Shown: positions 1 to 64,000 of the stretch, one piece after another
How positions within the stretch are numbered: the first letter of the stretch is position 1
How the letters are laid out: the number at the start of each line of letters is the position of its first letter
Source: a virus
Taxonomy: Duplodnaviria > Heunggongvirae > Uroviricota > Caudoviricetes
Virus record (IMG/VR): IMGVR_UViG_3300017565_000001
Location: 77,741-141,740 of that record
Strand: one strand, 5' to 3'
Length of the DNA stretch: 64,000 nt
The notes under the pieces: model-generated
The model's database searches: none
Told to the model about the DNA's origin: nothing
Seen by the model: the letters and a program-made list of their open reading frames with translations, nothing else
Translations under genes and position numbers: made by a program

Positions 1-177
1 ACCCTGCATGGCATCGTATGAGTGAACAATGGACCAATCGTTAACGAGTGATTCGCCCAACAGGAAAGTTTGAGTGTACGCCTTGACTGTATTCACCCTA
101 AACAACGAAAGTCGTGGCATACTGGAGAACCAGAAATTGGGTTGTCGATCATAATCTTGCATACCGTTATCGCTCAT
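1..177 (-). CDS. hypothetical protein, partial (N-terminal ~59 aa; gene continues beyond window start)
   Basis: ATG at 177-175 on the minus strand overlaps the TGA of the upstream gene (ATGA overlap). The reading frame stays open to position 1. Confidence 0.4.
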   Translation of the reverse strand, partial: MSDNGMQDYDRQPNFWFSSMPRLSLFRVNTVKAYTQTFLLGESLVNDWSIVHSYDAMQG

Positions 178-665
178 ACTATTGCCCTTGGTTCAACCCT
201 TACGTTCAGAATACGGAGGGCATTGTAAAAGTTGTCACAGCTGAGTCCATCATGCGCGAACACTTGCACGAAATGACCTCGTTGTTCATGTAGAAAGTCC
301 ACACGATCATCAAAAATCACGTATGGCACAATGAGTGGTGACAGATCATGGTCAGTGAAATATTGTCTGACTTCCATACCACGCCGCTCACCAGGCAAAT
401 ATGGGGTTGACCCCACGATATCAACCTGCAGGAAGTCAGCAAGCTGCGCCTCCATCCCTTCTTGATGGCGCCACGAAGTCGACAGAACAGTCTTTGCGCC
501 GGTTTCACGGACAAAGCGTCTGTAGAGCTTTACTGCAATGGGATCAAAATACGGCTCCCAGGTGGTGGGATCGTAATCCTTAGGAGCTTGTCCCAAGGCG
601 GCAACAGAGCGGCTGCTATTCAGCACACCGTCAATGTCAAGAAAGGAAAGTTTGAGATCATCCAT
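174..665 (-). CDS. HAD-superfamily phosphatase-like protein
   Basis: N-terminal LSFLDIDGVL matches HAD motif I (DxDGV/T). FDDR lies near the C-terminus. Size 163 aa. Confidence 0.5.
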   Translation of the reverse strand: MDDLKLSFLDIDGVLNSSRSVAALGQAPKDYDPTTWEPYFDPIAVKLYRRFVRETGAKTVLSTSWRHQEGMEAQLADFLQVDIVGSTPYLPGERRGMEVRQYFTDHDLSPLIVPYVIFDDRVDFLHEQRGHFVQVFAHDGLSCDNFYNALRILNVRVEPRAIV

Positions 666-725
666 GGTTTGGCTACTCTGAGTCAGAAGCCCAGTTTACA
701 GCCAAACCACGGAATGGCAAAGAGT

Positions 726-2585
726 TTACAGACCGATCCACTGTTTGCGATCATCGGCCCGCTTGGGGTTGAAGATCAGATCCAAGGTCTTCTGCATGTT
801 ACCGTCATCAATAATTGGGAATAACTTGGGATTCGTCAAGCTATGCTGCCAGTCTTCCTTCGTCAAAGTGCCGAGACCCTTTGCTCGAGTGATTGACCAA
901 CCCTTATAGTCGTCGGGCTTGAAATCCAGATAGTCATCAGAATACCAATATTTCCGTTGCTTGCCCTTCTCAGCGATGATGAAAGGCGTCATGAAAATGT
1001 TGATGACAGGTGGCAACTTGGGATCAAACAGTTCAGGCCAATAAGTGTAGAAGAAATTGTTCAACAAAGCACCAATGTTCAGACCGTCTGGGTCCATGTC
1101 GTGTGCGATGTAAATCTGCGTATAACGCATCTGCGAACGATCAGCCTTCTGACCTGGTACAATACCAACCGAGTTCATGATGTCACGCAAAGCGCCATCA
1201 GCCAACACGTCCTTGATAGCCGCGCCGTGAACGTTCATGACCTTACCCTTCAGACCCAGACCACCGTGAATCTCTGGATTGCGAACGCTTGCCATACCCG
1301 AGATAGCTGACAGACCTTCAGCCAGGAACAGAATGCACTTGTCTCGCTTGGTGGCAGTGGCATCCATTAGACCAGGAACCTTCTCCCTGAGCATCTTCTT
1401 GGCATCCTTAGCTGCGTCGCTCATGTCCTTTTTCATGGTACGAGCTGCGCAACGTTCATAGATCTCGCTGATCCATTCGGGGAACTTCTTGATAATGTTC
1501 TTGAAGAAGTCGGGATCTTCCAATGCTGCCTTGATGATCTTTGCCGTCTCTTCGTTGTTCAGTCGAGTCTTGCTCTGACTGTTGAAGTTAGGCGCTTCCA
1601 TGCGAGTCACGTTGAACAACAGGAGCCCTTCCGAAATGTCGCTACGGTTCGGCGTCAGCTTACGCTTCTTGCTTTCACGTTCCAGAGCAGTGATCAAACC
1701 GCTGAAGAAGCCACGCTTGAATGCGTCCATGTGTACACCACCGTCGAATGCCGGAATGTTGTTCACCATGGAATGCTGATGTTCGCCAGACTCAAAGAAT
1801 CCAGGAACCAGCCAGAAGTCACTACGGAAAGTGCCTTCATGAATGTTGATCGTGATAGGCTTGAACCCAGGGAACAGGTTCTTTTCAACCGACTTGGCTT
1901 GAATGCGTTCACCCTGATAGTAGATCTTGATCTTGGGATTACACAAAGCCACTTCGTAAATGCGCGAACGCAGGAAGTCTTCAGGCAGAGTCAAGTCCTT
2001 AAACACCTTGGGACTCAGCTTGAACTCCACTCGAGTGCCATGCTTTGCGGTAGCCTTCTTCTTGAGAATGGCTGGAAGAGTAATCAAATCGTCCGCGCCC
2101 TCCTTGAACTCTTGCTTGAAGTATTGACCGTCACGTTCAACTTCCAAAACAAAATATTCGGAACAGAAGTTCACGACAGAAGCACCAATACCGTTCGTAC
2201 CAGCCACTTCACCACGTTCCTGGAAGTTACGGCCTGCGCGAGCATGACTCAATGCCAATGTGGCCATATAGGTTTGATGTTCTTCAGAATAGTCGATGGG
2301 AATACCACGACCATTGTCCTGAACACTGAACACCATAGTGTTGGGATCATAGGTGACATCGATACGATCACCGTGACCATGCCCGGCCACTTCATCAAGC
2401 GCGTTGTCTAGAATTTCACGGAATGCGGTAAACACTGCGGGAACCCACGTGACTTCCTGGGGTTCAGGTGTTCCATCGGGATAGCTCAAAACGGCTTGCG
2501 TATGGGGATCCCTTGACCCCAGATACATCTCAGTACGCAAACGTGCGTGTGAGTAGTCGTTGAGTTTGATAATCTTTTCAGACAT
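726..2585 (-). CDS. type II DNA topoisomerase large subunit (GyrB/T4 gp39-like; GHKL ATPase + TOPRIM)
   Basis: LDNALDE...VQDNGRGIP and GTNGIGASVVN are GHKL ATPase motifs. LAEGLSA is the TOPRIM EGDSA-type motif. 619 aa. Confidence 0.85.
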   Translation of the reverse strand: MSEKIIKLNDYSHARLRTEMYLGSRDPHTQAVLSYPDGTPEPQEVTWVPAVFTAFREILDNALDEVAGHGHGDRIDVTYDPNTMVFSVQDNGRGIPIDYSEEHQTYMATLALSHARAGRNFQERGEVAGTNGIGASVVNFCSEYFVLEVERDGQYFKQEFKEGADDLITLPAILKKKATAKHGTRVEFKLSPKVFKDLTLPEDFLRSRIYEVALCNPKIKIYYQGERIQAKSVEKNLFPGFKPITINIHEGTFRSDFWLVPGFFESGEHQHSMVNNIPAFDGGVHMDAFKRGFFSGLITALERESKKRKLTPNRSDISEGLLLFNVTRMEAPNFNSQSKTRLNNEETAKIIKAALEDPDFFKNIIKKFPEWISEIYERCAARTMKKDMSDAAKDAKKMLREKVPGLMDATATKRDKCILFLAEGLSAISGMASVRNPEIHGGLGLKGKVMNVHGAAIKDVLADGALRDIMNSVGIVPGQKADRSQMRYTQIYIAHDMDPDGLNIGALLNNFFYTYWPELFDPKLPPVINIFMTPFIIAEKGKQRKYWYSDDYLDFKPDDYKGWSITRAKGLGTLTKEDWQHSLTNPKLFPIIDDGNMQKTLDLIFNPKRADDRKQWIGL

Positions 2586-2587
2586 GA

Positions 2588-2908
2588 TTACTTCGTTTGT
2601 CCATTCAAATATTTGTTACGGAGATCTTGTGCCAGAAGAGGGTGGTCGGCTTCGCAAGCATCAGCATACGCTGCGATGGCTTCTCGTGCAAAGGGATCGT
2701 GATGCATATCTAGTACGAAATATTCGCATCCGTCATGCTTGCCACCAGCTTCACTGGTGCCATCTGCTCTTTCCACGATGAATTTGTTGTAGAGACCGCG
2801 TGTTTTGTCCATATTTTCTCTTTGTAGTTGATGGGTAATTGAGTATGAGGCCATAAGAAATGTGACGCAAATATGCATCACCATTAATTTATCCCATTCA
2901 TTTATCAA
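2588..2908 (-). CDS. hypothetical protein (true start possibly at the internal Met near 2812)
   Basis: ORF is translationally coupled to the topoisomerase gene. No motif recognised. Confidence 0.45.
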   Translation of the reverse strand: MINEWDKLMVMHICVTFLMASYSITHQLQRENMDKTRGLYNKFIVERADGTSEAGGKHDGCEYFVLDMHHDPFAREAIAAYADACEADHPLLAQDLRNKYLNGQTK

Positions 2909-2940
2909 TAAATACCTGAATAAGTTTTCGGAGACCCTCC

Positions 2941-3459
2941 ATGCCTAACATTTACAACGTGAGCATTGCTCAAATTGCAGGCCCCGCGGAACAAGGTTTC
3001 ATTGACAACCTGAAGATTCAATATCGCTCCGATGAGCCGTATTCTCTGACTGTTGAGCAATGTGACGCCAACCGTCGTGGTGTTCTGCGTTGGACTCGCA
3101 TTATTGAGTCACTTTCGATGGCTGCTAATCCAACCATTACCAATGTGGAAGCACTGGATGCCACAGCTACCAGTCTAGCCACTGAATTTAATTTCACCGT
3201 TTCGTTTGTGTCTGATGAAGCGCTCACTATTGTTCGTGATGGTGAGACTCTTGAAACTGACGAAGCATTGAAGCAACTCATCGCCGAAGCCCTTGTTGGT
3301 GATGTAGTCAAGCACGTTACTGTCCAAGACCCAGAAATCGAGGGCGAAGACGGTACTATGTTGGCCGGCAAAGTTGAACGAATCCTGGATATGGAAGTCC
3401 TGGGTTTGGGTGACGATGTTGAGACCATCAAGGGCAGTATCACTATCACAATCGAGTGA
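2941..3459 (+). CDS. hypothetical protein
   Basis: 172 aa ORF with an RBS-like GGAGACCC upstream. Confidence 0.55.
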   Translation: MPNIYNVSIAQIAGPAEQGFIDNLKIQYRSDEPYSLTVEQCDANRRGVLRWTRIIESLSMAANPTITNVEALDATATSLATEFNFTVSFVSDEALTIVRDGETLETDEALKQLIAEALVGDVVKHVTVQDPEIEGEDGTMLAGKVERILDMEVLGLGDDVETIKGSITITIE

Positions 3460-3540
3460 TTGATATTCATACAAATTTTTATTGGCAAACTGATCCCAGC
3501 CAGTTTATTCTGGTTGGGAGATACAAGGTATAATTACAAA

Positions 3541-4821
3541 ATGAAACTACTATCTGGCATCATCGTACTACTCCTGGCACTAATAATTTCAGGCATCGCA
3601 GCATATTTCTCAGTTGTTGGTCTTGCGGCACTTTTCTCAGCTGCATTTATTCCCGTGGTAATCATGGGATCGGCCCTAGAAGCCGGCAAATTGGCCGGAG
3701 CGCAGTGGCTTAAATCCAATTGGTCCAATCCCTTGGTGGGGCGTTGGCTCAAGTCCTATCTGCTTTTCGCAGTCTTTGCACTCATGCTTATTACCAGTCT
3801 GGGTATCTACGGCTTCTTGAGTAAAGGTCACTTGGAGCAGGCAGCACCGACGGCAACTCTGGAACTCCAGATTGCGCAGAAGGAACAACAAATCCAAGTT
3901 CTTGAAGATCAAAACAAGCGAGCATACGAACGTATGAATCAGCTTGATGCTGGCTTTAATGCACTGATCAACAACAAGAATGCGACACGCGCCGCTATCA
4001 ACGAGCGGAACAAACAGAAGGCTGATCGTGATGCTCTTGAAAAGCAAATCACAGCCAATAACGATAAGATTCAATCTATCAATCAGGATATTCTGCCACT
4101 CAAGATGCAGACTAATGCGGTTGAAGCCAAGTTGGGCCCAGTCAAATACGTGGCAGACTTGTTTAATGCAACCGACACTGAAGCTGCTGTTCGCATCGTT
4201 ATTTTGATTCTGATGTTTGCGTTTGATCCCCTTGCTATTGTTTTGATGCTCTGCGCTAACATCACGATCTCTGAATGGCTGGCCCAACGTAGGATCAACA
4301 AGGCGGCGAAAGCCGTTCCCCAAGCTCCTCTAGCTCCAGAAGCTCCAGCCATTTCCCCAAAGAATGAAGAACCTATTTCTCAGCCTACCGCTGAAGAATC
4401 AACATTCTTGAATCAGGTGATGGATAATCCAACCATCCCCGACGAAGTAAAGAAGGAAGTTGCCCCGCTGGTTGGGGGCAACAAACCAGCAAAGAAGCCA
4501 AGGGTTTCTCGTAAAAAGAAAGCCACTGAGGATCTGAAGCAGTACATAACAGATGCTCACCCCACTCTGGATCATGCAAAGATCATGGAGAACAAGCAAA
4601 TGGTGGCAATTCTGGAGAAACGTCCCGATTTGTTGGATGACATAATTGAGGTGGTTAGGGAAGCCGACACCACAGCAAAACCAGCAGTAACAGTCCCAAA
4701 GGAAGAAATTCTAGAGGGAAATGACAACAACCAACCAGAAGTCATTCAAACCAATGTACCACAAGAGACTATTGACGGTTTGGCGAAAGGAAAAGCTTGG
4801 CTCAATCGTCCGTCAAAATAA
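3541..4821 (+). CDS. membrane-anchored coiled-coil protein with a Lys-rich C-terminal region
   Basis: MKLLSGIIVLLLALIISGIAAYF is an N-terminal TM helix. A second hydrophobic stretch follows, then a long heptad-like Q/E/K-rich segment. The ORF is open from 3460; ATG at 3541 is preferred (TATAAT upstream). Confidence 0.55.
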   Translation: MKLLSGIIVLLLALIISGIAAYFSVVGLAALFSAAFIPVVIMGSALEAGKLAGAQWLKSNWSNPLVGRWLKSYLLFAVFALMLITSLGIYGFLSKGHLEQAAPTATLELQIAQKEQQIQVLEDQNKRAYERMNQLDAGFNALINNKNATRAAINERNKQKADRDALEKQITANNDKIQSINQDILPLKMQTNAVEAKLGPVKYVADLFNATDTEAAVRIVILILMFAFDPLAIVLMLCANITISEWLAQRRINKAAKAVPQAPLAPEAPAISPKNEEPISQPTAEESTFLNQVMDNPTIPDEVKKEVAPLVGGNKPAKKPRVSRKKKATEDLKQYITDAHPTLDHAKIMENKQMVAILEKRPDLLDDIIEVVREADTTAKPAVTVPKEEILEGNDNNQPEVIQTNVPQETIDGLAKGKAWLNRPSK

Positions 4822-4855
4822 ATACTAGGTGAAATGACAACGAGGATTTCATTAT

Positions 4856-6109
4856 ATGTCAGAAGCGGATAAGAACCTGCATTGCTCCTTTTGTGCGAAG
4901 GACTCTCGCGAAGTCAAGAAGCTAATCCAAGGCCCAGGTGTTTATATTTGCGATGAATGTGTGGATTTGTGCCACTCGATTCTGAGCGATAGTATAGACG
5001 TATCAAAAGCCAAGGAAACAGCACCATCAGTTCAAGACGCTATCCCAAGCCCTAGTAAATTGAAGTCGTACCTTGACCAATATATCATTGGTCAAGACTA
5101 CGCGAAGATGGTTGTGAGTGTAGCTGTTCACAATCATTACAAGCGACTCGCTCATCCCGTTGTTGATGACGTTGAGCTGGAAAAGAGCAACATTTTGTTG
5201 TTCGGCCCTACAGGATCTGGTAAGACTCTGATTGCTCAATCCATTGCCAAGTATTTGGATGTTCCATTCGCAATGGCCGATGCCACTAGTTTGACTGAAG
5301 CAGGCTACGTGGGTGATGATGTCGAAAGCATTGTCACCAAACTCCTGCAAGCAGCTGGCGGTGACGTCCAGAAAGCAGAACGCGGCATCATCTATCTGGA
5401 TGAAATCGACAAGAAGCACAAGAAGGAAGGCGGAAGTAATTCCAAGGATGTTTCAGGGGAAGGCGTGCAACAAGCTCTTCTGAAGATCATTGAAGGTTCG
5501 GAAGTCATGGTTCCAACTGGTGGCAACAAAAAGAGCCCCCAGTCCGAGATGGTAAAGATCAACACCAAGAACATTTTGTTCATTGTCGGTGGCGCGTTTG
5601 TGGGTCTGGAGAAGGTAGTATCCAAGGCCATGCAAAACGGTCCCACGGTTGGTTTTGGTTCTACTGCTCGTGGTGAAAAGCCCGTAAACGAAGTTCTGCG
5701 TCACACACGTCCGGAACACCTGGTTGGTTTTGGTATTATTCCAGAATTGATTGGTCGTTTGCCCGTCCATGCTCCATTGGAAGAACTCTCTAGCGATCAA
5801 CTTGTTCGCGTGTTGACTGAACCCAAGAATGCCGTTATAAAGCAATTCGTCAAGATGTTTGAACTCTCCGGGGTTGAATTGTCCTTTGATGAAAAAGCGC
5901 TTCAGGAAGTAGCCAAGATTGCCAAAGAACGTAAAACTGGTGCTCGAGGTCTCCGTAGCGTTATCGAAAACAAGTTGGTGAAGACTCAATTTGACCTGCC
6001 TGAGTTGAAAGAACAAGGAGCAGTTAAGATTGTGATCGACGCTGACACCATCACAAGCGACAAAGAGCCACATGTCGTTTACTCTGAACAAACTGATGTG
6101 GCCAAATGA
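4856..6109 (+). CDS. clpX: ATP-dependent Clp protease ATP-binding subunit ClpX
   Basis: N-terminal C4 zinc finger (CSFCAK...CDECVDLC). Walker A LLFGPTGSGKTL. Also YVGDDVESI and IYLDEIDK. A VGF loop sits at the position of the ClpP-binding IGF loop. Confidence 0.9.
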   Translation: MSEADKNLHCSFCAKDSREVKKLIQGPGVYICDECVDLCHSILSDSIDVSKAKETAPSVQDAIPSPSKLKSYLDQYIIGQDYAKMVVSVAVHNHYKRLAHPVVDDVELEKSNILLFGPTGSGKTLIAQSIAKYLDVPFAMADATSLTEAGYVGDDVESIVTKLLQAAGGDVQKAERGIIYLDEIDKKHKKEGGSNSKDVSGEGVQQALLKIIEGSEVMVPTGGNKKSPQSEMVKINTKNILFIVGGAFVGLEKVVSKAMQNGPTVGFGSTARGEKPVNEVLRHTRPEHLVGFGIIPELIGRLPVHAPLEELSSDQLVRVLTEPKNAVIKQFVKMFELSGVELSFDEKALQEVAKIAKERKTGARGLRSVIENKLVKTQFDLPELKEQGAVKIVIDADTITSDKEPHVVYSEQTDVAK

Positions 6110-6121
6110 GGATTATTTTTC

Positions 6122-6658
6122 GTGTCAATTAAATTGGAAGTGAATGAGCGTATTCGTGCAACCCAGGTTCGTCTCATTGATGAGACTGGGGCACAGAAGG
6201 GCATTCGCAGTCTGCGCGAAGCTATTAACTACGCTCAATCACGTGATCTGGATCTCGTGAAGATTGCAGATGCCACTCCGCCAGTGTGCAAGGTCTTGGA
6301 TGCTGGCAAGTACCTATATGAACAGCAAAAGCAACAGAAGGCTCACGCCAAGAAACAACGAGCTGCTCAAGTTGAAACCAAGGAAGTTCAATTGCGTCCG
6401 GTAACGGACACGAATGATATGAAGATCAAAGCTCGCAAAGCCAGAGAGTTTCTGGCTGACGGCAATAAGGTCCGAGTAGTCATGCGCTTTCGTGGTCGAG
6501 AAGCTGCCCACAAGCAGATTGGTACGACATTGATGGAATCCTTTATGGCTGAGGTTGGGGACTCCAAGATCGAACAGGCACTCAAAGACAGTGGTCGTGA
6601 GTTGAGTTTGATCCTGGCACCTGCTCCGGCACCCAAGCCTGCACCCGTTGTAGAGTAA
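6122..6658 (+). CDS. infC: translation initiation factor IF-3 homologue
   Basis: Collinear with bacterial IF-3: VNERIRATQVRLID...GIRSLREAI...DLDLVKI...PPVCKVLDAGKYLYEQQK...KEVQLRPVTDTNDMKIKARKAREFLADGNKVRVVMRFRGREAAHKQIG...LSLILAP. Start codon is GTG. Ala/Pro-rich tail. Confidence 0.85.
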   Translation: MSIKLEVNERIRATQVRLIDETGAQKGIRSLREAINYAQSRDLDLVKIADATPPVCKVLDAGKYLYEQQKQQKAHAKKQRAAQVETKEVQLRPVTDTNDMKIKARKAREFLADGNKVRVVMRFRGREAAHKQIGTTLMESFMAEVGDSKIEQALKDSGRELSLILAPAPAPKPAPVVE

Positions 6659-6668
6659 CAACATGAAT

Positions 6669-6700
6669 GAAGGCGATACTTGACGTATCGCCTTCTTCTT
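6669..6700 (+). terminator. intrinsic terminator after the IF-3 gene
   Basis: Perfect 11-bp stem GAAGGCGATAC/GTATCGCCTTC with a 5-nt loop, followed by TTCTT. Confidence 0.65.
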
Positions 6701-6727
6701 GACTAAAAATTCAAATGAACGTAGACT
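6699..6727 (+). promoter_or_regulatory. sigma70-like promoter (TTGACT-N17-TAGACT) containing a TCAAATGAA box
   Basis: Member of the promoter family described in the findings. Sits upstream of the 6766 gene. Confidence 0.45.
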
Positions 6728-6765
6728 TGGTTTATCGTTAATCACAAACACAGGAGGGTCCGCAA

Positions 6766-7104
6766 ATGTTGCTCTGGATCGGTATGGCCATTCTTGTGTT
6801 TGCTTGTTTGTGGCTCCTCAAGGCCTATGTGGGTCTGATCATCAAACTATTCACCAACCCCATCGGCTTGATCCTGATCATCATAGCCGCTATATGGTGG
6901 TTCAATACTGGTACCCCTGCAACCCCGTCTGGTGCAACCATTGCACATGTAACAGATACGGCTTCTACATTGACCCCAAGGGGCTTTAGCGACGTAGCCA
7001 CAGAAGTGTTCTGGTTTATTGTGGCGCTCCCACTGACGATTGCCACATTCATACTCGATTGCATCATATGGATACTTGATGCAATCTTATACGTGATCTC
7101 GTAG
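6766..7104 (+). CDS. small integral membrane protein
   Basis: 112 aa with three hydrophobic helices. RBS CAGGAGGG. Confidence 0.5.
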   Translation: MLLWIGMAILVFACLWLLKAYVGLIIKLFTNPIGLILIIIAAIWWFNTGTPATPSGATIAHVTDTASTLTPRGFSDVATEVFWFIVALPLTIATFILDCIIWILDAILYVIS

Positions 7105-7131
7105 AAAAGGGGCCCAAGGCCCCTTGTTTAT
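7105..7131. terminator. bidirectional intrinsic terminator
   Basis: AAAA-GGGGCC-CAA-GGCCCC-TTGTTTATTT. Lies between convergent genes. Confidence 0.65.
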
Positions 7132-7424
7132 TTCTGGCTGTCTTGCTCGTCACATATCCGCTCAATCATCTTGTAACTTTCAAACGCCTCTTTGAGCGCT
7201 GGAAACTTATCATGTTTGACCTCGGACATCTCCAATTCAGCGACTCTGCCATATAAGTGTGTGACCATTTCATTCAAATATTTTATCTTGAAATACAATT
7301 TGTCTAACTCGTCAAATGTTGGATGGGCGTTGATCTCAACATGATCGTCACGTCGAGTTATACGTATACCTTGGCCTGCCACTAAATCGATTTCGTCCAT
7401 GTAATTCTCCTTCAATAACCACAT
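7128..7424 (-). CDS. hypothetical protein
   Basis: 98 aa ORF ending at the bidirectional terminator. Confidence 0.5.
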   Translation of the reverse strand: MWLLKENYMDEIDLVAGQGIRITRRDDHVEINAHPTFDELDKLYFKIKYLNEMVTHLYGRVAELEMSEVKHDKFPALKEAFESYKMIERICDEQDSQK

Positions 7425-7529
7425 TTTAGGTTATTGGGGACCATGTTCAAAATAATATTGCGACCCCTAGTACCAGCTATTACATTTGTGGCATAACTAG
7501 GTTGTCCATACATAAGAATAATAAGAAAC

Positions 7530-8069
7530 ATGGAAACGCAAATCACTGGCAGCATCAGAACCACAGGTTCTACCTCAAACAAGTTGAAAGTATGTTTGAA
7601 CTTTCGACCAAGTATCGCCGAACAACTAAAGCTGGCAGATCGTCGCTTCGTTCACATTTATCGTGAACCAGAAACGACCATGTATCGCTTGAAGTTTTAC
7701 GAGAAGGATGACGGTCGATGCCGTCCTGTTCAGTACAAGCGAGAAAATGGCAGCGCTCTTGTGATTGTAGATCAAGGAGTATTTGATCTTTCGGTAAACG
7801 AGCAAAAGACAGCGACGCCTATCCCCGCACAGTTGAATGAAGATGGATTGGTTCTTGACATGAATCCTGATGGGTTCCTAAATGCCGAAAATCCTTCCAA
7901 TAAAACCGTGTCAAAGTTGGAGAGCGCCGAAGACAAGATCGAAGCAGGTTTTGATCCCGGGACTTCCTGGGGTGTGGCTTACCGAGAAACGGCCGAAGAA
8001 GATGTCAAGGCGATCATTACTGAATATTTCAAGTTCAAAGCCGGGGTGTTGAATGTTGTCAATAAGTGA
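7530..8069 (+). CDS. hypothetical protein
   Basis: 179 aa ORF. Its end overlaps the start of the next gene. Confidence 0.5.
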   Translation: METQITGSIRTTGSTSNKLKVCLNFRPSIAEQLKLADRRFVHIYREPETTMYRLKFYEKDDGRCRPVQYKRENGSALVIVDQGVFDLSVNEQKTATPIPAQLNEDGLVLDMNPDGFLNAENPSNKTVSKLESAEDKIEAGFDPGTSWGVAYRETAEEDVKAIITEYFKFKAGVLNVVNK

Positions 8070-8772
8070 TGAAACCAAAAAGCTTATCAGCAAACAAGTT
8101 GCCCTGAACATTGACATTGTGACGCCATGTTTACGCATGACCGACTATTCGCTAATGCGAATGTTCAACCTCAAGAAGCAACAGTTGACGGCTCCCATTA
8201 ATGCATTTCGTAGAGCAAATGATATTTTGGCAGCTACGTTTGTTCATTACCTGGCTATCGACCAACAGAACGGCGATGACTGTATCGATGTGAATGGCAA
8301 CGCCATGGAAGTGAAATTGGCTTTCCTCAAAAGCGACGATCTGACTATCAGCAAACAGGGTAATGTGATTCGCAAAGGCAGTGAGAACGGTTTGATTCAT
8401 AATACTCAAGCCAAGTTTAGAGTCCATAACGGAACAGCCAAGGGTCATCACAACAAGGACACATCGTTCATCTTGATCTCAGAAGACCACGCTTGCTTCA
8501 TTGGTGGTTTTATCATGCGTGGCGATAAGGTTGATGAACTACTGACTAGTGGATCGCAAAAGGGTGTGAACAGAAAGATTTCATTGAGCCAATTCATCAA
8601 ACATGGTTATGAAATCAATAGTTCCGTTCCCCATATTGGTTGGGAGCGGTATCACGAATGCTTGAAGAACTTTGTTGCTGGTGCTGAGGGTATGTTGTCA
8701 GTACCACAAGCAGGTGAAGCACACAAAGCTTGGACAGAACTGGCGGATGTGAACAAGCTCCGAAAGTTGTAA
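8053..8772 (+). CDS. hypothetical protein
   Basis: 239 aa ORF. A hairpin GGCACCTTGGTGCC follows it. Confidence 0.5.
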   Translation: MLSISDETKKLISKQVALNIDIVTPCLRMTDYSLMRMFNLKKQQLTAPINAFRRANDILAATFVHYLAIDQQNGDDCIDVNGNAMEVKLAFLKSDDLTISKQGNVIRKGSENGLIHNTQAKFRVHNGTAKGHHNKDTSFILISEDHACFIGGFIMRGDKVDELLTSGSQKGVNRKISLSQFIKHGYEINSSVPHIGWERYHECLKNFVAGAEGMLSVPQAGEAHKAWTELADVNKLRKL

Positions 8773-8853
8773 AGAGAATGGCACCTTGGTGCCATTCTTG
8801 CTATATGGCATCACCATCACTATACTGATATTCTATTCTACCTGGAACTCATC

Positions 8854-9285
8854 ATGACTCACGCTATGTGGTCTTTCTTGGCAACGTCGTTGTTATTTGG
8901 TCTAATGATAGTCTTGCTCCAATCAAGACTACACCGGGTTATTCTGTTCCTGCTGTGGTTTTGGTTAGGGCTCATCACATATCCACAACCAAATGAACGA
9001 ATCCTTCCAGATGAATTCATCCTTGTTGCTGCTGTGGTGCAAGAACCACATGGCGATTACCAGGGAAGAATTTGGTTATGGGCTAGAACAAAAGAAGATC
9101 CTCTGACTCCTATTTCTTTTGATCTGCCATACGATCGAGAAGCGGCACAGGTAGTCAGGGGTTGGATTAAGAAGATTGGTGGTGGCAAGGCCGAGCTAGG
9201 AATCAATCTGAATGCTACTGAAGAATCAAAACAACAAGATCACGGGCCCCAACCATTGAAAGGGCCAAACGAACGAGGCACATAA
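8854..9285 (+). CDS. membrane protein, hypothetical
   Basis: Two N-terminal hydrophobic helices. Confidence 0.45.
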   Translation: MTHAMWSFLATSLLFGLMIVLLQSRLHRVILFLLWFWLGLITYPQPNERILPDEFILVAAVVQEPHGDYQGRIWLWARTKEDPLTPISFDLPYDREAAQVVRGWIKKIGGGKAELGINLNATEESKQQDHGPQPLKGPNERGT

Positions 9286-9286
9286 T

Positions 9287-9868
9287 ATGATCAAAATTTG
9301 CATTATTGGTAACGCTGGCTCTGGTAAGAGCACACTGGCTGGTAAGTTGTTCTCCGCACTTAAACCCAGTGGGGTTAACGTTGAACTGGTACCGGAATTC
9401 ATCCGCAATGACATCCAGATTAACGGTCCCATGCAAAGTGTGTGGGAACAGTACCGCACCCGCTTCAGCCAGAAGGAAATCGAAGATTCGCTCCCACCGT
9501 CAGTGGACTACGCAGTCATCGACTCAGGCACATTGACGCCATTCTTCTACACTTGTTTGTATTCCAACAAGGAAAACGAGCGTGAGCGTTTGGTTCTGCA
9601 GGACATGTATAAGTTCTTCCTGGACGACATTTACAAGCGCCGTTACGATTACGTATTTTTCCTGCCACGTGCGAAGACTTATGCAGCAAACCCCAACATT
9701 CTGACAGATGGAACCAGGTATCAGAGCGTTGACGAAATCGAAACCCTGGAAACGCATATGAATCTGTTCTTTGGCAATCTGCACAAGCTCAGCAATATTC
9801 ATGTGCTCAATTGTGAACTAGACGAACGTCTGGGAACTGTTTTGGAAATTATCGGCTATAAGGGCTAA
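9287..9868 (+). CDS. P-loop NTPase / nucleotide kinase-like protein
   Basis: Walker A IIGNAGSGKSTLAGKL at the N-terminus. 193 aa. Substrate unknown. Confidence 0.6.
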   Translation: MIKICIIGNAGSGKSTLAGKLFSALKPSGVNVELVPEFIRNDIQINGPMQSVWEQYRTRFSQKEIEDSLPPSVDYAVIDSGTLTPFFYTCLYSNKENERERLVLQDMYKFFLDDIYKRRYDYVFFLPRAKTYAANPNILTDGTRYQSVDEIETLETHMNLFFGNLHKLSNIHVLNCELDERLGTVLEIIGYKG

Positions 9869-9870
9869 TT

Positions 9871-10194
9871 ATGTCGTACCGTATGTTCATTGATGACGAC
9901 CGATTCCCTCCTGGGGATGAAAATGATTGGGCGATCTGCCGCAATCTGTTTGAAGTCCAACTGGTGATCGATCATGAGGGAATGCCATCATTCATCTCGT
10001 TCGACCACGACTTGGGCGCAAATCAACCGTCTGGTATGGACATCACTAAGTGGTTGGTTGAGTCTGAATTGGATGGAAAGCTTTCTTTTCCTGAGGATTT
10101 CGACTTTTACGTCCACAGCCAGAATCCCACTGGCGCTGGTAATATCGAGGGTCTACTTCGACAATATTTGCAACAACGCAAGATTGCACCTTGA
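9871..10194 (+). CDS. hypothetical protein
   Basis: 107 aa, acidic. Translationally coupled to the kinase gene. Confidence 0.45.
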   Translation: MSYRMFIDDDRFPPGDENDWAICRNLFEVQLVIDHEGMPSFISFDHDLGANQPSGMDITKWLVESELDGKLSFPEDFDFYVHSQNPTGAGNIEGLLRQYLQQRKIAP

Positions 10195-10251
10195 CTAATT
10201 GGCTTGCCAATCGTAAACTGACTTACATGCTAATCATCTCGGTAAGGACCC

Positions 10252-10548
10252 ATGACTGACACCACTCTCCAAAACCAGACCGTCACCAAGACCGCTACGA
10301 TCTCCTTGTGGAATCTGATCCTGCTGAATGACGATTTCACCCCGATCGACTTCGTGATGCAAGTGCTGATTGAACTCTGTGGCAAGACTGATCAAGAAGC
10401 ATACGCAATCACGATGGACATTCACAACACTGGGCGTGGCGTCGTTTCGACCTACACGGAAGAAATCGCCAAGCAAAAGGCCCACGACATCACGCTGATC
10501 GCCGCGCAGAACAAACATCCGCTCAAAGCGATCGCTGAAGAAGCATAA
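10252..10548 (+). CDS. clpS: ATP-dependent Clp protease adaptor ClpS
   Basis: LILLNDDFTPIDFVMQVL...HNTGRGVVSTYTEEIA...QNKHPL is collinear with the ClpS core (VILVNDDYTPMEFV...HYQGKAICGVFTAEVAE...ENEHPL). Confidence 0.85.
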   Translation: MTDTTLQNQTVTKTATISLWNLILLNDDFTPIDFVMQVLIELCGKTDQEAYAITMDIHNTGRGVVSTYTEEIAKQKAHDITLIAAQNKHPLKAIAEEA

Positions 10549-10570
10549 CAGGTAACTGGTCCTAAATACT

Positions 10571-10600
10571 GGGGAGAACAATTGTTCTCCCCATCAACTT
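10571..10600 (+). terminator. intrinsic terminator
   Basis: GGGGAGAACAATTGTTCTCCCC hairpin followed by a T-rich tract. Confidence 0.6.
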
Positions 10601-10633
10601 TTCCAGCTTACATTTTGACAACATGATTTCGCA

Positions 10634-12205
10634 ATGTTAAAGTGTAGCCACAGAATAAGCTGTCAACCAACAATAAGAACAATGATTAGACAGAAAAAAT
10701 ACGGTAATGATTGGGCAATATTTTTGCCCTCGATTTCACAAATGTACGTTTTGGCACATGCAAAGGGCTGGGGTCGTATGCCAGTTGACTTTGATCTGCT
10801 GAACTTCGTTGATGAAGCGAACGCTCATCACTTCCACTATCCATACGCCCTGTATTCGGCCGGCCATGCTTACTTGGATCCCCAAAAGAGCAATGAACGT
10901 GAACCCATGATTCAAGGCCGTGATCGTACCAAGACGATTATGGTTGGTGACTCGGGTGGGTTCCAGGCCGCAACCGGCGTCCTGGATTTTGACTGGCAGG
11001 ATCCATTGAGCCAGAAGTCGATCGATCAACGCTTGGAGTTGATGCGCTGGCTTGAGCACACGGCCGAATACAGTATGGTTCTTGATTGGCCGGCTTGGGC
11101 TATTGACACTGGACGTCTGCCTCAAACCCTTATGGTTGCAGATCCCACGACTTCGCCCATGCAAGTCACGAACGATCCGTTCAACAACTGCTTGAAGGGC
11201 ACAATCTGGAACAATGAATTCTTCATCAAGAATCGCACACCAGGAGCCACCAAGTTCCTAAACGTTCTGCAAGGTCGTTCAATCGACGAAGCAAACGTGT
11301 GGTATGACGCAGTGAATCAGTTCAGCAGTGTTGAGAAGTATGGTGATCGAGCATTCGAGGGTTGGGCTCTGGGGGGTAGCACCGGGGGCGATCCCAGCCT
11401 CACCATGCGTCTTTTGATTCGACTGCGCGACGACGGACACCTTAATGGTGATGATCGCTGGATTCACGTCCTAGGGCGTTCCAGGCTGTCAACTGCCGTG
11501 TACTTGACGTCACTGAACCAAGCACTCAAACAACACGTAAATGAGAACTGTCAGATCAGCTACGACGCATCAAGTGCGTTCCTGTACTCGGTTAATGGCA
11601 CATACGTGACTGACTTCAATGTGTCACCCAAGCATATGGGTCTAGTGAGCGCTGACATTCCAATGGGTGCTCAATACGTGGGAAGCAAGGAACCCTTCAT
11701 CTATGCAGGTGTGTCTGCTGATCGTTTGGCCGATCCCACCCACTATAAGTCACCAGCCAGCAAGTTGCTGACTATGGGTGATTTGATTCTAGCTCCTGAC
11801 GAAAAGTCCAAGAAGCCATACAGGATGGATACTGCGTCCTACTATTACTTGATGGCGCATAATGTCCAGATGCAATTGAATGCTCTGGAATATGCAAACG
11901 CAAAACTGGACGCCCCCGATGCTGTGGATCATATTCCTGCCATCTTCCTGGAATTCAAGGACTTTGTGCATCGTTTGTTCACTACCGAAACGCCCATGGA
12001 TTTGATCGAACGTGAAGCTGGTAAGTTCAAGGATTTGATTTCTGGTGAGCGTGCTGGTGTTAGCGCACTGGAAAATCAAGAACTGTTCCCCAAGACAGCT
12101 GGTCTGGAAACGATCACGACTGACAACCGCGCCAAGAAGAAGGCACAAAAGCCGCCCAAGCCCGTGGAACCCACTAGTATGTTGGACGCTTTGCTGGCCA
12201 AGTGA
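10634..12205 (+). CDS. dpdA: DpdA-like DNA transglycosylase (tRNA-guanine transglycosylase superfamily)
   Basis: GDSGGFQ catalytic-Asp motif of TGT/DpdA. GWALGGSTGGD at the TGT GG-loop position. No CxCxxC...H zinc site, as in DpdA. Start likely at one of the ATGs at 10743-10790. Basic KKKAQKPPKP tail. Confidence 0.65.
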   Translation: MLKCSHRISCQPTIRTMIRQKKYGNDWAIFLPSISQMYVLAHAKGWGRMPVDFDLLNFVDEANAHHFHYPYALYSAGHAYLDPQKSNEREPMIQGRDRTKTIMVGDSGGFQAATGVLDFDWQDPLSQKSIDQRLELMRWLEHTAEYSMVLDWPAWAIDTGRLPQTLMVADPTTSPMQVTNDPFNNCLKGTIWNNEFFIKNRTPGATKFLNVLQGRSIDEANVWYDAVNQFSSVEKYGDRAFEGWALGGSTGGDPSLTMRLLIRLRDDGHLNGDDRWIHVLGRSRLSTAVYLTSLNQALKQHVNENCQISYDASSAFLYSVNGTYVTDFNVSPKHMGLVSADIPMGAQYVGSKEPFIYAGVSADRLADPTHYKSPASKLLTMGDLILAPDEKSKKPYRMDTASYYYLMAHNVQMQLNALEYANAKLDAPDAVDHIPAIFLEFKDFVHRLFTTETPMDLIEREAGKFKDLISGERAGVSALENQELFPKTAGLETITTDNRAKKKAQKPPKPVEPTSMLDALLAK

Positions 12206-12429
12206 TGGAAGATACCATTCTATTCTTCAAAGCCGAGTATTTGGGTGAAGTTAGGGAATGGCTCGAGGCCATGGGGGTTAACCCCCATGACGCCCTAAGC
12301 AAATTCCCCAAGTTACGGATAGATGGAATTGAGATCTTGATCCTCCCAGATCCGGATCTACAGATGATGTTCAAGCTCGCATTCAGCCATGCCGTATCAA
12401 ACAAATCAATCAAGATAACAAAGATATGA
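12202..12429 (+). CDS. small protein of the FKL(R/A)F-motif family
   Basis: Contains DPDLQMMFKLAFSH near the C-terminus. Paralogous to the 12900 gene. Confidence 0.5.
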   Translation: MMEDTILFFKAEYLGEVREWLEAMGVNPHDALSKFPKLRIDGIEILILPDPDLQMMFKLAFSHAVSNKSIKITKI

Positions 12430-12495
12430 TTGACGTTTGCTACTAATTGACAACGGGCCACCAATAAGCCATACTGAATACACTAACAAGGAACT

Positions 12496-12903
12496 TTGAT
12501 GTATAACAACCCCGTCCCCGTAGCTGTGGGGATTGTGCCAGTTTATGGCGATGATCAAACCGAACGCTTTCTGTTTATTCGCCGAGCAGTGGCACCAATT
12601 GGTGGTGTGGCTTGTGTGAGTGGGTACGTTGATGAACACGAATCCGCAGAACAAGCAATGGCAAGGGAATTCAAGGAAGAGGTTGGTATCGAGACTCTTC
12701 CAGAAAATTGGGTTGTGTTTGCCACCCGCTGCTCGGCGCACAATCGTCTGTTGGTATTCATGAAGCTAGTCAACTACCTGGTTCATGAAGATGACCTGAA
12801 TAGCTTTGTGCCCAATACCGAGGTTTCGGAAGTTCTAGTGGGCGATCGCCATACTGAACTTGTGTTCCCTTTGCAATCGGAAATTCTCAGCAAGCTCCCG
12901 TGA
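12496..12903 (+). CDS. Nudix hydrolase
   Basis: Nudix box GYVDEHESAEQAMAREFKEEVGI (GX5EX7REUXEEXGU). Confidence 0.8.
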   Translation: MMYNNPVPVAVGIVPVYGDDQTERFLFIRRAVAPIGGVACVSGYVDEHESAEQAMAREFKEEVGIETLPENWVVFATRCSAHNRLLVFMKLVNYLVHEDDLNSFVPNTEVSEVLVGDRHTELVFPLQSEILSKLP

Positions 12904-13166
12904 AGATCTATCACATTCACTATCAACAGATTGACGCAGTTACTCAATGGTTATTGGACAACAACGTCAAGCAGGAGAGTAATCCCCTACAATACTTGTC
13001 GGGGGTAGCGTCAGGCAATTCGTCTCGTCCCCTGAGAATGGTTCGCATATGGACTAGTGAAAAGAATTCGAAGCCATCAGGCTATTATGTGAACATCGAA
13101 GACCCCAATCTGATGGCAATGTTTGTTCTGGCCTTTAGTGAATACATCAAGGCTTACGATTTGTAA
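12900..13166 (+). CDS. small protein of the FKL(R/A)F-motif family
   Basis: Contains DPNLMAMFVLAFSEY. Paralogue of the 12202 gene. Confidence 0.5.
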   Translation: MKIYHIHYQQIDAVTQWLLDNNVKQESNPLQYLSGVASGNSSRPLRMVRIWTSEKNSKPSGYYVNIEDPNLMAMFVLAFSEYIKAYDL

Positions 13167-13224
13167 TTTGCAAATAACCACATCCACACCTATACTAAAC
13201 ACTCCATAAAACAAGGATAACAAC

Positions 13225-13743
13225 ATGGATCGCAATCAACCTGTACGTTTCTTCAAGGGCCTGGAAATCGAGGCCACCAACCACTTCCTGCAACCCACCA
13301 TGATCGCCCCTGGCCAGTATGACTACCAGGAATGCAAGGACATGGTTGTTGAACACAACTGCACTCACATTCTGATCGGTTTCATGTATGATCCGGCTGG
13401 TAATCCGCTGGATATGGACATTCCTCGTGCGTTCGAAACCGCCAACAAGCTGATGGCTGATGGCATTCGCGTCACTCTGGAAATTCGTCCGGACCAACTG
13501 ACTGACGAGTTCGTGGCAGCTTGCCCGGAACCCGACAGCGAATTCGGTAAGCTGTTCGTGATCCTGATCGGTACCCGCTTCCCCCGTATGGACAAGATCG
13601 GTGCCTACACGACGCTGAAGCTGCACAGTGATTTCGGCAACACCGAAAACGGTGGCGTGTGGTGTGTGAAGGCTGAAGACTTTAAGGAAGCTGGCATCTT
13701 CACTCCTTGGGTAGCTTACGAATTCGACGAGCACCTCAAGTAA
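13225..13743 (+). CDS. hypothetical protein (codon-optimised, probably abundant)
   Basis: 172 aa. Strong C/G third-position codon bias unlike neighbouring genes. Confidence 0.55.
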   Translation: MDRNQPVRFFKGLEIEATNHFLQPTMIAPGQYDYQECKDMVVEHNCTHILIGFMYDPAGNPLDMDIPRAFETANKLMADGIRVTLEIRPDQLTDEFVAACPEPDSEFGKLFVILIGTRFPRMDKIGAYTTLKLHSDFGNTENGGVWCVKAEDFKEAGIFTPWVAYEFDEHLK

Positions 13744-13768
13744 TTTGATTTACTGTTGAATAATATAT

Positions 13769-13786
13769 GGGGAGCCATTGCTCCCC
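13769..13786 (+). terminator. stem-loop (possible terminator)
   Basis: GGGGAGC-CATT-GCTCCCC. The downstream T-run is weak. Confidence 0.4.
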
Positions 13787-13798
13787 ATAAACATAAAC

Positions 13799-13978
13799 AT
13801 GACAAACGGACGTGACTGGATCTGGGATCCCAAGAAGCAAAAATACAAGAAAGTAACGGCCAAAATGAACAAGGCCCGAGAGAAAAAACGGCAGCAAGAA
13901 AAGTCTTGTAGCAAAAAGAAGAAGAATAGAAGCAACAGTATTTGGACCGTTAGTGGGGGTGGCGTAAATCCACGTTGA
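13799..13978 (+). CDS. small Lys/Arg-rich basic protein (59 aa)
   Basis: ATG at 13799. Content KKQKYKK...KKRQQEK...KKKKNRSN. Confidence 0.3.
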   Translation: MTNGRDWIWDPKKQKYKKVTAKMNKAREKKRQQEKSCSKKKKNRSNSIWTVSGGGVNPR

Positions 13979-14052
13979 CTGGGTTGACCACCAGGAAAAC
14001 CAGTGGCCCAAGTGATTTAATCAAACAGATATTTGATTAACAACATGGCGAG

Positions 14053-14074
14053 AAATTTCTCGCCATTCATTTGA
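14053..14074. promoter_or_regulatory. 22-bp perfect palindrome (hairpin/operator), followed by a TTGACT promoter
   Basis: ATGGCGAGAAATTTCTCGCCAT, preceded by inverted repeat TAATCAAA-N5-TTTGATTA (14028-14052). Confidence 0.4.
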
Positions 14075-14125
14075 CTTTTGTTTCACATGGTAGTACAGTG
14101 AATCATCTAAACTTTGGAGAACATC

Positions 14126-14431
14126 ATGCGCTATCTCATCGCAACCTTTCTGCTGGTCATTGGTGCAAATGCCCAAGCGAACGACACCTGGAAGAAGCAG
14201 TGTTCTGATATTTCCGATACTGCCAAAGCGGTGATGAACGCCAGGCAAGCAGGCGTTCCCACGGCCAAACTCATGGAGGTTGCTGGCGACAACAAGGGTA
14301 TGGAAACGATGATCATCCAAGCCTACGAGCGGCCACGCTACAATTCGCCCGAATACAAGGCTCGTGCTTCGGTGGACTTTGCTGAAACCTGGTACGTCAC
14401 CTGCGTTCGCGTTCTTCGCGATAAGAATTAA
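14126..14431 (+). CDS. secreted/periplasmic small protein
   Basis: Signal peptide MRYLIATFLLVIGANAQA. Confidence 0.55.
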   Translation: MRYLIATFLLVIGANAQANDTWKKQCSDISDTAKAVMNARQAGVPTAKLMEVAGDNKGMETMIIQAYERPRYNSPEYKARASVDFAETWYVTCVRVLRDKN

Positions 14432-14452
14432 TCAATGCTGGTCTAAAGTGCA

Positions 14453-15091
14453 TTGACTCTTGCACCAAACATAGGATACATTATGACGTATGACGTCAAA
14501 ACTGAGGCGGCGCTTGCGCAATTGCGGCCCATTCCGTATAGCTTCTCGTTTATCGAAATGCGAAAATACTTCGCTACGGTTCGAGTTGCTCAGGAACATC
14601 CGGCCGTATTCAAGCAGGGTATGCGCAACATTCATGGCTTCACTGATGAGCGACTTGATGCCGAGGTGAATAGTTCCTTCGATAAGAAGGTGTACTCGTT
14701 CATGTTGAACATCATGTTGGTCGAATATGAGCTGGACGAATTCAAAAATCTACAAGAATACGAGGCTTTGCCGTACTCCCTTTTGGGCCTCGCTCACTTG
14801 TACGCCTCAGGTACTGTTCGCCAAGATCAAGCAAAAGCTCTGTTTGATATGGTGATGGGAAGGCCGGGACTTAAGCTGGATGAAATTCTGATCCTAACCA
14901 ATTTTCTTCAGGAACAACCCATCGCCAACCTGGATGCCATCATCATGCAGGTCATCGCCAACAATCCCAAGCCCATCCAGGAATACAAATCTGGCAAGGA
15001 GAAGGCACTGGGTGCTGTCATGGGTCAAATCATGAAACAAGTTAAGGGTGACGCTTCTGCAATTCGTTCCCGTTTGTTGGAACTCATCTGA
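14453..15091 (+). CDS. GatB/YqeY-domain-containing protein
   Basis: C-terminal IQEYKSGKEKALGAVMGQIMKQVKGDASAIRSRLLEL matches the YqeY/GatB C-terminal domain (YKAGKEK...G.FVGQVMK.TKGKANP). Confidence 0.55.
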   Translation: MTLAPNIGYIMTYDVKTEAALAQLRPIPYSFSFIEMRKYFATVRVAQEHPAVFKQGMRNIHGFTDERLDAEVNSSFDKKVYSFMLNIMLVEYELDEFKNLQEYEALPYSLLGLAHLYASGTVRQDQAKALFDMVMGRPGLKLDEILILTNFLQEQPIANLDAIIMQVIANNPKPIQEYKSGKEKALGAVMGQIMKQVKGDASAIRSRLLELI

Positions 15092-15119
15092 AGTTGTCAC
15101 TTGACGCGAGGGCAGATGA

Positions 15120-15887
15120 GTGTATCATCTGGTTCTTATTCATTTAGGGGGTACCATGGCTGCTGATCGTGCAAGTTTTATTGACCTGATCATCAATGAT
15201 AATGGCGTCACGTTCGGCGCCCTTAAGCTTTCCGAGATCATGGCACAGGGCAAAACCCAAGAAGCAGTCTTGGCCCGCCAGGATTACCTGGCACATCCAG
15301 CAGTAAGGGCTGCGAGCGAATCCGACCTTTTTCACATCGAGCGCTGGTTCACCCATGCAATCGAAACCACCAAAGTCATTCGTGGCCGAGAGATGGAATA
15401 TTTCCTGGAGCGATATCGCCAATATGGCCTTGACGTAGAAACGTCCGTGGGTCCGCGTCCCTACAGCTTCAGCGTGACTCACCACCATGACGGGGTACCG
15501 TACGCTCTGTACCACAATCAAGCCCACGTCGGCCAGTTTGATGTGTCCAAGGTAAAGCACAACATGGAGCACATCCTGCCTTTGATCGAGCGCCATCATG
15601 ACATGATCAAAAGCATTTACGATTACCTGAAAATGAAAGTTGAGGGAGATCTATGGGTCTTGAGTGGTGGTGGTTCCCAGCTGCAAGCATTCTTCACCAA
15701 CAAGACTGGCTATTTGGGTATCTTGTATCTGGACATGGTGAATCTGAGTGATCAGACCCGTTTGAGTGATAGTGGTTTACTCAAAGCCTCTGGGAACGAA
15801 TCGTTCACCCTTGTACCCAATTTCGACCACAACAAAACGCTGTTCAAGAATATGAAAGTACCAGGGGTTAAAGTACGACGTGCCTAA
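15120..15887 (+). CDS. hypothetical protein
   Basis: 255 aa ORF. Start possibly at 15156. Confidence 0.5.
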   Translation: MYHLVLIHLGGTMAADRASFIDLIINDNGVTFGALKLSEIMAQGKTQEAVLARQDYLAHPAVRAASESDLFHIERWFTHAIETTKVIRGREMEYFLERYRQYGLDVETSVGPRPYSFSVTHHHDGVPYALYHNQAHVGQFDVSKVKHNMEHILPLIERHHDMIKSIYDYLKMKVEGDLWVLSGGGSQLQAFFTNKTGYLGILYLDMVNLSDQTRLSDSGLLKASGNESFTLVPNFDHNKTLFKNMKVPGVKVRRA

Positions 15888-16125
15888 ACTCTTGTACCTG
15901 GTCGTCACCGGGATTCCTTCTCCCGGTGACATGACACCGGCATTTTTTGACTTGCTGGACTTCATCAACAATGTTGGTACTGATCAATGTTCATTCTCCA
16001 GAATGAACAAATCGCTCTATGAGAAGCACCATGAAGCCATGATCATTTTCAAGGATCAGAACGATTATGTGCGATTCAAACTGCGATTTTCTGATGACTT
16101 TGCTATACGAACGGCCCACTGTTAA
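15880..16125 (+). CDS. small protein of the FKLRF-motif family
   Basis: C-terminal NDYVRFKLRFSDDF. Confidence 0.5.
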   Translation: MPKLLYLVVTGIPSPGDMTPAFFDLLDFINNVGTDQCSFSRMNKSLYEKHHEAMIIFKDQNDYVRFKLRFSDDFAIRTAHC

Positions 16126-16207
16126 CTTTGGTGACGTTGTCAACAAATAGACTTTAGAGTGGCGCCAATGTAAAGTTCTCCAAACATTTCCCCATAGGAG
16201 AATTCAT

Positions 16208-16603
16208 TTGTCATTCGCTCGCAATATGCAAACCGTAAATGTGGATCGCATCAAGCTTCTGGAAGCCCTGAAGGCCAATCTGGAGATCCATCGTACTGAA
16301 TATGCCCAAGCACTGATCGACTTCAAGGATCGTCTGGAGCAAGATCTGAAGCTGGCCGCCAAGAAGGTCAGTAAGACAGAACCCAAGGACCTGCGTGACT
16401 TCAACTTCACGGTCAATTTCCCTCAGAATCACGAACGTGAATTCATTGAAGTTATTGACATGCTGGAACATTCGGTTGACACCACGATCAACTTGGATTC
16501 GGCAAGCTTCCGCGCTTATATCAAGAATGAATGGGCGTGGGCTCATTCTTTCAAGATGCTGAACAGCAGCTACAAGATTGGCGGCTCGATGCTGGGTAAC
16601 TAA
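16208..16603 (+). CDS. hypothetical protein
   Basis: 131 aa. Codon-optimised. Confidence 0.5.
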   Translation: MSFARNMQTVNVDRIKLLEALKANLEIHRTEYAQALIDFKDRLEQDLKLAAKKVSKTEPKDLRDFNFTVNFPQNHEREFIEVIDMLEHSVDTTINLDSASFRAYIKNEWAWAHSFKMLNSSYKIGGSMLGN

Positions 16604-16620
16604 TCTACCCACATACCAAT

Positions 16621-16645
16621 AAACCACCTTCGGGTGGTTTCATGC
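16621..16645 (+). terminator. intrinsic terminator
   Basis: AAACCACC-TTCG-GGTGGTTT. Confidence 0.5.
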
Positions 16646-16686
16646 CATTTCGTGTTAGAGTTTGGTAAACACACTGGCCTCACGCT

Positions 16687-16929
16687 ATGTTCATAATAAA
16701 ACTGCTAGTAACAAAAGTCTCACCAGAAGGAAATATCTATCGCGCGATATTAGAATGGTGCAATCAAAATGATATTCCATTCCATGAAATAGGAATGGAG
16801 GCAGATGACTGGGATCATCGTATTCGGATGGGAACGGTGCAGATTACCAAGCTCACCCAATTCCAATACATTGAACTCGCGCATGTTCTAAATGGTGATT
16901 ATCAGGTCGAATTCAGGTATTTGCCATGA
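16687..16929 (+). CDS. hypothetical small protein
   Basis: 80 aa ORF. Ends VEFRYLP, a degenerate family motif. Confidence 0.4.
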   Translation: MFIIKLLVTKVSPEGNIYRAILEWCNQNDIPFHEIGMEADDWDHRIRMGTVQITKLTQFQYIELAHVLNGDYQVEFRYLP

Positions 16930-17186
16930 AAGTAATGAACATCGACGTGCTGGCATATGAAGACGAAGGGTTGGCGTTTATTGTTGATCTCGAAGATTTA
17001 ATTTTGAACGACTCGGCGTTCAAACACGTAAGAATAGTCAGATGCATAAATCGATATTCATACGAACGAACTAATCGCAAGTATACCATCTTTTCAAAAA
17101 TAACAGGCTTGAGTGACGAACAGATAGTGATGTTGACGTTGAAACATTCTGGAATCATCCAAATCAAAGTTAACCGTTTGCCCTAG
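16926..17186 (+). CDS. hypothetical small protein
   Basis: 86 aa ORF coupled by an ATGA overlap. Confidence 0.4.
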   Translation: MKVMNIDVLAYEDEGLAFIVDLEDLILNDSAFKHVRIVRCINRYSYERTNRKYTIFSKITGLSDEQIVMLTLKHSGIIQIKVNRLP

Positions 17187-17208
17187 GGCTTGACTGATAT
17201 GGCTAACG

Positions 17209-17490
17209 ATGCCATACTGCGAGCACTTTCATAAAGGATCCCAAATGTCCGAAGTTGACCACCTGAAGAACACCAAGACGAAGTCGCTGGAAGATGACAG
17301 CAAGATTTCGGAAGCCGAACTCCATGCAACTCATCCGCACATAAAAGAAGGTTGGGACGACCTGCAAGCTCTACGTCGTGAAATTGCGCTGAAGAAGCAA
17401 GAGGCCAGCCGCAAGGTCGACGCTGAATATAAGGAACGTCTCACTGAGTTGAGCGACAACTACGCTCTTCTGTTGACGATGTCGAGGTAA
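17209..17490 (+). CDS. small coiled-coil protein (cassette copy 1)
   Basis: Ends NYALLLTMSR, paralogous to the 24361 gene. Coupled by GAGGTAAGCATGTCG to the next gene. Start maybe 17245. Confidence 0.55.
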   Translation: MPYCEHFHKGSQMSEVDHLKNTKTKSLEDDSKISEAELHATHPHIKEGWDDLQALRREIALKKQEASRKVDAEYKERLTELSDNYALLLTMSR

Positions 17491-17492
17491 GC

Positions 17493-18569
17493 ATGTCGGT
17501 AACTATTCCCGAAAAGGTGTACGTGGGGTTTCAGGGTCGGCGCGATCAAGACGAAGTACCACTGGGTTTCATGACGCCGTACACGGATGACGAGGCTGGC
17601 AAGAAACGCCAGTCAACTGTTGATCAATGGGCTGGCGGTCGCAACTACGGCAAAACCAAGACGTTCAACAGTGTCATCATCGACAACGAACCCATGTATG
17701 GATTCCGACTGGGACGTGCGATTCGTCGTTCGGGCCACTTTGGCTCCGGTGCCTCGTATGTTCGTATCGAAGACCCCAGGGGCTTTGAGCTGGAAATCAG
17801 CATCGAGAACTTGGTTGCTATTCTGGAAGACGTTGCGATGGAGCGCTGTGAATTCGTGGGCGCTCTTATTTGGGGCCGTGTTGCCGGCAGTCAAAAGAAC
17901 CTGCTTATGGCGGTTGACAGCGATCTGTATCGTGGCGCAGTCAAAACCAAGGCAGCAGTTGCCCAGGCCCTCCCATGCAAAGATTTCAGTATTGGCGACA
18001 AGATCGAAGCAGTGACTGGTGAAACCGGCATCTACATGGGTATGCTGTATGGCGTATCTGATGGTTGGAAAGAGCCCGAAACCATGTCTGGCAAGAAGCC
18101 GGTACTGAAAGTCACGTATGATGACAATTCCGTAGAATACGTGGGGTTCGTGGATCTCAAGGGTTCCATCTTGGAGAAGCATACTGGTAATGCGTTGACG
18201 GTTCAGGATTCCGAAAACGAAATCGCTGCCGCCCTAGCCGTCAATCAGTTCATATGCGATTACAAGGGAACAACAGACGTTATCGCCTGGTTCGCCAAGA
18301 AACCACACATTATTTCTACCCACAAGGCAGTGGGTGAAGATCAAATGCACGTTCTGTTTGACAACGACCCGAGTTCATATTCGTATTTCAAATGTCGAGT
18401 AGGTTATGGCACGGAATACACTATGAAGCGCGATGACAATCGAGTGATTACGATTCAAAAATCCTATCACTATAGCAGTCAGCCCACCCATATCAATATC
18501 GAATGGGACAAAGTTGAACTCGCCGGCCATAAGATCAGCAGCGCGACTAATTCCGTCGACTATTTCTAA
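17493..18569 (+). CDS. hypothetical protein, paralogue L1
   Basis: Shares VYVGFQGRR...PLGFMTPY...KRQ.TVDQWA...FNSV...PMYGF.LGRAIRRS...ASYVRIEDPRGFELEISIENLV with the 18578 and 24603 genes. Confidence 0.65.
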   Translation: MSVTIPEKVYVGFQGRRDQDEVPLGFMTPYTDDEAGKKRQSTVDQWAGGRNYGKTKTFNSVIIDNEPMYGFRLGRAIRRSGHFGSGASYVRIEDPRGFELEISIENLVAILEDVAMERCEFVGALIWGRVAGSQKNLLMAVDSDLYRGAVKTKAAVAQALPCKDFSIGDKIEAVTGETGIYMGMLYGVSDGWKEPETMSGKKPVLKVTYDDNSVEYVGFVDLKGSILEKHTGNALTVQDSENEIAAALAVNQFICDYKGTTDVIAWFAKKPHIISTHKAVGEDQMHVLFDNDPSSYSYFKCRVGYGTEYTMKRDDNRVITIQKSYHYSSQPTHINIEWDKVELAGHKISSATNSVDYF

Positions 18570-18577
18570 GGAAGCAA

Positions 18578-19912
18578 ATGAACGAACTTTCCACCATCAA
18601 GATCCCGCAAACCGTTTATGTGGGCTTCCAGGGTCGTCGTGCAGTCGATGAGGTTCCTCTGGGGTTCATGACGCCCTATGATGAGACCAAGGCAGGCCAG
18701 AAGCGCCAGCAGACGGTTGATCAGTGGGCGAAAGGTTGGGGGAGTAACAAGACCTTCAACAGCGTGACTCTGGAAAACGTTCCCATGATCGGCTTCAAGA
18801 TCGGCCGGGCAATTCGCCGCAGTCGTTCTTGGGGTGGAAATGCTTCCTACGTGCGCATCGAGGATCCGCGTGGTTTCGAACTGGAAATCAGTATCGAGAA
18901 CATGGTCATGGTGATGGATCAAAACATCGTCGAAGACGGTGAGATCATGCAAGAGTGCGTGTGGGGCCGTGATGGTGGCAAAAACATTCTGTTGCCAACC
19001 AACAGCGAACCCTATCAGGCTTCCCTGAACACCACCAAACGCCTCAATGCCGTTCTGTCTCTGAAGGACGTCAAGCCGGGCAGCAAGGTGAAACTGGTGA
19101 CTGGTGAAACCGGTATCTATTACGGTTCGCTCTATCCAATCTTCATCAAACATGAAGCCGAACATACGGATACTCGTTCTGGTTACCGCCACGAACGAAA
19201 TACTACAGAGGTGTACACCCCGGAAATTCGTGGGACGAAACGGTACATTCTGTATACGTCGAAGGGTAAGAAGGGAACCTTCAACGTTTACGCAAGTATC
19301 AAAGTGGCCGAAGTTTTGGAGGAAGCCAAGGAAAAGCTCAAGCCCCAAGATGTCGAGAAGCTGATTGCCACAAAGATTGCCGAAGGCAATAATAAGTTTG
19401 TCAATCATGTAAGCTCGACCAGTTACTACGATCGATTCGTGGGATTGGCGGCCGATCAGACGCTTGACTACGCGATCGTCCAGAAAGACATTGCAGAAGA
19501 TTACGCAAAGACGTTGAAGCACAATCGATATGGAACGACTTACGCCAGTCGTTCCATCTACATGGAGAGTGCTGATGGTCAAATCTATACGGCCAGCAAT
19601 GGTTACATGGATTTCACAACCAACTTCCTGCAGGCAAAGAATACTCCGCGTAAGTATGCGAATATCATGCTGTGTCCGAATCCTGGCAGTTATTGGTCCC
19701 GACATGATGCTGAGATTGAAGTTCAAGGCGGTTTCATCGGCATCAAGGCTGATCTGACAGAAGAAAAAGTTACCGAGTACAAATTCCATCAGCAACAATG
19801 GCATGTGACTGATGAAGAGTTGAAGCGTCTGTTCGTGCTTGACGTGGTGATCAAACTGAAGAGTGGTGAACAATATGTCTATGACTTCGGACGTCAAGAC
19901 ACCGACGACTGA
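18578..19912 (+). CDS. hypothetical protein, paralogue L2
   Basis: N-terminal ~110 aa are near-identical in pattern to L1. 444 aa. Confidence 0.65.
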   Translation: MNELSTIKIPQTVYVGFQGRRAVDEVPLGFMTPYDETKAGQKRQQTVDQWAKGWGSNKTFNSVTLENVPMIGFKIGRAIRRSRSWGGNASYVRIEDPRGFELEISIENMVMVMDQNIVEDGEIMQECVWGRDGGKNILLPTNSEPYQASLNTTKRLNAVLSLKDVKPGSKVKLVTGETGIYYGSLYPIFIKHEAEHTDTRSGYRHERNTTEVYTPEIRGTKRYILYTSKGKKGTFNVYASIKVAEVLEEAKEKLKPQDVEKLIATKIAEGNNKFVNHVSSTSYYDRFVGLAADQTLDYAIVQKDIAEDYAKTLKHNRYGTTYASRSIYMESADGQIYTASNGYMDFTTNFLQAKNTPRKYANIMLCPNPGSYWSRHDAEIEVQGGFIGIKADLTEEKVTEYKFHQQQWHVTDEELKRLFVLDVVIKLKSGEQYVYDFGRQDTDD

Positions 19913-20183
19913 TTGTCCACTTTGTGGTCGAACCCTGGGACTAGTGAATGTGGACAAGCACCACCTCACTCCAAAGTCCCAGGGTGGACATGACAAATTC
20001 TTGATTCATCGTATTTGTCATCGGAAGATTCATGCCACCTTCACTGAGAAAGAATTGGCGCGATCCTACAATACCTGGGAGTCGTTGAAAGCACATGAAA
20101 TGATCCGAGCGTTTGTGGAATGGGTAGCAAAGAAGCCTCCTGAATTCTATGACGGATCGGTATCGAGCAAACGCAAGCGTTGA
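19863..20183 (+). CDS. HNH endonuclease
   Basis: CPLCGR...DKHHLTPKSQGG...HRICHRKIH is an HNH/zinc-ribbon nuclease motif. Confidence 0.7.
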   Translation: MVNNMSMTSDVKTPTTDCPLCGRTLGLVNVDKHHLTPKSQGGHDKFLIHRICHRKIHATFTEKELARSYNTWESLKAHEMIRAFVEWVAKKPPEFYDGSVSSKRKR

Positions 20184-20208
20184 CTCCATGTTCATTTGGT
20201 GCCATAAT
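20180..20208 (+). promoter_or_regulatory. sigma70-like promoter TTGACT-N17-CATAAT with a TTCATTTGG spacer box
   Basis: Sequence read directly. Upstream of the 20235 gene. Confidence 0.5.
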
Positions 20209-20234
20209 GTGGTATCAAGATTAAGGAGCAAACG

Positions 20235-20552
20235 ATGAATTCCTATTCCCACCTCTACTGGTTTTATGCAATGATCAACGTTCAATGGGGCAAACAAGCC
20301 ACAATCAAACGTGACTCTCTGCATAGCCGGTACGAAGTGAACCAATGGGGAATCGATGTAACAGTTCCAGGTCTTACGGCAAGCAAGATGCGCGAAGTTC
20401 TGGCTACTAAGCTTGTGGCTGCTGGTTATACGGAAGATGCAAGTGTGGGTTCGCATCGCGTATTTGCGAAGCGAATTGGCAACGAGCGCCGACATGTTTC
20501 ATTGAGTGGTTACGAAAAAACCCTTCACATTTGGGCAAAGGTTTATCATTAG
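20235..20552 (+). CDS. hypothetical protein
   Basis: 105 aa ORF with RBS AAGGAGCAAAC. Confidence 0.5.
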   Translation: MNSYSHLYWFYAMINVQWGKQATIKRDSLHSRYEVNQWGIDVTVPGLTASKMREVLATKLVAAGYTEDASVGSHRVFAKRIGNERRHVSLSGYEKTLHIWAKVYH

Positions 20553-20609
20553 AAGCTTGACATTGTGGCCACTAGGGGCCAAAATGATTGAACAAACAAG
20601 AAGAACAAT

Positions 20610-21266
20610 ATGGCACTATCATTCTCAGGCCAATTCTTTATGGCCATGGTCCTTGACCGTAATGCACCTAACGAATTTCACGTATCTGTATGGGAACTCG
20701 CCCAGCCACAATTGGCGCAGAAGGCGACCTATCTCAAAGTGAAGGGGGACGATTCTCGGTACCATAAGGCTATCGCCTTTGAACATGAGGCTGACTTCCA
20801 AGCCTTTAATTCATGGTGGAACGAGTACAAGCTGCTAGTCGGCGATGCCATCAAATATCGAGCACTTCCGGAACCTGGAGATGGTGAAGTCATTTCAGGT
20901 GTCATGGTGAAGCATAATCCACATGCGGAGTGGGGGCGAGATCGTTTCCCTACACCTGATGAGTTTCTGGTGGAGTGGTCTTGGATCGTTGAAACTTGCT
21001 CAAGTAAGGTGTGGTGGACACCCTGCCATTGGATCTTCCAAAGCCAGGAAGAAGCAGTCATGTTCAAACTGCATGACGAAGGCAATAAGCGTAAGGACGT
21101 CACCAATGACAATTACGACCCCTACAGGTTTAGGCACGATTATCAACTTGACTCGTTCTCCTCTGAATGTTATGATATGGACGATGAAGGAGAGCAGGAT
21201 AGTCCTATGAGTTTGGAAGATCTCATATCTAGACAATTAAAGAAGAGACCAACTGATTGGCTGTAA
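20610..21266 (+). CDS. FKLRF-motif family protein (large member)
   Basis: FEHEADFQAFNSWW and SQEEAVMFKLHDEG, plus an acidic tail. Homologous to the 27144 and 23638 genes. Confidence 0.55.
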   Translation: MALSFSGQFFMAMVLDRNAPNEFHVSVWELAQPQLAQKATYLKVKGDDSRYHKAIAFEHEADFQAFNSWWNEYKLLVGDAIKYRALPEPGDGEVISGVMVKHNPHAEWGRDRFPTPDEFLVEWSWIVETCSSKVWWTPCHWIFQSQEEAVMFKLHDEGNKRKDVTNDNYDPYRFRHDYQLDSFSSECYDMDDEGEQDSPMSLEDLISRQLKKRPTDWL

Positions 21267-21288
21267 AGAAGGGGAGCATATGCTCCCC
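21267..21288. terminator. bidirectional intrinsic terminator
   Basis: AAGGGGAGCATATGCTCCCCTT between convergent genes. Confidence 0.6.
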
Positions 21289-21292
21289 TTCC

Positions 21293-21911
21293 TTATGGTA
21301 ATCCGTGCAAACCAGAAAACGGTGCGTACCAGTAATTGAGTTTGTTCTCACCAGGCCGATCACGGTCAGGAGCATAGAACGTAAACCCGTCATGCAGCCA
21401 CTCTTCAAAACTGAGAAGTGGCGACAGATTGCCAATAGCCCAGTCACGGGCGTGGACAGCCAAGAAGTCACAACGAAGGTTGTATACGGTCTTGTCATGA
21501 CCTTTGACCTTCACGAACCGACTGTTCTTCAAGTATTCCAGACAGTGGTTGATTAGGTCCTTTTCGGCCTGATAGAACGTCGCGCACACGTTCTTCAACC
21601 GCTCGATCGTGTTGGAGTTCTGCAGTTTGCCCGTCAAAACACACGAACGATTGACGTCGCATACCGCACTGTCGTCGGTGTAGAACGTCAGCTCGTGGGG
21701 CATATGACCCGATTCCACCAGGTATCGGACTGACTCCACGAATGCTACCTTTTCATGGTAACCCGAATGCTTGGGTTGAGCTCGAGCATGACAACCGAAG
21801 CGTTCGACTGCCTGATCACCAGTAAGGGCAACCATACCCCATGACAACAGACATTCCTTGCTCTGATAGTGACGGGCCGAACCACCATCCATGTAAACAA
21901 TAGTATGGGCC
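21293..21911 (-). CDS. rnhA: ribonuclease H
   Basis: IVYMDGGS (first catalytic Asp motif). VKVKGHDKTVYNLRCDFLA resembles the RNase HI C-terminal VKGHAGHPENERCDELA. ORF is open to 21940. Confidence 0.75.
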
Positions 21912-21914
21912 ATA

Positions 21915-22151
21915 TTACTGCCAGAGTGCGGACTTACCATCCGTGTATTCGATGGTTTCGGGCATGTCTTCGGATTTCACTTGCGTGATGATGTTCTTCG
22001 CGAAATAAACGATGAACATGCCGGGCTGCGAAGGGTTGCGTTGAACTTGGCAAGCCTTGCCAGCCTTGTACGTCTTCGTGGTTCCGGTTCCGATCACTTT
22101 TGCAACCAGTTCCTTCTTGGTTTTTGCGGGGCGGGGTGCAGCGTAGCTCAT
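21915..22151 (-). CDS. hypothetical basic protein
   Basis: 78 aa ORF. Confidence 0.4.
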   Translation of the reverse strand: MSYAAPRPAKTKKELVAKVIGTGTTKTYKAGKACQVQRNPSQPGMFIVYFAKNIITQVKSEDMPETIEYTDGKSALWQ

Positions 22152-22225
22152 CTGGATTTCTCCTTGTTCATCATGTTTTGTATTATAGATGAATGTTCAT
22201 ATGAAGTAAAGACTTTTCACCACAT

Positions 22226-22260
22226 GAAAAAAGAGCGGTGGGATTTTCGCCCCACCGCTT
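22226..22260 (-). terminator. intrinsic terminator for the CCA-enzyme gene
   Basis: AGCGGTGGG-N8-CCCACCGCT stem. On the minus strand it is followed by a T6 run. Confidence 0.6.
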
Positions 22261-22352
22261 AAGTGATGAACTACCTTTCGCAAACCGCAGCTATGCAATG
22301 AGGAGCAAAGCTACTAGACCGCATTCTAGCGGCCCTATTGTGAAACGCAAGC

Positions 22353-23567
22353 TTACATGGTTTGATTTTGCATATATTGCAACAAAGCCTCACGTGACAC
22401 GTTGCAATCGTTGTAGAACCAGTATTCCCGCAGGCGCTTCAACGCCGCACCCAAGTCAGGACCAGGTTTCACACCCAACGCCTTTAAGTCATCACCACTG
22501 ACCGGAAACGTCGCTAATTGAAACTTACCGTCCAGGCCTCGCTTCAGCAAATTAACGGCGTAGTCAACATCAAAGTAAACTGCCGCGGCAAAAACCAACT
22601 CCAGCTTCCGCCCCATGACGAAATACTGATACAGGATTTCGGTCGCAGTGACAGCGTAGTCATATGAGACGATGTGCTTGACTACGTCGCGTTCAGCGGA
22701 ACGCCATTTCAATGCCTTGGCAGTTTGCTCAACATGTGCTTCATCGCGCATGAAAGGTGCGAGCAAAACAGCCGCCTGATTACCAAGCATGTGCCGAGCC
22801 ATACTGTCGTGCAACTTTTTGAACCATTCCATGGACGCGGAATCACCGTTAGGCAGAGCAGTATGCTCACTCAAACCCATCTCCATCATGAGGGGATAGA
22901 TCCAATAGCCGCTGAAATGTTCGAGGATCTTGGATGTTTCAGTCCAGATCCGTTCGACACTGATGCCACGCAATCCATGAACACAGTTGCGGATTTCTTG
23001 CTCGGGCAATATGGACTTCAGCTTTTCAGGATGCGGTTGCACTGGATGCATACGGCCCAAGAAACGAAAATAGCGCAAGATGCGCAGATAGTCTTCCGTC
23101 ATACGACCTTCTGCATCACCAACAAAGCGGACGATTCTGTTTTCCAGATCAGCTTGGCCGCCGAAAGGATCCAACAGATTGCCGTCGAAATCAAGCGACA
23201 TTGCATTGATGGTGAGGTCACGACGTGACAAGTCTTCAACCCAGTCACGAGTGTAGGTCATCTTAGCGTAACGGCCGTCGTGCTCGTCCTCAGTACGCAG
23301 ACTGGTGATCTCGTAGGATTCATCCTCCAGAACTACAGTCAGTGTGCCATGCTGCAAGCCCGTTTCCACATACTTGATGCCATGCTTCTGATACAATGCC
23401 AATTGCTCATCAGGGAAGGCGTCAGTGCAGAGGTCCACGTCATGGGGCGGCTCGTTGTTCAGATAATCTCGCACACACCCGCCAACCAAACGCAGGTCAA
23501 AGCCCTCCTGTACGAACAAGTCGCGCAGCGCACGCAAGGGAAGAGGTATCATTTGATTGAGGTGCAT
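22353..23567 (-). CDS. cca: tRNA nucleotidyltransferase (CCA-adding enzyme), class II
   Basis: GGCVRD head motif and RDLTINAM. 404 aa. Confidence 0.85.
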   Translation of the reverse strand: MHLNQMIPLPLRALRDLFVQEGFDLRLVGGCVRDYLNNEPPHDVDLCTDAFPDEQLALYQKHGIKYVETGLQHGTLTVVLEDESYEITSLRTEDEHDGRYAKMTYTRDWVEDLSRRDLTINAMSLDFDGNLLDPFGGQADLENRIVRFVGDAEGRMTEDYLRILRYFRFLGRMHPVQPHPEKLKSILPEQEIRNCVHGLRGISVERIWTETSKILEHFSGYWIYPLMMEMGLSEHTALPNGDSASMEWFKKLHDSMARHMLGNQAAVLLAPFMRDEAHVEQTAKALKWRSAERDVVKHIVSYDYAVTATEILYQYFVMGRKLELVFAAAVYFDVDYAVNLLKRGLDGKFQLATFPVSGDDLKALGVKPGPDLGAALKRLREYWFYNDCNVSREALLQYMQNQTM

Positions 23568-23637
23568 GTGATCTCCTAAGTTTCATCTAGTATATAGGTA
23601 ACCCTGCCAGTAATCAAGTGAAGCTACAATTTCTTTA

Positions 23638-24321
23638 TTGACGATATGGCACATACCGTGCATTATGACTGGCATGAACATCCTATCCAAACTTTTCTAT
23701 TTCCTTACCGGCCAGTTCAACATCCGTTTCAAGACTCGCTATGATGAAGACAAGTATGATCCTTGTGAGGGTGAGACGCTTATTGCCGATGACTACATCA
23801 GTTCTGAGATTGAAGATCAAGATGGAGAATTTGATTTCCTGACTCTCAATGATCGCTTGCATGACGGGCGCCCACTCTTGACGGTAATCAATCATCTTAT
23901 GACGGATGAACTCAAATTCCACATTGCTGTATGGTGGAAGCAAGCGGTTGTTGATCGATCCGCCTATACGTTCTTCATTCATCGAGTTGACGGTGATCGT
24001 TATTTGATGATGATGACTGACAACCAGCAAGCCAAAGACGATGCAAGCGCTTGGTTTGCGGATTATTTTGCCAAGTTTCAGGACGACAAATATTTGGAAC
24101 AATTCGTTCCGGCCCTTCCGGATGGGGAATTCCATGGCCACGTATTGTTCCGTAATACGTATGAAGATCCCAATCCACCAACGATCTTCCAAACGTGGAC
24201 TTATATTTTGACAAACTTCCACGGCAAAGTTTATCGTACTCGCTTGGATCGGCATCGAGACATCTTCTACTTTGAGGACGAAGCTGAACTCCTAATGTTC
24301 AAAATGCAGTTTGTCAAGTAA
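23638..24321 (+). CDS. FKLRF-motif family protein (large member)
   Basis: C-terminal FEDEAELLMFKMQFVK. Confidence 0.55.
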   Translation: MTIWHIPCIMTGMNILSKLFYFLTGQFNIRFKTRYDEDKYDPCEGETLIADDYISSEIEDQDGEFDFLTLNDRLHDGRPLLTVINHLMTDELKFHIAVWWKQAVVDRSAYTFFIHRVDGDRYLMMMTDNQQAKDDASAWFADYFAKFQDDKYLEQFVPALPDGEFHGHVLFRNTYEDPNPPTIFQTWTYILTNFHGKVYRTRLDRHRDIFYFEDEAELLMFKMQFVK

Positions 24322-24360
24322 TACCCAGATACAAATACAACTACAAAATAATAAGAACAA

Positions 24361-24600
24361 ATGTCTGAAGAATACCTTAAAAGCGCCAGAGCGGCTGGCG
24401 CTGCTACCTCCAACGTAACTGAAGCAGAATTGATGATCACTCGCGAAGAAATTCGCGAATCCTGGGAAGCCCTGGAGAGCGTTCGTCTCAAGATCTATCA
24501 AGCAAAAATTGACGCGGTAAATGGTGTCGATTCTCAGTTCCATGATGAACTCAAGGATGCCGAAGCCAATTACGCAATGCTCCTTCAGTTGTCGAGGTAA
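24361..24600 (+). CDS. small coiled-coil protein (cassette copy 2)
   Basis: Ends NYAMLLQLSR. Junction GAGGTAATCATGTCA matches the copy-1 junction. Confidence 0.55.
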   Translation: MSEEYLKSARAAGAATSNVTEAELMITREEIRESWEALESVRLKIYQAKIDAVNGVDSQFHDELKDAEANYAMLLQLSR

Positions 24601-24602
24601 TC

Positions 24603-25796
24603 ATGTCAGTCAATCATAGTATTCAAATTCCCGATCAGATGTTTGTGGCTTTCGTTCGTAGCAATCAGGATGGCTACGTCCACAAAGGTTATACCATTCC
24701 CTATGGCACTGACTCAGCTTCCAAGAAGCGCCAACTCAACTTGCGGCATTCAACCCATGCCGATCGTGAAGGTGGGCTTGAGCCAGTAGTCTTGGAAAAT
24801 AAACCCATGTACGGGTTTAAGATTAGCCGCAAGCTTCGAGCAAACGGCTGGCGTTCTGATATTCAAACCGTTAGCATCGAAGATCCCAGAGGTTTCGAAT
24901 TTGAAGTTTCGGTTGCCAATCTGATCATGCTTACCGACAGCAATTTGATTCATAATGGCGAAATTATTCAGCAATGTGTATGGGCTCGCGATGGTGCAAT
25001 CAACATTTTGCTTCCAATCAATAGCCAACCATATCTGGATGCCGTTGTGAACACTGAGCGGGTATCCAAGCGAGTCAATACTCGATCGGTAAAACCAGGC
25101 AATAAGGTTCTCCTGCATGATGGCATTAAGGGTGTTTACATGGGTTCCATGTATACCATCATGCGTGATTACAACCGCAACTTGAGCATTTCACAAAAGA
25201 AGAAACACATCGTTCGTGTTGAAGGCGATAGTGGTACTTCGGTGGAATATCATGGTTACCCAACAATGAAAATTTCCGAGGTGTTGGATTCCACTCCCCA
25301 AACCAAAGAAGCATTGAGCCAACAGTTGGTGAATGACATCAAGGATAAGACGGTTACATTCCGGAAAGTCACGTCTGGCTATGGGCATGTGTCAACGCTC
25401 ACGTATGGTGACACCTTGATCTTTGCCAAGAAGGAACGGCGGTCGATTTCATACGATGAAGCTATGAAAGCCAAGAGCAACAGTTCGATTTTGGGCGTTT
25501 ATGATGACGAATGTTACCTGATCGAAGGCAACAGTATGGACCCCAATTATCGGTCTTATTACTACCGAAGCCTGGGAGTTGATGAAGTCCAGGCTGTGAA
25601 GATCAACGTATTTGCTTTGGATAAAGGCACGATTGAAATTGTTCAAGAGTACAATATCAACTCATCAAGTTATTACCGTAGTAGGGAACAGAAAACCTAT
25701 CAGATCAACAAGGATGAGATTGACTATTTTGTCTTAGAGTTGACGCTTAAGGATTCTGAGACCAACGTCAACTTCCACGTTAACGATTTGAAATAA
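24603..25796 (+). CDS. hypothetical protein, paralogue L3
   Basis: PMYGFKISRKLRANG...SIEDPRGFEFEVSVANLIMLT is collinear with L1 and L2. Confidence 0.65.
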   Translation: MSVNHSIQIPDQMFVAFVRSNQDGYVHKGYTIPYGTDSASKKRQLNLRHSTHADREGGLEPVVLENKPMYGFKISRKLRANGWRSDIQTVSIEDPRGFEFEVSVANLIMLTDSNLIHNGEIIQQCVWARDGAINILLPINSQPYLDAVVNTERVSKRVNTRSVKPGNKVLLHDGIKGVYMGSMYTIMRDYNRNLSISQKKKHIVRVEGDSGTSVEYHGYPTMKISEVLDSTPQTKEALSQQLVNDIKDKTVTFRKVTSGYGHVSTLTYGDTLIFAKKERRSISYDEAMKAKSNSSILGVYDDECYLIEGNSMDPNYRSYYYRSLGVDEVQAVKINVFALDKGTIEIVQEYNINSSSYYRSREQKTYQINKDEIDYFVLELTLKDSETNVNFHVNDLK

Positions 25797-25837
25797 TGAG
25801 CCACACCTCCCATGTAAATAGCCTGGGAGGTGTTCAT

Positions 25838-26413
25838 ATGAACAAGCCAATCATTTATATCCATGGAGCTTTTAGTACCAAACAAAGCTTCAATTGGATA
25901 GTAGAAAAATTACCCGAGCATCGTGCATATTTTATCGAGTACGACGCTAGGGATTCAGTAAAAAGTGTGGCAAAACGAGTCAATACCCTAGTTGAAGAAT
26001 TGGGCGGAGCCGACATAGTGGCTCATAGTCTGGGTGGGCTGGTAGCTTTGTTAGCGGCACTTGATAATCCTTTGGTGGGGCGGGTGATAACAATCAGCGC
26101 ACCAATGGGTGGTAGTGATGTAGCTGGAACATTGGCATGGTTGAGTCCGCACGAGCTGTACCAAAGCTTGAACAAGATGGGCCCAGTCATAAGAAAGATT
26201 CATTCATCTAACATTTCTTTCCCACTCTGTAGTATAATCACGACTTCTGGTGGTAGCCCAATGATTAGTGGCGCCAACGACGGAGTAGTATCAGTACAAA
26301 GCCAGAAGGCATTGACTGGTACTCGTCAAATTGAAGTGGACTTGAATCACTTTGAAGTGTTGATGAACAACAATGTGGTTACACTCATAAGGGAGTTTCT
26401 GAATGGTGCCTGA
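25838..26413 (+). CDS. alpha/beta-hydrolase (lipase/esterase-like)
   Basis: IYIHGAF and GHSLGG nucleophile elbow. RBS GGGAGGTG before the ATG at 25838. Confidence 0.65.
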   Translation: MNKPIIYIHGAFSTKQSFNWIVEKLPEHRAYFIEYDARDSVKSVAKRVNTLVEELGGADIVAHSLGGLVALLAALDNPLVGRVITISAPMGGSDVAGTLAWLSPHELYQSLNKMGPVIRKIHSSNISFPLCSIITTSGGSPMISGANDGVVSVQSQKALTGTRQIEVDLNHFEVLMNNNVVTLIREFLNGA

Positions 26414-26891
26414 ATTCATCATGTTGATTGGTTTGCCTGGGTGTGGGAAGTCGACCATCATCAAACTGATCCGCGAGGTGAAGCCCCATCAAGAATATGT
26501 GGTGACAAGTTCAGATAATATGATTATGGAATATGCTGCCAGAAATAATCTGAACTACCGAGAAGCACACGACGCCCTCGATCCCATAGTGCTTCGTAAC
26601 ATGCTGATTGAACAAGCGGCTGAGCTGTTCAGCCGTAATATGTCCATCATCAATGATCAAACGAACTTGAACGATGACATCCGTAAGGCCAAACTGGCAA
26701 TGGTGCCACAACATTACATCAAACGCGCTGTGGTTATCAAGAAGCCCATTGATGTCATCCTGCGCCAACAGAATTCCCTCGAACGCTTGGCGCAAGGGAA
26801 AACTATCCCCAGTGAAGTAATGAACAAAATGATCTCCGAGTTCACTGATCCTGATCCCAAGGATTTTGATGAGATCGTAGTCGTACAGTAG
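26403..26891 (+). CDS. P-loop kinase (AAA_33/PNK-kinase-like)
   Basis: MLIGLPGCGKST Walker A at the N-terminus. 162 aa. Confidence 0.6.
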   Translation: MVPEFIMLIGLPGCGKSTIIKLIREVKPHQEYVVTSSDNMIMEYAARNNLNYREAHDALDPIVLRNMLIEQAAELFSRNMSIINDQTNLNDDIRKAKLAMVPQHYIKRAVVIKKPIDVILRQQNSLERLAQGKTIPSEVMNKMISEFTDPDPKDFDEIVVVQ

Positions 26892-26921
26892 AATTAACCT
26901 GTCAATAACGAGAAAAATAAA

Positions 26922-27134
26922 ATGACACAAGACTCCAAAGTATATGGCCCTTACTCGGGCTTTCAAATGTTGTGCGCAGCCGTCGCCGTGCTGTGCTTGA
27001 TGGCACTGGTTGGCATCATCGGCTTTTTCCCCACCATTCTGTTGCTGGGTTTCTTCACTGCAATGGGCCTCGCGGTTGTTTACGGACGCCCTGGCATCAT
27101 CGAGAACTTCAACAAGAAGCATGATACCGAATAA
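26922..27134 (+). CDS. small membrane protein
   Basis: Two hydrophobic helices. 70 aa. Confidence 0.45.
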   Translation: MTQDSKVYGPYSGFQMLCAAVAVLCLMALVGIIGFFPTILLLGFFTAMGLAVVYGRPGIIENFNKKHDTE

Positions 27135-27143
27135 GGCAAAACC

Positions 27144-27770
27144 ATGAATTTGGTTATGGTTCCGCCACCTTTCGCTGTGGGAAATGGTCGAATTATGGGT
27201 AACGGCATATCAGCCGAAATATACAACCACAACCCAGATGTGATAGTGCATACGTCCGGCCAAGGATCGGTTATGGGATACGGTCGAGTCAACTCTATTA
27301 CGAGTACAGACACCTTTCATTATGACCCAATGGCCGATTACAAAAGTTGGTATGGGTTGGAAGCATCTAGCGTCTTCACTATGATGAACGACGACGAAAT
27401 AATGGCAAGGGTATGGGATCGTTCTGAATTCAACCAATGGTTAGCCCAAAATGTAAAGGACTTGGTGCTAGTTCAGCGTCATTGGCCATCTTGGGTGCTA
27501 GTATTCAAAAGCGAAGCAGATTACCATTCCTTTATTACCTGGTGGACTTATACCGAAAAACAAGAGAAGATGTTCTTACCAATACCGGCTGAATATCAAG
27601 GTAAGAATTACGTGTTCATTCGAGAACTCAAGGAATGGTGTGATGCCAATCTTGTTGACAAATTTGAGCTCGCAAGTCAATCCAGTCGGGTGAAATGCAC
27701 CATCAGAGATCCCCAGGAAGCAGTTATGTTCAGGCTTCGTTGGTCGGAACCAAATAATAACCAACTCTGA
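27144..27770 (+). CDS. FKLRF-motif family protein (large member)
   Basis: FKSEADYHSFITWW and DPQEAVMFRLRW. Confidence 0.55.
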   Translation: MNLVMVPPPFAVGNGRIMGNGISAEIYNHNPDVIVHTSGQGSVMGYGRVNSITSTDTFHYDPMADYKSWYGLEASSVFTMMNDDEIMARVWDRSEFNQWLAQNVKDLVLVQRHWPSWVLVFKSEADYHSFITWWTYTEKQEKMFLPIPAEYQGKNYVFIRELKEWCDANLVDKFELASQSSRVKCTIRDPQEAVMFRLRWSEPNNNQL

Positions 27771-27779
27771 CTTGCTTTC

Positions 27780-28025
27780 TTGCCATATAGGCTTAGACTG
27801 TACATTCACAGCAGGAGAAAATCTTCAATGGAAATGATCTTTCTACTTCCGCAAGGGTACGTGTTGTCAGAAGAAGAGAAACGTCAGTTTCTTGAAGACG
27901 CCGCGAGATTGTTGACTGTACCAAATGACGGTCATGTTCTCCCATCTGAACCTGAATTCTTCTATGATGATGAAGAGGATGAAGAGCTGGTGTTAAAATG
28001 GGGCGGTCAACGCTTCTTGCAGTAA
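27780..28025 (+). CDS. small acidic protein
   Basis: ORF. Start probably ATG 27828. Confidence 0.4.
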   Translation: MPYRLRLYIHSRRKSSMEMIFLLPQGYVLSEEEKRQFLEDAARLLTVPNDGHVLPSEPEFFYDDEEDEELVLKWGGQRFLQ

Positions 28026-28030
28026 ATATC

Positions 28031-36549: not shown

Positions 36550-37899
36550 TTGGCGCCAGATCAGCTATACTGGCACCTGTTCCTATTCGTCACCGGAGAA
36601 AATATTTTGATTGACACCTTTTTCGCATTGCTGGCACTAATTATCGTGTCGGCAGTGTTGCAGAATCGATACAAGATTCCGTCACCCATCACCCTCATCA
36701 CGGTCGTTCTTGCTGGTAAAGCCGCAGGCATGAACGTGTTCTCGGTCACCGGTTCAGGATTCGATGCCTTGGTGGTGTTGGCGTTCCCACTACTCATTGC
36801 GGCTGATGCCATGAAACTGAAATGGGCAGACATGCGCGAACACTGGGCCAGTTTGGTCTGGGTTGCAGGTGTGTCCGTCATCTTCAGTGTGTTGGCGGGT
36901 GTGGTACTGAACAAATTCTTGTTCCTGGATATTCCTCTGACTCTCAGCGCTGTTGCGGTTCTGTTCTGCATCATCAGTGCAACCGACCCCGTGACAGTAA
37001 GTGCCGTGATGGGCAACTTCAAAGTACCGCACAAGCTGAAGATTCTGGTCGAGGGTGAAAGCCTGTTGAACGACGCAACGGCCATTATTGCATTCAGCAT
37101 TGCGCTCATTGCACTGAACTCTCACGATGCTATCACCATGGAATTCGTTGGCACCAAGATCATTAGCGTGATTTGCGGCGCCGCGGTAGTGGGTGCCACG
37201 TTGGGTTTGCTGTCGTTCCGATTGCTGCGCATGAGTGAAGATCCGTTGATCGAAGCATCCATTCTGATCATGACCGCATACGCATCCTATATCGTGGCTG
37301 AAATGTTCCACTTCAGTGGAATCCTGGCTGTGATTGTGAGCATTGTGCTCTGCAGTGAAAAGATTCGCCGACTGCTAGACGGCCAGGTTACGGTGAGTGG
37401 TCTGACTGATGACTTTGGATTGTTGCGTCATACTCCCATGACAGCCGAAAACCACAAGTTCATCACCAAGATCTTTGAATTTGCGGCGATGATGGCTGCT
37501 GGTGCTCTGTTTGTGTCGATCGCTGCTCTGGTCAATTTCAGTGATATGCTCCTGTACTGGAAGGAAATCATTGCTATCTTCATCGTCAGCACCCTGATTC
37601 GATCAGTCACCATGTTGAAGTTTGCGATCGTCAGCAACAAGTCCAACATGATGAAAGCAAAGATCAGCAAGCATTGGTGGTCGGTTCTCACGTTTGCTGG
37701 CAGCAAGGGTGCGATAAGTATCTTGATGGTACATATGATCCCTGACTCCTTTGAGTACAAGAAGCTCTTTGAAGTCATCGTGATCGGCAACATTATTTTG
37801 AGCACGTTTGTTTACGCGGCTGTACTGGCTATCGTAATCCCGCTCAACAAAGCAAAATTTGACAAGGAAGTCGACGACGAAGTGGCTGCTGGCCACTGA
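36550..37899 (+). CDS. CPA1-family Na+(K+)/H+ antiporter
   Basis: About 11-12 TM helices. SATDPVTVSAVMG and EGESLLNDATAIIAF are signature motifs. Confidence 0.8.
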   Translation: MAPDQLYWHLFLFVTGENILIDTFFALLALIIVSAVLQNRYKIPSPITLITVVLAGKAAGMNVFSVTGSGFDALVVLAFPLLIAADAMKLKWADMREHWASLVWVAGVSVIFSVLAGVVLNKFLFLDIPLTLSAVAVLFCIISATDPVTVSAVMGNFKVPHKLKILVEGESLLNDATAIIAFSIALIALNSHDAITMEFVGTKIISVICGAAVVGATLGLLSFRLLRMSEDPLIEASILIMTAYASYIVAEMFHFSGILAVIVSIVLCSEKIRRLLDGQVTVSGLTDDFGLLRHTPMTAENHKFITKIFEFAAMMAAGALFVSIAALVNFSDMLLYWKEIIAIFIVSTLIRSVTMLKFAIVSNKSNMMKAKISKHWWSVLTFAGSKGAISILMVHMIPDSFEYKKLFEVIVIGNIILSTFVYAAVLAIVIPLNKAKFDKEVDDEVAAGH

Positions 37900-37924
37900 A
37901 TAAACTCTAACCTGTAGGTGAAGT

Positions 37925-39211
37925 ATGAAGAAGCGTAATTATTTGATGGTGGGCTACGGCTCTGTGGCTCAAGGTTTGACTCCCCTGCTGTTCAAGCATT
38001 TTGATATAACGGCAGACCAGATTCAGATCCTGACAGCTGATCTCAGAGGTAAAGAGATTGCTGACAAATATGGGATCCCCTTTACGGTGGAACCCCTAAC
38101 ACCAGACAACTATGAACGCTTATTGAGCACTCATTTGCAGGCTGGTGACATCCTGATCAACTTGTCAGTTGACGTGTCCAGCTACGCATTGGTTGAATGG
38201 TGTTTGGAACATGGCGTCATGTACACTGACACCTGTGTGGAACCGTGGGCTGGTGGTTATGGACTCCAAAGCGGAGATCAACCCCTAACCAACGCTCAAC
38301 TACGTGACAATATTTTGACCCTGCGTGAAACGTTTGGTGCTGACGCACCCACGGCTCTTATTGCGCATGGTGCGAATCCAGGTTTAGTGTCCCATTTCAT
38401 GAAGCGTGGTCTCCACGAGATGGCGAAGAACCAACGACTTGACGTTGACGATCTGTCTTTTGGGGAAGTTGCCGAACTTCTAGGGATCAAGACGATTCAC
38501 ATAGCGGAAGTGGACACACAAGAGGATGGCATTCCCCTTAAGTCGGGTGAATTTGCCAATACTTGGTCTGTCGATGGTTTATTGTCAGAAGGCTATCAGT
38601 TTGCTGAAATGGGTTGCGGTACCCATGAAGAATTGGGCATCAGTGCGACGACTGGTACTCATGGAGCAACTACCAAAGTTCGTTCATGGGTACCGAGCCA
38701 GGGTGAGCAAGAAGCTTACATGATCACGCACCACGAAGCTCTGTCTATCAGTGCATTTCTGGATACTGGTAAGTATCGCCCGTCAACCTATTACGCATAT
38801 CGACCGTCACCAAAGACGTGCCAGTCAATCGATAATTGGGTAGAAGATCAATTCAAAGATCCTGAAATAAAAACGCTCATGGGCCCTACCATCAAGTCTG
38901 GCTATGACGAGCTGGGAGTTTTGTTCGTCACTTCAGTTGGCTCTTATTGGTATGGTTCCACACTGAATCATCAAGATGCAATTTCCTTGATCGATCACAA
39001 CAGTGCAACCACCCTTCAAGTCACTGCGACTATTATCGGTGGCCTTAAGTGGATGCTTGAGAACTCTCGCAAGGGTGTGGTCGAAGCGGAAGACACGGAT
39101 TCAGACTTCATTCTGAATCAAGCATTGCCATATCTGGGTGATGTTCGTGGCGTCTCCACTGACTGGACCGTTAGCGATTTGAGCATCAAAGGTTTTCTGA
39201 AAAGTTGTTGA
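37925..39211 (+). CDS. homospermidine-synthase-like / saccharopine-dehydrogenase-fold enzyme
   Basis: Rossmann fold MVGYGSVAQGLTPLLFKHF resembles the HSS N-terminus. 428 aa. Confidence 0.6.
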   Translation: MKKRNYLMVGYGSVAQGLTPLLFKHFDITADQIQILTADLRGKEIADKYGIPFTVEPLTPDNYERLLSTHLQAGDILINLSVDVSSYALVEWCLEHGVMYTDTCVEPWAGGYGLQSGDQPLTNAQLRDNILTLRETFGADAPTALIAHGANPGLVSHFMKRGLHEMAKNQRLDVDDLSFGEVAELLGIKTIHIAEVDTQEDGIPLKSGEFANTWSVDGLLSEGYQFAEMGCGTHEELGISATTGTHGATTKVRSWVPSQGEQEAYMITHHEALSISAFLDTGKYRPSTYYAYRPSPKTCQSIDNWVEDQFKDPEIKTLMGPTIKSGYDELGVLFVTSVGSYWYGSTLNHQDAISLIDHNSATTLQVTATIIGGLKWMLENSRKGVVEAEDTDSDFILNQALPYLGDVRGVSTDWTVSDLSIKGFLKSC

Positions 39212-39263
39212 TTTGGTAGTGCCAGTTGTTTAGGCTGGCACACCTTAACTTCTACCTATAAAA

Positions 39264-39638
39264 ATGAAACGATCCGCAGTTATTCCGCTCCTGATGCTTG
39301 GCACTCTGTCACTCACCGCTTGTGGTGATGGTGGTGATAAGGTTGACACCAAACAAAACCGCTATTCGTCAGTTGAAGATTGCCGCCGTGATTGGGGTAA
39401 CGATTCGCGTGACTGTACTCCCAGAAGCGGGGGCGGCTATGTGGGCCCGCATTACTTTTGGAACCATTCAACCGGCACGCCCATGGCGGTTGGATCGGAT
39501 GGTTCGACTCGCGCACTCTCAAATTCGTATTTGACCCGCCCTGGTGCGGTGTCTGCTGCGACTGGTACCACTTCACAGAGCTCGATTGCTCGTGGTGGTT
39601 TTGGGTCTTCGGCCCGTGCTTCCTCTGTTGGTGGCTAA
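39264..39638 (+). CDS. DUF1190 (YgiB/YjfM-like) lipoprotein
   Basis: Lipobox LSLTAC. C-terminal IARGGFGSSARASSVGG matches the YgiB C-terminus TRGGFGES...SRSMGG. Confidence 0.6.
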   Translation: MKRSAVIPLLMLGTLSLTACGDGGDKVDTKQNRYSSVEDCRRDWGNDSRDCTPRSGGGYVGPHYFWNHSTGTPMAVGSDGSTRALSNSYLTRPGAVSAATGTTSQSSIARGGFGSSARASSVGG

Positions 39639-40759
39639 TGGAACGTCTTCATGTTATGGCTCGGCCAGATAAGGCCGAGAAGCTGGAAAGTATCGGCCTG
39701 TCGTTCCATGGTTGGGATGACTATTGGAACGAAGACGTGTGTTATCGTTTCACGGCAAAGCAAGTTGATGAACTGGAAGAGGCCACAAACGAATTGCATT
39801 CCATGTGTCTTCGAGCAGTCAAGCATGTGATCGATACCCGCCGATTTGCTGAGCTGGGTATTCCCGAAGCATACTGGGATGCAATCGCCAAGTCTTTCGA
39901 ACAAAGCGACTTCACGCTTTATGGTCGGTTTGACTTCGCGTATGATGGCGTGAATCCTCCCAAGATGCTCGAATACAATGCTGACACGCCAACCAGTCTG
40001 CTGGAGAGCGCCGTCGCACAATGGTATTGGATGGAAGACAAGTTTCCAGATGCTGACCAATTCAATTCTCTGCATGACAAGTTGGTTGCTCGCTGGAAAG
40101 CCCTCGATCCCAAGTATCACACTATTCACTTCGCTTCAATCTCTGAAAACGAGGAAGACTGGGTATGCGTCCATTACTTGATGGAAACTGCAATCCAGGC
40201 TGGTCGCATTGCTCGTCACATCTATGTTGAAGACATTGGCTACAATGAAAAGAGTGAAACGTTCGTTGATGTCAATGGTGATGAGATCCTGGCTTTGTTC
40301 AAACTGTACCCCTGGGAGTGGTTGATGGTTGAGGAATTTGGCCAGCACGTTGCCAAATCCAAGACATTGTTTATCGAGCCCATGTGGAAGTCAGTCCTGA
40401 GCAACAAGGGAATTCTGGCTATCTTGTGGGAATTGTTCCCCGATCATCCCAACCTGTTGCCTGCATATCTGGAACCCAACAAGCTGTCATCGTACGCAAA
40501 GAAGCCATTCTTCTCACGTGAAGGTGCGAATGTCGAACTGATTCAAGATGGCAAACAAGTTGCTGCCGACGAAGGTCCCTACGGTGCAGAAGGCCATGTC
40601 TATCAGCAACTCACTGAATTACCGGTATTCGAAGGATGCTATCCAGTCGTTGGCTCATGGGTTGTTGGTGACGAGTCGGCTGGTATTTGCATTCGCGAAG
40701 ATGTGCTGAAGATCACCACCAACATGAGCAATTTCATCCCCCACTATTTCACTGAATAA
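39639..40759 (+). CDS. glutathionylspermidine-synthase-like ATP-grasp amidoligase (YgiC/YjfC family)
   Basis: FDFAYDGVNPPKMLEYNADTPTSLLE is the GspS pre-ATP-grasp signature. About 373 aa. Confidence 0.75.
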
Positions 40760-40774
40760 TCAAGGAGCTTTAAC

Positions 40775-41167
40775 ATGAATCTTACCCCTTTCTTCAATTT
40801 CATCCTGTACTTCTTCACAGGGCTGGTCCTGCTGGGCGTCTTCACCTACATGTACGAAAAGGTCACGCCGTACCGTGAATTCGAACTCATCAAGGAAGGC
40901 AATGTTGCCGCAGCCATTGCACTTGGTGGCGCGATGCTGGGTTTCGTGATCCCGCTCTGCAGTGTGATCTATTTCACCCATAGCCTGGTTGAAATGATCA
41001 AGTGGGCGATTGTAGTTGGTGTGGTGCAACTCATTACCTTCGAAGTCATTCATCGCTTGCATGGTTTTGGTGATTGCGTCAAAGAAGGTCGGGTTGCTGG
41101 TGCAGTATTCCTGGCTTTCAGCTCGATCTCGGTTGGTTTGCTGAACGCACTGAGTATCAGCTACTAA
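40775..41167 (+). CDS. DUF350 (YjfL-like) inner-membrane protein
   Basis: YEKVTPYREFELIKEGNVAAAIALGGAMLGFVIPL matches the DUF350 core. Confidence 0.65.
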   Translation: MNLTPFFNFILYFFTGLVLLGVFTYMYEKVTPYREFELIKEGNVAAAIALGGAMLGFVIPLCSVIYFTHSLVEMIKWAIVVGVVQLITFEVIHRLHGFGDCVKEGRVAGAVFLAFSSISVGLLNALSISY

Positions 41168-41177
41168 TAACCAGGTG

Positions 41178-41206
41178 TTGACTCCTAGTTCATTTGGTAC
41201 CATAAT
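41178..41206 (+). promoter_or_regulatory. sigma70-like promoter TTGACT-N17-CATAAT with TTCATTTGG box and conserved leader
   Basis: Followed by ACATGGTAGACAAACACTAGGAGCAACAC-ATG. Confidence 0.55.
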
Positions 41207-41240
41207 GTGAAACATGGTAGACAAACACTAGGAGCAACAC

Positions 41241-41522
41241 ATGGCGATCGTTACCTCGAAATTCAAGAACATTCCCCTGAACGTTGAAGGTGCGCTGCTC
41301 GCTCGTGAACACCGGACGATGTGTCCCAATGGTTTCAGCGTTGGCCGCATCGACCACTTCACGGTGAAGTCCATGAGTGAACTGGCATCTCGGGTGCGCC
41401 GTCGCATCATCAAAGATGGTTCGGAATTCGGTAAGGGTGAATACGTTACTACCGTGATCATGCAACCCGACCCCTGGGGCACGGAAAACCGTGAAACGGT
41501 CGAAATCCGTTTCACCATCTAA
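41241..41522 (+). CDS. hypothetical protein (codon-optimised)
   Basis: 93 aa ORF behind a strong promoter and leader. Confidence 0.55.
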   Translation: MAIVTSKFKNIPLNVEGALLAREHRTMCPNGFSVGRIDHFTVKSMSELASRVRRRIIKDGSEFGKGEYVTTVIMQPDPWGTENRETVEIRFTI

Positions 41523-41531
41523 GGTACTCGC

Positions 41532-42098
41532 ATGTCTGGTGACAATCAGTGGCGGAACCTAGCCCTAAAGTTCGACGAACATCGAATGCAAGCTCTGGGG
41601 CATTTACGGACCCTGCTCGAACATCCACAGACTCACGCTGATGCAGTTCGTGAGTTCTTGAAAGCACCACCCCTGAGCGGTGAAAAGGTATTGGCCGAGC
41701 GCATACAAGCAATGGCTGGCAATCAACCCAAGTTGGCTGTATGGTATGGTTCCATGCCAGAATCAAACGGCAAAAGCAACTGGACGGCACTGCTACATCG
41801 TGCTGACGAAAGTCCGTTCAGGGGCCAAACGATGACGATTGATCGTTCCGAGTATCCCGATCGTGTTCGTTATGCCGCCGATGAAGTCAGGTATTTGATC
41901 GGTGAAATCTCGGAAGAGCCAGACATTTTGGCGTACGATGCCAACAAGTACACGGGACCGCCCCGCCCACAGATGAGCGCAGAAAACCTGCAGAAATTGT
42001 GGGATATGGCTGGGGAGCTTCTGAAACCTGGTGAGGCCCAGCACATAAAGTATGCTCACTTGCTTGATGCATACCTGGATGGCGAAATTACTTTGTAA
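41532..42098 (+). CDS. hypothetical protein
   Basis: 188 aa ORF. Confidence 0.5.
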   Translation: MSGDNQWRNLALKFDEHRMQALGHLRTLLEHPQTHADAVREFLKAPPLSGEKVLAERIQAMAGNQPKLAVWYGSMPESNGKSNWTALLHRADESPFRGQTMTIDRSEYPDRVRYAADEVRYLIGEISEEPDILAYDANKYTGPPRPQMSAENLQKLWDMAGELLKPGEAQHIKYAHLLDAYLDGEITL

Positions 42099-42116
42099 CC
42101 AGGTGAAATATTTTCT

Positions 42117-42145
42117 TCATTTGGTGTTGACTCCAAGTGAAACCA
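42117..42145 (+). promoter_or_regulatory. sigma70-like promoter TTGACT-N17-TATCAT plus conserved leader
   Basis: Leader ACATGGTAAACAACAGCAAGGAGCAAAAC-ATG. Confidence 0.5.
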
Positions 42146-42189
42146 GGTATATCATTTGATACATGGTAAACAACAGCAAGGAGCAAAAC

Positions 42190-42564
42190 ATGGCACAAGC
42201 AAACGTTTCGATGGCGATCAAGCACATTCGTCGTGTTGCAGCAAGCAACGTGGCAAGCGGTGAAAAGGAACTCGAAAAGTTCGCCAAGAACCTGCAAGAG
42301 CGGCCCGACTATGCGCTGGAGTGGGGCGACAAGGCTTTTCATGATGCTGCCAAGGTGTTCGTCTACAAGCAGGTTGCTGAGCTGGTTGCGGCCACGGATA
42401 ACCTGACTGATGAGCAAATGCTGGAACGTCTGACCAAGGTGATCCAAAGCGAAATCGTTCGCGGTGCTCGCTTCCCCAGCCGCTCGTCCAGCCACTGCAC
42501 GAACCTGATGGCCACGTACAAGCTGGCCGTCTGGGCCGACGCTGGTGAGCTTGTGGGTCTGTAA
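42190..42564 (+). CDS. hypothetical protein (codon-optimised)
   Basis: ATG at 42190 after AGGAGCAAAAC. Confidence 0.55.
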   Translation: MAQANVSMAIKHIRRVAASNVASGEKELEKFAKNLQERPDYALEWGDKAFHDAAKVFVYKQVAELVAATDNLTDEQMLERLTKVIQSEIVRGARFPSRSSSHCTNLMATYKLAVWADAGELVGL

Positions 42565-42636
42565 CCCACATCCACACAAGTTGAGCAAGACGGTGTTACT
42601 CTATGGTGACACAGTCTTCATTTCACTGGAGGTCTT

Positions 42637-42888
42637 ATGCGCAGTCGTTGCCTGCTTCACAAAACCCGTCTTGAAGAGTTCCGTGATTATTGTGCGACAC
42701 AAGGTTGGGTCCTTGAACCCGCCAAGGGCGATTACGAGGTTTTGCGAATGCGGCACAAGGATGTAAAAGAGCCTCTCATGGTTCATGAGAAGTCGGGCGC
42801 AAAAGAACATCTCACTACCTGGGGTCACAGCCAGAAGTGGGTGCAAAAGTTCCTGCGCAACAAACCCAAGGAGACTGTACCCCAATGA
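42637..42888 (+). CDS. hypothetical protein
   Basis: 83 aa ORF. Confidence 0.4.
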   Translation: MRSRCLLHKTRLEEFRDYCATQGWVLEPAKGDYEVLRMRHKDVKEPLMVHEKSGAKEHLTTWGHSQKWVQKFLRNKPKETVPQ

Positions 42889-43142
42889 AGTTTGAATTGA
42901 ATCGCAGAACTCTGCAAGTGCAAATGGTTCGCGATGATGAACTTTCCACACCAGAACTACTGCGTCGAGTCAAATACCAGTTTCGCTCACATATCAATAA
43001 CATGGAAATACTTGATGGGGAAATCCTTGACCTCATCAGCAAAGTGAAGGGTGGAACACGTAATATCAGATATTTGGTCAATGGTGGTAATGTTCTGAGA
43101 TTACGTGACATCGCCAATTTCATCGTCCACCAAATCACTTGA
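42887..43142 (+). CDS. hypothetical protein
   Basis: ATG at 42887 overlaps the upstream stop (ATGA overlap). Confidence 0.4.
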
Positions 43143-43178
43143 TTTCAAATGAAGATGCCACTATAATGTGGCATCTTC
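43139..43178 (+). promoter_or_regulatory. promoter TTGATT-N17-TATAAT whose -10 is flanked by a perfect 11-bp inverted repeat
   Basis: GAAGATGCCAC-TATAAT-GTGGCATCTTC at 43151-43178. Confidence 0.5.
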
Positions 43179-43194
43179 ATGTTTGGAGTCACTA

Positions 43195-43545
43195 ATGACC
43201 TTTGATGAACATCAATTAGCCATGGCAATCGTGGAACGCTTCCACGATGGGGCGCAGAAAGCGGGGATTGTGTGGACCCTAGCCGATCTCGGTCATCGTG
43301 ACGGATTGATGAGCGACGATGACGAGAGTGATGATCCCTACAGCGTCCCACTGTTTGCTGAACATGGTACTGCTATCCGCCATGTCCTGGAGATGGAAAT
43401 CGCCATCTTTGTGTTCCGCAGGCTGAATGGATGTTGGGGTGAAGTGGTTGACGGAATGCACGATGCTCGTTGTCGCTTCATCAACGAATACAGGGAAAAG
43501 ACTGGATACCAGATTGATACCAAGCAAGAAAATTTGATCTGGTAG
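43195..43545 (+). CDS. hypothetical protein
   Basis: ORF. RBS TGGAGTCACTA. Confidence 0.5.
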   Translation: MTFDEHQLAMAIVERFHDGAQKAGIVWTLADLGHRDGLMSDDDESDDPYSVPLFAEHGTAIRHVLEMEIAIFVFRRLNGCWGEVVDGMHDARCRFINEYREKTGYQIDTKQENLIW

Positions 43546-43547
43546 TC

Positions 43548-43576
43548 TTGACGCCAAATGAAGATGTCATTATAAT
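43548..43576 (+). promoter_or_regulatory. promoter TTGACG-N17-TATAAT (CCAAATGAAGATG box), paralogous to the 43139 promoter
   Basis: Same architecture with an imperfect inverted repeat around the -10. Confidence 0.5.
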
Positions 43577-43602
43577 GTGGCATCTATTCATAGGAGAGCG
43601 TC

Positions 43603-43824
43603 ATGTGTCAATGTAACCAAATCGGTGGCCCCTTCATCGCAGAAGACCCGGATTGTCCTGTTCATGGCACCGAGGCTCAAGCCCGCGCACGTCAATTTGA
43701 AATCGCTGACCTCAACACGGTGAGCTTCGTTCCCGAAGGTATCCAAGTTCACACGGAGTACGAGGGTACGATCCTGATCTCACGCGATCTCATCCAACAA
43801 TATCTGCAATCACAAGGAGAATAA
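43603..43824 (+). CDS. hypothetical Cys-containing small protein
   Basis: 73 aa ORF. Confidence 0.45.
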   Translation: MCQCNQIGGPFIAEDPDCPVHGTEAQARARQFEIADLNTVSFVPEGIQVHTEYEGTILISRDLIQQYLQSQGE

Positions 43825-43827
43825 ATC

Positions 43828-44091
43828 ATGTTCAGCCGCAAAACGAATCGTCCTGGTTCCATGCACCGTTCCTCCCTGGACATGCCCATGGGTTGGCTGT
43901 TCAAGGTCGTCCCGTTCTTCGTCTGTGTGGTTTTCGCACTGATACTAGCCTGGTACGTATTTCTGGGTGTCCTTCTCGTCAAGGGTTACGACAAGATCGA
44001 TGAAGTCGGCCTGAAGGGTGCGATGGAATCGGTGTGGTGCGGCAAGCAAGTTGATTGCAAACTACCTTCCTTGACAGAATTCGTTCGTTGA
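43828..44091 (+). CDS. small membrane protein
   Basis: Single TM VVPFFVCVVFALILAWYVFLGVLLV. Confidence 0.45.
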   Translation: MFSRKTNRPGSMHRSSLDMPMGWLFKVVPFFVCVVFALILAWYVFLGVLLVKGYDKIDEVGLKGAMESVWCGKQVDCKLPSLTEFVR

Positions 44092-44161
44092 TGCTCATTT
44101 GGTGTTGACTCTGAGCACCATTCATGTACCATCTACGAGTGATGTATTCAAGGAGGTGTCC

Positions 44162-44746
44162 GTGAGTTCCAAGAAGGTCCGCTCTTTTGGTGAAGCACTT
44201 GAAAAGTACCTGAATTGTACTTTCGTATATCCTTCACCTCAGACGTGGATGAAAGATCACGGTGTGGCGGAAGGCGGAGAACTCATCCTGCCAGGTGGTA
44301 AGCCTGTCGAATATTCACTTACCATCACAAACACTTCCCAAATGGCGGTCATGGTACAAGTGACCGCCCTTTCTTTCAATGGTCATTCATTCAAGGTTCT
44401 GGATTCTGGTTCGTTACCCAAGTCACGGGTGTTGGCTGAAAACGAACTCGAAACGCATGAACGTTTGCTGGGGACCAGAGACAAACGCAGTGTTCTGCAT
44501 TTTGCTCGACGCATTGAACAGGAAATTGCTCGTTTGGTTCGTGTTGCCAACGAACGCAAGCAGCGTAGGGCGCGAGAGCAAGCCAGAGGACTCACCAAAG
44601 AGCAAGTACTCGCTCATCAAATCACCAAACAATTTCCGGATTTGGATCCCGGCCGCGTCGATGCGGTGGTCAAAGTTGCCACACTCTATGCAAAGAACAA
44701 CAAACAAGCAAAAGAACTGGCCGAAGAAATCGTCGGCCTCTTGTAG
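44162..44746 (+). CDS. hypothetical protein
   Basis: GTG at 44162 after RBS GGAGGTG. Confidence 0.45.
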   Translation: MSSKKVRSFGEALEKYLNCTFVYPSPQTWMKDHGVAEGGELILPGGKPVEYSLTITNTSQMAVMVQVTALSFNGHSFKVLDSGSLPKSRVLAENELETHERLLGTRDKRSVLHFARRIEQEIARLVRVANERKQRRAREQARGLTKEQVLAHQITKQFPDLDPGRVDAVVKVATLYAKNNKQAKELAEEIVGLL

Positions 44747-44800
44747 TTGATCCGCAAGCCAAACGAATATAAACTTTGGTTTGTAGAAATTGGAGAACAC

Positions 44801-45074
44801 GATGGAAGTTACCAAGGATTCATTGCAAACCAAGTCAATCTCGGATATTGCTGCCACTATATTCTCGGACTGGAAACCGGTGAGCCCTCATGCTCGTCCG
44901 TACCTGGATGCCATGTTGGATCTACTCACCATCAATGATCAGTATGGCGCAGATTCCGGCTACACGATCGTGGCATACTTCTTGTCCAATGCATCGGGCT
45001 ACCGAGGCGAAACGGCCAAGATGATCAAGGCCGAACTGAAGCGCCGCTGCACTCAATACGAAAAAAGCAAATAG
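44801..45074 (+). CDS. hypothetical protein
   Basis: ORF. Confidence 0.45.
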
Positions 45075-45081
45075 GAGCACC

Positions 45082-45318
45082 ATGTATCACGTTGTCATCT
45101 ACAAAGCTACCCGTCCGCCCAAAGTGGTTCCATCCAAAGAGAATCACACGCTGGCCACTGCGCTGGAAAAGGCGCAAATCTTGTATCAATCCTACGTGGA
45201 ACTGTTCGCTGGTGGATTCACATCCACGGCAACTGCCATCTTGGTCGTCAATGACGATCAACTGGAGATGATCCAGAATGGTAGTTTCGCCGCGACTCAT
45301 CAATACGGGCCTATCTGA
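45082..45318 (+). CDS. hypothetical protein
   Basis: ORF. RBS AGGAGCACC. Confidence 0.45.
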   Translation: MYHVVIYKATRPPKVVPSKENHTLATALEKAQILYQSYVELFAGGFTSTATAILVVNDDQLEMIQNGSFAATHQYGPI

Positions 45319-45917
45319 TGGACCATCAAGCGATCATTCGCAAGTCCGTATCAGCTCAAGGCTTTCTGCCTGCCATGGCCGACCTTCTCATCTACCTGTA
45401 TGGTGAGCCACACCGTCATTATCACGGGCTCGTACATCTTGCGCAGCTCATTGAACGTGTGAGAGACAAAGGCATCAAACTGTCATACGTTCAATGGTTG
45501 GCGCTGTATTTTCATGATGCAGTGAGTAACCTCACTCGCCCCAAGGGTGAGAACGAGCGGCAGTCGGCCGAAATGCTTCGTGCGATTGGTGCCCGATATT
45601 ACATCGGAACAAGTGATATTCAGAAAGCAACGGGAATCATCCTTGACACCATTGACCATCAACCAACTGTTGAAGGATCAGCAATTGTGCTAGATCTGGA
45701 CATGGCCGGGTTGGCAAAACCCTGGGAAGATTTTCTGGATGATTCGGTGTTGGTCTACAAGGAAGTGGAATCTCTAGTGACCTGGGAGGAGTATTCGATT
45801 CGTCGAGCTAAGTTCTTTGAGTCGGTTCTCATCAATCAGAACATCTTCCACACTCCGGAATTCGCCCAAGAAGAAGTGTTGGCGAGAGCCAACATGCAGC
45901 GAGTAATCAACAAATAA
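45318..45917 (+). CDS. putative HD-domain phosphohydrolase
   Basis: HxH...H (RHYHGLVH) followed by ALYFHDAV (HD), with later Asp residues. No GYP motif. Confidence 0.45.
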   Translation: MDHQAIIRKSVSAQGFLPAMADLLIYLYGEPHRHYHGLVHLAQLIERVRDKGIKLSYVQWLALYFHDAVSNLTRPKGENERQSAEMLRAIGARYYIGTSDIQKATGIILDTIDHQPTVEGSAIVLDLDMAGLAKPWEDFLDDSVLVYKEVESLVTWEEYSIRRAKFFESVLINQNIFHTPEFAQEEVLARANMQRVINK

Positions 45918-45927
45918 GGGGCGAAAG

Positions 45928-46260
45928 ATGACATTGAAAACCGGCCATGAAAAGGTGCTGCCACGCAAACGTCCAGTCAGGTTCAACAAACTTGAAACTG
46001 TGGTGTTTCTGTTGATCATTTGCGCCGTCATCTTTGGTGTATTGGCGATCTATCTGGCTTATCATGGCGCATATGCATTGGGGGTCCATTTTGGTTTTGA
46101 TGGTAATACCACTGCCATCCTTACCTTCGTCCTTTACACCTTTGCGCGATACAAGGGGTTTCGGAATCGACGGATTAGTGGATCCATGGCTCGAGGAGTT
46201 TGCAGGATCCTTGAAATGGGTTGCGTGGGTATGGGAATAATCACGCTACTATCCATTTAG
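45928..46260 (+). CDS. membrane protein
   Basis: Two or three hydrophobic helices. Confidence 0.45.
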   Translation: MTLKTGHEKVLPRKRPVRFNKLETVVFLLIICAVIFGVLAIYLAYHGAYALGVHFGFDGNTTAILTFVLYTFARYKGFRNRRISGSMARGVCRILEMGCVGMGIITLLSI

Positions 46261-46325
46261 TGCTTGCAAGTTGCGCCAAATGAACGTAATATACGAACAT
46301 GGTAAACGCAACGGAGCAAACGCAA

Positions 46326-46604
46326 ATGGCATATACTTTCAACGACGTAGTTCGTGAGATCATACTGAAGCGTGATGGCCATCTCTACCTGATCAAAAAC
46401 GTTTTCAGTGCCGCCACTGACGACGAGTTCAAGGAAATCGTCCAAGCCAACATCCCCGCTGGAATCGAATACGAAATCAAGTTTGGCACCGCAAGCGGCG
46501 GTGGTTCGGCCATGTCTGGTGGTTGGGCTACAGCGGCAATTCGCCTGACGTTCAAGAATCAAGATGATCGCAAGAACGTGCGTCGTCACTTCAAGACGCT
46601 GTAA
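46326..46604 (+). CDS. hypothetical protein (codon-optimised)
   Basis: ATG after leader ACATGGTAAACGCAACGGAGCAAACGCAA. Confidence 0.5.
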   Translation: MAYTFNDVVREIILKRDGHLYLIKNVFSAATDDEFKEIVQANIPAGIEYEIKFGTASGGGSAMSGGWATAAIRLTFKNQDDRKNVRRHFKTL

Positions 46605-46629
46605 GCTGTTCAATAAGACTGGAGAAAAC

Positions 46630-46983
46630 ATGTTCAAGTTTCAAGGATCGTACAACAACGGCCGGCCCACCATCAACGGCAAGCGCGTGAGCCTACTCAC
46701 GTGGTACGGTTTTGCCTGGGGCTTGTTCGGCGCAATGATTGCTCTCGCCATCGGCATGTCGGTTCTGTTCTACCTGGGCTTCCAGAAACTCGGCCATCAC
46801 CTGGGTGTGAGTGGGCCAATGATCATGATCATCGTCATGATCGTAGTCATGATCGTGTTTGGTCGCATCAAAATTAACGGGCGTTCGTATAGCCTGATGC
46901 CCGATAACAAGCTCGTTCGAGTTGTTGCTAAAACGATCACGGTGGTGGCGGTAGTTACTGGCCTGTTCTCGATTCTGTTCTGA
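46630..46983 (+). CDS. membrane protein
   Basis: Three hydrophobic helices, including MIMIIVMIVVMIVF. Confidence 0.5.
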   Translation: MFKFQGSYNNGRPTINGKRVSLLTWYGFAWGLFGAMIALAIGMSVLFYLGFQKLGHHLGVSGPMIMIIVMIVVMIVFGRIKINGRSYSLMPDNKLVRVVAKTITVVAVVTGLFSILF

Positions 46984-47076
46984 AAATATTTTCACATGGT
47001 GTTCATTTAGTGCTTGATTTATAGCCAAATGAACGTAGAATGTGATACATGGTAAACAACACAAGGAGTTAACGAA

Positions 47077-47616
47077 ATGGCTGTCACCAACAAGACCCTG
47101 CAAGAGATCCTGGCAAACGTGAACGGCGCTTCGTTCATCTCGTTCGACACCCTGACCGACGTGACTCTCACCGGCGGCAAGAAGAACCCCCACCAAGGCC
47201 GCGTCAAGAAGCTGCACGAAGGCGCCCAAGTGATGGTCTTCCAGAACAAGAAGTCCAACGCTTACGAAAACATGGTGAAGCGTCGCCTGGAAGCCGAGGG
47301 CAAGGATCCGGAAAGCTTCGAACTGAGCCCGCGCAAGTGGGGCACCCGCATTCCCGAGACCCCGTTCATCGAACACAACGGCGGCCTGTACCTGGAAGTG
47401 ATCTTCCTGAAGCCGGGCAAGACGACCCTGCTGGTTGACGGCAAGGTGTACGACGAGAAGCTCCACGGTGAGATCGCTGGTCTGGAGCGCAAGGTCGATG
47501 AAGACTCCCAGGGCGGCCTGGAAAACAAGGTCGAAGTTCGCACGTTCAAGGCCTCCAGCATCCGTCAAATCCGGGTGAACAAGGAAGAGTTCATCCCCCT
47601 GAACCCGGCTGTCTAA
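47077..47616 (+). CDS. hypothetical protein (strongly codon-optimised; probably abundant)
   Basis: GC3-rich codons. Leader ACATGGTAAACAACACAAGGAG. 179 aa. Confidence 0.55.
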   Translation: MAVTNKTLQEILANVNGASFISFDTLTDVTLTGGKKNPHQGRVKKLHEGAQVMVFQNKKSNAYENMVKRRLEAEGKDPESFELSPRKWGTRIPETPFIEHNGGLYLEVIFLKPGKTTLLVDGKVYDEKLHGEIAGLERKVDEDSQGGLENKVEVRTFKASSIRQIRVNKEEFIPLNPAV

Positions 47617-47633
47617 GCTGATCCGTTGAACTT

Positions 47634-47660
47634 GATGGGGGCTACGGCCCCCATCATCGT
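47634..47660 (+). terminator. intrinsic terminator
   Basis: GATGGGGGC-TAC-GCCCCCATC. Confidence 0.5.
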
Positions 47661-47671
47661 TAGGAGATTCA

Positions 47672-48085
47672 ATGCATACGAACGTCGTCGGCCTGCTGCA
47701 TGCCATAACCATGATGTTGCATACGTATTATGTGGCCGGTTACAAGCCGACCGGCCGCACCTGCAAACGAATACAAGCAACGTTTGATATATTAGTGGCT
47801 AATGGTCTCCCATCCGATACCAAGCTGCTCTTGGGACAATATACTCGGGGCCGATTTGTAGTTCGGAACGGTGCTTTCACAACCGTTCTCACTGCCGATT
47901 TCAACGGTACAAGAGCTAGGACGTACAAAGGTGACGGCACTTCGCGAATGTACCAATATGACTTTGATTTGCAAATACCAACTAAAGAAGAATTGGTCGA
48001 ACAGGATGAATGCAAGGTATTCAGTGATCTATATCGAGAGCTCAGCAAAAAGATGATCGAGCTGAATTTGGACGATATAACTTGA
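47672..48085 (+). CDS. hypothetical protein
   Basis: ORF. Confidence 0.5.
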   Translation: MHTNVVGLLHAITMMLHTYYVAGYKPTGRTCKRIQATFDILVANGLPSDTKLLLGQYTRGRFVVRNGAFTTVLTADFNGTRARTYKGDGTSRMYQYDFDLQIPTKEELVEQDECKVFSDLYRELSKKMIELNLDDIT

Positions 48086-48135
48086 TCTCTCCAGCTAATC
48101 ATGTATCATTTGGCTAACTGAACAGGAGACGCCAA

Positions 48136-48414
48136 ATGATAACGCTCACCCAAGAACAAATCGTTGAACGCATCTACCAGAAGGTTCGCACCGAGGGTGA
48201 AGTCGTTCCTCGCAACTACCAGACTATTGGTGGCATGTGGACTGTTGATACTTGGGTTCTGGGCAACGTGAAGGCGCAAATGATGGATGAGGGTTACACT
48301 CATGTCATCATGTGGAAGGGTCTCCGTGTGATCGAAACTCACAACCGTCCCTTACAGTATACCGAGGGGGATGAAGCGGTGTTGCGCCACCTGGCTGGTG
48401 TGCTAGGCTTCTAA
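48136..48414 (+). CDS. hypothetical protein
   Basis: ORF. RBS CAGGAGACG. Confidence 0.5.
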   Translation: MITLTQEQIVERIYQKVRTEGEVVPRNYQTIGGMWTVDTWVLGNVKAQMMDEGYTHVIMWKGLRVIETHNRPLQYTEGDEAVLRHLAGVLGF

Positions 48415-48431
48415 CACACAGGAGGGAAAAC

Positions 48432-48842
48432 ATGAAATTGCTACTGATCGACGTTTCCGGAAGTGCAATGGTTGGCGACTTGTTGTCAAACCTCGTCAAT
48501 CGAATCCTGTTCGATTTCGATGGCGACGTTGCGGCGTTTGATCATCGGTTGGTGATTGAACCCACCAGTAAGGCTGAGTTCAACGTGGAAATGTTGAACC
48601 GTGGTGGCGGTGGTGGCGACCTCTACGGGGCTATGAAATTGATTGACCCCAAATATGACGAGATCACTCTCGTCAGTGATCTCATACTGAATTGGTCTCC
48701 GGAAATCGGAGCGATTCACATCAATCGCATACGCACCATCTACCAAATCGTAAGTGGCGACGACGAGTATGCTGACACCTGGCTTAACAACTTCTTTGGT
48801 GATATCGACTACAAGGATATCCAGGTCATTCGTGTAAGTTGA
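48432..48842 (+). CDS. hypothetical protein
   Basis: ORF. RBS CAGGAGGG. Confidence 0.5.
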   Translation: MKLLLIDVSGSAMVGDLLSNLVNRILFDFDGDVAAFDHRLVIEPTSKAEFNVEMLNRGGGGGDLYGAMKLIDPKYDEITLVSDLILNWSPEIGAIHINRIRTIYQIVSGDDEYADTWLNNFFGDIDYKDIQVIRVS

Positions 48843-48873
48843 TTCACTAAATAGTCATAGGGAGATTACACCT

Positions 48874-49233
48874 ATGACTGAATTTTGGAAAGACCAAGAA
48901 CGCCTTCACCGCCTCGCGGGCATCATCGCCGAAGATGAGGACGAGGACCGTGAAGAAGAAGAGCTGAACGCTCTCTACGACCACGAAAAACAAGTTGAAC
49001 GCCATGTCCTGCAGGTGTTTAAAGAGCTGGCCATTCCAGTAACAGATGGGCCAGTTGCTGTCCTTTACGACACTATCAGCAAGGAAGTCAATGTGATCCT
49101 GGACGATCAGCCTGGTGGGTTCTCTATCAAGCAATTGGCGGGTCTCTACCGTTCAGGTATGGGCGATGACTACATGATCGAAAACCACGACGACGTCCAC
49201 CTACAAGTCACATTCAAGTGGAACGCAGTATAA
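48874..49233 (+). CDS. hypothetical acidic protein
   Basis: ORF. RBS AGGGAGAT. Confidence 0.5.
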   Translation: MTEFWKDQERLHRLAGIIAEDEDEDREEEELNALYDHEKQVERHVLQVFKELAIPVTDGPVAVLYDTISKEVNVILDDQPGGFSIKQLAGLYRSGMGDDYMIENHDDVHLQVTFKWNAV

Positions 49234-49236
49234 GAA

Positions 49237-49262
49237 AAGGGGAGCATAAATGCTCCCCTTAT
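49237..49262. terminator. bidirectional intrinsic terminator
   Basis: AAGGGGAGCA-TAAA-TGCTCCCCTT followed by ATTTCATTGTTTCTTTTT. Confidence 0.65.
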
Positions 49263-49263
49263 T

Positions 49264-50406
49264 TCATTGTTTCTTTTTCAGTACGAACAATCGCTTCGCA
49301 CTCGAATCCAACTCTTCAGTCTCATATCGGTCAGCCAAATATCGTTTGACGATCTTGGTATAGATATTGGCTCTAGCATTGCCGGCACCACCCTTCATAG
49401 CTGAGAACATGATGGTATCTGGAGCGTATTCCTTGATGAACTCATTCAAGCTGGCAATAACCATCGAGAACACTTCCTTTTCACCACCACTACCAGTCGC
49501 ATCGTATCTGGCTTTGCCATCCTTAAGTTCACGGAAGTCGATTTCCCAATATGGGAAGGAACGATCGGTGGCTAGGCCGGCTTCAAACTGAATGATGCGG
49601 TCGTTGATTTCTGCTTCAGTCTTAAAGAAGCTACGACGTTTTGCCAACACCGTATAGTCAACGTTTGAGTTGAACAATTCGTTCAACTGTTGCTCAGTCA
49701 AACCCTCCAGGCTTAGTTGCTTGTCCTTGAGTTCCAGGATTCGATCAAATAGGCGTTGTTGATAGCCACGAGTTCTCAGGATCTTGAAAGCCAGGTTCTC
49801 AGGGCTAAATTCGCCGCCAGCTTCCAGGCCAGCCTTGCGCATGTTCTTGAGATCATCCCACATTGCTTGAGTCTGTTCCAGATCGTCGTGTTGCAGCACC
49901 GTATTGATGCGGTGACTGAATGAATCAACACGGCTCAATACGGACAAGTCATCAATTTCTGCACGGATGCGTTTGGGCACGCTTTCCCACTTGCCACGAA
50001 GTACTGAATAGATACCAATCGAATTGACTGGGTTGTTGACGTTCTGCACATAGAACTCAACATCAAAACCCTTAATCTTTTGATTGTGGGTGAGATTGTA
50101 GAGGTTCTTCTTGGCATCAAACAGTTCAGCGTAGAGTTGTTCCTGGGCAGCCGGTGTTTTAACCACCAGATGCAAGTCGATATCTGAGTGTGGTGTGTAG
50201 GTATACGCAGCGTTTGAACCGCTCACCGTAATATCAACCAAGTTTAGTTCATCAAGACCCAAGAATTCTTGGAACTCAGCGGCCATAGCCAGCAATGCTT
50301 CCCTGACTTCAGGCTTCATATCACCATCGGACCAGATGGCAGGATTGAGTCTTTGGTGGAAAACGATTGCGTCATCCAAATAGCTGTCTTCATCAATATT
50401 GTGCAT
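49264..50406 (-). CDS. Pol-beta-superfamily nucleotidyltransferase with uncharacterised C-terminal domain
   Basis: GS-X10-DxD motif VSGSNAAYTYTPHSDIDLHLVV with a downstream third acidic residue (IKGFDVEFYV). Lone minus-strand gene. ORF is open to 50556. Confidence 0.55.
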   Translation of the reverse strand: MHNIDEDSYLDDAIVFHQRLNPAIWSDGDMKPEVREALLAMAAEFQEFLGLDELNLVDITVSGSNAAYTYTPHSDIDLHLVVKTPAAQEQLYAELFDAKKNLYNLTHNQKIKGFDVEFYVQNVNNPVNSIGIYSVLRGKWESVPKRIRAEIDDLSVLSRVDSFSHRINTVLQHDDLEQTQAMWDDLKNMRKAGLEAGGEFSPENLAFKILRTRGYQQRLFDRILELKDKQLSLEGLTEQQLNELFNSNVDYTVLAKRRSFFKTEAEINDRIIQFEAGLATDRSFPYWEIDFRELKDGKARYDATGSGGEKEVFSMVIASLNEFIKEYAPDTIMFSAMKGGAGNARANIYTKIVKRYLADRYETEELDSSAKRLFVLKKKQ

Positions 50407-50474
50407 GGGAGAGTCTCGCCTAATATACCAACTGGTATTTATGAACGATCGCTGCACCATGTTATAAATTTGGC

Positions 50475-50837
50475 ATGATCCCCAAAGCATCCTTTCTACG
50501 CCTATTGAGCCAACTCGATCTGCATGACTGTGGCTCACCTGCACCAAACCTACCACGTTTAAAGGAGTTGGCCGGGCACGATGTCATGTACGTGCTAGAC
50601 AACTATCCGAATTTCAGAGAAGCGCTGCGTGACTACCTGGTTAGGGAGTATCAGTTGGTGATCAGGTGTAATTTTGATGGGCAGACGTGGCCCATGTGTC
50701 TTGAAGTGCCACAACCGCTCCATAACCAAGCTGACGCGGTAGTTGAAGCCTTCGAATCGGTTGCAGTAATTCGAAGGCTTATCGGGATCAAGGGCTTTGA
50801 CGTACAACCATGTGTGATGGTTAAGCTGGGGAAGTAA
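50475..50837 (+). CDS. hypothetical protein
   Basis: ORF only. Confidence 0.35.
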   Translation: MIPKASFLRLLSQLDLHDCGSPAPNLPRLKELAGHDVMYVLDNYPNFREALRDYLVREYQLVIRCNFDGQTWPMCLEVPQPLHNQADAVVEAFESVAVIRRLIGIKGFDVQPCVMVKLGK

Positions 50838-51654
50838 GCTGTATCGCTACCTCTTCCAATGTGTCTTTGACGCTTGTTAGGCCTCTACCTTGCACCAATG
50901 TGACACTATTCCGCCCAAAGACCTTCATGGCAGCCTCTTGGTGCGCGTGGTTGATAAAGGCTGTCCACAGTACGCAACCTTGACAAGACGGGCCCCTGAG
51001 ACCCACCAGGCGCGGGCTCTCTTCACTGGAAACGAATTTTAGGTCCACAACCCCATCAACCGCTCGTTCCAGCTCTTCTTGTTGCTTCCCCAATGGTCCC
51101 ACTACGAGTAACTTAGGGAGAACTTTGGTTGAACTAAGAGCCTTTGAATGTAACTTAGGGAATTCGTTTTTGAACTCTTCCCGTAACACTTTCATCGTCT
51201 GGCTCGCTATGACCACCGCAATGTTGTGAGCAAAGTCATGAATTATGTTTTCTAGCTTTCGTTCATCAAGCTCACCGTCTTTGGATGAACGAAAGACCAA
51301 CTGATCGTCGGTCTCATGTAGTTGATCCCTTGCTCGCTCCACTGCGGCAGTTCCGTTTAGCTCAGCCTGTTGAGCCGCAGCCTGGGCCGCTTGCTCTTGC
51401 TTCTTACGAACAAGCACTCGAACAGCTTCAAGGACGGGCTTTAGATTCTTGACACCCTGTAGGGATGGGCGTGGGCGATGTAAAGCTAAGGGTAGGGCCA
51501 TTTGAGCGTCATCTATTATTCGACTCAACGGCATGGTGGGCTTTAGTGGGTCCTGGGCGTGAGATTCACAGAATGATATCCACCGCTCGGCCACGAGCTC
51601 AAACTCTTTTGCTCCCCAGCGTATGGGGACACGACGAACTGTTCTTGAATTCAT
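50821..51654 (-). CDS. hypothetical protein
   Basis: 277 aa ORF, divergent from the 51838 gene. Confidence 0.45.
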   Translation of the reverse strand: MNSRTVRRVPIRWGAKEFELVAERWISFCESHAQDPLKPTMPLSRIIDDAQMALPLALHRPRPSLQGVKNLKPVLEAVRVLVRKKQEQAAQAAAQQAELNGTAAVERARDQLHETDDQLVFRSSKDGELDERKLENIIHDFAHNIAVVIASQTMKVLREEFKNEFPKLHSKALSSTKVLPKLLVVGPLGKQQEELERAVDGVVDLKFVSSEESPRLVGLRGPSCQGCVLWTAFINHAHQEAAMKVFGRNSVTLVQGRGLTSVKDTLEEVAIQLTSPA

Positions 51655-51778
51655 TTACGTCCTCGCGAAAGTAGTTCATTCTTAGTGCGGTAACAATTTT
51701 AACTTAGTACCGCGAGTGCATGATACACAAAAACCTAGAATAAACATGAAGTTGCCACATTTTGTTGAATGGTAAACC

Positions 51779-51798
51779 TTCTTGCAATATTGCAAGAA
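51779..51798. promoter_or_regulatory. perfect 20-bp palindrome TTCTTGCAATATTGCAAGAA in a divergent promoter region
   Basis: Read directly. Shares the CAATATTG core with the 28126 palindrome. Confidence 0.45.
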
Positions 51799-51837
51799 TT
51801 ACAATACCATATGAACATTCATCTACAGGAGAAAGCA

Positions 51838-52184
51838 TGACCGCTCTGTCCCCACAAGAAGCTTTGGCTCGCTGCAATGCAAATACTGGTTCCCACATCC
51901 CAGGCTTCGTCATCGATGCAGTGAATGAACTGCTGTTGAAAAAGCTCTCCAGTAGCGGTTCCGCTACCCTGTTCAAGAACGAAGTCGTGGGGCGAATCAT
52001 CAATAGTCCTGCTTTCAAATCCGCACATCCGACCATGGATCCTCGAGAAGCTAAAAACTTCTTGTTTGAACAAAAGTGGTTGGACTTCGAACCGGTGTTC
52101 CGAAACCAGGGCTGGCGAGTTGACACCAAGTGGCCGGCGTTCAACGAAACGTATGAAGGCCGTTGGGTGTTTGAAGCCAAATAA
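51838..52184 (+). CDS. hypothetical protein
   Basis: ATG after RBS CAGGAGAAAGC. Confidence 0.5.
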
Positions 52185-52273
52185 TGCGGCGGTAATCCCA
52201 AGTCCATACAATAATGGCGAGAATTGTCTCGCCATTTTTGTGAGTTCCGTCCGTGGAGTGGGATCAGTATTTT

Positions 52274-52762
52274 ATGAGTTTGGCCTATCTAGTGGCCATG
52301 AAGAGCAAGGACGAAAGTACCAAAGTGGGTACGGTAATCGTTGATGATGAAAATGAAATTCTCGCTACTGGCTATAATGGCTTCCCTCGTGGATTTGACG
52401 ATGACATCGCGGAACGAAAATTCAAACCCCTGAAGTTGGTGTATACCGTTCACTCAGAGCTGAACGCTTGTTTGTCAGCCGCTAGGAAGAATATCAGCCT
52501 GAAGGGGAGTCGTGCTTATGTGACATGGTCTCCATGCAGCAAATGCGCGTTGGCATTGGTTCAGAGTGGAGTCCGAGAAGTCATCATTCATAAAGAGAAT
52601 CCCGTGCGCCCCTCATGGACTGAAGAAGTTCAACTTGGTGCTGATATCCTGGCTGAAGGCGGTGTTACTCTGAGGGAGTGGAGTGGTAGCATCGTGACTC
52701 CAGTCATATTCAAAGGTGGTGAAACTCACGATCATTCATCTGTTGATTGTTGCACCAAATGA
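52274..52762 (+). CDS. dCMP (deoxycytidylate) deaminase
   Basis: HSELNA (zinc ligand HxE) and SPCSKCA (PCxxC). Confidence 0.8.
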   Translation: MSLAYLVAMKSKDESTKVGTVIVDDENEILATGYNGFPRGFDDDIAERKFKPLKLVYTVHSELNACLSAARKNISLKGSRAYVTWSPCSKCALALVQSGVREVIIHKENPVRPSWTEEVQLGADILAEGGVTLREWSGSIVTPVIFKGGETHDHSSVDCCTK

Positions 52763-52802
52763 AGCTATAGTTGGTACATATTTGTTCACCCTTAGGAGCA
52801 AG

Positions 52803-53091
52803 CATGGCCGCTTATAATCTTGATGCCCGCAATTCCCAACACGCTCGTGACATTCGCGCGAACGAATATCAAGAGATGATCGCGAATGAAAAGCCCGATC
52901 ATTGGTTTGCTACGGCGTGCGGTGTGATCATGTTCATAGTTGCCACGGTTTTCATCACGATGCTGGGTTGGATGGACATTCGTGATGCAGCCGATTACCT
53001 GATGAGTCCCGTTCTGGGCGTCGTTGCTGGCTACATTGCTGGTGTTGGGACCTCGTTGTTCGTCAACATGTTTTGTCCCAAGGCTGCGTGA
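52803..53091 (+). CDS. small membrane protein
   Basis: Two TM helices. RBS TAGGAGCAAGC. Confidence 0.45.
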
Positions 53092-53182
53092 TGCGTACTT
53101 GGTTTCCCGTTATTCTGATCGGACTGATTAACCTCGCGGCTGTTTTGCTGTTGTTTCTCATCGCGTTCGCATCCAGAACGTC

Positions 53183-53211
53183 TTGACGCCAAATGAATTA
53201 CTTTGTATCAT
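53183..53211 (+). promoter_or_regulatory. promoter TTGACG-N17-TATCAT with CCAAATGAA box
   Basis: Family member. Confidence 0.5.
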
Positions 53212-53245
53212 TTGGCTACGGTTAGATACAGAGAGGAGAAATACA

Positions 53246-53640
53246 TGGCGCGTCAAAAGAAAAACTACAACGGATGGACGAAGGAACACATCCAGTATCT
53301 GTTGGCCACCAGCAATAAAGCGGTGGAACGCGCCCTGATTCAAATCTACAACCGCCAGACTGCTTATGAGCAACGGGCGGAAGAAGCCCAAGTCCACAAC
53401 AACGCTGGTTTCACCGCGTTTGATGCAGAATTTCTCACAAGCGTGGCTAAGGGCTATCTGCAATACGGCAGCCTGACTGCTCGTCAAATGCCCATCGTCC
53501 GCAAAAAGATGATGAAATACTGGAAGCAACTTCTGGATATCGCGGCAGAAAGCGGCACCATCCCCAAGTTTGATCCACCCCTGGATCCCAAGCGGGGTGA
53601 TCGCGCTACTCCCCGCAAACCTCAAGGTGATCTGTTGTGA
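53246..53640 (+). CDS. hypothetical protein
   Basis: RBS GAGAGGAGAAA. Confidence 0.5.
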
Positions 53641-53873
53641 GTGGCATCAATCGCTGGTACATCGCAACCACAACACCAACCGGATACAAGCGGTTTGGTG
53701 CAAGGGTCATGTACATGAAGCGATCGTGTGATCAGGTTATTGTCATGTACGAGAAGGCCGAACACTTGGTGACGCCTGATGAAGCTCGTGAACTTTTCAA
53801 TCGTCCTGATCTGGTTCCCAGATATTTGCAAAAGCCACTTGACGACTTGCTGGCTATCATCCACAACAATTAA
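53637..53873 (+). CDS. hypothetical protein
   Basis: Coupled ORF. Confidence 0.45.
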   Translation: MSGINRWYIATTTPTGYKRFGARVMYMKRSCDQVIVMYEKAEHLVTPDEARELFNRPDLVPRYLQKPLDDLLAIIHNN

Positions 53874-53915
53874 ATTCTAACCATAAATATCTCACGTTAA
53901 CTCACATGAGATATT

Positions 53916-55520
53916 ATGCATTCAATTTGCTTTGCCTTTCTGGACTTGAGCCATAAGTTTGCTGACAAACAAGTGGCTGACAAGTGTTATCAGATCACTC
54001 GCCTACATGCTAATCGGTTGTTCCCCAAGTCACCAATGTTTTACTCTGGTGACTACGAGGCAATTTTGGCGTGGGCAGACTCCACACATTCCTCATATCT
54101 GATGATACTGGGACCAGGCACCGTTCTGTTAAATGAGCAGGCGGTGCTTAGTTGTATCAGGGAAGTGGGCGAACATGAAACCATGTTATTGGGTGACATC
54201 TCCATCCCATCACCTGCTTATGCGATGCTGGAGTACACTGCTGCCTTTTTGGACTTAGACCAATGGCGACGATCCAAGAAGCCTCATTGGGGTAAACCTG
54301 GTGGCACCCATCCAGTAAAGATTCCATATCAGACTAGTGCCGCACCAGATATACTGACGAGTACAGGTATGACTGAGGACAAGACTACGATTGGTCACGG
54401 TCACAATATCATTCATAAGTCTTTGGAGCACCACAAGCAAGTCAGAACCCTACCAGTGGGATTCAGAAACAATGCGAAGATGATGCCAGTTATCGAGTAT
54501 CAGGATAAACTAGCTGAATGCTTGTTTGAAGATCTTATCTATTACCAGGATGAGCTTGATTCAGAGACATATCTGGTTCTGGCTATGATGTACGATGAGA
54601 CCTTGGAGGGGACTATCTGCAGGCTGACTAATGAGAACGGTTTGGTTCCTTGGAGAATCAAGACGGTACAAGAAGCTAGACAGGATACGAACCAGCCAGT
54701 AGTGGGTGACGACGGACAGTTGAATATTAGGGAAGTAGTTCAACCCATCATTACTAGTCATCAACCTGCCATATTGGATAGTATGGGCCAAGTAATGGCG
54801 AAGTCAACGAATAATACCATATTGATATCAAGCACTACGTTATTGGTTCCAGGACTTCAAGGATCCATCACGGAGTCTTCGCCAATCGTTTCCAATAATA
54901 CCAAGACGCCTACCAAACAACCAACCAAGCTACCAAGGACACCTGGATGTCGTAAACTCCAGGTAGAAATCTCGAAACTCTACAGTGTACCAAACGGTTT
55001 CCGTCCCCTGGAGATATTGATGGAGTATGGCTTCACATCTGATACTGAAGTCATCTATTTTGCTAGAACAACTACGGAGCTGGCATTTAGGCAAGTTCTG
55101 CTAGAAGACTGGGATGGTGAGAACTTCCCCAAATTCATAGGGGATTATGCAGACATGTTTCGCTTCGACATCGCACGTTATGATGTCCCTGCGGTTTGGC
55201 AGAAAGCCCTAGAAACGTTTGGCGGGCCTAAAGAGTTTAAGGACTTGTGGCAAGCATATAAGAAGCTCAGACATCACTATACCCTGGTGGGTAGGGCGAA
55301 ACGTTTTGAATTAGCGGTCGAAGATGGGCCGGGCGTCTATGTTTACTGGGATAACTTGTTCACCAACTACACAACACATTTTCACTCGTCATACGCCGAG
55401 ATAGCTTCTGACTTCTCTTGGTTCTACCAGGACTTGCTAAAGCAAAATCCAGATATGCTAATGGAAGGAACTGACTATTGGGGCCGCCCGTCGTGTAATC
55501 ATTTGAAGCAGCGCGTATAA
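53916..55520 (+). CDS. hypothetical protein (534 aa)
   Basis: Long ORF. No motif recognised. Confidence 0.5.
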   Translation: MHSICFAFLDLSHKFADKQVADKCYQITRLHANRLFPKSPMFYSGDYEAILAWADSTHSSYLMILGPGTVLLNEQAVLSCIREVGEHETMLLGDISIPSPAYAMLEYTAAFLDLDQWRRSKKPHWGKPGGTHPVKIPYQTSAAPDILTSTGMTEDKTTIGHGHNIIHKSLEHHKQVRTLPVGFRNNAKMMPVIEYQDKLAECLFEDLIYYQDELDSETYLVLAMMYDETLEGTICRLTNENGLVPWRIKTVQEARQDTNQPVVGDDGQLNIREVVQPIITSHQPAILDSMGQVMAKSTNNTILISSTTLLVPGLQGSITESSPIVSNNTKTPTKQPTKLPRTPGCRKLQVEISKLYSVPNGFRPLEILMEYGFTSDTEVIYFARTTTELAFRQVLLEDWDGENFPKFIGDYADMFRFDIARYDVPAVWQKALETFGGPKEFKDLWQAYKKLRHHYTLVGRAKRFELAVEDGPGVYVYWDNLFTNYTTHFHSSYAEIASDFSWFYQDLLKQNPDMLMEGTDYWGRPSCNHLKQRV

Positions 55521-55567
55521 ATATCCTATATGTTAACTGGAACAGACCAGAGATAAAGGAAACCCCA

Positions 55568-56365
55568 ATGTCATCGTCACACATTCGCCAAATCATGGAC
55601 CTACTTGAATTCGGACCGGACAGCCGCAATGCTGACGCAATCCGTGATGTAGAAGGTCGTCGCTCGGATTCCAACATTTCGTATGAAGTGGAACCCACCA
55701 AAGTAATCGCCAAACTGGCCAGCTACAAGAGTGCTGAATACACCCGTCTGGCAAAGAATCTTGAACGCATTGATCGTCTGGAGAAGATGACCAAGGCATT
55801 GAAGGAACAAGTCAAGCAAGACACTCGCGATCACGTCGCCGACTTGTTTTCAGCTGATGATACGGTTCGTACCCGTGTTGTTGAAACCGTGTCCTTTGTG
55901 TTCCAACTGACTAAGGATCCTAAGGCAACTACCACCTACAAGTACGCCGAAATTGTCAAGGAATTGACATCGCACCTGACCCCAGAACTGATTACCGTCC
56001 TGGAAAGCCTCAAGAAGAAGTATGAAGGTTCCACGCAGAAGGCTCCAGCTCTGAGCGTATCCAAGAACGAATCCCTGGACCTGAACGAAGGTGTATGGGA
56101 CAGGATCACCGCAGTTCTGCGCAAGTTCAAGAATGCCATCATGAACTGGGCTACTGGTTACGACAAGAAGCTTGATGCTCTGAAGGCCCAGGCTGCAATG
56201 GCTGAAAGTGCCCCAGCTGGCCCTTCAACTGGCTTCATGCGTGAATTGGCTAATAATCAACTCTCTGAAGATGACGGCGATGACGTCGAAGTCGACGGTG
56301 ACGAAGAAGAAGACTTTGGTGATGACCAGGGTCTGACGGAGACAAACCGCCATGTTTCTCGTTGA
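55568..56365 (+). CDS. hypothetical protein with poly-acidic C-terminus
   Basis: C-terminal DDGDDVEVDGDEEEDFGDDQ. Confidence 0.5.
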   Translation: MSSSHIRQIMDLLEFGPDSRNADAIRDVEGRRSDSNISYEVEPTKVIAKLASYKSAEYTRLAKNLERIDRLEKMTKALKEQVKQDTRDHVADLFSADDTVRTRVVETVSFVFQLTKDPKATTTYKYAEIVKELTSHLTPELITVLESLKKKYEGSTQKAPALSVSKNESLDLNEGVWDRITAVLRKFKNAIMNWATGYDKKLDALKAQAAMAESAPAGPSTGFMRELANNQLSEDDGDDVEVDGDEEEDFGDDQGLTETNRHVSR

Positions 56366-57035
56366 ACTTTTCAAGCGTCCTCTAGCTGAAAAGGCACCCA
56401 AGCTCCAATTTGGTGAAATGCATTACGGTACTTGGACAATCAAGTACCGTGAGCAACCCAAGGAAAACGGTGACTACGAAGCTATCGGTATGCACGTCCG
56501 CAATCCTTCCACCCCCAAGGCAGTAGCCAAGACTAAGGAAGAAGCGATCAACAAAGTGAAGACTGAAATTGATCGCCATATGGCCAATGACAAAGCGGCA
56601 CTCAAAGCCAGCAAAGCTACTATTGACTACAACGTGGAATTCACAAAGGACATTTTGCCTGAAACGGGCATCACTGGTGTTCGTTTGACACGTAACGGTG
56701 GTGACGTATTCCTCATCATCGCCGGTGTTGATTATTTGGAAGCTTTCGGCCCTGAGATCTTTGGTGGTGGCCCTGACAGCTTCACCAAGCTACATCCCCG
56801 CAACCCAGAACCCAACGAAGACGGTAAAGGCACTCGCGTCTATGGCTCTAGCCTAACGACGAACCAACTGTCAAATCTCGGCCTTCGTCCTAACGCCAGG
56901 TATGCTCTGGAGTATGTGCAGAAGGACATGGATTACGGTCATCATGTTTACAAGCTCGTATTTGATAGCGATGTGAACAGTAGGGAAGACAAGCGTCGTC
57001 TGAACAAACCTGGTTTGACTATTGCGGTCTTTTAA
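56352..57035 (+). CDS. hypothetical protein
   Basis: 227 aa ORF. Confidence 0.5.
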   Translation: MFLVELFKRPLAEKAPKLQFGEMHYGTWTIKYREQPKENGDYEAIGMHVRNPSTPKAVAKTKEEAINKVKTEIDRHMANDKAALKASKATIDYNVEFTKDILPETGITGVRLTRNGGDVFLIIAGVDYLEAFGPEIFGGGPDSFTKLHPRNPEPNEDGKGTRVYGSSLTTNQLSNLGLRPNARYALEYVQKDMDYGHHVYKLVFDSDVNSREDKRRLNKPGLTIAVF

Positions 57036-57062
57036 TAAATAATCACGAAATCAGGAGTTACA

Positions 57063-57446
57063 ATGAAATCCCTAGCTGAACAATTGCGCGAGTTTATGGA
57101 CCAGATGAGCGAAGCTCCTGTTGCCGTCCGTTACGACTTTGAAACCACTATCCCCAACTGGGAAGAACCCGCTTCCGAAGATGATGACTCGTGGGAAGAA
57201 GAGGTTGATGTTGGTGTGACTTACAGTGTTTCGGGTAAATATTACCCAGCTACCCTCACCCAACCAGAAGAACATCCAGAAATGGATGAAATCAGAGTTT
57301 ATGACCTGGCTACCGGAACTGACATCACCAGCCAAATTTCCCCAGAAGTTATGAAGCGTATCGAAGAACGTGCTTGGGAAGATGCTGACACTCAGGAAGA
57401 ACCCGATCCAGATTACGACCGCGACTATCGCTACGACCGTTTTTAA
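57063..57446 (+). CDS. hypothetical acidic protein
   Basis: 127 aa ORF. Confidence 0.5.
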   Translation: MKSLAEQLREFMDQMSEAPVAVRYDFETTIPNWEEPASEDDDSWEEEVDVGVTYSVSGKYYPATLTQPEEHPEMDEIRVYDLATGTDITSQISPEVMKRIEERAWEDADTQEEPDPDYDRDYRYDRF

Positions 57447-57541
57447 GATTTTACCCTAGGACCGTTAGGTTACGGTAAAAGCCGCGGCATCATGCGGTGC
57501 AGATTACCCGGATTCGCTACCCTGGGTCTGTCAAGGATGCA

Positions 57542-57573
57542 GTAAGGCCCCCGCCAAGGGGCCTTACTTTTGG
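57542..57573 (+). terminator. intrinsic terminator
   Basis: GTAAGGCCCC-CGCCAA-GGGGCCTTAC followed by TTTTGG. Confidence 0.7.
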
Positions 57574-57623
57574 CTGGACGATATGCTACAATGCCATTCA
57601 TATGAAACTACCATGAGAGCCAT

Positions 57624-58034
57624 ATGTTTTGGAATCGAATGATTCGATGGTGCAGGGAAATATTGTTCAAGATCAATCCAGTTAGTGGCATCCTGCTGAC
57701 TGCCAATATCGATGAGTTGAAGCCAATAGGAAAGATTCACGCCATGAAATCAAATGTTGGCGTGATATGGCCATCTCAATATCCCAAGACCTTGCGGTCA
57801 CTGTCCAGCAACATCGTATTGGTCTACCCACCAGAAGTTGAAGAATATTTGGAATCCGTGGGCGCCGTCAAAATGGTAAACACTGATATTGGATTTTATA
57901 TCAATGGTGCTTACACGGACGACATCACCCTACTTAAGGCTCGATTGACGTTTCTGAACCAAGAACCACTCGTTCAGGGTTTGGTGTTTGCCCAAACCTA
58001 TCAAGTAGTTGATTTCAAGTTGAGGTTCATGTGA
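57624..58034 (+). CDS. array member 1 (FKLRF-family)
   Basis: Ends VVDFKLRFM. Its stop overlaps the GTG start of member 2. Confidence 0.55.
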   Translation: MFWNRMIRWCREILFKINPVSGILLTANIDELKPIGKIHAMKSNVGVIWPSQYPKTLRSLSSNIVLVYPPEVEEYLESVGAVKMVNTDIGFYINGAYTDDITLLKARLTFLNQEPLVQGLVFAQTYQVVDFKLRFM

Positions 58035-58372
58035 AATTCTTTATCGAACTATTCAAGAAGGTAAGGCATCGCATCGCTCCTCAATCATATGGCCACGTCG
58101 TCGTGATCGATCGTCGAACGCACGAACATCTTACCATGGGATGGCATCAAGCGTGCAATCCTAATGCTAAACTGCATTGGATGATTATGGCTGCCGATGT
58201 TCAAGAATTCATAGGAGCCAGAGGTGGACGGGTTCTCCCCAATAATTTGGAGGGCTTGAGTACCTTCTACGACTTCCCACCCAGTGAACACGAACAAGAC
58301 CAATATATGCTCCATCGAATTTCATTCCCTGATGAAGAATCTGTGGTGATGTTCAAATTGCGTTTCATGTAA
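58031..58372 (+). CDS. array member 2
   Basis: Ends SVVMFKLRFM. Confidence 0.55.
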   Translation: MKFFIELFKKVRHRIAPQSYGHVVVIDRRTHEHLTMGWHQACNPNAKLHWMIMAADVQEFIGARGGRVLPNNLEGLSTFYDFPPSEHEQDQYMLHRISFPDEESVVMFKLRFM

Positions 58373-58384
58373 GGAATCACATCA

Positions 58385-58738
58385 ATGTTTATGATGAAGC
58401 TACTCAATGAGTTGTTTGAACCGGAGCCACCAAAACCCATACATCGTATGATCAAATTCAATCTGGAGTCTCGAGATGATTTGGCCGACGCTTTTGAGGA
58501 AATTGAACCTGGCCCTCGTTATGTAATGGATTCGAACCAACGTGTTCATGATTTCAACATACCGAGAGTGGTGAAATTCAATGAGGAGGTTGAACGCTTC
58601 TTTATTGACAGGCAGGTCAAAAAGAAGGCTATCTATAGTATGTTCACTCGTTACACGGCAAAAGGCATGGACTTCAGACAAACTCTGTTTTTCGCTTGCG
58701 ACGAGGACATGATCGAATTCAAGCTGAGGTTCTTGTGA
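58385..58738 (+). CDS. array member 3
   Basis: Ends MIEFKLRFL. Confidence 0.55.
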   Translation: MFMMKLLNELFEPEPPKPIHRMIKFNLESRDDLADAFEEIEPGPRYVMDSNQRVHDFNIPRVVKFNEEVERFFIDRQVKKKAIYSMFTRYTAKGMDFRQTLFFACDEDMIEFKLRFL

Positions 58739-58968
58739 TTCAATGGACATTCAGTGATGCCTCGATAAACGAAGGCAAGCGATTCTTCGTTGATCCCGAA
58801 ACCTCAAACTTGGCGGAATTGTTAAAGCCGGAGATTGAAGAGTTCATGGATCAACATGGAATAGTCAAATATCCAAACAAAGAATATCAGGTCATAACAT
58901 TCGGTGCCATAACGCTTTATTTCCCATCAGAAGAAGTTTTGGTGGAGTTCAAACTTCGCTTCACATAG
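58735..58968 (+). CDS. array member 4
   Basis: GTG start in a GTGA overlap. Ends LVEFKLRFT. Confidence 0.5.
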   Translation: MIQWTFSDASINEGKRFFVDPETSNLAELLKPEIEEFMDQHGIVKYPNKEYQVITFGAITLYFPSEEVLVEFKLRFT

Positions 58969-59024
58969 CCTTTACAAATGGCAGAACTGCCAATAGAATT
59001 GGTGCATCACTTCCAGGGGAACTC

Positions 59025-59354
59025 ATGATTTTGTTTTTGGCCCGTCTTCTCAACTATTTGCGTTTCATGGTGAATCACCAGAAATATGGGCACGTGGTTG
59101 ACGTCGAAATCAACAAGTACGATTTTGTGAAAGTTGTGGCCTTCAGAATTGATTTGGGTTATGACTTCAAAGTTCAACCCACCCCAGAAATGAATGATAG
59201 GCTGCGATCGGTTGGCGCAAAAATAGGCCATGTCGAATGTGCCTATTTTTCTCTGGAGAATGAGGCTCGAGGTATGGCTCTCAAGGATCCTTGGGTGAAG
59301 TTTTATTTCCCCACGGCAGAAGCAGCCATTGTATTCAAGCTGGAATGCATGTGA
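59025..59354 (+). CDS. array member 5
   Basis: Ends AIVFKLECM. Confidence 0.55.
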   Translation: MILFLARLLNYLRFMVNHQKYGHVVDVEINKYDFVKVVAFRIDLGYDFKVQPTPEMNDRLRSVGAKIGHVECAYFSLENEARGMALKDPWVKFYFPTAEAAIVFKLECM

Positions 59355-59707
59355 TGTGGGAGAAGCTCAAAACCTTGTTGCGGCCAAGATTAGTGAAGAT
59401 CGCGCCCAAGACCTTCGGCCATCCTGTGACTTTTGATATTGGCCACCATATCGGTTTGGGTGATATCAATGGTCGATACTCCAAACAAAAATCCGATACC
59501 CAATACGTGTTTGTTCCATCCCAAGAGGTGGAAGAATTTCTGGATCAATTCGCTCATTCAGTGAATGTTTCTGATGTCGCAATCACGGATTTCATTGATA
59601 TTAATGCAATGTTGATTGGTGAATCAGTCAATTACGGCAAGGTGACAATAACTTTCTCCGATCCAGCGGTTGCTTGTATTTTCAGACTGCAATTCCTATG
59701 TCCATAA
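59354..59707 (+). CDS. array member 6
   Basis: TGATG overlap. Ends ACIFRLQFLCP. Confidence 0.5.
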   Translation: MWEKLKTLLRPRLVKIAPKTFGHPVTFDIGHHIGLGDINGRYSKQKSDTQYVFVPSQEVEEFLDQFAHSVNVSDVAITDFIDINAMLIGESVNYGKVTITFSDPAVACIFRLQFLCP

Positions 59708-60018
59708 GTTTGGAAAAATACCCCATAGAATCAATCAAAATCAAAGATACCGGAGATTGGTATGAACTCGGTATCTTGACGAAACCTATTGTGCTTGATT
59801 GGGGATCGAGGGAGCATATTGTTCATTTCAGATTTGGGGTAGCGTATGCTCTGCATCTTCCTGATGATATGATGGAGATAGTGTGCCTGAATCCCGAGCA
59901 AGTAGTATGGGTAGGGAATGAAGTTTTCCATCACCGTGAGAACTTCAATTGGCAAATTCTGTTCAAGTTTATGGTCTTTGATGCCAATCTCGCCACCCAA
60001 CTAAAACTCATGATATGA
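59698..60018 (+). CDS. array member 7
   Basis: Ends ATQLKLMI. Confidence 0.45.
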   Translation: MSISLEKYPIESIKIKDTGDWYELGILTKPIVLDWGSREHIVHFRFGVAYALHLPDDMMEIVCLNPEQVVWVGNEVFHHRENFNWQILFKFMVFDANLATQLKLMI

Positions 60019-60398
60019 ACATATTCCGCAAACTGGTTCGATCATTCAGGGTTTGGGCATTCGGTCAACGACCTGTATGGTTTGGCCACAAGGTATCACT
60101 ATGTTGGTCAGACTATTCCTGCTATTGCTTGGAGCCTATGACAGTTTCATGGCCGATCAGCGTTGGTTTGCCTGGACCCATAGCTAGAAATACCATTAGG
60201 AACTTGAAAAATATTGGTGTTGGTGGTCACAGAATGCGGACCGAAGTGAGCGAGTTCCTGATAGAGCATAATGGAGTAGTTGAGACTGTAAAGAAATTCC
60301 ACGCCCAGGAATATGGCGAGGGCCGTTCATATCACATTTTCCACATATGTTTTCTGGACTTGGAAGACTTGGTGGCATTCAAATTGGCGTTCATGTGA
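60015..60398 (+). CDS. array member 8
   Basis: ATGA overlap. Ends LVAFKLAFM. Confidence 0.55.
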   Translation: MNIFRKLVRSFRVWAFGQRPVWFGHKVSLCWSDYSCYCLEPMTVSWPISVGLPGPIARNTIRNLKNIGVGGHRMRTEVSEFLIEHNGVVETVKKFHAQEYGEGRSYHIFHICFLDLEDLVAFKLAFM

Positions 60399-60652
60399 TG
60401 AAAGCAAGCTGGATAATTCAGGATAGACGATTTATCAATAGACGTTCCGTGGGGTTCACATTTGAAATACCTGACGGATCATATGAGGAAATCATTCTCG
60501 CCACCCCCGACCCATGGAGCTACACTCTAACAAAAGCATTCAAGGAATGGGCTATTGACAAGGGACCGTATCGAGTGAGTCTAGATGGTAGCCAAACTCG
60601 TATCGTATTTGCTCGTCGAGATTCAGCCATGATGGCAAAGTTGAGGTTTTGA
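60398..60652 (+). CDS. array member 9
   Basis: TGATG overlap. Ends AMMAKLRF. Confidence 0.5.
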   Translation: MKASWIIQDRRFINRRSVGFTFEIPDGSYEEIILATPDPWSYTLTKAFKEWAIDKGPYRVSLDGSQTRIVFARRDSAMMAKLRF

Positions 60653-60876
60653 TGCAGTCTTTTGATGTGGATTACGATCACGTAAAGCATTGGTTCGTAC
60701 TATCAGATAATGGTGGCCAAGTGATACGACACCTTAAACCTGACGTTCGAACACGATTGGATGAATATGGATTGGTGTCCTATTCTACAAGGACTAAGGA
60801 CAACATCCGCACCGCTCGTTTCGTTTTTATGACGATGGAGGGTGCGGTTGCCGCTAGATTGATGGTTAGCGGATAA
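60652..60876 (+). CDS. array member 10
   Basis: TGATG overlap. Ends AVAARLMVSG. Confidence 0.45.
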   Translation: MQSFDVDYDHVKHWFVLSDNGGQVIRHLKPDVRTRLDEYGLVSYSTRTKDNIRTARFVFMTMEGAVAARLMVSG

Positions 60877-61531
60877 CTTCCATAACCACTTCAAAATCCT
60901 CACAATCACGGTACATCTGTGGTGTGAGGTTGTTGACTTTCTGAATCATGGCTTCCAAATGTGGAAAGTCATTCAAATAGTCTGGGTTGTTCTTCAACGA
61001 ATCCAGAACCATTTCCACACAGCTCACGTGCGAAGTGTCCTGAATGTCAAACAAGTTGTCGTATTCTTTGCCCAACTGCATGGCAAGACCTTCCATGATT
61101 GACTCCCAGTCTTCTGGCTTCAGATTTACTGGGCGCATCACACAAACTGAATCGCAGTCGAAAACATCCATGAACGTGGAATAGTGGACGCCCTCACGAG
61201 TGGCTTCCATCAGCTTGAACTTTTCAAAGTTCTCTGGATTGTCCTCCAGGTCCAAATTCATCAGAATATGCGTGTACTTGGGCCATTTGCCAGTCTTCAG
61301 CAGAGTCAAGATGCTGATGGCGTATGTGCTCAAGTGGCTTTTGCGATTGGTCAGGATCATGTAGTAGCCACCAGCCAGCAGTGTCTTCAATTGTTCATGA
61401 TCTTCAGGGGTCAAGTCATACCCCTTACCACTCTTACTAAATTTGGCCTTTAGCCACGTCCAATTGATTGAACCAATCACATTGGACAATTGCTTCCAAA
61501 GCCAATACCACCAAGTTTTATATTTTGACAT
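60866..61531 (-). CDS. hypothetical protein
   Basis: 221 aa ORF. Trp-rich N-terminus. Confidence 0.5.
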   Translation of the reverse strand: MSKYKTWWYWLWKQLSNVIGSINWTWLKAKFSKSGKGYDLTPEDHEQLKTLLAGGYYMILTNRKSHLSTYAISILTLLKTGKWPKYTHILMNLDLEDNPENFEKFKLMEATREGVHYSTFMDVFDCDSVCVMRPVNLKPEDWESIMEGLAMQLGKEYDNLFDIQDTSHVSCVEMVLDSLKNNPDYLNDFPHLEAMIQKVNNLTPQMYRDCEDFEVVMEVIR

Positions 61532-61641
61532 AGACCCTCCCTCAAAGACTATGCCAAATTATTTAAGGTGAATCTGACGTTCATTAAGTACCAGGTGAAA
61601 CAAATTTCGACAAATCTTTTCATAAAAACTACAATGGCACC

Positions 61642-62601
61642 ATGAATACTGATTACATCCTGGTGACTGGTGGAGCGGGCTTTATTGGCTATCACGTATG
61701 TGTGGGCCTATTGACTGCCGGCCATAGAGTGGTTGCCGTTGACAGCTTGAATGACTACTATTCAGTCAAACTGAAAAGAGACCGAATTGAATATTTGAAG
61801 AAATTGGGGGTCGAATTTAAATGGTTCCCCATAGAAACGCCGACCATCTTTGACAGCGTTATGGCCAAATATCAACCCCGAGCCGTCATTCATCTTGCAG
61901 CTCAAGCGGGTGTCAGGTATTCTGAACAGAATCCCATGGCCTACACGATGGCAAACCTGGTTGGGTTTCAAGAAGTAATTGATGCCTGCAGGAAATACAA
62001 GCCAGAACGTCTACTTTATGCCAGTTCATCAAGTGTTTATGGTAACGTCCAGGGCCCCGCAAATGAGGATCTGCCAGTCAATCCTTTGAGTTACTACGCA
62101 GTTACGAAGGTCGCTAATGAAATGACGGCTAGGCTCTTTGGTGAACAAACCAGCATACCCACGATTGGGATGCGCTTTTTCACCGCATATGGTCCATGGG
62201 GGCGCCCAGATATGGCGTATTGGCATTTCAGTGAAAAGATTCTGAGTGGTTCACCGTTGACCATATATGGCCAAAATGTGGCTAGAGACTTTACCTATGT
62301 GGGCGATGTGGCGGATGCCGTGATCGATCTGATGAAATGTGAATCAACTGGCAATAAAATAATCAACATTGGCAGCAATAATCCCATTTCTGTTGTAGAG
62401 TTAGTGAATAAGCTTCAGAGTCATTATGGCAAACCAGCCGTAATTCAAACTGATAATTTGCCATCTTGTGATCCCCAAATCACATATTGTGATCCCTCAA
62501 GATTACAAGCACTGACTGGGCGAGTCCCCAAGACTTCATTTCAAGATGGTATCAATAAGTTTGCTGAATGGTTTCTAGCATATAACGAAAGATACAAATG
62601 A
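61642..62601 (+). CDS. NAD-dependent UDP-glucuronate 4-epimerase-like SDR
   Basis: ILVTGGAGFIGYHV, NDYYSVKLKRDRIEYL, YASSSSVYG and YAVTKVANE (YxxxK). Confidence 0.8.
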   Translation: MNTDYILVTGGAGFIGYHVCVGLLTAGHRVVAVDSLNDYYSVKLKRDRIEYLKKLGVEFKWFPIETPTIFDSVMAKYQPRAVIHLAAQAGVRYSEQNPMAYTMANLVGFQEVIDACRKYKPERLLYASSSSVYGNVQGPANEDLPVNPLSYYAVTKVANEMTARLFGEQTSIPTIGMRFFTAYGPWGRPDMAYWHFSEKILSGSPLTIYGQNVARDFTYVGDVADAVIDLMKCESTGNKIINIGSNNPISVVELVNKLQSHYGKPAVIQTDNLPSCDPQITYCDPSRLQALTGRVPKTSFQDGINKFAEWFLAYNERYK

Positions 62602-63911
62602 AAATTGCCGTAGTTGGTTGTGGGTTTGTGGGGCTGGCTAATATCTTGGCCCTTGCCAGTAAAGGCCATGAAGTCCTTGGCGTCGAGAACAGCCCTGAAC
62701 GCTTTAATCGATTGGCTGCTTGGCGGTCACCTGTTCATGAGCCCATGTTTGATCAATTGTTGGAACAGGCTCGGGATAACGAACTGGCTGGATCGATTTC
62801 ATTTGCAAACAGTACTGACATCTTTGCCAATCAAGAATTTGATATGGTATTCATTACTGTATCAACGTTGCACCAAAACAACACTCTTACGGAAGCCAAA
62901 GTCAGTGAAGTGTTGCAAGAAGTCGTATCGTTTTATGGCTCCCGCAATCGGGCCCCGATGGTTGTGATGAAGGGCACGAATCCACTTGGTACTGCGGAAT
63001 CTGTCATCAAACGATACAAGCTATCCCCTGACTTCAAATTGATCGTGGCACCCGAATTTCTAAGGGAAGGTCATGCGTTTGATGACGTTATGACCCCGTC
63101 CAGACATGTGATTGGTACTTCAGATTCATTGGTGGACGAAAAATTCAAGAAAGTAATTGACGATTTCCCCGCCGAGCAGTTCTGGATGAGTCACGCACAA
63201 GCCGAGTATGTGAAGACGTCATGCAACAGTTTGTTGGCGGCTCAAATCGCACTCACGCAGGAAATCATTCGAGGCGCTGATCGGCTACATATTGAATCTG
63301 ATTCAATCATGAACGCCATCAAAGCAGATCCACGGCTTAACGGCTATGGGCGGAATGCTGCTATCGGCTGGGGTGGTTCGTGTTTGCCGCCATCTTCTTT
63401 GGAGATGCGTAAACATTCCACGAGTGATTCTCTCCTTCATTACGTGAGTTCGTCGCTCACTGCCAATATAGCTCATTGGGCAACTAAGCTAGGCAATCAT
63501 CTATCAAGTGAAGTGTCTAGCATCGGTGTATGGGGTCTGGGTTTCAAAGAGGGATCAATGAACACCTCTAATTCACCAGTCATAGCCCTATTGAATCACA
63601 TCGTAGCCAGACACGCGGTTTCCAGTATCAAGGCATATGTTCCCGGATACAAGGGGTCAGTTGAAAATGTTCGGATTTCAAACATAGCTGAAGCGAAACT
63701 GGTTGATGATCCCACTGAGGCCATCAGAGATGTTTCGCTCATCATTCTGGGTTGCCCTGATAAGGAATTCAGAGAATACGATCCCGTTATGGCAAAGCTT
63801 ATTGCCAGCAATGCATTTGTGTTTGACGGATTCAACGATCTGAACCAAGCCTCTTGGGAAGGTGCCGGATTCATCTATATGGGGCTGGGTAGGGAAACCT
63901 ACCGCAAGTAG
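62598..63911 (+). CDS. ugd: UDP-glucose 6-dehydrogenase family protein
   Basis: MKIAVVGCGFVGLANILALASKGHEV NAD-binding N-terminus. C-terminal GLGFKEGSMNTSNSPVIALL (UDPG_MGDP_dh_C). Confidence 0.8.
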   Translation: MKIAVVGCGFVGLANILALASKGHEVLGVENSPERFNRLAAWRSPVHEPMFDQLLEQARDNELAGSISFANSTDIFANQEFDMVFITVSTLHQNNTLTEAKVSEVLQEVVSFYGSRNRAPMVVMKGTNPLGTAESVIKRYKLSPDFKLIVAPEFLREGHAFDDVMTPSRHVIGTSDSLVDEKFKKVIDDFPAEQFWMSHAQAEYVKTSCNSLLAAQIALTQEIIRGADRLHIESDSIMNAIKADPRLNGYGRNAAIGWGGSCLPPSSLEMRKHSTSDSLLHYVSSSLTANIAHWATKLGNHLSSEVSSIGVWGLGFKEGSMNTSNSPVIALLNHIVARHAVSSIKAYVPGYKGSVENVRISNIAEAKLVDDPTEAIRDVSLIILGCPDKEFREYDPVMAKLIASNAFVFDGFNDLNQASWEGAGFIYMGLGRETYRK

Positions 63912-64000
63912 TGATATGCGTTGGTACTAATACAAACGCAGCATTGCGGTGGTGGTGGGCTAGTATATCATATGAATATTCACTTGTCATGCATGACTAG

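What the first reader, a model, noticed from the sequence alone, without database searches (positions are those of the whole stretch)
4856..10548. ClpX and ClpS encoded by the phage, no ClpP in the window
A full-length ClpX is present (zinc-finger N-domain, Walker A/B, VGF loop at the ClpP-docking position). A canonical ClpS N-degron adaptor is also present. Together they could redirect host ClpP/ClpAP proteolysis during infection. The conserved C-terminal tails of the FKLRF family are candidate ClpX degrons; this is inference only.
Basis: partly seen in the sequence, partly recalled or inferred. Interest (0 to 1): 0.6.

Follow-up and report, generated by a model that had tools for sequence, protein, structure and literature searches.

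The report
Jumbo-phage ClpX unfoldase and ClpS adaptor
A roughly 425-kb uncultivated jumbo phage carries intact copies of the bacterial protein-unfolding motor ClpX and the N-degron adaptor ClpS, a gene pair already described in its cultured relatives, so the finding is real but ordinary for this kind of phage.

Summary
Window 4856-6109 (+) encodes a full-length ClpX. It has a C4 zinc finger, Walker A/B, a GYVG pore loop, VGF at the IGF ClpP-docking position, an Arg finger and sensor-2. Window 10252-10548 (+) encodes a ClpS with the N-degron pocket residues intact.

No ClpP or ClpA is encoded in the window, nor in 84 kb of the source contig around it.

The window lies on a 424,547-bp metagenomic contig. 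It is syntenic with Sinorhizobium phage Phosso and Agrobacterium phage Atu_ph07 in the order topoisomerase, ClpX, IF3, then ClpS.

This gene set is published for Atu_ph07 (2018), AP-J-162 (2024) and in a 2021 jumbo-phage review. Atu_ph07, Phosso, the PA5oct group and two IMG/VR contigs carry ClpX, ClpS and an authentic ClpP. So "hijacks host ClpP" is only one option. About 340 kb of this genome could not be inspected.

The idea that FKLRF tails are ClpX degrons is not supported. The motif sits in a confidently modelled terminal helix and is internal in two paralogs.

The one distinctive feature is a clade signature in the substrate-contacting loops: RKH becomes KKS and the pore-2 loop is shorter.

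Verdict: a new member of a known kind, of low to moderate interest.

The parts
4856..6109 (+). clpX: full-length AAA+ unfoldase, 417 aa. An RBS-like GAGGA lies about 10 nt upstream of the ATG.
   Evidence: NCBIfam ClpX equivalog scores 557 bits against a cutoff of 359. Pfam finds zf-C4_ClpX, AAA_2 and ClpB_D2-small. E. coli ClpX in the PDB matches at E=5e-138. The upstream sequence was read.
4883..4960 (+). ClpX N-terminal C4 zinc-binding domain; the ligands are C10, C13, C32 and C35.
   Evidence: Pfam PF06689 matches residues 9-44. All four Cys align with those of E. coli ClpX.
5303..5314 (+). Pore-1 loop G150-Y151-V152-G153 (GYVG).
   Evidence: Alignment to E. coli ClpX residues 152-155. GYVG is kept in 119 of the 120 nearest homologs; one has GYIG.
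5528..5536 (+). K225-K226-S227 at the position of the E. coli RKH loop. This is a signature of the clade.
   Evidence: Nearly all listed homologs of 64% identity or more to the window ClpX have KK[S/G/N] here, together with a shorter Gly/Ser-rich pore-2 loop; two at 67-68% identity keep an RKN loop and SITRD.
5648..5656 (+). V265-G266-F267 at the IGF-loop position, which is the ClpP-docking tripeptide.
   Evidence: Alignment to E. coli I268-G269-F270. A hydrophobic-Gly-Phe tripeptide is kept in 118 of the 120 nearest homologs.
6122..6658 (+). infC (IF3), 178 aa, starting 13 nt after the clpX stop. This is context, not a Clp component; it is probably in the same transcription unit.
   Evidence: NCBIfam infC equivalog scores 179 bits against a cutoff of 60. 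The adjacency is conserved in Phosso, Atu_ph07, L009 and L010.
7107..7125 (+). Terminator-like hairpin after ORF 6766-7104. It is the putative end of the clpX-infC unit.
   Evidence: Consensus scan only. The total number of such sites in the region is no higher than in shuffled sequence.
10252..10548 (+). clpS: N-degron adaptor, 98 aa, made of a 17-residue N-terminal extension and the core domain.
   Evidence: Pfam PF02617 scores 88 bits against a cutoff of 23. Solved ClpS structures match at E=8e-14 to 2e-11. PHROG 27368 also matches.
10327..10341 (+). ClpS N26-D27-D28-F29-T30, the polar rim of the N-degron pocket. H58 is encoded at 10423-10425.
   Evidence: Alignment to E. coli ClpS N34, D35, D36, T38 and H66.
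10570..10594 (+). Inverted repeat GGGGAGAAC-aatt-GTTCTCCCC, 22 nt after the clpS stop. It is the putative end of the unit that starts near 7530.
   Evidence: Read directly from the sequence. Its role as a terminator is inferred.
57624..60876 (+). Tandem array of 10 small paralogs ending in ...FKLRF-x.
   Evidence: for the sequences and alignment. The AF2 model places the motif in a C-terminal helix at residues 102-112 with pLDDT 85-94.

Best explanation
These are auxiliary proteostasis genes of an uncultivated jumbo phage related to Atu_ph07 and Phosso.

ClpX most likely assembles into a hexameric ATP-driven unfoldase. It would thread substrates through its GYVG pore and dock through its VGF loops onto a ClpP tetradecamer. 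That peptidase is either encoded elsewhere in the 424.5-kb phage genome, as in every characterised relative, or is the host's.

Its top-of-pore loops differ from those of bacterial ClpX: RKH is replaced by KKS and the pore-2 loop is shorter. Its substrate choice is therefore probably phage-specific.

ClpS most likely binds proteins that start with bulky hydrophobic residues. It would hand them to a ClpA-type unfoldase, either the host's or a phage copy. That would shift what ClpAP degrades during infection.

Shown here: gene identity, motif integrity, phage context, conserved synteny and absence of clpP within 84 kb. Inferred: hexamer formation, ClpP docking, the identity of the partner, the substrates and the biological purpose.
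For: - Family membership.
- All catalytic and docking motifs are present in ClpX.
- The hydrophobic-Gly-Phe loop is kept in 118 of 120 nearest homologs and GYVG in 119 of 120. This argues for selection on ClpP docking and translocation.
- The ClpS pocket residues N, D, D, T and H are conserved. So are two of three ClpA-contact residues, E71 and K76, which correspond to E. coli E79 and K84. The N-terminal extension is 17 residues.
- Phage context: the contig is 424,547 bp. Gene order and 55-75% aa identity are shared with Phosso, L009 and L010. The neighbouring 523-aa protein has homologs in the phage collection only in jumbo phages; bacterial genomes were not searched for it.
- Relatives carrying ClpX, ClpS and an authentic ClpP: Atu_ph07, Phosso, the PA5oct group, L011 and L013.
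- The best bacterial ClpX found in GTDB genomes is 55% identical or less. Hits on huge-phage-sized contigs reach 60-97%. The gene therefore belongs to an old phage lineage and is not a recent host capture.
- Published descriptions: PMC6102473, PMC11242549, PMC7824862 and PMC12484599. The last reports that ClpP and ClpX of phage G were detected by virion proteomics.
Against: - No biochemical data exist for any phage ClpX or ClpS. A full-text search for phrases such as 'phage-encoded ClpX' returned nothing.
- No ClpP was found for this genome. Neither ClpP search listed a protein on a 424,547-bp contig. Both lists were cut at 120 entries and saturated with other ClpP sequences, most of them unnamed and a few labelled bacterial.
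- ClpS falls below every NCBIfam ClpS equivalog cutoff; the best score is 74.7 bits against 112.
- The gatekeeper residue M40 is Ile, the pocket residue M62 is Thr and the ClpA-contact residue E82 is Lys.
- clpX and clpS appear to lie in separate transcription units, split by a minus-strand gene at 7128-7424. Nothing in the sequence ties the two together functionally.
Confidence: 0.75

Rival explanations
1. Host hijack only. The phage has no ClpP or ClpA of its own. It supplies only the specificity parts, ClpX and ClpS, which plug into host ClpP and host ClpA to redirect host proteolysis.
For: - No clpP or clpA lies within 84 kb around the genes.
- The two closest IMG/VR relatives, L009 and L010, also lack clpP within 10 kb either side.
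Several contigs of the 60-63% group do reappear.
- The VGF loop is conserved.
- PMC7824862 proposes host ClpAP as the target of phage ClpS.
Against: - About 340 kb of the genome was not seen.
- Atu_ph07, Phosso, the PA5oct group, L011 and L013 all have their own ClpP, at distances from under 10 kb to 119 kb from clpX.
- The ClpP hit lists were truncated, so absence from them is weak evidence.
Confidence: 0.35
2. ClpX acts without a peptidase, as a stand-alone unfoldase or remodeller. It might disassemble replication or transposition-type complexes or assist virion assembly. This was suggested because clpX sits next to topoisomerase genes.
For: - A type II topoisomerase subunit gene lies just upstream at 726-2585 (-). 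The arrangement is conserved in relatives.
- The suggestion appears in PMC6102473, PMC11242549 and PMC7824862.
- From prior knowledge, E. coli ClpX alone remodels MuA complexes.
Against: - The ClpP-docking hydrophobic-Gly-Phe tripeptide is retained in 118 of 120 homologs. That would not be expected if ClpP binding were dispensable.
- Relatives co-encode ClpP, some directly adjacent (L014; phage G per PMC12484599).
- Adjacency to topoisomerase is only positional evidence.
Confidence: 0.2
3. ClpS works mainly as a blocker. By occupying host ClpA N-domains it switches off ClpAP degradation of other substrates, for example phage proteins or ssrA-tagged products, and does not deliver new ones.
For: - ClpA-contact residues E71 and K76 are conserved.
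- From prior knowledge (Dougan et al. 2002, cited in PMC6102473), E. coli ClpS inhibits ClpAP action on ssrA-tagged proteins and on ClpA itself.
- Atu_ph07 ClpS has lost pocket residues (N34D, D36Q, H66E) but keeps E79 and K84. This hints that ClpA binding is the more conserved property across phages.
Against: - The window ClpS keeps the complete polar N-degron pocket and a 17-residue N-terminal extension. Those features are needed for substrate binding and delivery, not for mere blocking.
- Inhibition and delivery are not mutually exclusive.
Confidence: 0.2
4. The FKLRF C-terminal tails of the paralog array at 57624-60876 are degrons read by the phage ClpX.
For: Ten tandem paralogs end within 0-3 residues of a conserved F-K-L-R-F-like motif. 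From prior knowledge, ClpX recognises some C-terminal signals.
Against: - AF2 models the motif as part of a terminal amphipathic helix (residues 102-112) with pLDDT 85-94, not as a flexible tail.
- The only columns conserved in 90% or more of the paralogs are hydrophobic: one invariant Leu and one nearly invariant Phe. The last residue varies (M, L, T, P, I, F, G).
- In two paralogs, 15880-16125 and 27144-27770, the motif is followed by 8-11 more residues.
- From prior knowledge, it does not resemble ssrA-type (-LAA) or MuA-type C-terminal signals.
Confidence: 0.05
5. The region is bacterial: a chromosome, a megaplasmid or a mis-binned contig, not a phage.
For: - No virion structural gene lies in the window.
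- ClpX, ClpS and IF3 are cellular gene families.
Against: - The contig size of 424.5 kb fits the 469-490 kb relatives.
- Gene order matches isolated phages Phosso and Atu_ph07.
- The closest homologs sit on IMG/VR viral contigs of 290-578 kb.
- No bacterial ClpX above 55% identity was found.
- Genes are short, densely packed and mostly without family, with jumbo-phage-only homologs among them.
Confidence: 0.03

Closest known systems
Agrobacterium phage Atu_ph07 ClpX (gp2) and ClpS (gp708) (PMC6102473)
   Same: The order topoisomerase, clpX, infC is shared, with clpS a few kb further on. ClpX is 56% identical. The same functional speculation is published.
   Different: Atu_ph07 also encodes a true ClpP (gp676, 64% identical to E. 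coli ClpP) about 27 kb from clpX, plus annotated ClpA and ClpB. Its ClpS has a degenerate pocket (N34D, D36Q, H66E), whereas the window ClpS is canonical.
Sinorhizobium phages Phosso (PV764938) and AP-J-162 (PMC11242549)
   Same: These are the closest isolated relatives: ClpX is 61% identical, IF3 40% and ClpS 46%. The order is the same: topoisomerase (-), two small ORFs, clpX, infC, then clpS.
   Different: Phosso ClpX keeps a bacterial-like RKN loop and SITRD pore-2. Phosso has a ClpP 119 kb away. In Phosso, Hsp20 and thymidine kinase precede clpS; in the window, AAA_28 and cREC do.
IMG/VR huge-phage contigs L009 (290 kb) and L010 (524 kb)
   Same: The block is the same: topoB(-), ClpX, IF3..., AAA_28, cREC_REC, ClpS, the 523-aa protein. 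ClpX is 65-67% identical. They share the KKG loop and the short pore-2 signature.
   Different: They are uncultivated and unannotated. Whether they encode ClpP is also unknown.
Pseudomonas phage PA5oct group (Paride, MIJ3 and others)
   Same: ClpX, ClpS and ClpP are all phage-encoded within about 10 kb. A homolog of the 523-aa protein is present.
   Different: ClpX is only 44-45% identical, the RKH region is unrelated, and there is no IF3 next to clpX.
E. coli ClpXP and ClpS-ClpAP
   Same: ClpX is 54% identical with every functional motif conserved. The ClpS core aligns over 80 residues with the pocket residues conserved.
   Different: RKH is replaced by KKS and pore-2 is shorter by one residue. 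IGF is replaced by VGF. In ClpS, M40 is Ile, M62 is Thr, E82 is Lys, and the N-terminal extension is 17 residues against 25. There is no clpP-clpX operon and no clpS-clpA operon.
Bacillus phage G gp257-gp258 (ClpP-ClpX) (PMC12484599)
   Same: ClpX is phage-encoded, 49% identical over 92% of the query. Both proteins were detected in virion proteomics.
   Different: It keeps the adjacent clpP-clpX pair as in bacteria. No ClpS hit was found.

Membership tests
ClpX (AAA+ unfoldase of ClpXP) | Whole-protein score above the curated equivalog cutoff | tested here: met
   NF003745 scores 557.3 bits against 359. TIGR00382 scores 537 bits against 370.75.
ClpX (AAA+ unfoldase of ClpXP) | N-terminal C4 zinc-binding domain | tested here: met
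   PF06689 scores 64.5 bits over residues 9-44. C10, C13, C32 and C35 align with the E. coli ligands.
ClpX (AAA+ unfoldase of ClpXP) | Walker A, Walker B, Arg finger and sensor-2 | tested here: met
   GPTGSGKT at 117-124, DE at 182-183, R301, and R364 within GARGLRS.
ClpX (AAA+ unfoldase of ClpXP) | Pore-1 GYVG loop | tested here: met
   G150-Y151-V152-G153.
ClpX (AAA+ unfoldase of ClpXP) | IGF-type ClpP-docking loop (hydrophobic-Gly-Phe) | tested here: met
   V265-G266-F267 aligns with E. coli I268-G269-F270. Homologs have V, L, I or M at the first position.
ClpX (AAA+ unfoldase of ClpXP) | RKH loop. This defines the E. coli-type enzyme, not the whole family. | tested here: not met
   KKS stands at the RKH position, and nearly all listed homologs of 64% identity or more share KK[S/G/N] (two keep RKN).
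ClpX (AAA+ unfoldase of ClpXP) | Hexamer formation, ATPase activity and physical docking on ClpP | not testable with these tools
   No multimer modelling or biochemistry was available.
ClpS (N-degron adaptor of ClpAP/ClpCP) | ClpS domain above the Pfam gathering score | tested here: met
   PF02617 scores 88.3 bits against 23, covering profile positions 4-79 of 80.
ClpS (N-degron adaptor of ClpAP/ClpCP) | Score above an NCBIfam ClpS equivalog cutoff | tested here: not met
   The best score is NF000672 at 74.7 bits against 112. All eight ClpS models fall below cutoff. The protein is a divergent ClpS.
ClpS (N-degron adaptor of ClpAP/ClpCP) | Polar N-degron pocket residues (E. coli N34, D35, D36, T38, H66) | tested here: met
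   N26, D27, D28, T30 and H58.
ClpS (N-degron adaptor of ClpAP/ClpCP) | Hydrophobic pocket and gatekeeper residues (E. coli L32, M40, V43, M62, V65, L99) | tested here: inconclusive
   L, V, I and L are kept at positions 32, 43, 65 and 99. M40 is Ile and M62 is Thr. The effect on specificity is unknown.
ClpS (N-degron adaptor of ClpAP/ClpCP) | ClpA N-domain contact residues (E. coli E79, E82, K84) and an N-terminal extension | tested here: inconclusive
   E71 and K76 are conserved; E82 is Lys. The extension is 17 residues. Binding itself was not testable.
Complete phage-encoded Clp protease (ClpX/ClpA plus ClpP) | A ClpP (PF00574) gene in the same genome | tested here: inconclusive
   ClpP is absent from the window and from contig positions 26,208-109,945. 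ClpP hit lists showed no protein on a 424,547-bp contig but were truncated.

The most novel reading that the evidence does not exclude
The window's ClpX subclade (64% identity or more; KK[S/G/N] in place of RKH; short Gly/Ser-rich pore-2 loop; always followed by IF3) may belong to huge phages with no ClpP or ClpA of their own. These phages would then supply only the substrate-selecting parts: an unfoldase with re-tuned entry loops and an N-degron adaptor. Those parts would plug into the host's ClpP and ClpA. This would be a bacterial-virus counterpart of eukaryotic viruses that bring their own ubiquitin-ligase adaptors.
Probability: 0.3. Interest if true: 0.55.

Novelty: new member of a known kind. 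Interest (0 to 1): 0.25.

Why it matters
Phage-encoded ClpX and ClpS are catalogued, but as far as the searchable literature shows they have never been tested biochemically.

A canonical, motif-complete pair from an abundant uncultivated huge-phage clade is a reasonable candidate for two experiments:
- whether phages re-programme bacterial regulated proteolysis;
- whether the altered RKH and pore-2 loops change what ClpX selects.

As a genomic observation it adds one more member, plus a clade-level loop signature, to something already described for Atu_ph07, AP-J-162, Phosso, PA5oct and phage G. It does not change current understanding.

Tried and rejected
1. DNA-level search of the region against GenBank phages gave no match. 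Relatives are visible only at protein level.

2. I looked for this genome's ClpP by searching the 5.8-billion-protein set with Phosso ClpP and with the divergent L011 ClpP, then scanning for a hit on a 424,547-bp contig. None appeared in either top-120 list. This is inconclusive because both lists are saturated with other ClpP sequences (mostly unnamed, a few labelled bacterial) at 62-77% identity.

3. I scanned IMG/VR with Phosso ClpP to intersect contig names with the ClpX-bearing contigs. More than 600 hits were cut to 80 and there was no overlap. This is also inconclusive.

4. Walking 10 kb beyond each window end found no Clp genes.

5. FKLRF family: there was no PHROG match and no significant BFVD fold match. 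Its function stays unknown and the degron reading is rejected.

6. The 523-aa neighbour of clpS contains GDSGGFQ, which recalls tRNA-guanine transglycosylase/DpdA enzymes. It has no Pfam, NCBIfam, PHROG or PDB sequence match, so that idea is unverified.

7. No tRNA genes were found in the window.

8. Promoter and terminator consensus scans are barely above shuffled expectation. The operon boundaries are suggestions only.

9. A literature search for experimental work on phage ClpX, ClpS or ClpP returned nothing.

Full report
**1. What is at the coordinates**

The span 4856-10548 runs from the start of one gene to the stop of another, both on the plus strand.

The first ORF, 4856-6109 (417 aa), is ClpX by every test.
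- It scores 557 bits against NCBIfam NF003745 (cutoff 359) and 537 bits against TIGR00382.
- Pfam finds the ClpX zinc finger, AAA_2 and the ClpB_D2-small domain.
- It matches full-length E. coli ClpX (PDB 8e91) at E=5e-138 over residues 5-411.

The last ORF, 10252-10548 (98 aa), is a ClpS.
- It scores 88 bits against Pfam PF02617 (cutoff 23).
- It matches PHROG 27368.
- It matches solved ClpS structures from E=8e-14 (3dnj, best hit) to 2e-11 (E. coli ClpS).
- It falls below all eight NCBIfam ClpS equivalog cutoffs, with a best score of 74.7 against 112. It is therefore a divergent member of the family.

**2.

GYVG test. In alignments with E. coli ClpX and 15 other homologs, the window protein has:
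- zinc ligands C10, C13, C32 and C35;
- Walker A GPTGSGKT at 117-124;
- pore-1 G150-Y151-V152-G153. The sequence is AGYVGDD, so GYVG is intact;
- Walker B D182-E183;
- V265-G266-F267 exactly at the IGF ClpP-docking tripeptide;
- Arg finger R301;
- sensor-2 R364.

N-degron pocket test. In a ClpS alignment, the E. coli pocket residues N34, D35, D36, T38 and H66 correspond to N26, D27, D28, T30 and H58.
- The hydrophobic positions L32, V43, V65 and L99 are kept as L, V, I and L.
- The gatekeeper M40 is Ile and M62 is Thr.
- Of the ClpA-N-domain contacts E79, E82 and K84 (assignment from prior knowledge of the ClpS-ClpA N-domain structures), E71 and K76 are kept and E82 is Lys.
- There are 17 residues ahead of the core.

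Neither test refutes the observation.

**3. No ClpP in the window**

tblastn with E. coli ClpP, E. coli ClpA and the authentic ClpP of Atu_ph07 finds nothing in the 64 kb. The only exception is the expected weak ClpA-to-ClpX AAA+ similarity.

The window's proteins occur on ENA assembly ERZ27256359, contig k141_834733, which is 424,547 bp. The window corresponds to about 36,035-100,034 of it. Precomputed Pfam hits on the called genes from 26,208 to 109,945 include no CLP_protease, no Clp_N, no Lon and no Leu/Phe-transferase.

**4. Phage context**

There is no DNA-level match in GenBank phages. At protein level the best ClpX matches are:
- Sinorhizobium phage Phosso (61%, 469 kb);
- Agrobacterium phage Atu_ph07 (56%, 490 kb);
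- then Lak megaphages, Bacillus phage G and the PA5oct group.

Phosso shares the local order: type II topoisomerase subunit on the minus strand, two small ORFs, clpX, infC, and clpS further on. It also shares a glutathionylspermidine synthase.

Two IMG/VR contigs, L009 (290 kb) and L010 (524 kb), share the fuller block: topoB(-), ClpX, IF3..., AAA_28, cREC_REC, ClpS, and a 523-aa protein. Within the phage collection that 523-aa protein has homologs only in jumbo phages; bacterial genomes were not searched for it.

The closest ClpX homologs in the large protein set (60-97% identity) sit on contigs of up to 300-580 kb. The best bacterial ClpX found in GTDB species genomes is 55% identical or less.

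The window is therefore part of a jumbo-phage genome. Its clpX belongs to an old phage lineage and is not a recent host capture.

**5. What is already known**

- Attai et al. 2018 (PMC6102473) list Atu_ph07 ClpX (gp2), ClpS (gp708), ClpP (gp676), ClpA (gp292) and ClpB (gp492). They note that clpX lies beside topoisomerase genes.
- The AP-J-162 paper (PMC11242549) describes clpX directly adjacent to IF-3 and topoisomerase.
- Iyer et al. [quoted passage not shown]
- Phage G has adjacent ClpP-ClpX, and both were detected in virions (PMC12484599).
- I found no experimental work on any phage ClpX or ClpS in the searchable library.

**6. Does the phage rely on host ClpP?**

The relatives with both ClpX and ClpS that could be inspected also have an authentic ClpP:
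- Atu_ph07: 64% identical to E. coli ClpP, about 27 kb from clpX.
- Phosso: about 119 kb away.
- PA5oct-like phages: within about 10 kb.
- IMG/VR L011 (578 kb) and L013 (328 kb): within 10 kb.

For this genome and its closest clade I could not decide.
- Two protein searches, with Phosso ClpP and with the divergent L011 ClpP, listed no protein on a 424,547-bp contig.
- Neither listed a protein on any of the large contigs carrying ClpX at 64% identity or more.
- Both lists are cut at 120 entries and are full of other ClpP sequences, most unnamed and a few labelled bacterial, so this is only weak evidence for absence.

I put roughly 55-60% on a phage-encoded ClpP elsewhere in the genome and 35% on pure host dependence.

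**7. Mechanism**

Among the 120 nearest ClpX homologs, GYVG is kept in 119 and a hydrophobic-Gly-Phe tripeptide in 118. This argues that translocation and ClpP docking are under selection. It also argues against a purely peptidase-independent chaperone role.

Nearly all listed homologs of 64% identity or more (two at 67-68% keep RKN and SITRD) share KK[S/G/N] where E. coli has RKH. They also share a pore-2 loop that is one residue shorter and rich in Gly/Ser. From prior knowledge of E. coli ClpX, these loops line the pore entrance and influence substrate choice. The phage enzyme probably selects a different substrate set from the host enzyme. That would be a reason for the phage to carry its own copy. 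This step is inference.

ClpS, with its intact polar pocket, extension and two of three ClpA contacts, most likely binds N-degron substrates and engages a ClpA-type N-domain. A blocking role on host ClpA is a compatible alternative. It is hinted at by Atu_ph07 ClpS, which has lost pocket residues but keeps the contact residues.

clpX-infC and the unit ending in clpS look like separate transcription units:
- a minus-strand gene lies at 7128-7424;
- there are hairpins at 7107-7125 and 10570-10594;
- there is a TTGACA-17-TAAAGT site at 10615-10643.

These consensus matches are not above shuffled expectation.

**8. The FKLRF tails**

The family is real. There are ten tandem paralogs from 57624 to 60876 and two distant copies. 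Four observations argue against a degron.
- The only columns conserved in 90% or more of the paralogs are one Leu and one Phe, both hydrophobic. The terminal residue varies.
- In two paralogs the motif is followed by 8-11 more residues.
- An AlphaFold2 model built on the paralog alignment has mean pLDDT 75. It places the motif in a C-terminal amphipathic helix (residues 102-112) after a strand (94-99), with pLDDT 85-94.
- That is a folded element and not a flexible tail.

No PHROG and no viral fold match was found. The degron idea is not supported.

**9. Verdict**

The finding is a new member of a known kind: an Atu_ph07/Phosso-like jumbo-phage proteostasis and translation gene set. Its only distinctive point is a clade-specific change in the ClpX substrate-contacting loops. 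Interest is low to moderate.

Noticed in passing
window 6122-6658 (+): A full-length translation initiation factor IF3 (infC equivalog, 179 bits) starts 13 nt after the clpX stop, with a GTG start. The clpX-infC adjacency is conserved in Phosso, Atu_ph07 and IMG/VR contigs L009 and L010. It has been noted for AP-J-162.
   Followed up: partly
window 9287-12205 (+): A conserved block surrounds clpS: an AAA_28 P-loop NTPase (9287-9868), a cREC_REC 'cyclic-phosphate processing receiver' domain protein (9871-10194), clpS, then a 523-aa protein (10634-12205). The last contains GDSGGFQ and has no Pfam, NCBIfam, PHROG or PDB match. In the phage collection its homologs occur only in jumbo phages (PA5oct group, a Vibrio jumbo phage, Phosso). 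L009 and L010 have the same order.
   Followed up: partly
window 57624-60876 (+); also 15880-16125 and 27144-27770: A tandem array of ten small paralogs (74-136 aa). They share an N-terminal ..P..GH.V segment, a central EVEEF segment and a C-terminal F....E..V.FKLRF element. The AF2 model has mean pLDDT 75. No PHROG match or viral fold match was found, so the function is unknown.
   Followed up: partly
window 5420-5540 (ClpX residues ~186-228): A clade signature in ClpX: the pore-2 loop is one residue shorter and Gly/Ser-rich (KKHKKEGGSNSKD), and RKH is replaced by KKS. Nearly all listed homologs of 64% identity or more share this; two keep RKN/SITRD. Phosso and the bacterial ClpX sequences examined do not.
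   Followed up: yes
window 12499-12903, 22353-23567 (-), 26403-26891, 32723-33754: A scattered set of RNA-repair-like genes: a NUDIX hydrolase, a CCA-adding/poly(A) polymerase family enzyme, a KTI12/AAA_33 kinase-like protein and an RNA ligase (PHROG 24030, E=8e-140). Together with the cREC domain protein, this suggests a tRNA/RNA repair capacity.
   Followed up: no
window 36607-41167 (+): A run of cellular-type genes: a Na+/H+ exchanger, a saccharopine dehydrogenase-like enzyme, a glutathionylspermidine synthase (503 bits; a homolog is also present in Phosso) and a DUF350 membrane protein. This may be a polyamine/thiol metabolism module.
   Followed up: no
window 28207-28803 (+), 31565-32446 (+), 34015-35365 (-), 28965-29657 and 35478-36167 (+): A GGDEF-domain protein (possible diguanylate cyclase), a Band_7/SPFH protein, two adjacent Laminin_G_3 proteins and two Hydrolase_2 (SleB-like cell-wall hydrolase) genes. 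All are known only from precomputed Pfam hits on the contig's gene calls.
   Followed up: no
source contig upstream of the window (locus L112 16401-16964; contig ~29.7-30.3 kb): A PTPS/QueD-like gene lies about 6 kb upstream of the window start. PA5oct-like phages also have QueD-like genes and GTP cyclohydrolase right next to their clpX. This hints at a recurring link between 7-deazaguanine genes and the Clp region.
   Followed up: no
locus L003 41272-41574 (Atu_ph07 ClpS): The ClpS of Atu_ph07 has substitutions at three polar pocket positions (N34D, D36Q, H66E) but keeps the ClpA-contact residues E79 and K84. Not all phage ClpS proteins are likely to bind N-degrons.
   Followed up: partly

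Follow-up and report, generated by a model that had tools for sequence, protein, structure and literature searches.

The window, a stretch of 64,000 nucleotides of viral DNA, carries an infC-like gene immediately downstream of clpX. The following features were recognised at and around the locus.

726..2585, minus strand: topoisomerase II large subunit gene, divergent (phrog_543, 569 bits).
2941..4821, plus strand: two co-oriented genes of 172 aa and about 430-453 aa, 5′ of clpX, with gaps of 0-34 nt.
4856..6109, plus strand: clpX, full-length ClpX unfoldase with zinc finger, 12-nt gap to the IF-3 gene (NF003745, 557 bits; TIGR00382, 537 bits).
6108..6112, plus strand: Shine-Dalgarno sequence GAGGA, read from the sequence, 9 nt 5′ of the IF-3 GTG and overlapping the clpX TGA stop codon (6107-6109).
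6122..6658, plus strand: infC-like gene for translation initiation factor IF-3, 178 aa, GTG start, TAA stop.
6140..6343, plus strand: IF-3 N-terminal domain, IF3_N (PF05198), aa 7-74, 94.1 bits against a cutoff of 26.9.
6302..6367, plus strand: Lys-rich inter-domain linker helix, aa 61-82, a helix in the AF2 model, with Ala61 at the position of Y70.
6371..6622, plus strand: IF-3 C-terminal 30S-binding domain, IF3_C (PF00707), aa 84-167, 94.7 bits against a cutoff of 34.8.
6623..6655, plus strand: Ala/Pro-rich C-terminal tail APAPKPAPVVE, 11 residues after the conserved LAP, predicted to be disordered (pLDDT of the last block 66).
6669..6695, plus strand: GC-rich 11-bp hairpin directly 3′ of the IF-3 stop codon, followed by TTCTTGACT (RNA fold -21.2 kcal/mol, z = -7.5).
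10252..10548, plus strand: clpS, Clp adaptor gene, 3.6 kb downstream of IF-3 (PF02617, 88.3 bits).

The open reading frame list agreed exactly with the sequence-only reading on the extent, strand and GTG start of the IF-3 gene. The frame is open only from position 6110, so the GTG is the earliest possible start, and neither ATT, ATA nor ATC occurs in frame between 6110 and the GTG. IF-3 is probably translated from this GTG behind a good Shine-Dalgarno sequence, whose overlap with the clpX stop codon suggests translational coupling to clpX. The open reading frames 6314..6751, 6388..6636 and 6079..6204 (opposite strand) overlap the strongly supported IF-3 frame and were rejected as shadow ORFs. 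An AUU-class start codon of infC is the basis of IF-3 autoregulation in E. coli and its relatives. At distant IMG/VR loci the automated start calls were noisy, being off by as many as 19 codons; only eight loci of the window lineage, checked by hand, were used for start codons. Seven of them, the window included, start with GTG and one with TTG, and an in-frame AUU was absent from all eight. AUG, GUG and UUG are the start codons favoured by IF-3 (PMC9723500).

IF-3 is probably the final gene of a transcription unit that contains clpX. The two genes at 2941..4821 found no match in Pfam and probably belong to the same unit; genes of similar size occupy the equivalent position in the compared loci L002, L004 and L005. 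The hairpin at 6669..6695 probably marks the end of the unit, with the promoter-like -35 of the next gene beyond it. Pattern scanning reported a promoter-like site at 6699-6727 and called the hairpin as a terminator on the minus strand only, because the T-run on the plus strand is weak. Hairpins were also found at the same position after IF-3 in L005 and in phage Atu_ph07. No known RNA element reached the Rfam gathering threshold anywhere in the window and none had E ≤ 1 within 2500-7500; an infC/L20-type leader was thus not found by Rfam in the window.

By its domains and predicted fold, the product of 6122..6658 is to be regarded as a genuine full-length two-domain IF-3 homologue. Its proposed collinearity with bacterial IF-3 across both domains was borne out by Pfam, TIGR00168 and PDB matches far beyond chance. 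The NCBIfam equivalog model TIGR00168 (infC) scored 179.3 bits against a cutoff of 60 and was covered from position 5 to 168 of 170, and the top match among the sequences of solved structures was the IF-3 chain 5me0_Y (E = 1.3e-38). The AF2 model had a pLDDT of 89. Its top Foldseek matches were all IF-3, including 30S-bound forms (TM 0.71-0.82), and it also matched the single domains 1tif (N-domain, TMt 0.86) and 1tig (C-domain, TMt 0.87). Bacterial InfC (E. coli P0A707; structures 5me0, 5lmn and 9a5a; G. stearothermophilus, T. thermophilus and B. subtilis) has the same domain order, and the likeness extends to the fold and to the equivalog-level HMM score. The two differ in that identity does not exceed 48-52%, the linker of the window protein is two residues longer, its tail has 11 residues against a median of 2, and the window has neither the bacterial thrS-infC-rpmI-rplT operon nor the AUU-type start of E. 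coli infC.

Of 16 E. coli IF-3 positions checked, 12 are conserved in the phage protein: R25, Y75, R99, D106, K110, R112, R129, R131, R133 and R168, which are common to bacterial InfC and the window protein, together with Q33 and R66, the latter replaced by K and counted as conservative. In window numbering, the conserved C-domain residues are R92, D99, K103, R105, R122, R124, R126 and R159. The four altered positions are Y70 (to A), Y107 (M100), R116 (E109) and R147 (S140). From older mutagenesis work, we take the C-domain arginines, Y75, D106, Y107 and K110 to be functionally important in E. coli IF-3; Y107, R116 and R147 presumably matter there for 30S binding and function. The four substitutions mean that 30S affinity or activity could differ from that of bacterial IF-3. 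Just two of these changes mark the phage clade: position 147 is no longer basic, and Y70 is Ala, the latter in 36 of 40 members of the window clade and in none of 80 bacterial loci. The other two are also seen in bacteria, where 107 may be aliphatic and 116 non-basic; the Y107 change was rejected as a phage signature, with L, I, V or M there in 22 of 80 bacterial loci. In the N-domain, R17, Q25 and K57 correspond to E. coli R25, Q33 and R66, the residues that contact the elbow of the initiator tRNA (PMC9723500).

The linker is rich in Lys and Gln and counts 23 residues between the equivalents of Y75 and E95, against 21 in bacteria. Every one of 55 phage-associated sequences and 47 Clp-linked IMG/VR loci had the longer form; the 21-residue form was seen at all 80 bacterial genome loci and in 67 of the 70 bacterial-like hits. 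The Ala/Pro-rich C-terminal extension described by the sequence-only reading is real, but it is short, with 11 residues only; tails have a median length of about 8-9 residues in the phage clade, as against 2 in bacterial-like IF-3s. Its status as a distinct domain was rejected in view of this length, the low model confidence and the longer A/P-rich tails, of 24-105 residues, in some bacterial IF-3s. Pairwise comparison of phage copies gave dN/dS values of 0.055 (dS 0.69) and 0.081 (dS 0.63), and the phage IF-3 is under strong purifying selection (dN/dS ~0.06).

The gene order topoisomerase II, ClpX, IF-3 and then ClpS is shared with two isolated jumbo phages, Atu_ph07 (490 kb) and Phosso (469 kb); synteny extends to metagenomic contigs of 481-524 kb. 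A ~99-100% identical protein (P0001) is encoded on a contig of 424,529 bp. This synteny and contig size confirm the earlier description of the gene as phage-encoded. The 64 kb window yielded no capsid, tail or terminase gene, and several IF-3-bearing 'phage' records resemble bacterial contamination, with rpmI-rplT alongside IF-3 (5 of 80 IMG/VR loci); these observations would fit a bacterial or plasmid origin of the window, with IF-3 as the host's own infC. We regard that origin as extremely unlikely, since the gene order is that of plaque-isolated phages, the relatives lie on contigs of 424-524 kb, and the window holds a T4-type topoisomerase II, PHROG-only families and many ORFans. Moreover, L35/L20 genes (rpmI/rplT) and thrS are absent near the window IF-3, whose neighbours are clpX and a small membrane-protein ORF, and the best IF-3 from a bacterial genome, among 185,579 reference species, is only 48% identical. 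We put at about 0.7 the probability that the gene belongs to a huge phage (~420 kb) related to Atu_ph07 and Phosso and would encode a working IF-3.

The closest known systems are Atu_ph07 gp1 (AUZ94813.1, 'translation initiation factor 3') and Phosso gene 521 (XYS97678.1), borne by jumbo phages of 469-490 kb of Agrobacterium and Sinorhizobium, respectively. In both, a divergent topoisomerase II gene, small genes, ClpX and IF-3 follow in the same order as in the window, and IF-3 has a GTG start with a Shine-Dalgarno sequence, the 23-residue linker and a hairpin terminator 3′ of the gene. Protein identity to the window IF-3 is, however, only 41-43%, the Y70 position is Tyr in these phages but Ala in the window clade, the gap between clpX and IF-3 is 59-65 nt as against 12 nt, and the window IF-3 sits in a separate metagenomic clade. 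ClpX, with the Pfam domains zf-C4_ClpX and AAA_2, adjoins IF-3 in Atu_ph07, Phosso, L002-L007 and 33 IMG/VR loci; the topoisomerase II position is kept in Atu_ph07, Phosso and L002-L007 and is thus a conserved landmark of the neighbourhood. ClpS lies downstream of IF-3 in L002, L004, L006 and many IMG/VR loci.

More distant are the Rak2-like/Asteriusvirus phages (121Q gp47, GAP32, CBB and Sharanji) and Xanthomonas phage XaC1. These encode a two-domain IF-3 that shares the insertion of two linker residues, with topoisomerase II in the vicinity and both ClpS and a DnaJ-like gene alongside. They differ from the window in an ATG start, in an identity of 34-41%, and in that ClpS, not ClpX, is the immediate neighbour, directly adjoining IF-3 in 121Q and XaC1. 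Their C-terminal domain is far more diverged, with RFRGRE replaced by KTSGRG or KVIGRV and the equivalents of R99 and R131 lost. IF-3 has also been described with IF1, S21, tRNA and other genes in phage genomes above 200 kb, and these genes were read as redirecting host translation (PMC7162821, PMC11748809); tblastn matches in the LR7565xx records of the huge phages of Al-Shayeb et al. 2020 are 32-39% identical to the window IF-3.

IF-3 was found in 101 of 50,697 GenBank phage records and on at least 108 IMG/VR contigs; the IMG/VR loci were detected by a profile-based scan, a scan with the single protein having returned no relatives. The gene had been called rare among phages, which is true across all phages, but it recurs often in jumbo and huge phages. 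Phage IF-3 genes have appeared in genome papers for more than 10 years and are discussed in PMC7162821, PMC7824862, PMC11895373 and PMC11748809; the roles offered in the literature are speculation. Because many jumbo phages are annotated with IF-3 and the ClpX-IF-3 pair is already present in Atu_ph07, phage IF-3 is already known and its novelty had been overstated.

What the present analysis delimits is a Clp-linked jumbo-phage IF-3 family of the Atu_ph07 gp1 / 121Q gp47 type. As judged from the sequences compared, a phage-specific family is distinguished by the 2-residue-longer linker, by linkage to clpX/clpS instead of rpmI-rplT, and by a start other than AUU. A Clp gene (ClpX or ClpS) lies within 3 kb of IF-3 at 47 of 80 viral and none of 80 bacterial loci, and L35/L20 genes lie within the same distance at 5 of 80 viral and 55 of 80 bacterial loci. 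The Clp linkage holds down to ~37% IF-3 identity. All Clp-linked loci share the 23-residue linker, which points to one lineage; eight IMG/VR loci have this linker and no Clp gene within 3 kb. Some huge-phage IF-3s in IMG/VR have a 21-residue linker and no Clp neighbour, suggesting separate acquisitions. In the neighbour-joining tree the window falls in a 40-member metagenomic clade with 84% bootstrap, and monophyly of all phage IF-3s was weakly supported (8-47%); the linker indel is a better family marker than the tree. The window fits the Clp-linked family by its genome of more than 200 kb, its 23-residue linker, the clpX gene 12 nt upstream and the clpS gene nearby. The interest of the family lies in its being a separate phage lineage of IF-3 in which a setting of Clp chaperone genes has replaced that of rpmI-rplT and AUU autoregulation. 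The window protein, with most contact residues kept and strong purifying selection, is well preserved and seems a good candidate for experiments.

From these sequence comparisons, the protein most likely serves to provide host ribosomes with IF-3 activity while a long infection lasts. The phage protein would bind the host 30S subunit as IF-3 does and keep the subunits dissociated, speed formation of the 30S initiation complex, and proofread the start codon and initiator tRNA. It might thereby supplement or replace host IF-3 in a long infection, after host expression is shut off. Without an AUU start, the phage copy would escape IF-3 feedback and could raise the ratio of IF-3 to 30S. The company of ClpX, ClpS, HSP20 or DnaJ suggests that IF-3 may be expressed within a phage module for the maintenance of translation and protein quality. 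The Clp linkage itself may be the inherited gene order of one old phage lineage, free of functional coupling.

A direct coupling of the two functions, in which a component of host translation is cleared or remodelled by phage ClpX/ClpS, with the phage IF-3 then taking over, would make sense of several features: at most of the family's loci ClpX ends 10-130 nt 5′ of IF-3, and ClpS is close by; a Clp gene within 3 kb separates viral from bacterial loci at the frequencies given above, and the linkage is retained to ~37% IF-3 identity; the order IF-3, ClpS and DnaJ-like gene recurs in the distant phages 121Q and XaC1; and in the window the IF-3 Shine-Dalgarno sequence overlaps the clpX stop. Host IF-3, hibernation factors and products of stalled ribosomes would be possible targets, and IF-3 and Clp would then form one 'translation and proteostasis takeover' module. 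We consider this coupling unlikely, since gene order can be inherited irrespective of function and the Clp-linked loci are one lineage by their linker, eight loci with that linker have no Clp gene within 3 kb, and the authors of the Atu_ph07 genome link ClpX to DNA replication or topoisomerase. We think it quite improbable that the coupling goes further, to an ancient jumbo-phage module in which a long-linker IF-3 and ClpX/ClpS (with HSP20/DnaJ) would put initiation in the infected cell under phage control. In such a module the unfoldase system would remove or remodel host components, possibly host IF-3 or ribosome-hibernation factors, and a re-tuned IF-3, with Y70 changed to Ala, an altered C-domain basic patch, a longer linker and no autoregulatory start, would seize the 30S subunit. 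Were the Clp link functional, it would be a new viral route to takeover of translation initiation; were it not, phage IF-3 would be an ordinary auxiliary copy of the host factor.

The substitutions also bear on two readings in which the phage IF-3 is other than a standard factor. An impaired protein could act as a dominant-negative decoy, occupying the IF-3 site of the 30S subunit and throttling host translation, as the changes at Y107, R116 and R147 might suggest if their roles in older mutagenesis work apply here. This is very unlikely: the phage's own translation would be blocked too, selection at a dN/dS of ~0.06 has kept the tRNA-contact residues and the catalytic-site equivalents, and several of the altered positions vary in bacteria with a functional IF-3. 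Conversely, an IF-3 of altered specificity might favour phage over host mRNAs through their 5′ leaders or start codons. The Ala at Y70 in 36 of 40 clade members and 0 of 80 bacterial loci, the non-basic residue at 147 and the longer linker would be in keeping with this selective reprogramming, as would the proposal that phage translation genes 'intercept and redirect' host translation (PMC7162821, Al-Shayeb et al.). We give it little credence, because the residues for codon and tRNA proofreading are kept, which argues for standard IF-3 specificity, and because 107 upstream regions in the window show no shared leader or unusual initiation signal. It also runs against the established picture of IF-3, which is not known to read mRNA leaders directly. 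The sequence-only reading had proposed that initiation could be biased toward phage mRNAs, many of them with a conserved leader, and that proposal found no support, no leader common to many genes being found by direct-repeat search, k-mer enrichment in the 107 upstream regions or motif scan. A conserved leader was rejected as a feature relevant to IF-3, what was seen being a promoter-like motif at few genes and paralogue-derived similarity. The sole recurrent upstream element, TTGAC..AAATGAAG..TATAAT, is this promoter-like motif and precedes about 3-5 genes. Shine-Dalgarno motifs of the ordinary kind are frequent in the window, and crude gene calls put start codon use at 73% ATG, 12% GTG and 15% TTG.

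Profile and structural comparisons identified the 178 aa product of the ORF at 6122..6658 (+) as IF-3, in agreement with the sequence-only reading, which had described a two-domain homologue starting on GTG. Pfam placed IF3_N at aa 7-74 (94.1 bits) and IF3_C at aa 84-167 (94.7 bits), the NCBIfam infC equivalog TIGR00168 scored 179.3 bits against a cutoff of 60, and solved IF-3 chains aligned end to end with the protein (best 5me0_Y, E = 1.3e-38). AlphaFold2, given an alignment of 33 sequences, produced a model with a mean pLDDT of 89 in which a long linker helix (aa 61-82) separates the N-terminal alpha/beta domain from the C-terminal one and the tail has low confidence. All top Foldseek matches in the PDB were IF-3, with TM values of 0.82 for B. 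subtilis IF-3 and 0.71-0.79 for 30S-bound IF-3. The IF-3 frame opens only at 6110, four codons before the GTG, which is therefore the first possible start; the Shine-Dalgarno sequence GAGGA (6108-6112) lies 9 nt before it, overlapping the upstream gene's TGA stop codon.

When the protein was mapped onto E. coli numbering, Y75, R99, D106, K110, R112, R129, R131, R133 and R168 were found to be conserved, residues that are important for 30S binding and fidelity according to older mutagenesis. The N-terminal domain also keeps the initiator-tRNA-elbow contacts R25 (R17 in the window protein), Q33 (Q25) and R66 (K57), whose roles in E. coli IF-3 have been described (PMC9723500). Four positions differ from E. 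coli: Y70 (Ala61), Y107 (Met100), R116 (Glu109) and R147 (Ser140). Ala at position 70 is a signature of the window's clade of metagenomic IF-3s (36/40 members versus 0/80 bacterial loci), and a non-basic residue at 147 is likewise typical of this clade; the changes at the other two sites, to aliphatic at 107 and to non-basic at 116, are seen in bacteria as well. Purifying selection on phage IF-3 copies is strong, with dN/dS of 0.055 (dS 0.69) and 0.081 (dS 0.63) between copies. The Ala/Pro-rich C-terminal extension is present but short and minor: it runs 11 residues beyond the conserved LAP, the median tail being about 8-9 residues in the phage clade and 2 in bacterial-like IF-3s, and A/P-rich tails of 24-105 residues occur in some IF-3s of bacteria.

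No capsid, tail or terminase gene was found within the 64 kb window, and the viral case therefore depends on comparison with other genomes. P0001, a database protein encoded on a 424,529 bp JGI contig, is identical to the window IF-3 except for the writing of the first codon. Agrobacterium phage Atu_ph07 (490 kb) and Sinorhizobium phage Phosso (469 kb), both plaque-isolated jumbo phages, have the same local gene order, as do metagenomic contigs of 481, 485 and 524 kb: the topoisomerase II large subunit on the opposite strand, two unknown genes, then ClpX and IF-3, with AAA_28, cREC_REC and ClpS further on. In the window, the topoisomerase is of T4 type and the tRNA nucleotidyltransferase of phage type; glutathionylspermidine synthase and three paralogues from PHROG-only families are also encoded, and many ORFs have no Pfam match. 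Among 185,579 bacterial and archaeal species (one genome each), the best IF-3 was only 48% identical and the top matches were scattered across many phyla. Because of this low identity, the synteny and the phage-type genes, the sequence evidence indicates that the IF-3 is no recent host capture and that the window is not bacterial; that it is bacterial DNA after all is extremely improbable, as jumbo-phage gene order, PHROG-only families and the distant prokaryotic IF-3 all oppose it.

Phage-encoded IF-3 is already known and is not new. By tblastn, IF-3 was found in 101 of 50,697 GenBank phage records, mainly Rak2-like and Asteriusvirus phages (121Q, GAP32, CBB, Sharanji), XaC1, Atu_ph07, Phosso and the Al-Shayeb huge phages, many of them already annotated as such, and an IMG/VR profile scan gave 108 viral contigs with IF-3, many of 200-619 kb. 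Phage IF-3 was named explicitly by Al-Shayeb et al. 2020 (PMC7162821), the Atu_ph07 protein was cited by Iyer et al. 2021 (PMC7824862), and the gene is mentioned in the Sharanji paper (PMC11895373) and a soil huge-phage study (PMC11748809); all four speculate on host takeover or support of phage translation, without experiments. Five 'viral' IMG/VR contigs (L033, L036, L037, L054 and L056) carry an IF-3 with a 21-residue linker, followed by rpmI-rplT; they were probably misclassified as viral and represent host DNA or the flanks of prophages. Several short Listeria, Enterococcus and Staphylococcus 'phage' records in GenBank with IF-3 matches may be similar contamination.

Phage IF-3 genes are set apart from bacterial infC by linker, gene context and start codon. 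The linker was measured between the Y75 and E95 equivalents.

Linker length and gene context of IF-3
Linker of 23 residues: 55/55 phage-associated sequences (the window's 40-member clade, the Atu_ph07/Phosso group, 121Q, XaC1)
Linker of 23 residues: 47/47 Clp-linked IMG/VR loci
Linker of 21 residues: 67/70 bacterial-like database matches
Linker of 21 residues: 80/80 bacterial genome loci
ClpX and/or ClpS within 3 kb of IF-3: 47/80 viral versus 0/80 bacterial loci
rpmI/rplT within 3 kb of IF-3: 5/80 viral (probably host DNA) versus 55/80 bacterial loci

A neighbour-joining (NJ) tree supported the window's clade at 84% and the deeper phage grouping at only 8-47%; the linker insertion, being rare, is better support for common ancestry than this tree. 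ClpX usually ends just 5' of IF-3, whereas the distant phages 121Q and XaC1 have ClpS and a DnaJ-like gene directly 3' of it; the window has the full set, with clpX at 4856..6109 and clpS at 10252..10548. A literature search found no published mention of the IF-3-Clp linkage, and in the Atu_ph07 paper IF-3 is absent from the text and ClpX is tied to the nearby topoisomerases. Seven loci start on GTG (the window, Atu_ph07, Phosso and the metagenomic relatives L002, L004, L005 and L007) and one, L006, on TTG, the data being confined to named loci as automated calls in more distant ones were too noisy; all eight have a Shine-Dalgarno sequence and none an in-frame AUU-class codon, the autoregulatory feature of infC in E. 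coli and relatives. In 121Q and XaC1, IF-3 starts with ATG.

In the window, IF-3 is the last of four same-direction genes (2941 to 6658, gaps 0-34 nt), divergent from the topoisomerase gene, and is probably expressed together with clpX in one transcription unit; the 12 nt gap between the two points to coupled translation. An 11-bp hairpin at 6669-6695, 3' of the IF-3 stop (-21.2 kcal/mol, z = -7.5), is followed by the -35-like hexamer TTGACT, and L005 and Atu_ph07 have similar hairpins 3' of IF-3. The + strand T-tract after it is weak, and the intrinsic terminator is therefore only putative. The gene at 3460..4821 (+; alternative start 3541) encodes a 453 aa protein without a Pfam match; it has hydrophobic segments at the N-terminus, and its long middle part is coiled-coil-like. 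In L002, L004 and L005, too, the position immediately 5' of clpX is taken by a gene of comparable length (418-463 aa). The window gene may belong to one conserved unit with clpX and IF-3.

Judged from sequence, the phage-lineage gene is intact and under selection. We consider it likely (probability about 0.7) that its product binds the host 30S and functions as a normal IF-3, sustaining initiation during a long infection. It would bind host 30S subunits and perform anti-association, faster initiation-complex formation and proofreading, so that a huge phage could keep or raise initiation capacity through a long infection once host expression is shut down. Nor would the copy be repressed by IF-3 itself, as its GTG belongs to the canonical start codons (PMC9723500) and it lacks the AUU feedback device.

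Selective reprogramming of initiation toward phage mRNAs is unlikely, as the leader said to be common to many genes was not borne out: in the 60 nt upstream regions of 107 crudely called genes the commonest 8-mer occurred in only 5 regions, and an Rfam search of the window found no RNA element. This 8-mer came from a promoter-like element, TTGAC-N4-AAATGAAG-N-TATAAT, each copy being followed by a GTGGCATC hairpin arm; elsewhere a terminator hairpin is followed directly by TTTGACTT.

43139-43167, +, promoter-like element
43548-43576, +, promoter-like element
53183-53211, +, promoter-like element
14045, hairpin and TTGACT element
30043, hairpin and TTGACT element
52214, hairpin and TTGACT element

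Both kinds of element are probably cassettes of phage promoters and terminators and may be what had been taken for a leader; the remaining upstream repeats derive from paralogous genes. Start codon usage (78 ATG, 13 GTG, 16 TTG) and Shine-Dalgarno motifs were ordinary. A real functional coupling of IF-3 with the Clp system is favoured by the context counts (47/80 viral versus 0/80 bacterial), but these are confounded by shared ancestry, and we regard it as improbable; that the protein is a decoy or inhibitor is very unlikely. The window locus is a well-preserved example of phage IF-3, and the linker insertion, the Clp linkage and the lost bacterial regulatory context make the role of phage IF-3 more testable.

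Scattered RNA-repair and tRNA-maintenance genes suggest a phage toolkit against host tRNA or RNA cleavage.

174..665, -, HAD_SAK_2 ('Swiss Army Knife' RNA repair HAD domain)
9287..9868, +, AAA_28 ATPase, adjoining cREC_REC
9871..10194, +, cREC_REC, cyclic-phosphate-processing receiver domain
12499..12903, +, NUDIX
22353..23567, -, tRNA nucleotidyltransferase (CCA-adding)
32723..33754, +, RNA ligase

A 212 aa protein (14453..15091, +) has a GatB/YqeY domain (PF02637, 67 bits), which adds another translation-associated (tRNA-binding-type) domain to the window that holds IF-3. In L007 (78.6 kb contig), ribosomal protein S21, a further initiation-related protein known from huge phages, is encoded at 12223..12483, about 4 kb 3' of the ClpX-IF-3 pair. 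A possible polyamine cluster at 36550..40759 (+) encodes a Na+/H+ exchanger family membrane protein, a saccharopine-dehydrogenase-like enzyme and glutathionylspermidine synthase; the last lies near IF-3 in Phosso, and AdoMet decarboxylase lies near clpX in the window's relatives. Other genes were as follows.

17493..18569, 18578..19912 and 24603..25796, +, paralogues of unassigned function (phrog_6266, 2475, 30990)
28965..29657, +, cell-wall hydrolase
31565..32446, +, SPFH/Band 7 protein
34015..35365, -, two adjacent ConA-like lectin (Laminin_G_3) proteins
61642..63911, +, NAD-dependent sugar epimerase/dehydratase adjoining UDP-glucose/GDP-mannose dehydrogenase

The three paralogues, two of which form a tandem pair, are similar at the DNA level, and this similarity takes in a conserved junction upstream (...GTCGAGGTAAnCATG). 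A run of small genes of about 75-140 aa at 57744..60900 (+), with ATTCAAGCTGAGGTTCATGTGA repeated at their junctions (58008, 58712, 59328 and 60372), looks like a tandem small-paralogue family with overlapping stop/start signals.

Follow-up and report, generated by a model that had tools for sequence, protein, structure and literature searches.

A family of small, diversified domain proteins encoded in a tightly packed gene array and at dispersed sites of a large phage genome

The DNA analysed here (hereafter the window) covers 64 kb of a 424-kb phage genome and carries a tightly packed array of ten genes, six dispersed ORFs that resemble them and a possible further relative. The original prediction had picked out the six dispersed ORFs by a short shared motif, and all six, with the peptides quoted for them, are present, though two of the starts had to be corrected. 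Both the gene caller and the orthologues place the start of 23638-24321 at ATG 23665 (218 aa) and that of 12202-12429 at ATG 12205. Members are referred to below by their start positions.

12205..12429, + strand: single-domain member, 74 aa; signature at 12328-12384 (IEILILPDPDLQMMFKLAF); helix-1 block GEVREWLEAMGV
12900..13166, + strand: single-domain member, 88 aa; signature at 13080-13136 (GYYVNIEDPNLMAMFVLAF); helix-1 block AVTQWLLDNNV
15880..16125, + strand: single-domain member, 81 aa; signature at 16033-16089 (EAMIIFKDQNDYVRFKLRF)
16687..16929, + strand: possible remote relative, 80 aa, matching in the helix-1 block only (IYRAILEWCNQNDIPF)
20610..21266, + strand: two-domain member, 218 aa; first-copy signature at 20763-20819 (HKAIAFEHEADFQAFNSWW), second-copy signature at 21021-21077 (PCHWIFQSQEEAVMFKLHD)
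23665..24321, + strand: two-domain member, 218 aa; second-copy signature at 24256-24312 (RDIFYFEDEAELLMFKMQF)
27144..27770, + strand: two-domain member, 208 aa; first-copy signature at 27489-27545 (SWVLVFKSEADYHSFITWW), second-copy signature at 27687-27743 (RVKCTIRDPQEAVMFRLRW)
57542..57595, + strand: hairpin (dG -20.9), TTTT and then an extended -10-like sequence, TGCTACAAT, directly upstream of the first array gene
57624..60876, + strand: ten-gene tightly packed array, most junctions being ATGA- or GTGA-type overlaps
Array genes 1-5, + strand: 57624-58034, 58031-58372, 58385-58738, 58735-58968, 59025-59354
Array genes 6-10, + strand: 59354-59707, 59698-60018, 60015-60398, 60398-60652, 60652-60876

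An earlier count of at least 16 paralogues agrees with the ten array and six dispersed genes found here, which hold 19 domain copies and total 5.9 kb, or 9.2% of the window. The three single-domain genes overlap their upstream neighbours: the start of 12205 overlaps the stop of a DpdA/TGT-like gene (TGATG), 12900 overlaps a NUDIX gene (GTGA), and 15880 overlaps the 3' end of a 255-aa gene by 8 nt. All six dispersed ORFs have conserved orthologues in related phages. The 12205 protein is 82% identical to its orthologue P0019, the motif of 12900 is kept in P0016, P0018 and P0020, that of 15880 is 100% conserved in P0015, and that of 27144 is invariant in 4 orthologues whose overall identity is about 60%. 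Orthologous arrays in related phages contain 12 (L007) and 9 (L008) genes, as compared with 10 here.

The motif is real but longer than the core first noted, since all six dispersed ORFs carry a 19-residue ungapped signature, h-x-h-x-F-x-D/S-x-E/D-x-A-h-x-F-K-L-R-F/W; the equivalent C-terminal block in a profile built from other phages reads h-x-h-x-F-x-x-E/D-x-D/x-A-x-x-F-K-L-R-W/F. Similarity also extends beyond this stretch, to a second block common to the family that lies in helix 1, 30-50 residues upstream of the C-terminal block, and follows the pattern E-h-x-x-W/F-L/C-x-x-N/G. The aligned helix-1 blocks read EVREWLEAMG in 12205, AVTQWLLDNN in 12900, DLLDFINNVG in 15880 and ELKEWCDANL in 27144, with EVEEYLESVG and similar strings in array members. 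The proteins of about 210 aa contain the domain as a tandem duplicate, and two-domain forms also occur elsewhere (P0030, P0042, P0044 and P0067). An upstream F(E/K)xEADxxxFxxWW block, previously listed for these proteins as an additional feature, turns out to be the same signature in the first domain copy. Two of the three proteins, 20610 and 27144, have this copy in recognisable form (hhalign P about 3e-4; the WW pair is invariant in orthologues), but in 23665 it is degenerate, with MMMTDNQQAKDDASAWFADYF at the collinear position, about 24010-24066. In 100 of 116 matches from other phages (86%) the protein stops within 2 residues of the block, and proteins of the window array and 23665 likewise end at the domain, while 20610 continues for 62 residues as an acidic tail and the other dispersed members for 8-14.

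Several profile comparisons bear on whether the dispersed and array genes are homologous. When leave-one-out motif HMMs were run on 1143 six-frame segments of the window, 15880 (19.5 bits), 20610 (12.0), 27144 (11.2), 12205 (10.2) and 23665 (9.0) scored above all decoys, the best of which reached about 8.5 bits and the next about 3; 12900, the weakest member on window data alone, failed this test at 2.9 bits. An HMM built solely from 41 sequences of other phages, a sample that is not fully independent because it was retrieved with a window-derived profile, placed 14 of the 16 genes above all decoys at 12.1-35.8 bits, namely 8 of the 10 array genes and all six dispersed ORFs, the latter at 12.5-35.8 bits against a window decoy maximum of 6.4; array genes 57624 (4.7 bits) and 59698 were not detected. 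Scores with this remote-only HMM were 17.6 bits for 12205, 18.5 for 12900 (model positions 22-77), 28.9 for 15880, 12.5 for 20610 and 17.5 for 23665. N-terminal domain copies were weak or undetected, as in 27144, where the C copy scored 35.8 bits and the N copy 9.2. The alignments of 27144, 12900 and 12205 to this HMM cover both blocks, and those of 20610 and 23665 only the C-terminal one.

Profile-profile comparison, which the original prediction had proposed as a check, is consistent with these results. In an all-against-all comparison of orthologue groups, with 28 control groups as the null, 62 of 153 family pairs exceeded the null 99th percentile, as did 22 of 72 dispersed-array pairs, against an expectation of 0.7. 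Individual hhalign comparisons linked 12205 to the C-terminal domain of 27144 (45 columns, P = 3.9e-5), 12900 to 12205 (P = 4e-5) and 20610 to the 23665 group (125 columns, P = 4.7e-4), and a profile alignment of 27144 with array member 60652 covered 38 columns in the region that precedes the motif (P = 3e-4). The proposal that the dispersed ORFs and the array belong to one family is thus borne out by the other-phage profile, the helix-1 block and the profile-profile pairs. As judged from sequence, the link between the two groups became solid only through the external family profile. The 16687..16929 product, at 8.6 bits with the remote-only HMM (just above decoys) and P = 0.017 by hhalign to 27144, is possibly a remote relative.

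AlphaFold2 (AF2) models built on shallow alignments (pLDDT 55 and 77) predict a small beta-alpha-beta-beta-alpha domain in which the signature supplies the final strand and the C-terminal helix; the pLDDT is 80-94 over the motif, which is modelled as a packed strand and amphipathic helix. In the model of 27144, two beta-alpha(-alpha)-beta-beta-alpha units span residues 77-141 and 144-200, and residues 1-74 are predicted to be disordered; the model of array gene 58031-58372 (pLDDT 76.7) has strands at 48-53, 67-69 and 94-99 and helices at 55-63 and 102-112. This predicted topology is that of the two-layer sandwiches seen in secretin GspD N-domains, ACT, RRM, KH and MESD, and structural superposition on generic sandwiches covers 54-60 residues at 2.1-2.3 A. 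As specific assignments, RRM was rejected on the RNP1/RNP2 consensus and the Pfam RRM_1 model, neither of which is matched, and ACT and the secretin N-domain on Pfam family membership. The first unit of 27144 does have the KH topology, but its inter-helix residues are V-W-D, with no GXXG and no Pfam KH match. We consider the best explanation, at a confidence of roughly 0.6, to be that the six ORFs and the array form one old, fast-diverging family built on a beta-alpha-beta-beta-alpha domain of about 55-65 residues.

The family reaches well beyond the window. Exhaustive searching with the profile yielded 65 proteins at E <= 0.001, of which about 35 are small proteins from outside the clade of the window phage; the remainder either belong to that clade or are eukaryote-like repeat proteins, the latter numbering a dozen. 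The 116 domain matches in loci of other phages include those of the cultured Sinorhizobium jumbo phage Phosso, and 99 of the matches fall in 21 IMG/VR loci. Arrays of 8-15 genes occur in six loci (L016, L017, L019, L020, L022 and L028), another locus (L009) has 10 members in 20 kb, and Phosso has 7 members in 40 kb. Uncultivated large phages commonly carry the family, mostly as tandem arrays, and its earlier description as an orphan family does not survive the matches in Phosso and many metagenomic phage contigs. It is nevertheless new to protein-family libraries and without database description: Pfam, PHROGs, NCBIfam and PADLOC hold no model for it, and PDB sequence profiles and BFVD gave no match.

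Across the family, the codons of the signature show a strong bias. The motif Arg codon is AGG in 36 of 77 cases, against 4% for the remaining Arg codons of these genes (7e-31), and AGG is used in 16 of 22 coupled but only 20 of 55 uncoupled cases (P = 0.005). The Leu-Arg codons of array signatures are preferentially TTG AGG, so that the following gene, whose start overlaps, has a GAGG ribosome-binding site 5-8 nt ahead of that start, and junction strings such as AAGTTGAGGTTYATGTGA are repeated at array gene boundaries. The array shows no enrichment of promoter-like sites (11 versus 9.5 expected), and the hairpin and -10-like sequence at 57542..57595 are a possible terminator/promoter boundary of its transcription unit. 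The array is probably a single translationally coupled operon, and the junction sequence of about 20 nt at each gene boundary would favour unequal recombination, leading, we infer, to the gain and loss of gene cassettes.

The observations above must be weighed against other explanations for the shared motif, of which chance is the least probable. If the dispersed matches merely reflected a recurrent strand-turn-helix pattern not homologous to the array, one would expect the loss of signal that is seen when the 19-residue block is masked: on window data alone, no array-dispersed similarity is left, so that the window-only link rests almost entirely on this block. Similar strings also occur in unrelated folds (e.g. 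'LAIRFKTPEEAALFKCKF' of a RanBD, E = 0.17), and 12900 lies below the leave-one-out threshold. However, the remote-only profile lifts all six ORFs above the decoys in alignments that in several cases include the separate helix-1 block, the excess of dispersed-array pairs is far above the null, and no part of any orthologue group is better conserved than the motif (81% identical versus 62% for the remaining protein; Fisher 2e-20). Chance is largely refuted, and we give it next to no credence. The codon bias raises another prospect, in which the C-terminus is imposed mainly by a DNA or RNA junction signal, either the next ribosome-binding site or a recombination site like T4-type promoter-stem-loop cassettes, and the amino-acid motif is a by-product. 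The strength of the AGG preference, its link with distance from the next start and the recurring boundary strings all agree with such a signal, yet synonymous changes are seen in the codons for F, K and L and in those of the upstream strand, which argues for a protein motif rather than a DNA repeat, and the Arg residue is kept in the 41 of 77 cases where its codon is not AGG. Dispersed members, which lack a coupled downstream gene, have the motif, as do internal copies (20610 and the N-terminal copies), and GAGG cannot account for a helix-1 block 35-50 residues upstream. We therefore regard a junction origin of the motif as very unlikely.

Somewhat less remote, though still improbable, is that the C-terminal FKLRW-x is a tag that takes unrelated proteins to a common machine, as a phage ClpX degron or adaptor or by capsid packaging like T4 internal-protein targeting, and is not an element of a fold. 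C-terminal basic ClpX recognition motifs are known, and ClpX is encoded near family members in both of the genomes compared, the window (4856-6109) and Phosso; the 86% of members that end at the motif and the high variability upstream of it would also suit a tag. Against this, ClpX tags are exposed C-terminal peptides without structure, whereas the AF2 models pack the motif and tail into the domain, the conserved positions are mostly hydrophobic with helical periodicity, the helix-1 block co-varies with the motif, and the motif is internal in 20610 and in the first copies of two-domain proteins. About as improbable is a small nucleic-acid- or ligand-binding module of RRM, KH or ACT-like type, which would make the family RNA or DNA regulators, possibly tied to nearby RNA-repair and translation genes. 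A weak Pfam match of 15880 to BRAP2 (RRM-like, E = 0.08), the conserved K and R on the last helix, neighbours encoding a CCA-adding enzyme, an AAA_33 kinase, an RNA ligase and IF-3, and the position of Phosso members between a nucleotidyltransferase and a polynucleotide kinase point in this direction. The family nonetheless shows no RNP1/RNP2 or GXXG motifs and no Pfam match, and regulators would not normally be expected in dozens of divergent copies per genome. Most members are acidic, and the pI, with a median of 6.1 in window members and 5.0 in remote ones, is not uniformly basic, which argues against a general nucleic-acid binder.

For a single family with a common fold, a working model can be sketched. 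The hydrophobic core of the scaffold would consist of the W of helix 1, the strand F and the A, F, L and W of the last helix, while specificity may be carried by the variable N-terminal extensions and the loop between helix 1 and the strand, which ranges from 5 to 40 residues. Single-domain members probably pair through their sheets, as suggested by the fused two-domain forms. As to role, a tentative suggestion, likened to poly-immunity arrays, is that these are diversified small protein-binding factors directed against variable host targets, acting in host takeover or in the neutralisation of defences and toxins. Tandem poly-immunity arrays of small alpha+beta immunity proteins (SUKH, Imm) in polymorphic toxin systems were reportedly described by Zhang, Iyer and Aravind in 2011. 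The likeness lies in tightly packed divergent paralogues of one small alpha/beta domain, in fast gain and loss between close relatives and in fused two-domain forms. In contrast, the phage family has no sequence or profile match to immunity families (Pfam, PADLOC), and its array has no adjacent toxin genes and is carried by a lytic-type giant phage; that its members inhibit host toxins is a hypothesis.

Other expanded viral gene sets offer partial parallels. In T4-type hyperplastic regions, small early genes are shuffled by promoter-stem-loop (PeSL) cassettes, and in the T4-type internal-protein locus unrelated proteins share a short capsid-targeting sequence. Like these, the family consists of small, fast-evolving accessory genes of a large phage, with copy number varying between relatives and a short shared sequence at each gene boundary. 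The shared element here, however, is a folded C-terminal protein motif with an embedded ribosome-binding site, unlike the intergenic promoter/hairpin or cleaved N-terminal peptide of T4-type phages. PeSL cassettes as such were rejected, the array genes overlapping with no intergenic elements and the conservation being at the protein level. Giant eukaryotic viruses also have multigene families that have expanded and share a conserved C-terminal module, for example the poxvirus ankyrin/PRANC proteins. These resemble the phage family in their many paralogues, variable target-binding part, conserved C-terminal element and large viral genome, but there is no homology, and what is conserved in the phage proteins is a very small domain's structural core.

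Taken furthest, the binding-factor role would make the FKLRW genes a cassette arsenal of giant phages, in which one minimal scaffold presents a different specificity surface per gene and its conserved C-terminal helix docks on a shared partner (e.g. ClpX or another hub), the outcome being that diverse defence or toxin proteins of the host are blocked or destroyed; the embedded ribosome-binding site and repeated junction sequence would make the array self-expanding and translationally coupled. This full scheme is speculative, and we think it distinctly less likely than the general binding role. Large phages give much of their genome to small genes annotated without a function, and this one family accounts for 9% of the window. 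It is experimentally approachable, having a clear signature, a predicted fold and a culturable carrier in Sinorhizobium phage Phosso, and the doubling of protein-motif codons as the ribosome-binding site of the next gene is a testable feature. Should its members prove to act against host defences or in takeover, the arrays would point to a strategy general among giant phages.

All six dispersed ORFs, and the peptides quoted from them, lie where the original prediction had placed them, with the starts of the fifth and the first corrected to 23665 and 12205, on which the gene caller and orthologues agree; after start correction the array (57624-60876, plus strand) contains 10 genes. In an ungapped core alignment the dispersed proteins (d12202, d12900, d15880, d20610, d23665 and d27144, named by start) and the array proteins have in common a 19-residue C-terminal block, not 6-8 residues, with the consensus h-x-h-x-F-x-D/S-x-E/D-x-A-h-x-F-K-L-R-F/W. 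Across 15 orthologue groups this signature is 81% identical, against 62% in the remainder of the proteins (Fisher 2e-20), and since its codons vary synonymously it is a motif of the protein.

Tests confined to the window gave a limited answer. Pairwise BLASTP and jackhmmer similarities were mostly marginal, with links only for 20610-23638 and some array members. An array-trained HMM scored four dispersed ORFs higher than any of the 1,100-odd decoys (other six-frame segments of the window) and next after the array genes used in training, the reciprocal HMM from the dispersed ORFs recovered four array genes, and in a leave-one-out analysis 5 of 6 dispersed ORFs outscored all decoys, the exception being d12900. 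Once the 19-residue block was masked, HMMs of the sequence preceding the motif detected no array-dispersed signal, so that the window sequence alone would back little more than an extended motif.

Related phages supplied further comparisons. The window belongs to a 424,547-bp metagenomic contig of a giant phage (ENA ERZ27256359); when compared by megablast with GenBank phages, the region matched none, and the phage has no close relative there. Its DpdA/TGT-like protein is ~30% identical to proteins in PA5oct-like Pseudomonas phages, a Vibrio jumbo phage and Sinorhizobium phage Phosso. With Phosso (28455-33186) the window (726-6658) also has in common the gene order type II topoisomerase large subunit, two small genes, ClpX with a zinc finger and complete IF-3; a phage-encoded IF-3 together with ClpX is unusual cargo. 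Conservation across related phages, raised as a check on the original prediction, was evident in Logan assemblies, where each of the six dispersed genes, and the array too, has orthologues in relatives with ~60-70% protein identity. The all-against-all profile alignment proposed at the same time covered 18 groups of the family plus, as controls, 28 groups taken from the same genomes; scores above the null 99th percentile were reached by 62 of 153 family pairs and by 22 of 72 dispersed-array pairs. Similarity reaches well past the motif in some pairs, namely d12202 with the C-terminal half of d27144 (45 aligned columns, P = 3.9e-5), d27144 with array gene 60652 (38 columns ahead of the motif, P = 2.9e-4) and d20610 with d23665 (125 columns, P = 4.7e-4). 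Between the d27144 and d23665 groups, hhalign found no similarity.

An exhaustive search of 1.84 billion representative proteins, using a profile of 18 window domain copies and four related-phage orthologues, returned 65 matches at E <= 0.001: 12 eukaryote-like repeat proteins, all matching helix 1 only and rejected, ~35 small proteins from outside the window phage's clade, and the rest from within it. The long top-ranking proteins (P0021-P0026 and P0024, with PEEVEEYIDENG repeats) match helix 1 only and were rejected as false positives; these and P0035 top the search because their 'PEEVEEYIDENGxRVRRIV' repeats mimic the helix-1 block, a further conserved block upstream of the signature, which is a caution for future models of the FKLRW family. 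The outside small proteins, annotated only as 'hypothetical protein' at source, carry a first block 'P-E-V-x-E-W-L-x-x-N' and a C-terminal block 'h-x-h-x-F-x-x-E-E-D-A-V-x-F-K-L-R-W-x-stop'. An HMM built solely from 41 outside sequences placed 14 of 16 window genes above all decoys (decoy maximum 6.4 bits), scoring d27144 at 35.8, d15880 at 28.9, d12900 at 18.5, d12202 at 17.6, d23665 at 17.5, d20610 at 12.5 and eight array genes at 12.1-28.9 bits, and several of the alignments span both conserved blocks. These scores settle family membership, d12900 included. Three further ORFs resemble the family by eye (helix IYRAILEWCNQNDIPF, ends ..RYLP and ..NRLP, FFYDDEEDEELVLKWGG): 16687-16929 lies marginally above decoys with the same HMM (8.6 bits), and 16926-17186 and 27828-28025 fall below significance and were not accepted as members.

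AlphaFold models from shallow alignments predict for d27144 a disordered N-terminal part followed by two beta-alpha(-alpha)-beta-beta-alpha units in succession (residues 77-141 and 144-200); in array protein 58031 one beta-alpha-beta-beta-alpha unit is predicted, together with a helix at the N-terminus and two additional strands (pLDDT 76.7). The signature corresponds to the last strand and final helix of each predicted unit. The 'F(E/K)xEADxxxFxxWW' block that the original prediction assigned to all three longer members is clear in 20610 and 27144 and degenerate in 23665; it represents the first unit's copy of the signature. Two-domain forms recur among the outside members.

Each small dispersed gene overlaps the 3' end of the gene before it, to which it is unrelated (DpdA-like, NUDIX, or a 255-aa gene of no assigned family), and genes of RNA-repair, translation and signalling type cluster around the dispersed members:
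12496-12903, NUDIX protein
14453-15091, GatB/YqeY-domain protein
22353-23567, minus strand, CCA-adding enzyme
26403-26891, AAA_33/KTI12-type kinase
28207-28803, GGDEF protein
32723-33754, RNA ligase

RNA-repair-type genes are near the family in Phosso as well, where members are flanked by a nucleotidyltransferase gene and a polynucleotide kinase gene. A second paralogous family occupies 17245-19912 and 24361-25796, each of its small ORFs preceding large ORF(s):
17245-17490, small ORF (81 aa)
17493-18569, large ORF
18578-19912, large ORF
24361-24600, small ORF (79 aa)
24603-25796, large ORF

The large ORFs share 27% identity (E = 2e-31), are conserved in related phages and have no Pfam match. 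No common promoter class was found for the FKLRF/FKLRW family: sigma-70-like sites were not enriched upstream of its genes, nor was a candidate TTGAC-GATATGGC string enriched. Two candidate transcription signals lie at the array:
57542-57595, strong hairpin (dG -20.9) with a T-run, then an extended -10-like TGCTACAAT, immediately before the first array gene
58971-58999, promoter-like TTTACA-17-TAGAAT, in the array's only internal gap

The family extends to other phages. Ten members lie within 20 kb in an ENA phage (contigs of 134-234 kb) and 7 within 40 kb in Phosso, every one annotated 'hypothetical protein'; tblastn with d27144 and three family members found no other cultured carrier. An IMG/VR scan with an exact DNA pattern encoding D-A-x-A-F-K-L-R-W identified 21 loci, distributed over 19 contigs (six exceeding 200 kb). 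In these loci the family HMM found 99 domains and arrays of 8-15 genes; IMG/VR scans using the d27144 alignment returned no relatives. In 100 of 116 HMM matches the protein ends <=2 residues past the motif. A literature search found no mention of the motif and nothing relevant on jumbo-phage paralogue families. What had been termed an orphan family is instead widespread but undescribed, given the small proteins outside the clade and the arrays in other phages. In the related phage L007 a further dispersed member (19447-19824, 15.2 bits) lies ~3 kb past the counterparts of the window's right-end genes; the window phage genome probably holds more than the 16 copies found in the window.

Array genes are gained and lost between close relatives. 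The arrays of three phages comprise 10 (window), 12 and 9 genes; in L007 a tandem pair of additional paralogues (132 and 141 aa) is inserted at 10351-11171, compared with window 58372-58385, and the L008 array lacks a counterpart of 59698-60018. AGG encodes the motif Arg in 36 of 77 genes (47%) but makes up 4% of Arg codons elsewhere in those genes (7e-31); it is more frequent in the motif when the next start lies 3-13 nt downstream (16/22 vs 20/55, P = 0.005). The Leu-Arg codons favour TTG AGG, which yields a GAGG(T) Shine-Dalgarno 5-8 nt ahead of the next gene's overlapping start. Junctions of this type occur in the arrays of L007, L008 and three other loci (L013, L016, L020) and in the window at:
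57972-58034
58676-58738
60593-60652

Window junctions in which the next gene overlaps the stop (n=3) read (T/C)TG AGG TTY, and those with a spacer (n=2) have CGT or CGC. This dependence of AGG on start distance indicates that the motif doubles as a GAGG ribosome-binding site, and array genes would thus be translationally coupled; the repeated ~20-nt junction sequence could also promote gain and loss of cassettes.

A ribosome-binding signal is not the cause of the motif, because protein-level conservation extends to the other residues of the signature, to the helix-1 block, to internal copies and to dispersed genes that are not coupled. As to function, rival readings are that the signature may serve as a C-terminal tag, either for ClpX or for packaging, or that the proteins may be RNA- or ligand-binding regulators; family pI values, which are mixed to acidic, argue against a general nucleic-acid binder. 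We tentatively prefer, at a probability of roughly 0.3, to read the conserved minimal scaffold with its variable periphery as that of diversified small binding proteins acting against host targets. The finding itself is real: this is an undescribed, widespread family of a kind already known, the expanded sets of small accessory genes in large phages.

Follow-up and report, generated by a model that had tools for sequence, protein, structure and literature searches.

A divergent TGT/DpdA-superfamily protein of jumbo phages, its linked partner gene and its probable role in DNA modification

One of the main ways in which phages evade restriction is to modify their DNA with 7-deazaguanines, and DpdA counts as the signature enzyme of such modification. 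In the bacterial Dpd system of Salmonella Montevideo, preQ0 is inserted into DNA by DpdA (PDB 7UI4), a TIM barrel with three active-site aspartates; a structural zinc site, CxCx2Cx22H, has been described as a conserved feature of both TGTs and DpdA (PMC10164549). Phages encode TGT-fold proteins of their own, named DpdA1 (phage 9g), DpdA2 (nt-1), DpdA3 (phiST) and DpdA4 (HVTV-1), which are genomically linked to FolE, QueD, QueE and QueC. Vibrio phage 2.275.O has been listed with synthesis genes but no DpdA (Hutinet 2019). The DNA of the jumbo phage PA5oct resists enzymes with G-containing sites, marking it as G-modified by restriction evidence, and the pathway genes of this phage are dispersed in the genome (PMC12191111). 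A 'deazaguanine synthesis/incorporation system' has been attributed to PA5oct (Iyer et al. 2021, PMC7824862).

Here we examine a putative transglycosylase gene and its neighbours in a 64-kb stretch of phage DNA (the window), which probably is part of a genome of 290-520 kb. The features concerned are:

10571..10594, plus strand: perfect hairpin, tggggagaac aattgttctcccca, read directly from the sequence
10615..10643, plus strand: promoter-like site TTGACA-17 nt-TAAAGT with TG extension, 10/12 matches to consensus
10634..12205, plus strand: transglycosylase ORF, 523 aa, probable base-exchange enzyme, from a divergent jumbo-phage subfamily within the TGT/DpdA superfamily
12202..12429, plus strand: 75-aa ORF between transglycosylase and Nudix genes, with a 4-nt overlap with the transglycosylase stop codon
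12496..12903, plus strand: Nudix hydrolase (PF00293, E 1.4e-11, above the curated cut-off), likely start ATG 12499
12900..13166, plus strand: 88-aa ORF, with a 16-residue C-terminal motif in common with the 75-aa ORF
13225..13743, plus strand: conserved partner protein, 172 aa, alpha/beta fold, no library match

Translation of the transglycosylase probably starts at ATG 10682, giving 507 aa, and not at 10634, since homologues begin there (P0001, 98% identical, has 507 aa) and since the promoter-like site overlaps the first ATG with its -10 element. Promoter-like sites are consensus matches only, a scan of the region having found 9 against 5.0 +/- 2.5 expected. The hairpin, situated right after the ClpS stop codon and 5' of the transglycosylase gene, is likely to mark a transcript boundary; it has no clean T run and was therefore missed by a terminator scan.

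The original prediction placed the 523-aa protein in the TGT/DpdA superfamily on account of its DSGGFQ and GG-loop motifs, and both motifs are present, as G-D106-S-G-G-F-Q111 and A-L-G247-G248. Structure comparison identified a TGT-type (beta/alpha)8 barrel: the top matches are TGT-fold proteins with DpdA ranked first, rather than some other TIM barrel, and Foldseek against viral models returned the nt-1 DpdA2, the phiST DpdA3 and annotated phage 'queuine tRNA-ribosyltransferases'. A profile built from 63 family members aligned in hhalign with E. coli TGT over 177 columns (probability 87%, E 4e-6), pairing D106/D89, D151/D143, LQG/IQG, ALGG/AVGG, VLG/LMG and D311/D264, so that the catalytic aspartates coincide. 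The same profile aligned with DpdA3 (E 4.8e-5) and with DpdA1 (E 2.2e-4, against a shallow reference profile, as the homologue search gave only proteins at least 70% identical), D311 here pairing with DpdA1 D215. Such comparison became informative only once an exhaustive search had added diverse members; a 32-sequence profile, compared with TGT, DpdA1 and DpdA3 as single sequences, gave probabilities of 2% or less and was uninformative. HMMER searches of PDB sequences (phmmer, hmmsearch) found no TGT or DpdA, be it with the single sequence or with the 32- or 63-sequence profile. PF01702 gave no match to the window protein at E <= 1 and weak matches to 2 of the 63 members (best E 0.0058), which is uninformative on membership because the validated DpdA1 and DpdA3 likewise lack a match. 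Taken together, assignment of the window protein to the TGT/DpdA superfamily is supported.

Across the 63 members, D106, S107, G109, H278 and D311 are invariant, and position 151 is Asp in all but one, where Glu replaces it. The two positions forming the base sandwich are F/Y (110) and L/F (280) throughout. The loops vary somewhat more: position 213 is Gln in 54 and His in 8 members with G214 kept in 59/63, whereas position 247 is Ala or Gly with G248 kept in 55/63. Every motif falls at the C-terminal end of a predicted beta-strand. As judged from sequence, D106 (acid/base), D151 (base recognition) and D311 (nucleophile) are candidate catalytic residues, and F110, Q213-G214, G247-G248 and L280-G281 candidate pocket residues. 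By analogy with TGT and DpdA, D311 would attack C1' of the target guanine nucleotide while D106 protonates the leaving guanine, giving rise to a covalent enzyme-nucleic acid intermediate, which would be resolved when D106 deprotonates N9 of the incoming 7-deazaguanine base; the base would be read by D151, Q213-G214 and the G247-G248 loop and sandwiched by F110 and L280.

The loop after G248, which in TGTs reads the 7-substituent, varies greatly from member to member, and the inserted base may for this reason differ by clade or be no known deazaguanine. The structural zinc site is missing altogether: CxCxxC occurs in 0/63 members, the only Cys residues of the window protein are at positions 4, 10, 186 and 306, with none beyond residue 306, and the TGT profile alignment ends ahead of the zinc subdomain, with residues before about 95 and after about 325 unaligned. 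A C-terminal helical domain, new in comparison with TGT/DpdA, is predicted. A TGT-fold enzyme can apparently dispense with a site regarded as 'universal'. The variable loop, the loss of zinc and the new domain, together with the want of local deazaguanine genes in the window clade, would also suit an enzyme of the TGT fold whose acceptor or donor is non-canonical, one that either attaches a deazaguanine to protein in the manner of Cap10 or exchanges a base other than a 7-deazaguanine. We consider this very unlikely: no Cap9/QueC-like or CD-NTase gene lies nearby, the guanine-recognising D151, Q213-G214, F110 and L280 show the conservation seen in enzymes that exchange guanine, and linkage to FolE and QueE is strong across most of the family.

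Clustered at 50% identity, the family comprises 1190 clusters, most of whose members come from viral contigs of very large size, and it is a large, deeply divergent TGT/DpdA subfamily typical of jumbo phages. It has escaped annotation. All 13 cultured-phage records label their member "hypothetical", the 523-aa protein matched nothing in Pfam and NCBIfam (E <= 1) or PHROGs (0.01), and none of four family members searched against PHROGs found a match. The number of deazaguanine-modified phages would therefore come out too low in surveys that rely on DpdA1-4 or PF01702.

Support for a link of the family to 7-deazaguanine comes from the gene neighbourhoods of relatives. Within 6 kb of the family gene, FolE was found in 50 and QueE in 22 of the 80 loci listed (a first figure of 1/80 for the TGT-like gene beside FolE was rejected as an artefact of a 3-kb flank), and FolE, QueD and QueE lie 1-10 kb from it in four independent branches. 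In IMG/VR contigs a recurrent module has the order TGT-like, 172-180-aa partner, GT1-like, FolE, QueE. In Vibrio phage 2.275.O the family gene heads a preQ1 cluster of QueF, YhhQ, QueC, FolE and QueE, and thus supplies a candidate for the missing transglycosylase of this phage. PA5oct encodes a homologue (EST35_0316, 30.7% identity) with an annotated QueE 3 kb downstream, a candidate enzyme for the G modification of this therapeutic jumbo phage. In PA5oct, Phosso, L006 and the P0118 contig, the family gene stands amid DNA polymerase, primase, helicase and clamp-loader genes.

The partner gene is tightly linked to the transglycosylase gene of the family and accompanies it in every case. In the window it lies about 1 kb downstream; it encodes 172-180 aa in different members, and its product probably works together with the transglycosylase. 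The original prediction had overlooked this neighbour, and the present analysis brings to light both the partner and the glycosyltransferase-like gene.

Pfam scans of 85 ORFs of the window found no FolE, QueD, QueE, QueC, QueF or YhhQ, tblastn of the 64 kb with 16 pathway proteins from related phages gave a best E of 0.12, and FolE and QueE HMMs had no match, all in agreement with the original prediction that folE, queD, queE and queC homologues are not to be seen here. Neither the window nor any of the 7 close-clade loci has synthesis genes within 6-51 kb, and the clade retains only the transglycosylase and the partner (13225..13743) of the module. In this lineage the base would have to be made by genes in another part of the large genome or be supplied by the host queuosine pathway.

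In the window, the gene is accompanied by many RNA-repair and translation genes (ClpS, cREC_REC, GatB_Yqey, CCA-adding enzyme, RNA ligase, HAD_SAK_2, IF3), and Pfam scans found no DNA replication genes in this neighbourhood, a setting into which a tRNA substrate fits equally well. The protein might accordingly be a phage tRNA-guanine transglycosylase, which would modify tRNA of the host or of the phage, and not DNA, with a queuosine precursor or some other base and so tune translation, the more so as its profile match to the bacterial tRNA enzyme (87%) is at least as good as those to DpdA1 and DpdA3, and as the 2.275.O cluster, situated near an RNA ligase, yields preQ1, the substrate of the bacterial tRNA enzyme. 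However, the window contains no tRNA genes, the zinc subdomain, which in TGT contacts the anticodon stem, is missing, there is no PUA domain, and in other lineages the gene resides within DNA replication modules. Furthermore, the DNA of PA5oct itself behaves as G-modified (PMC12191111), and all phage TGT homologues tested so far act on DNA (PMC6884629, PMC10516641). A role in tRNA modification thus appears unlikely to us. We favour the view that the ORF encodes a TGT/DpdA base-exchange transglycosylase which, with its partner, probably modifies phage double-stranded DNA against restriction, and hold it to be likely. The likeliest substrate would be the phage's own DNA after replication, which would render it resistant to host restriction, and the conserved 172-aa protein probably acts alongside the transglycosylase. 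What the analysis shows is the fold, the alignment of the catalytic residues, the conservation and the linkage of the genes; DNA modification and anti-restriction in the window phage, as already proposed in the original prediction, we infer, as we do the chemistry, which base is inserted and whatever the partner contributes.

The Nudix hydrolase had been proposed as a nucleotide-sanitising partner sitting immediately downstream. The enzyme is real, with an intact box (G43x5Ex7REx2EExG, GYVDEHESAEQAMAREFKEEVG, beginning at residue 43), but the 75-aa ORF intervenes between it and the transglycosylase. A functional pair, in which the Nudix enzyme would remove either a nucleotide that competes, dGTP for example, or an intermediate of the pathway, could draw on the intact box, on the orthologue that L014 has in the same place (38% identity, E 2e-26), on the MazG-type NTP pyrophosphatase that adjoins FolE in the deazaguanine cluster of phiST, and on a weak likeness to the NCBIfam dihydroneopterin-triphosphate diphosphatase (E 4.7e-5; like all NCBIfam equivalog scores of this protein, it falls far short of its cut-off). 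The distribution of the gene, however, speaks against such a pair, as it occupies this position in 2 of 7 distinct close-clade loci (it is missing from L001, L002, L015, L016 and L017) and in 0 of 6 distant ones; being sporadic, it is not a conserved partner. The gene is also preceded by a promoter-like site of its own, matched by consensus, and the interval between transglycosylase and partner is a variable slot filled by different small ORFs in each relative. We regard the pairing as quite unlikely and the Nudix gene as a lineage-specific insertion between two conserved genes. A Nudix gene 6 kb upstream in Phosso was rejected as an orthologue (E 1.8).

Nor is there support for the two small ORFs flanking the Nudix gene as meaningful paralogues. 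Their likeness is limited to one 16-residue C-terminal motif (BLASTP E 3e-4 in a single comparison), and the HMM of the nine-member '...FKLRF' small-protein family of the window retrieved neither at E <= 1e-3; at full sensitivity, in a search of 7 sequences, the 75-aa ORF reached E 0.004 and the 88-aa ORF E 0.46. The 75-aa ORF is weakly similar to L001_82 and L015_83 (E about 1e-3). The two ORFs were rejected as specific partners of the Nudix enzyme.

A further-reaching proposal, rather unlikely in our estimation, is that the TGT-like protein, the 172-180-aa partner and the GT1-like protein form an undescribed DNA hypermodification module of jumbo phages, in which a 7-deazaguanine made by FolE, QueD and QueE would be inserted and then decorated, for example by glycosylation, to yield a hypermodified guanine. 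The base would probably be CDG-derived, because QueC usually is absent. Such a module would perhaps account for the G modification of PA5oct, and the window lineage would represent a reduced version, with insertase and partner only and a host-derived base.

Among described systems, the bacterial DpdA 7UI4 shares with the window protein the TIM barrel, the three active-site aspartates (DpdA D95, D130 and D256 corresponding to D106, D151 and D311), the aromatic/Leu base sandwich (F99 and L236 in DpdA) and the Gly loop (PMC10164549), and a double-displacement mechanism is presumed for both. At 13% identity, however, the window protein is about 100 residues longer, lacks the CxCx2Cx22H zinc site and ends in a different C-terminal helical domain, and the 172-aa partner stands in place of a DpdB (ParB-like ATPase) or DpdC neighbour.

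With the phage enzymes DpdA1-4, the family has in common that it is phage-encoded, TGT-fold and genomically linked to FolE, QueD, QueE and QueC, and the motifs of DpdA1 (DSGAF, H-G, LGG, HGFG, CDSSS) are in line with its own. It matches no PHROG, whereas DpdA1 matches phrog_887 and DpdA3 phrog_20335; PF20314, the signature of DpdA4, has no match in the family, the tblastn sets of DpdA3 and the family share no members, and for DpdA2 the likeness consists of the Foldseek match to the nt-1 model only (E 1.3e-10, TM 0.44-0.49, 14% identity). Family members have about 500 aa as against 259-317 aa for DpdA3 and DpdA1, and descriptions of the named DpdA subfamilies mention neither the conserved partner gene nor the GT1-like one. 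As for PA5oct, whose EST35_0316 may or may not be the protein meant by Iyer et al. (2021) and still is labelled hypothetical in GenBank, the window clade differs in having no nearby GT1-like gene and QueE. From bacterial TGT the window protein is set apart by its phage context and by the lack of a zinc subdomain and of a PF01702 match, yet it is the bacterial enzyme, from E. coli or Z. mobilis, that gives the best profile alignment, with catalytic and base-binding motifs in register and DSGGFQ identical.

The transglycosylase ORF contains the motif G-D106-S-G-G-F-Q111 and a Gly loop, G247-G248, as the original prediction had read from the sequence. The features of the region are:

Transglycosylase region of the window (coordinates, strand, feature)
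10571-10594, hairpin after the ClpS stop codon
10615-10643, promoter-like consensus match downstream of the hairpin (TTGACA, 17 nt, TG-TAAAGT)
10634..12205, +, transglycosylase ORF, 523 aa
12202..12429, +, 75-aa ORF between transglycosylase and Nudix
12496..12903, +, Nudix hydrolase (PF00293, E 1.4e-11) with intact box GYVDEHESAEQAMAREFKEEVG
12900..13166, +, 88-aa ORF between Nudix and the 172-aa ORF
13225..13743, +, conserved 172-aa ORF, here called the partner, overlooked in the original prediction

The true start is probably the ATG at 10682 and not the first ATG, because homologues begin at the M17 position, the nearest relative (P0001, 98% identical) has 507 aa, and the -10 element of the promoter-like site at 10615-10643 overlaps the first ATG. 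Further TTGACA-type sites lie ahead of the Nudix gene (12447-12475, +) and the partner (13167-13196, +); transglycosylase, Nudix and partner may each be transcribed separately from such sites, which are consensus matches only, nine being found in the region versus 5.0 +/- 2.5 expected.

Membership of the protein in the TGT/DpdA superfamily, as originally proposed, is secure and to our minds nearly certain. It has no match in Pfam or NCBIfam at E <= 1, in PHROGs at E <= 0.01, or among PDB sequences, even when these were searched with profiles. This silence of the sequence libraries is uninformative, since the validated DpdA1 (phage 9g) and DpdA3 (phiST) also lack a PF01702 match; PF01702 matches E. 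coli TGT at 2.8e-168. The best structural matches are of TGT type, with DpdA first, and the catalytic residues align (see below).

Structural matches of the window protein (entry, protein, figure)
7ui4, DNA preQ0 insertase DpdA, 19.4
6fv5, QTRT2, 17.8
3unt, bacterial TGT, 17.7
1iq8, archaeosine TGT, 15.1
9ntn_B, Cap10, 15.1
others, unrelated TIM barrels, <= 11.9

Among viral models, Foldseek retrieved nt-1 DpdA2, phiST DpdA3 and several annotated phage 'queuine tRNA-ribosyltransferases'. The family is large: an exhaustive HMMER search of 1.84 billion cluster representatives gave 1190 members at E <= 1e-3, 450 of them at <= 1e-30.

A shallow profile was uninformative in hhalign; a deep one, built from 63 diverse members (24-70% identical to the window protein), aligned with E. 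coli TGT over 177 columns (probability 87%, E 4e-6).

Profile alignment (window protein, E. coli TGT)
GD106SGGFQ, TD89SGGFQ
LD151W, FD143E
LQ213G, IQG
ALG247G248, AVGG
VL280G, LMG
YD311A, FD264C

The catalytic Asp residues, whose failure to align would by the original prediction have refuted it, thus find their counterparts, D106, D151 and D311 pairing with D89, D143 and D264. The same profile matched DpdA3 (E 4.8e-5) and DpdA1 (E 2.2e-4), with SYD311ASS opposite SCD215SSS. Across the 63 members, D106, S107, G109, H278 and D311 are invariant and D151 is kept in 62; position 110 is always F or Y and position 280 always L or F, while position 213 is Q in 54 and H in 8, and G248 occurs in 55. These conserved residues are one-to-one counterparts of D95, F99, D130, H181-G182, G206-G207, L236 and D256 of DpdA (PMC10164549), and every such catalytic or base-binding residue sits at the C-terminal end of a predicted barrel strand. 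A defining feature is missing, namely the structural zinc site CxCx2Cx22H, which is stated to be conserved in all TGTs and DpdA (PMC10164549): CxCxxC occurs in none of the 63 family members, and the last cysteine of the window protein lies at residue 306. In place of the zinc site we find two beta-hairpins together with a C-terminal helical domain that has the conserved motif D399...Y403...M407-x-H-N410.

Distant branches of the family tie the transglycosylase gene to 7-deazaguanine synthesis.

Surroundings of distant transglycosylase genes
L003 (branch P0060), FolE 1 kb and a QueE-like gene 3 kb downstream
L005 (branch P0118), FolE, QueD (PTPS) and QueE-like within 5 kb
L006 (branch P0037), FolE, QueE-like, redoxin, IMPDH/GMPR-like, PRTase
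PA5oct (cultured), annotated 7-carboxy-7-deazaguanine synthase 3 kb downstream, DNA polymerase just upstream
2.275.O (cultured), gene first in a run with QueF, YhhQ-type transporter, QueC, amidotransferase-like protein, FolE and QueE
Phosso (cultured), gene adjoins primase and DnaB helicase

At L006 (16365-19195), FolE is followed by the redoxin, the IMPDH/GMP-reductase-like protein and the phosphoribosyltransferase, a set which could recycle guanine freed by base exchange. In 2.275.O (L008, 13729-14841), AUS03050 immediately follows the transglycosylase homologue and precedes QueF; it resembles Amidoligase_2 weakly (PF12224, E 1.8e-4, narrowly missing the cut-off) and may be another modification enzyme.

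In L003 (E 2e-10) and L005 (E 6e-12), the gene that directly follows the TGT-like one encodes a homologue of the partner, and each of the seven distinct close-clade loci has the partner too. The contigs that carry its 36 database homologues agree in length with those bearing the transglycosylase. Among the 80 IMG/VR loci listed around the partner (L179-L258), a TGT-like gene lies upstream on the same strand in 73 of the 74 whose upstream sequence is long enough (median gap 199 nt), FolE within 6 kb in 50 and a QueE-like gene within 6 kb in 22. Outside the window's clade, a GT1-like (GT-B) glycosyltransferase-type gene is near-constant beside the pair (74/80 of these loci; L003 8870-9970; L006 14138-15301; PA5oct, L009, 11596-12657, where it is EST35_0317, directly downstream of the transglycosylase homologue), a hint that the inserted base may be decorated further.

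The window and its close relatives (63-77% identical, on contigs of 290, 524, 524 and 141.5 kb) have the common gene order AAA_28, cREC_REC, ClpS, transglycosylase, variable slot, partner. GT1-like, FolE and QueE genes were not found within 6-10 kb in this clade, nor in the 51 kb that follow in the window. That the 64 kb hold no synthesis genes was borne out: Pfam searches of 85 ORFs, HMMs and tblastn with 16 related-phage pathway proteins (best E 0.12) found no homologue of FolE, QueD, QueE, QueC, QueF or YhhQ. The window covers only 64 kb of what is probably a 290-520 kb genome, and absence from the genome therefore does not follow; salvage of a host queuosine precursor is equally possible.

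Exchange of DNA guanine for a 7-deazaguanine is the best-supported function and a likely one, given the genomic context and the PA5oct phenotype. The main rival, action on tRNA, draws support from the RNA-repair and translation genes around the window's transglycosylase, but the replication context in other lineages and the loss of the Zn subdomain argue against it. The dense RNA-repair, translation and proteostasis set comprises HAD_SAK_2, ClpX, IF3, cREC_REC, ClpS, a GatB_Yqey-domain protein and a CCA-adding/poly(A) polymerase-type enzyme (174-665, -; 4856-6658, +; 9871-10548, +; 14453-15091, +; 22353-23567, -). Other parts of the window encode an RNA ligase and a KTI12/AAA_33 kinase, and ARAGORN detected no tRNA gene across the 64 kb.

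The space between transglycosylase and partner is a variable slot whose small ORFs differ from relative to relative. A Nudix orthologue occupies it only in L014 (38% identity, E 2e-26) and is missing from the close relatives L001, L002, L015, L016 and L017 and from all distant loci, which makes it an accessory insertion. The proposed nucleotide-sanitising partnership finds no support in so sporadic a gene; the Nudix may act in nucleotide-pool control, and in phiST a MazG-type pyrophosphatase adjoins FolE. The supposed paralogy of the flanking small ORFs comes down to a common 16-residue C-terminal motif (E 3e-4, single comparison) and extends to nothing beyond it.

Nine other small proteins (81-138 aa; 57624-60652, + and 15880-16125, +) are paralogues ending in '...F(K/R)L(R/A/E)F', eight of them in a tandem array; an iterated HMM recovers all nine and matches no shuffled ORF. 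A cluster at 36550-41167 looks like polyamine metabolism (Na+/H+ exchanger-like, glutathionylspermidine-synthase-type ATP-grasp with PF03738 at E 5e-151, saccharopine-dehydrogenase-like, DUF350), and in L015 genes of the last three kinds are found 3-6 kb away from the transglycosylase. The window ends (61642-63911, +) with an NAD-dependent sugar epimerase/dehydratase and a UDP-glucose/GDP-mannose dehydrogenase; similar epimerase genes adjoin the transglycosylase module in L006 and the P0118 contig.

Prior art exists at the level of statements. A passage in Iyer et al. (2021) credits PA5oct with 'a deazaguanine synthesis/incorporation system' (PMC7824862). In a study that names no transglycosylase, PA5oct DNA resists restriction at G-containing sites and is attacked by nucleases sensing modified G (PMC12191111). 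Hutinet et al. (2019) listed 2.275.O with synthesis genes and empty DpdA columns; according to a passage in Hutinet et al. (2023), all such phages now have a DpdA. Our literature search found no use of the name 'DpdA5'. With family members as queries, tblastn returned 13 records only (the PA5oct group, Vibrio phage 2.275.O and Sinorhizobium phage Phosso); each comes from a jumbo phage and carries the annotation 'hypothetical protein', whereas phiST DpdA3 returned Cellulophaga, Chryseobacterium and Bacillus phages only. DpdA1 falls into phrog_887 (2e-98), DpdA3 into phrog_20335, and DpdA4 has its signature in PF20314; the family matches neither a PHROG nor PF20314. It forms a large DpdA-like subfamily, uncatalogued so far, that lacks the zinc site and comes with an obligate partner.
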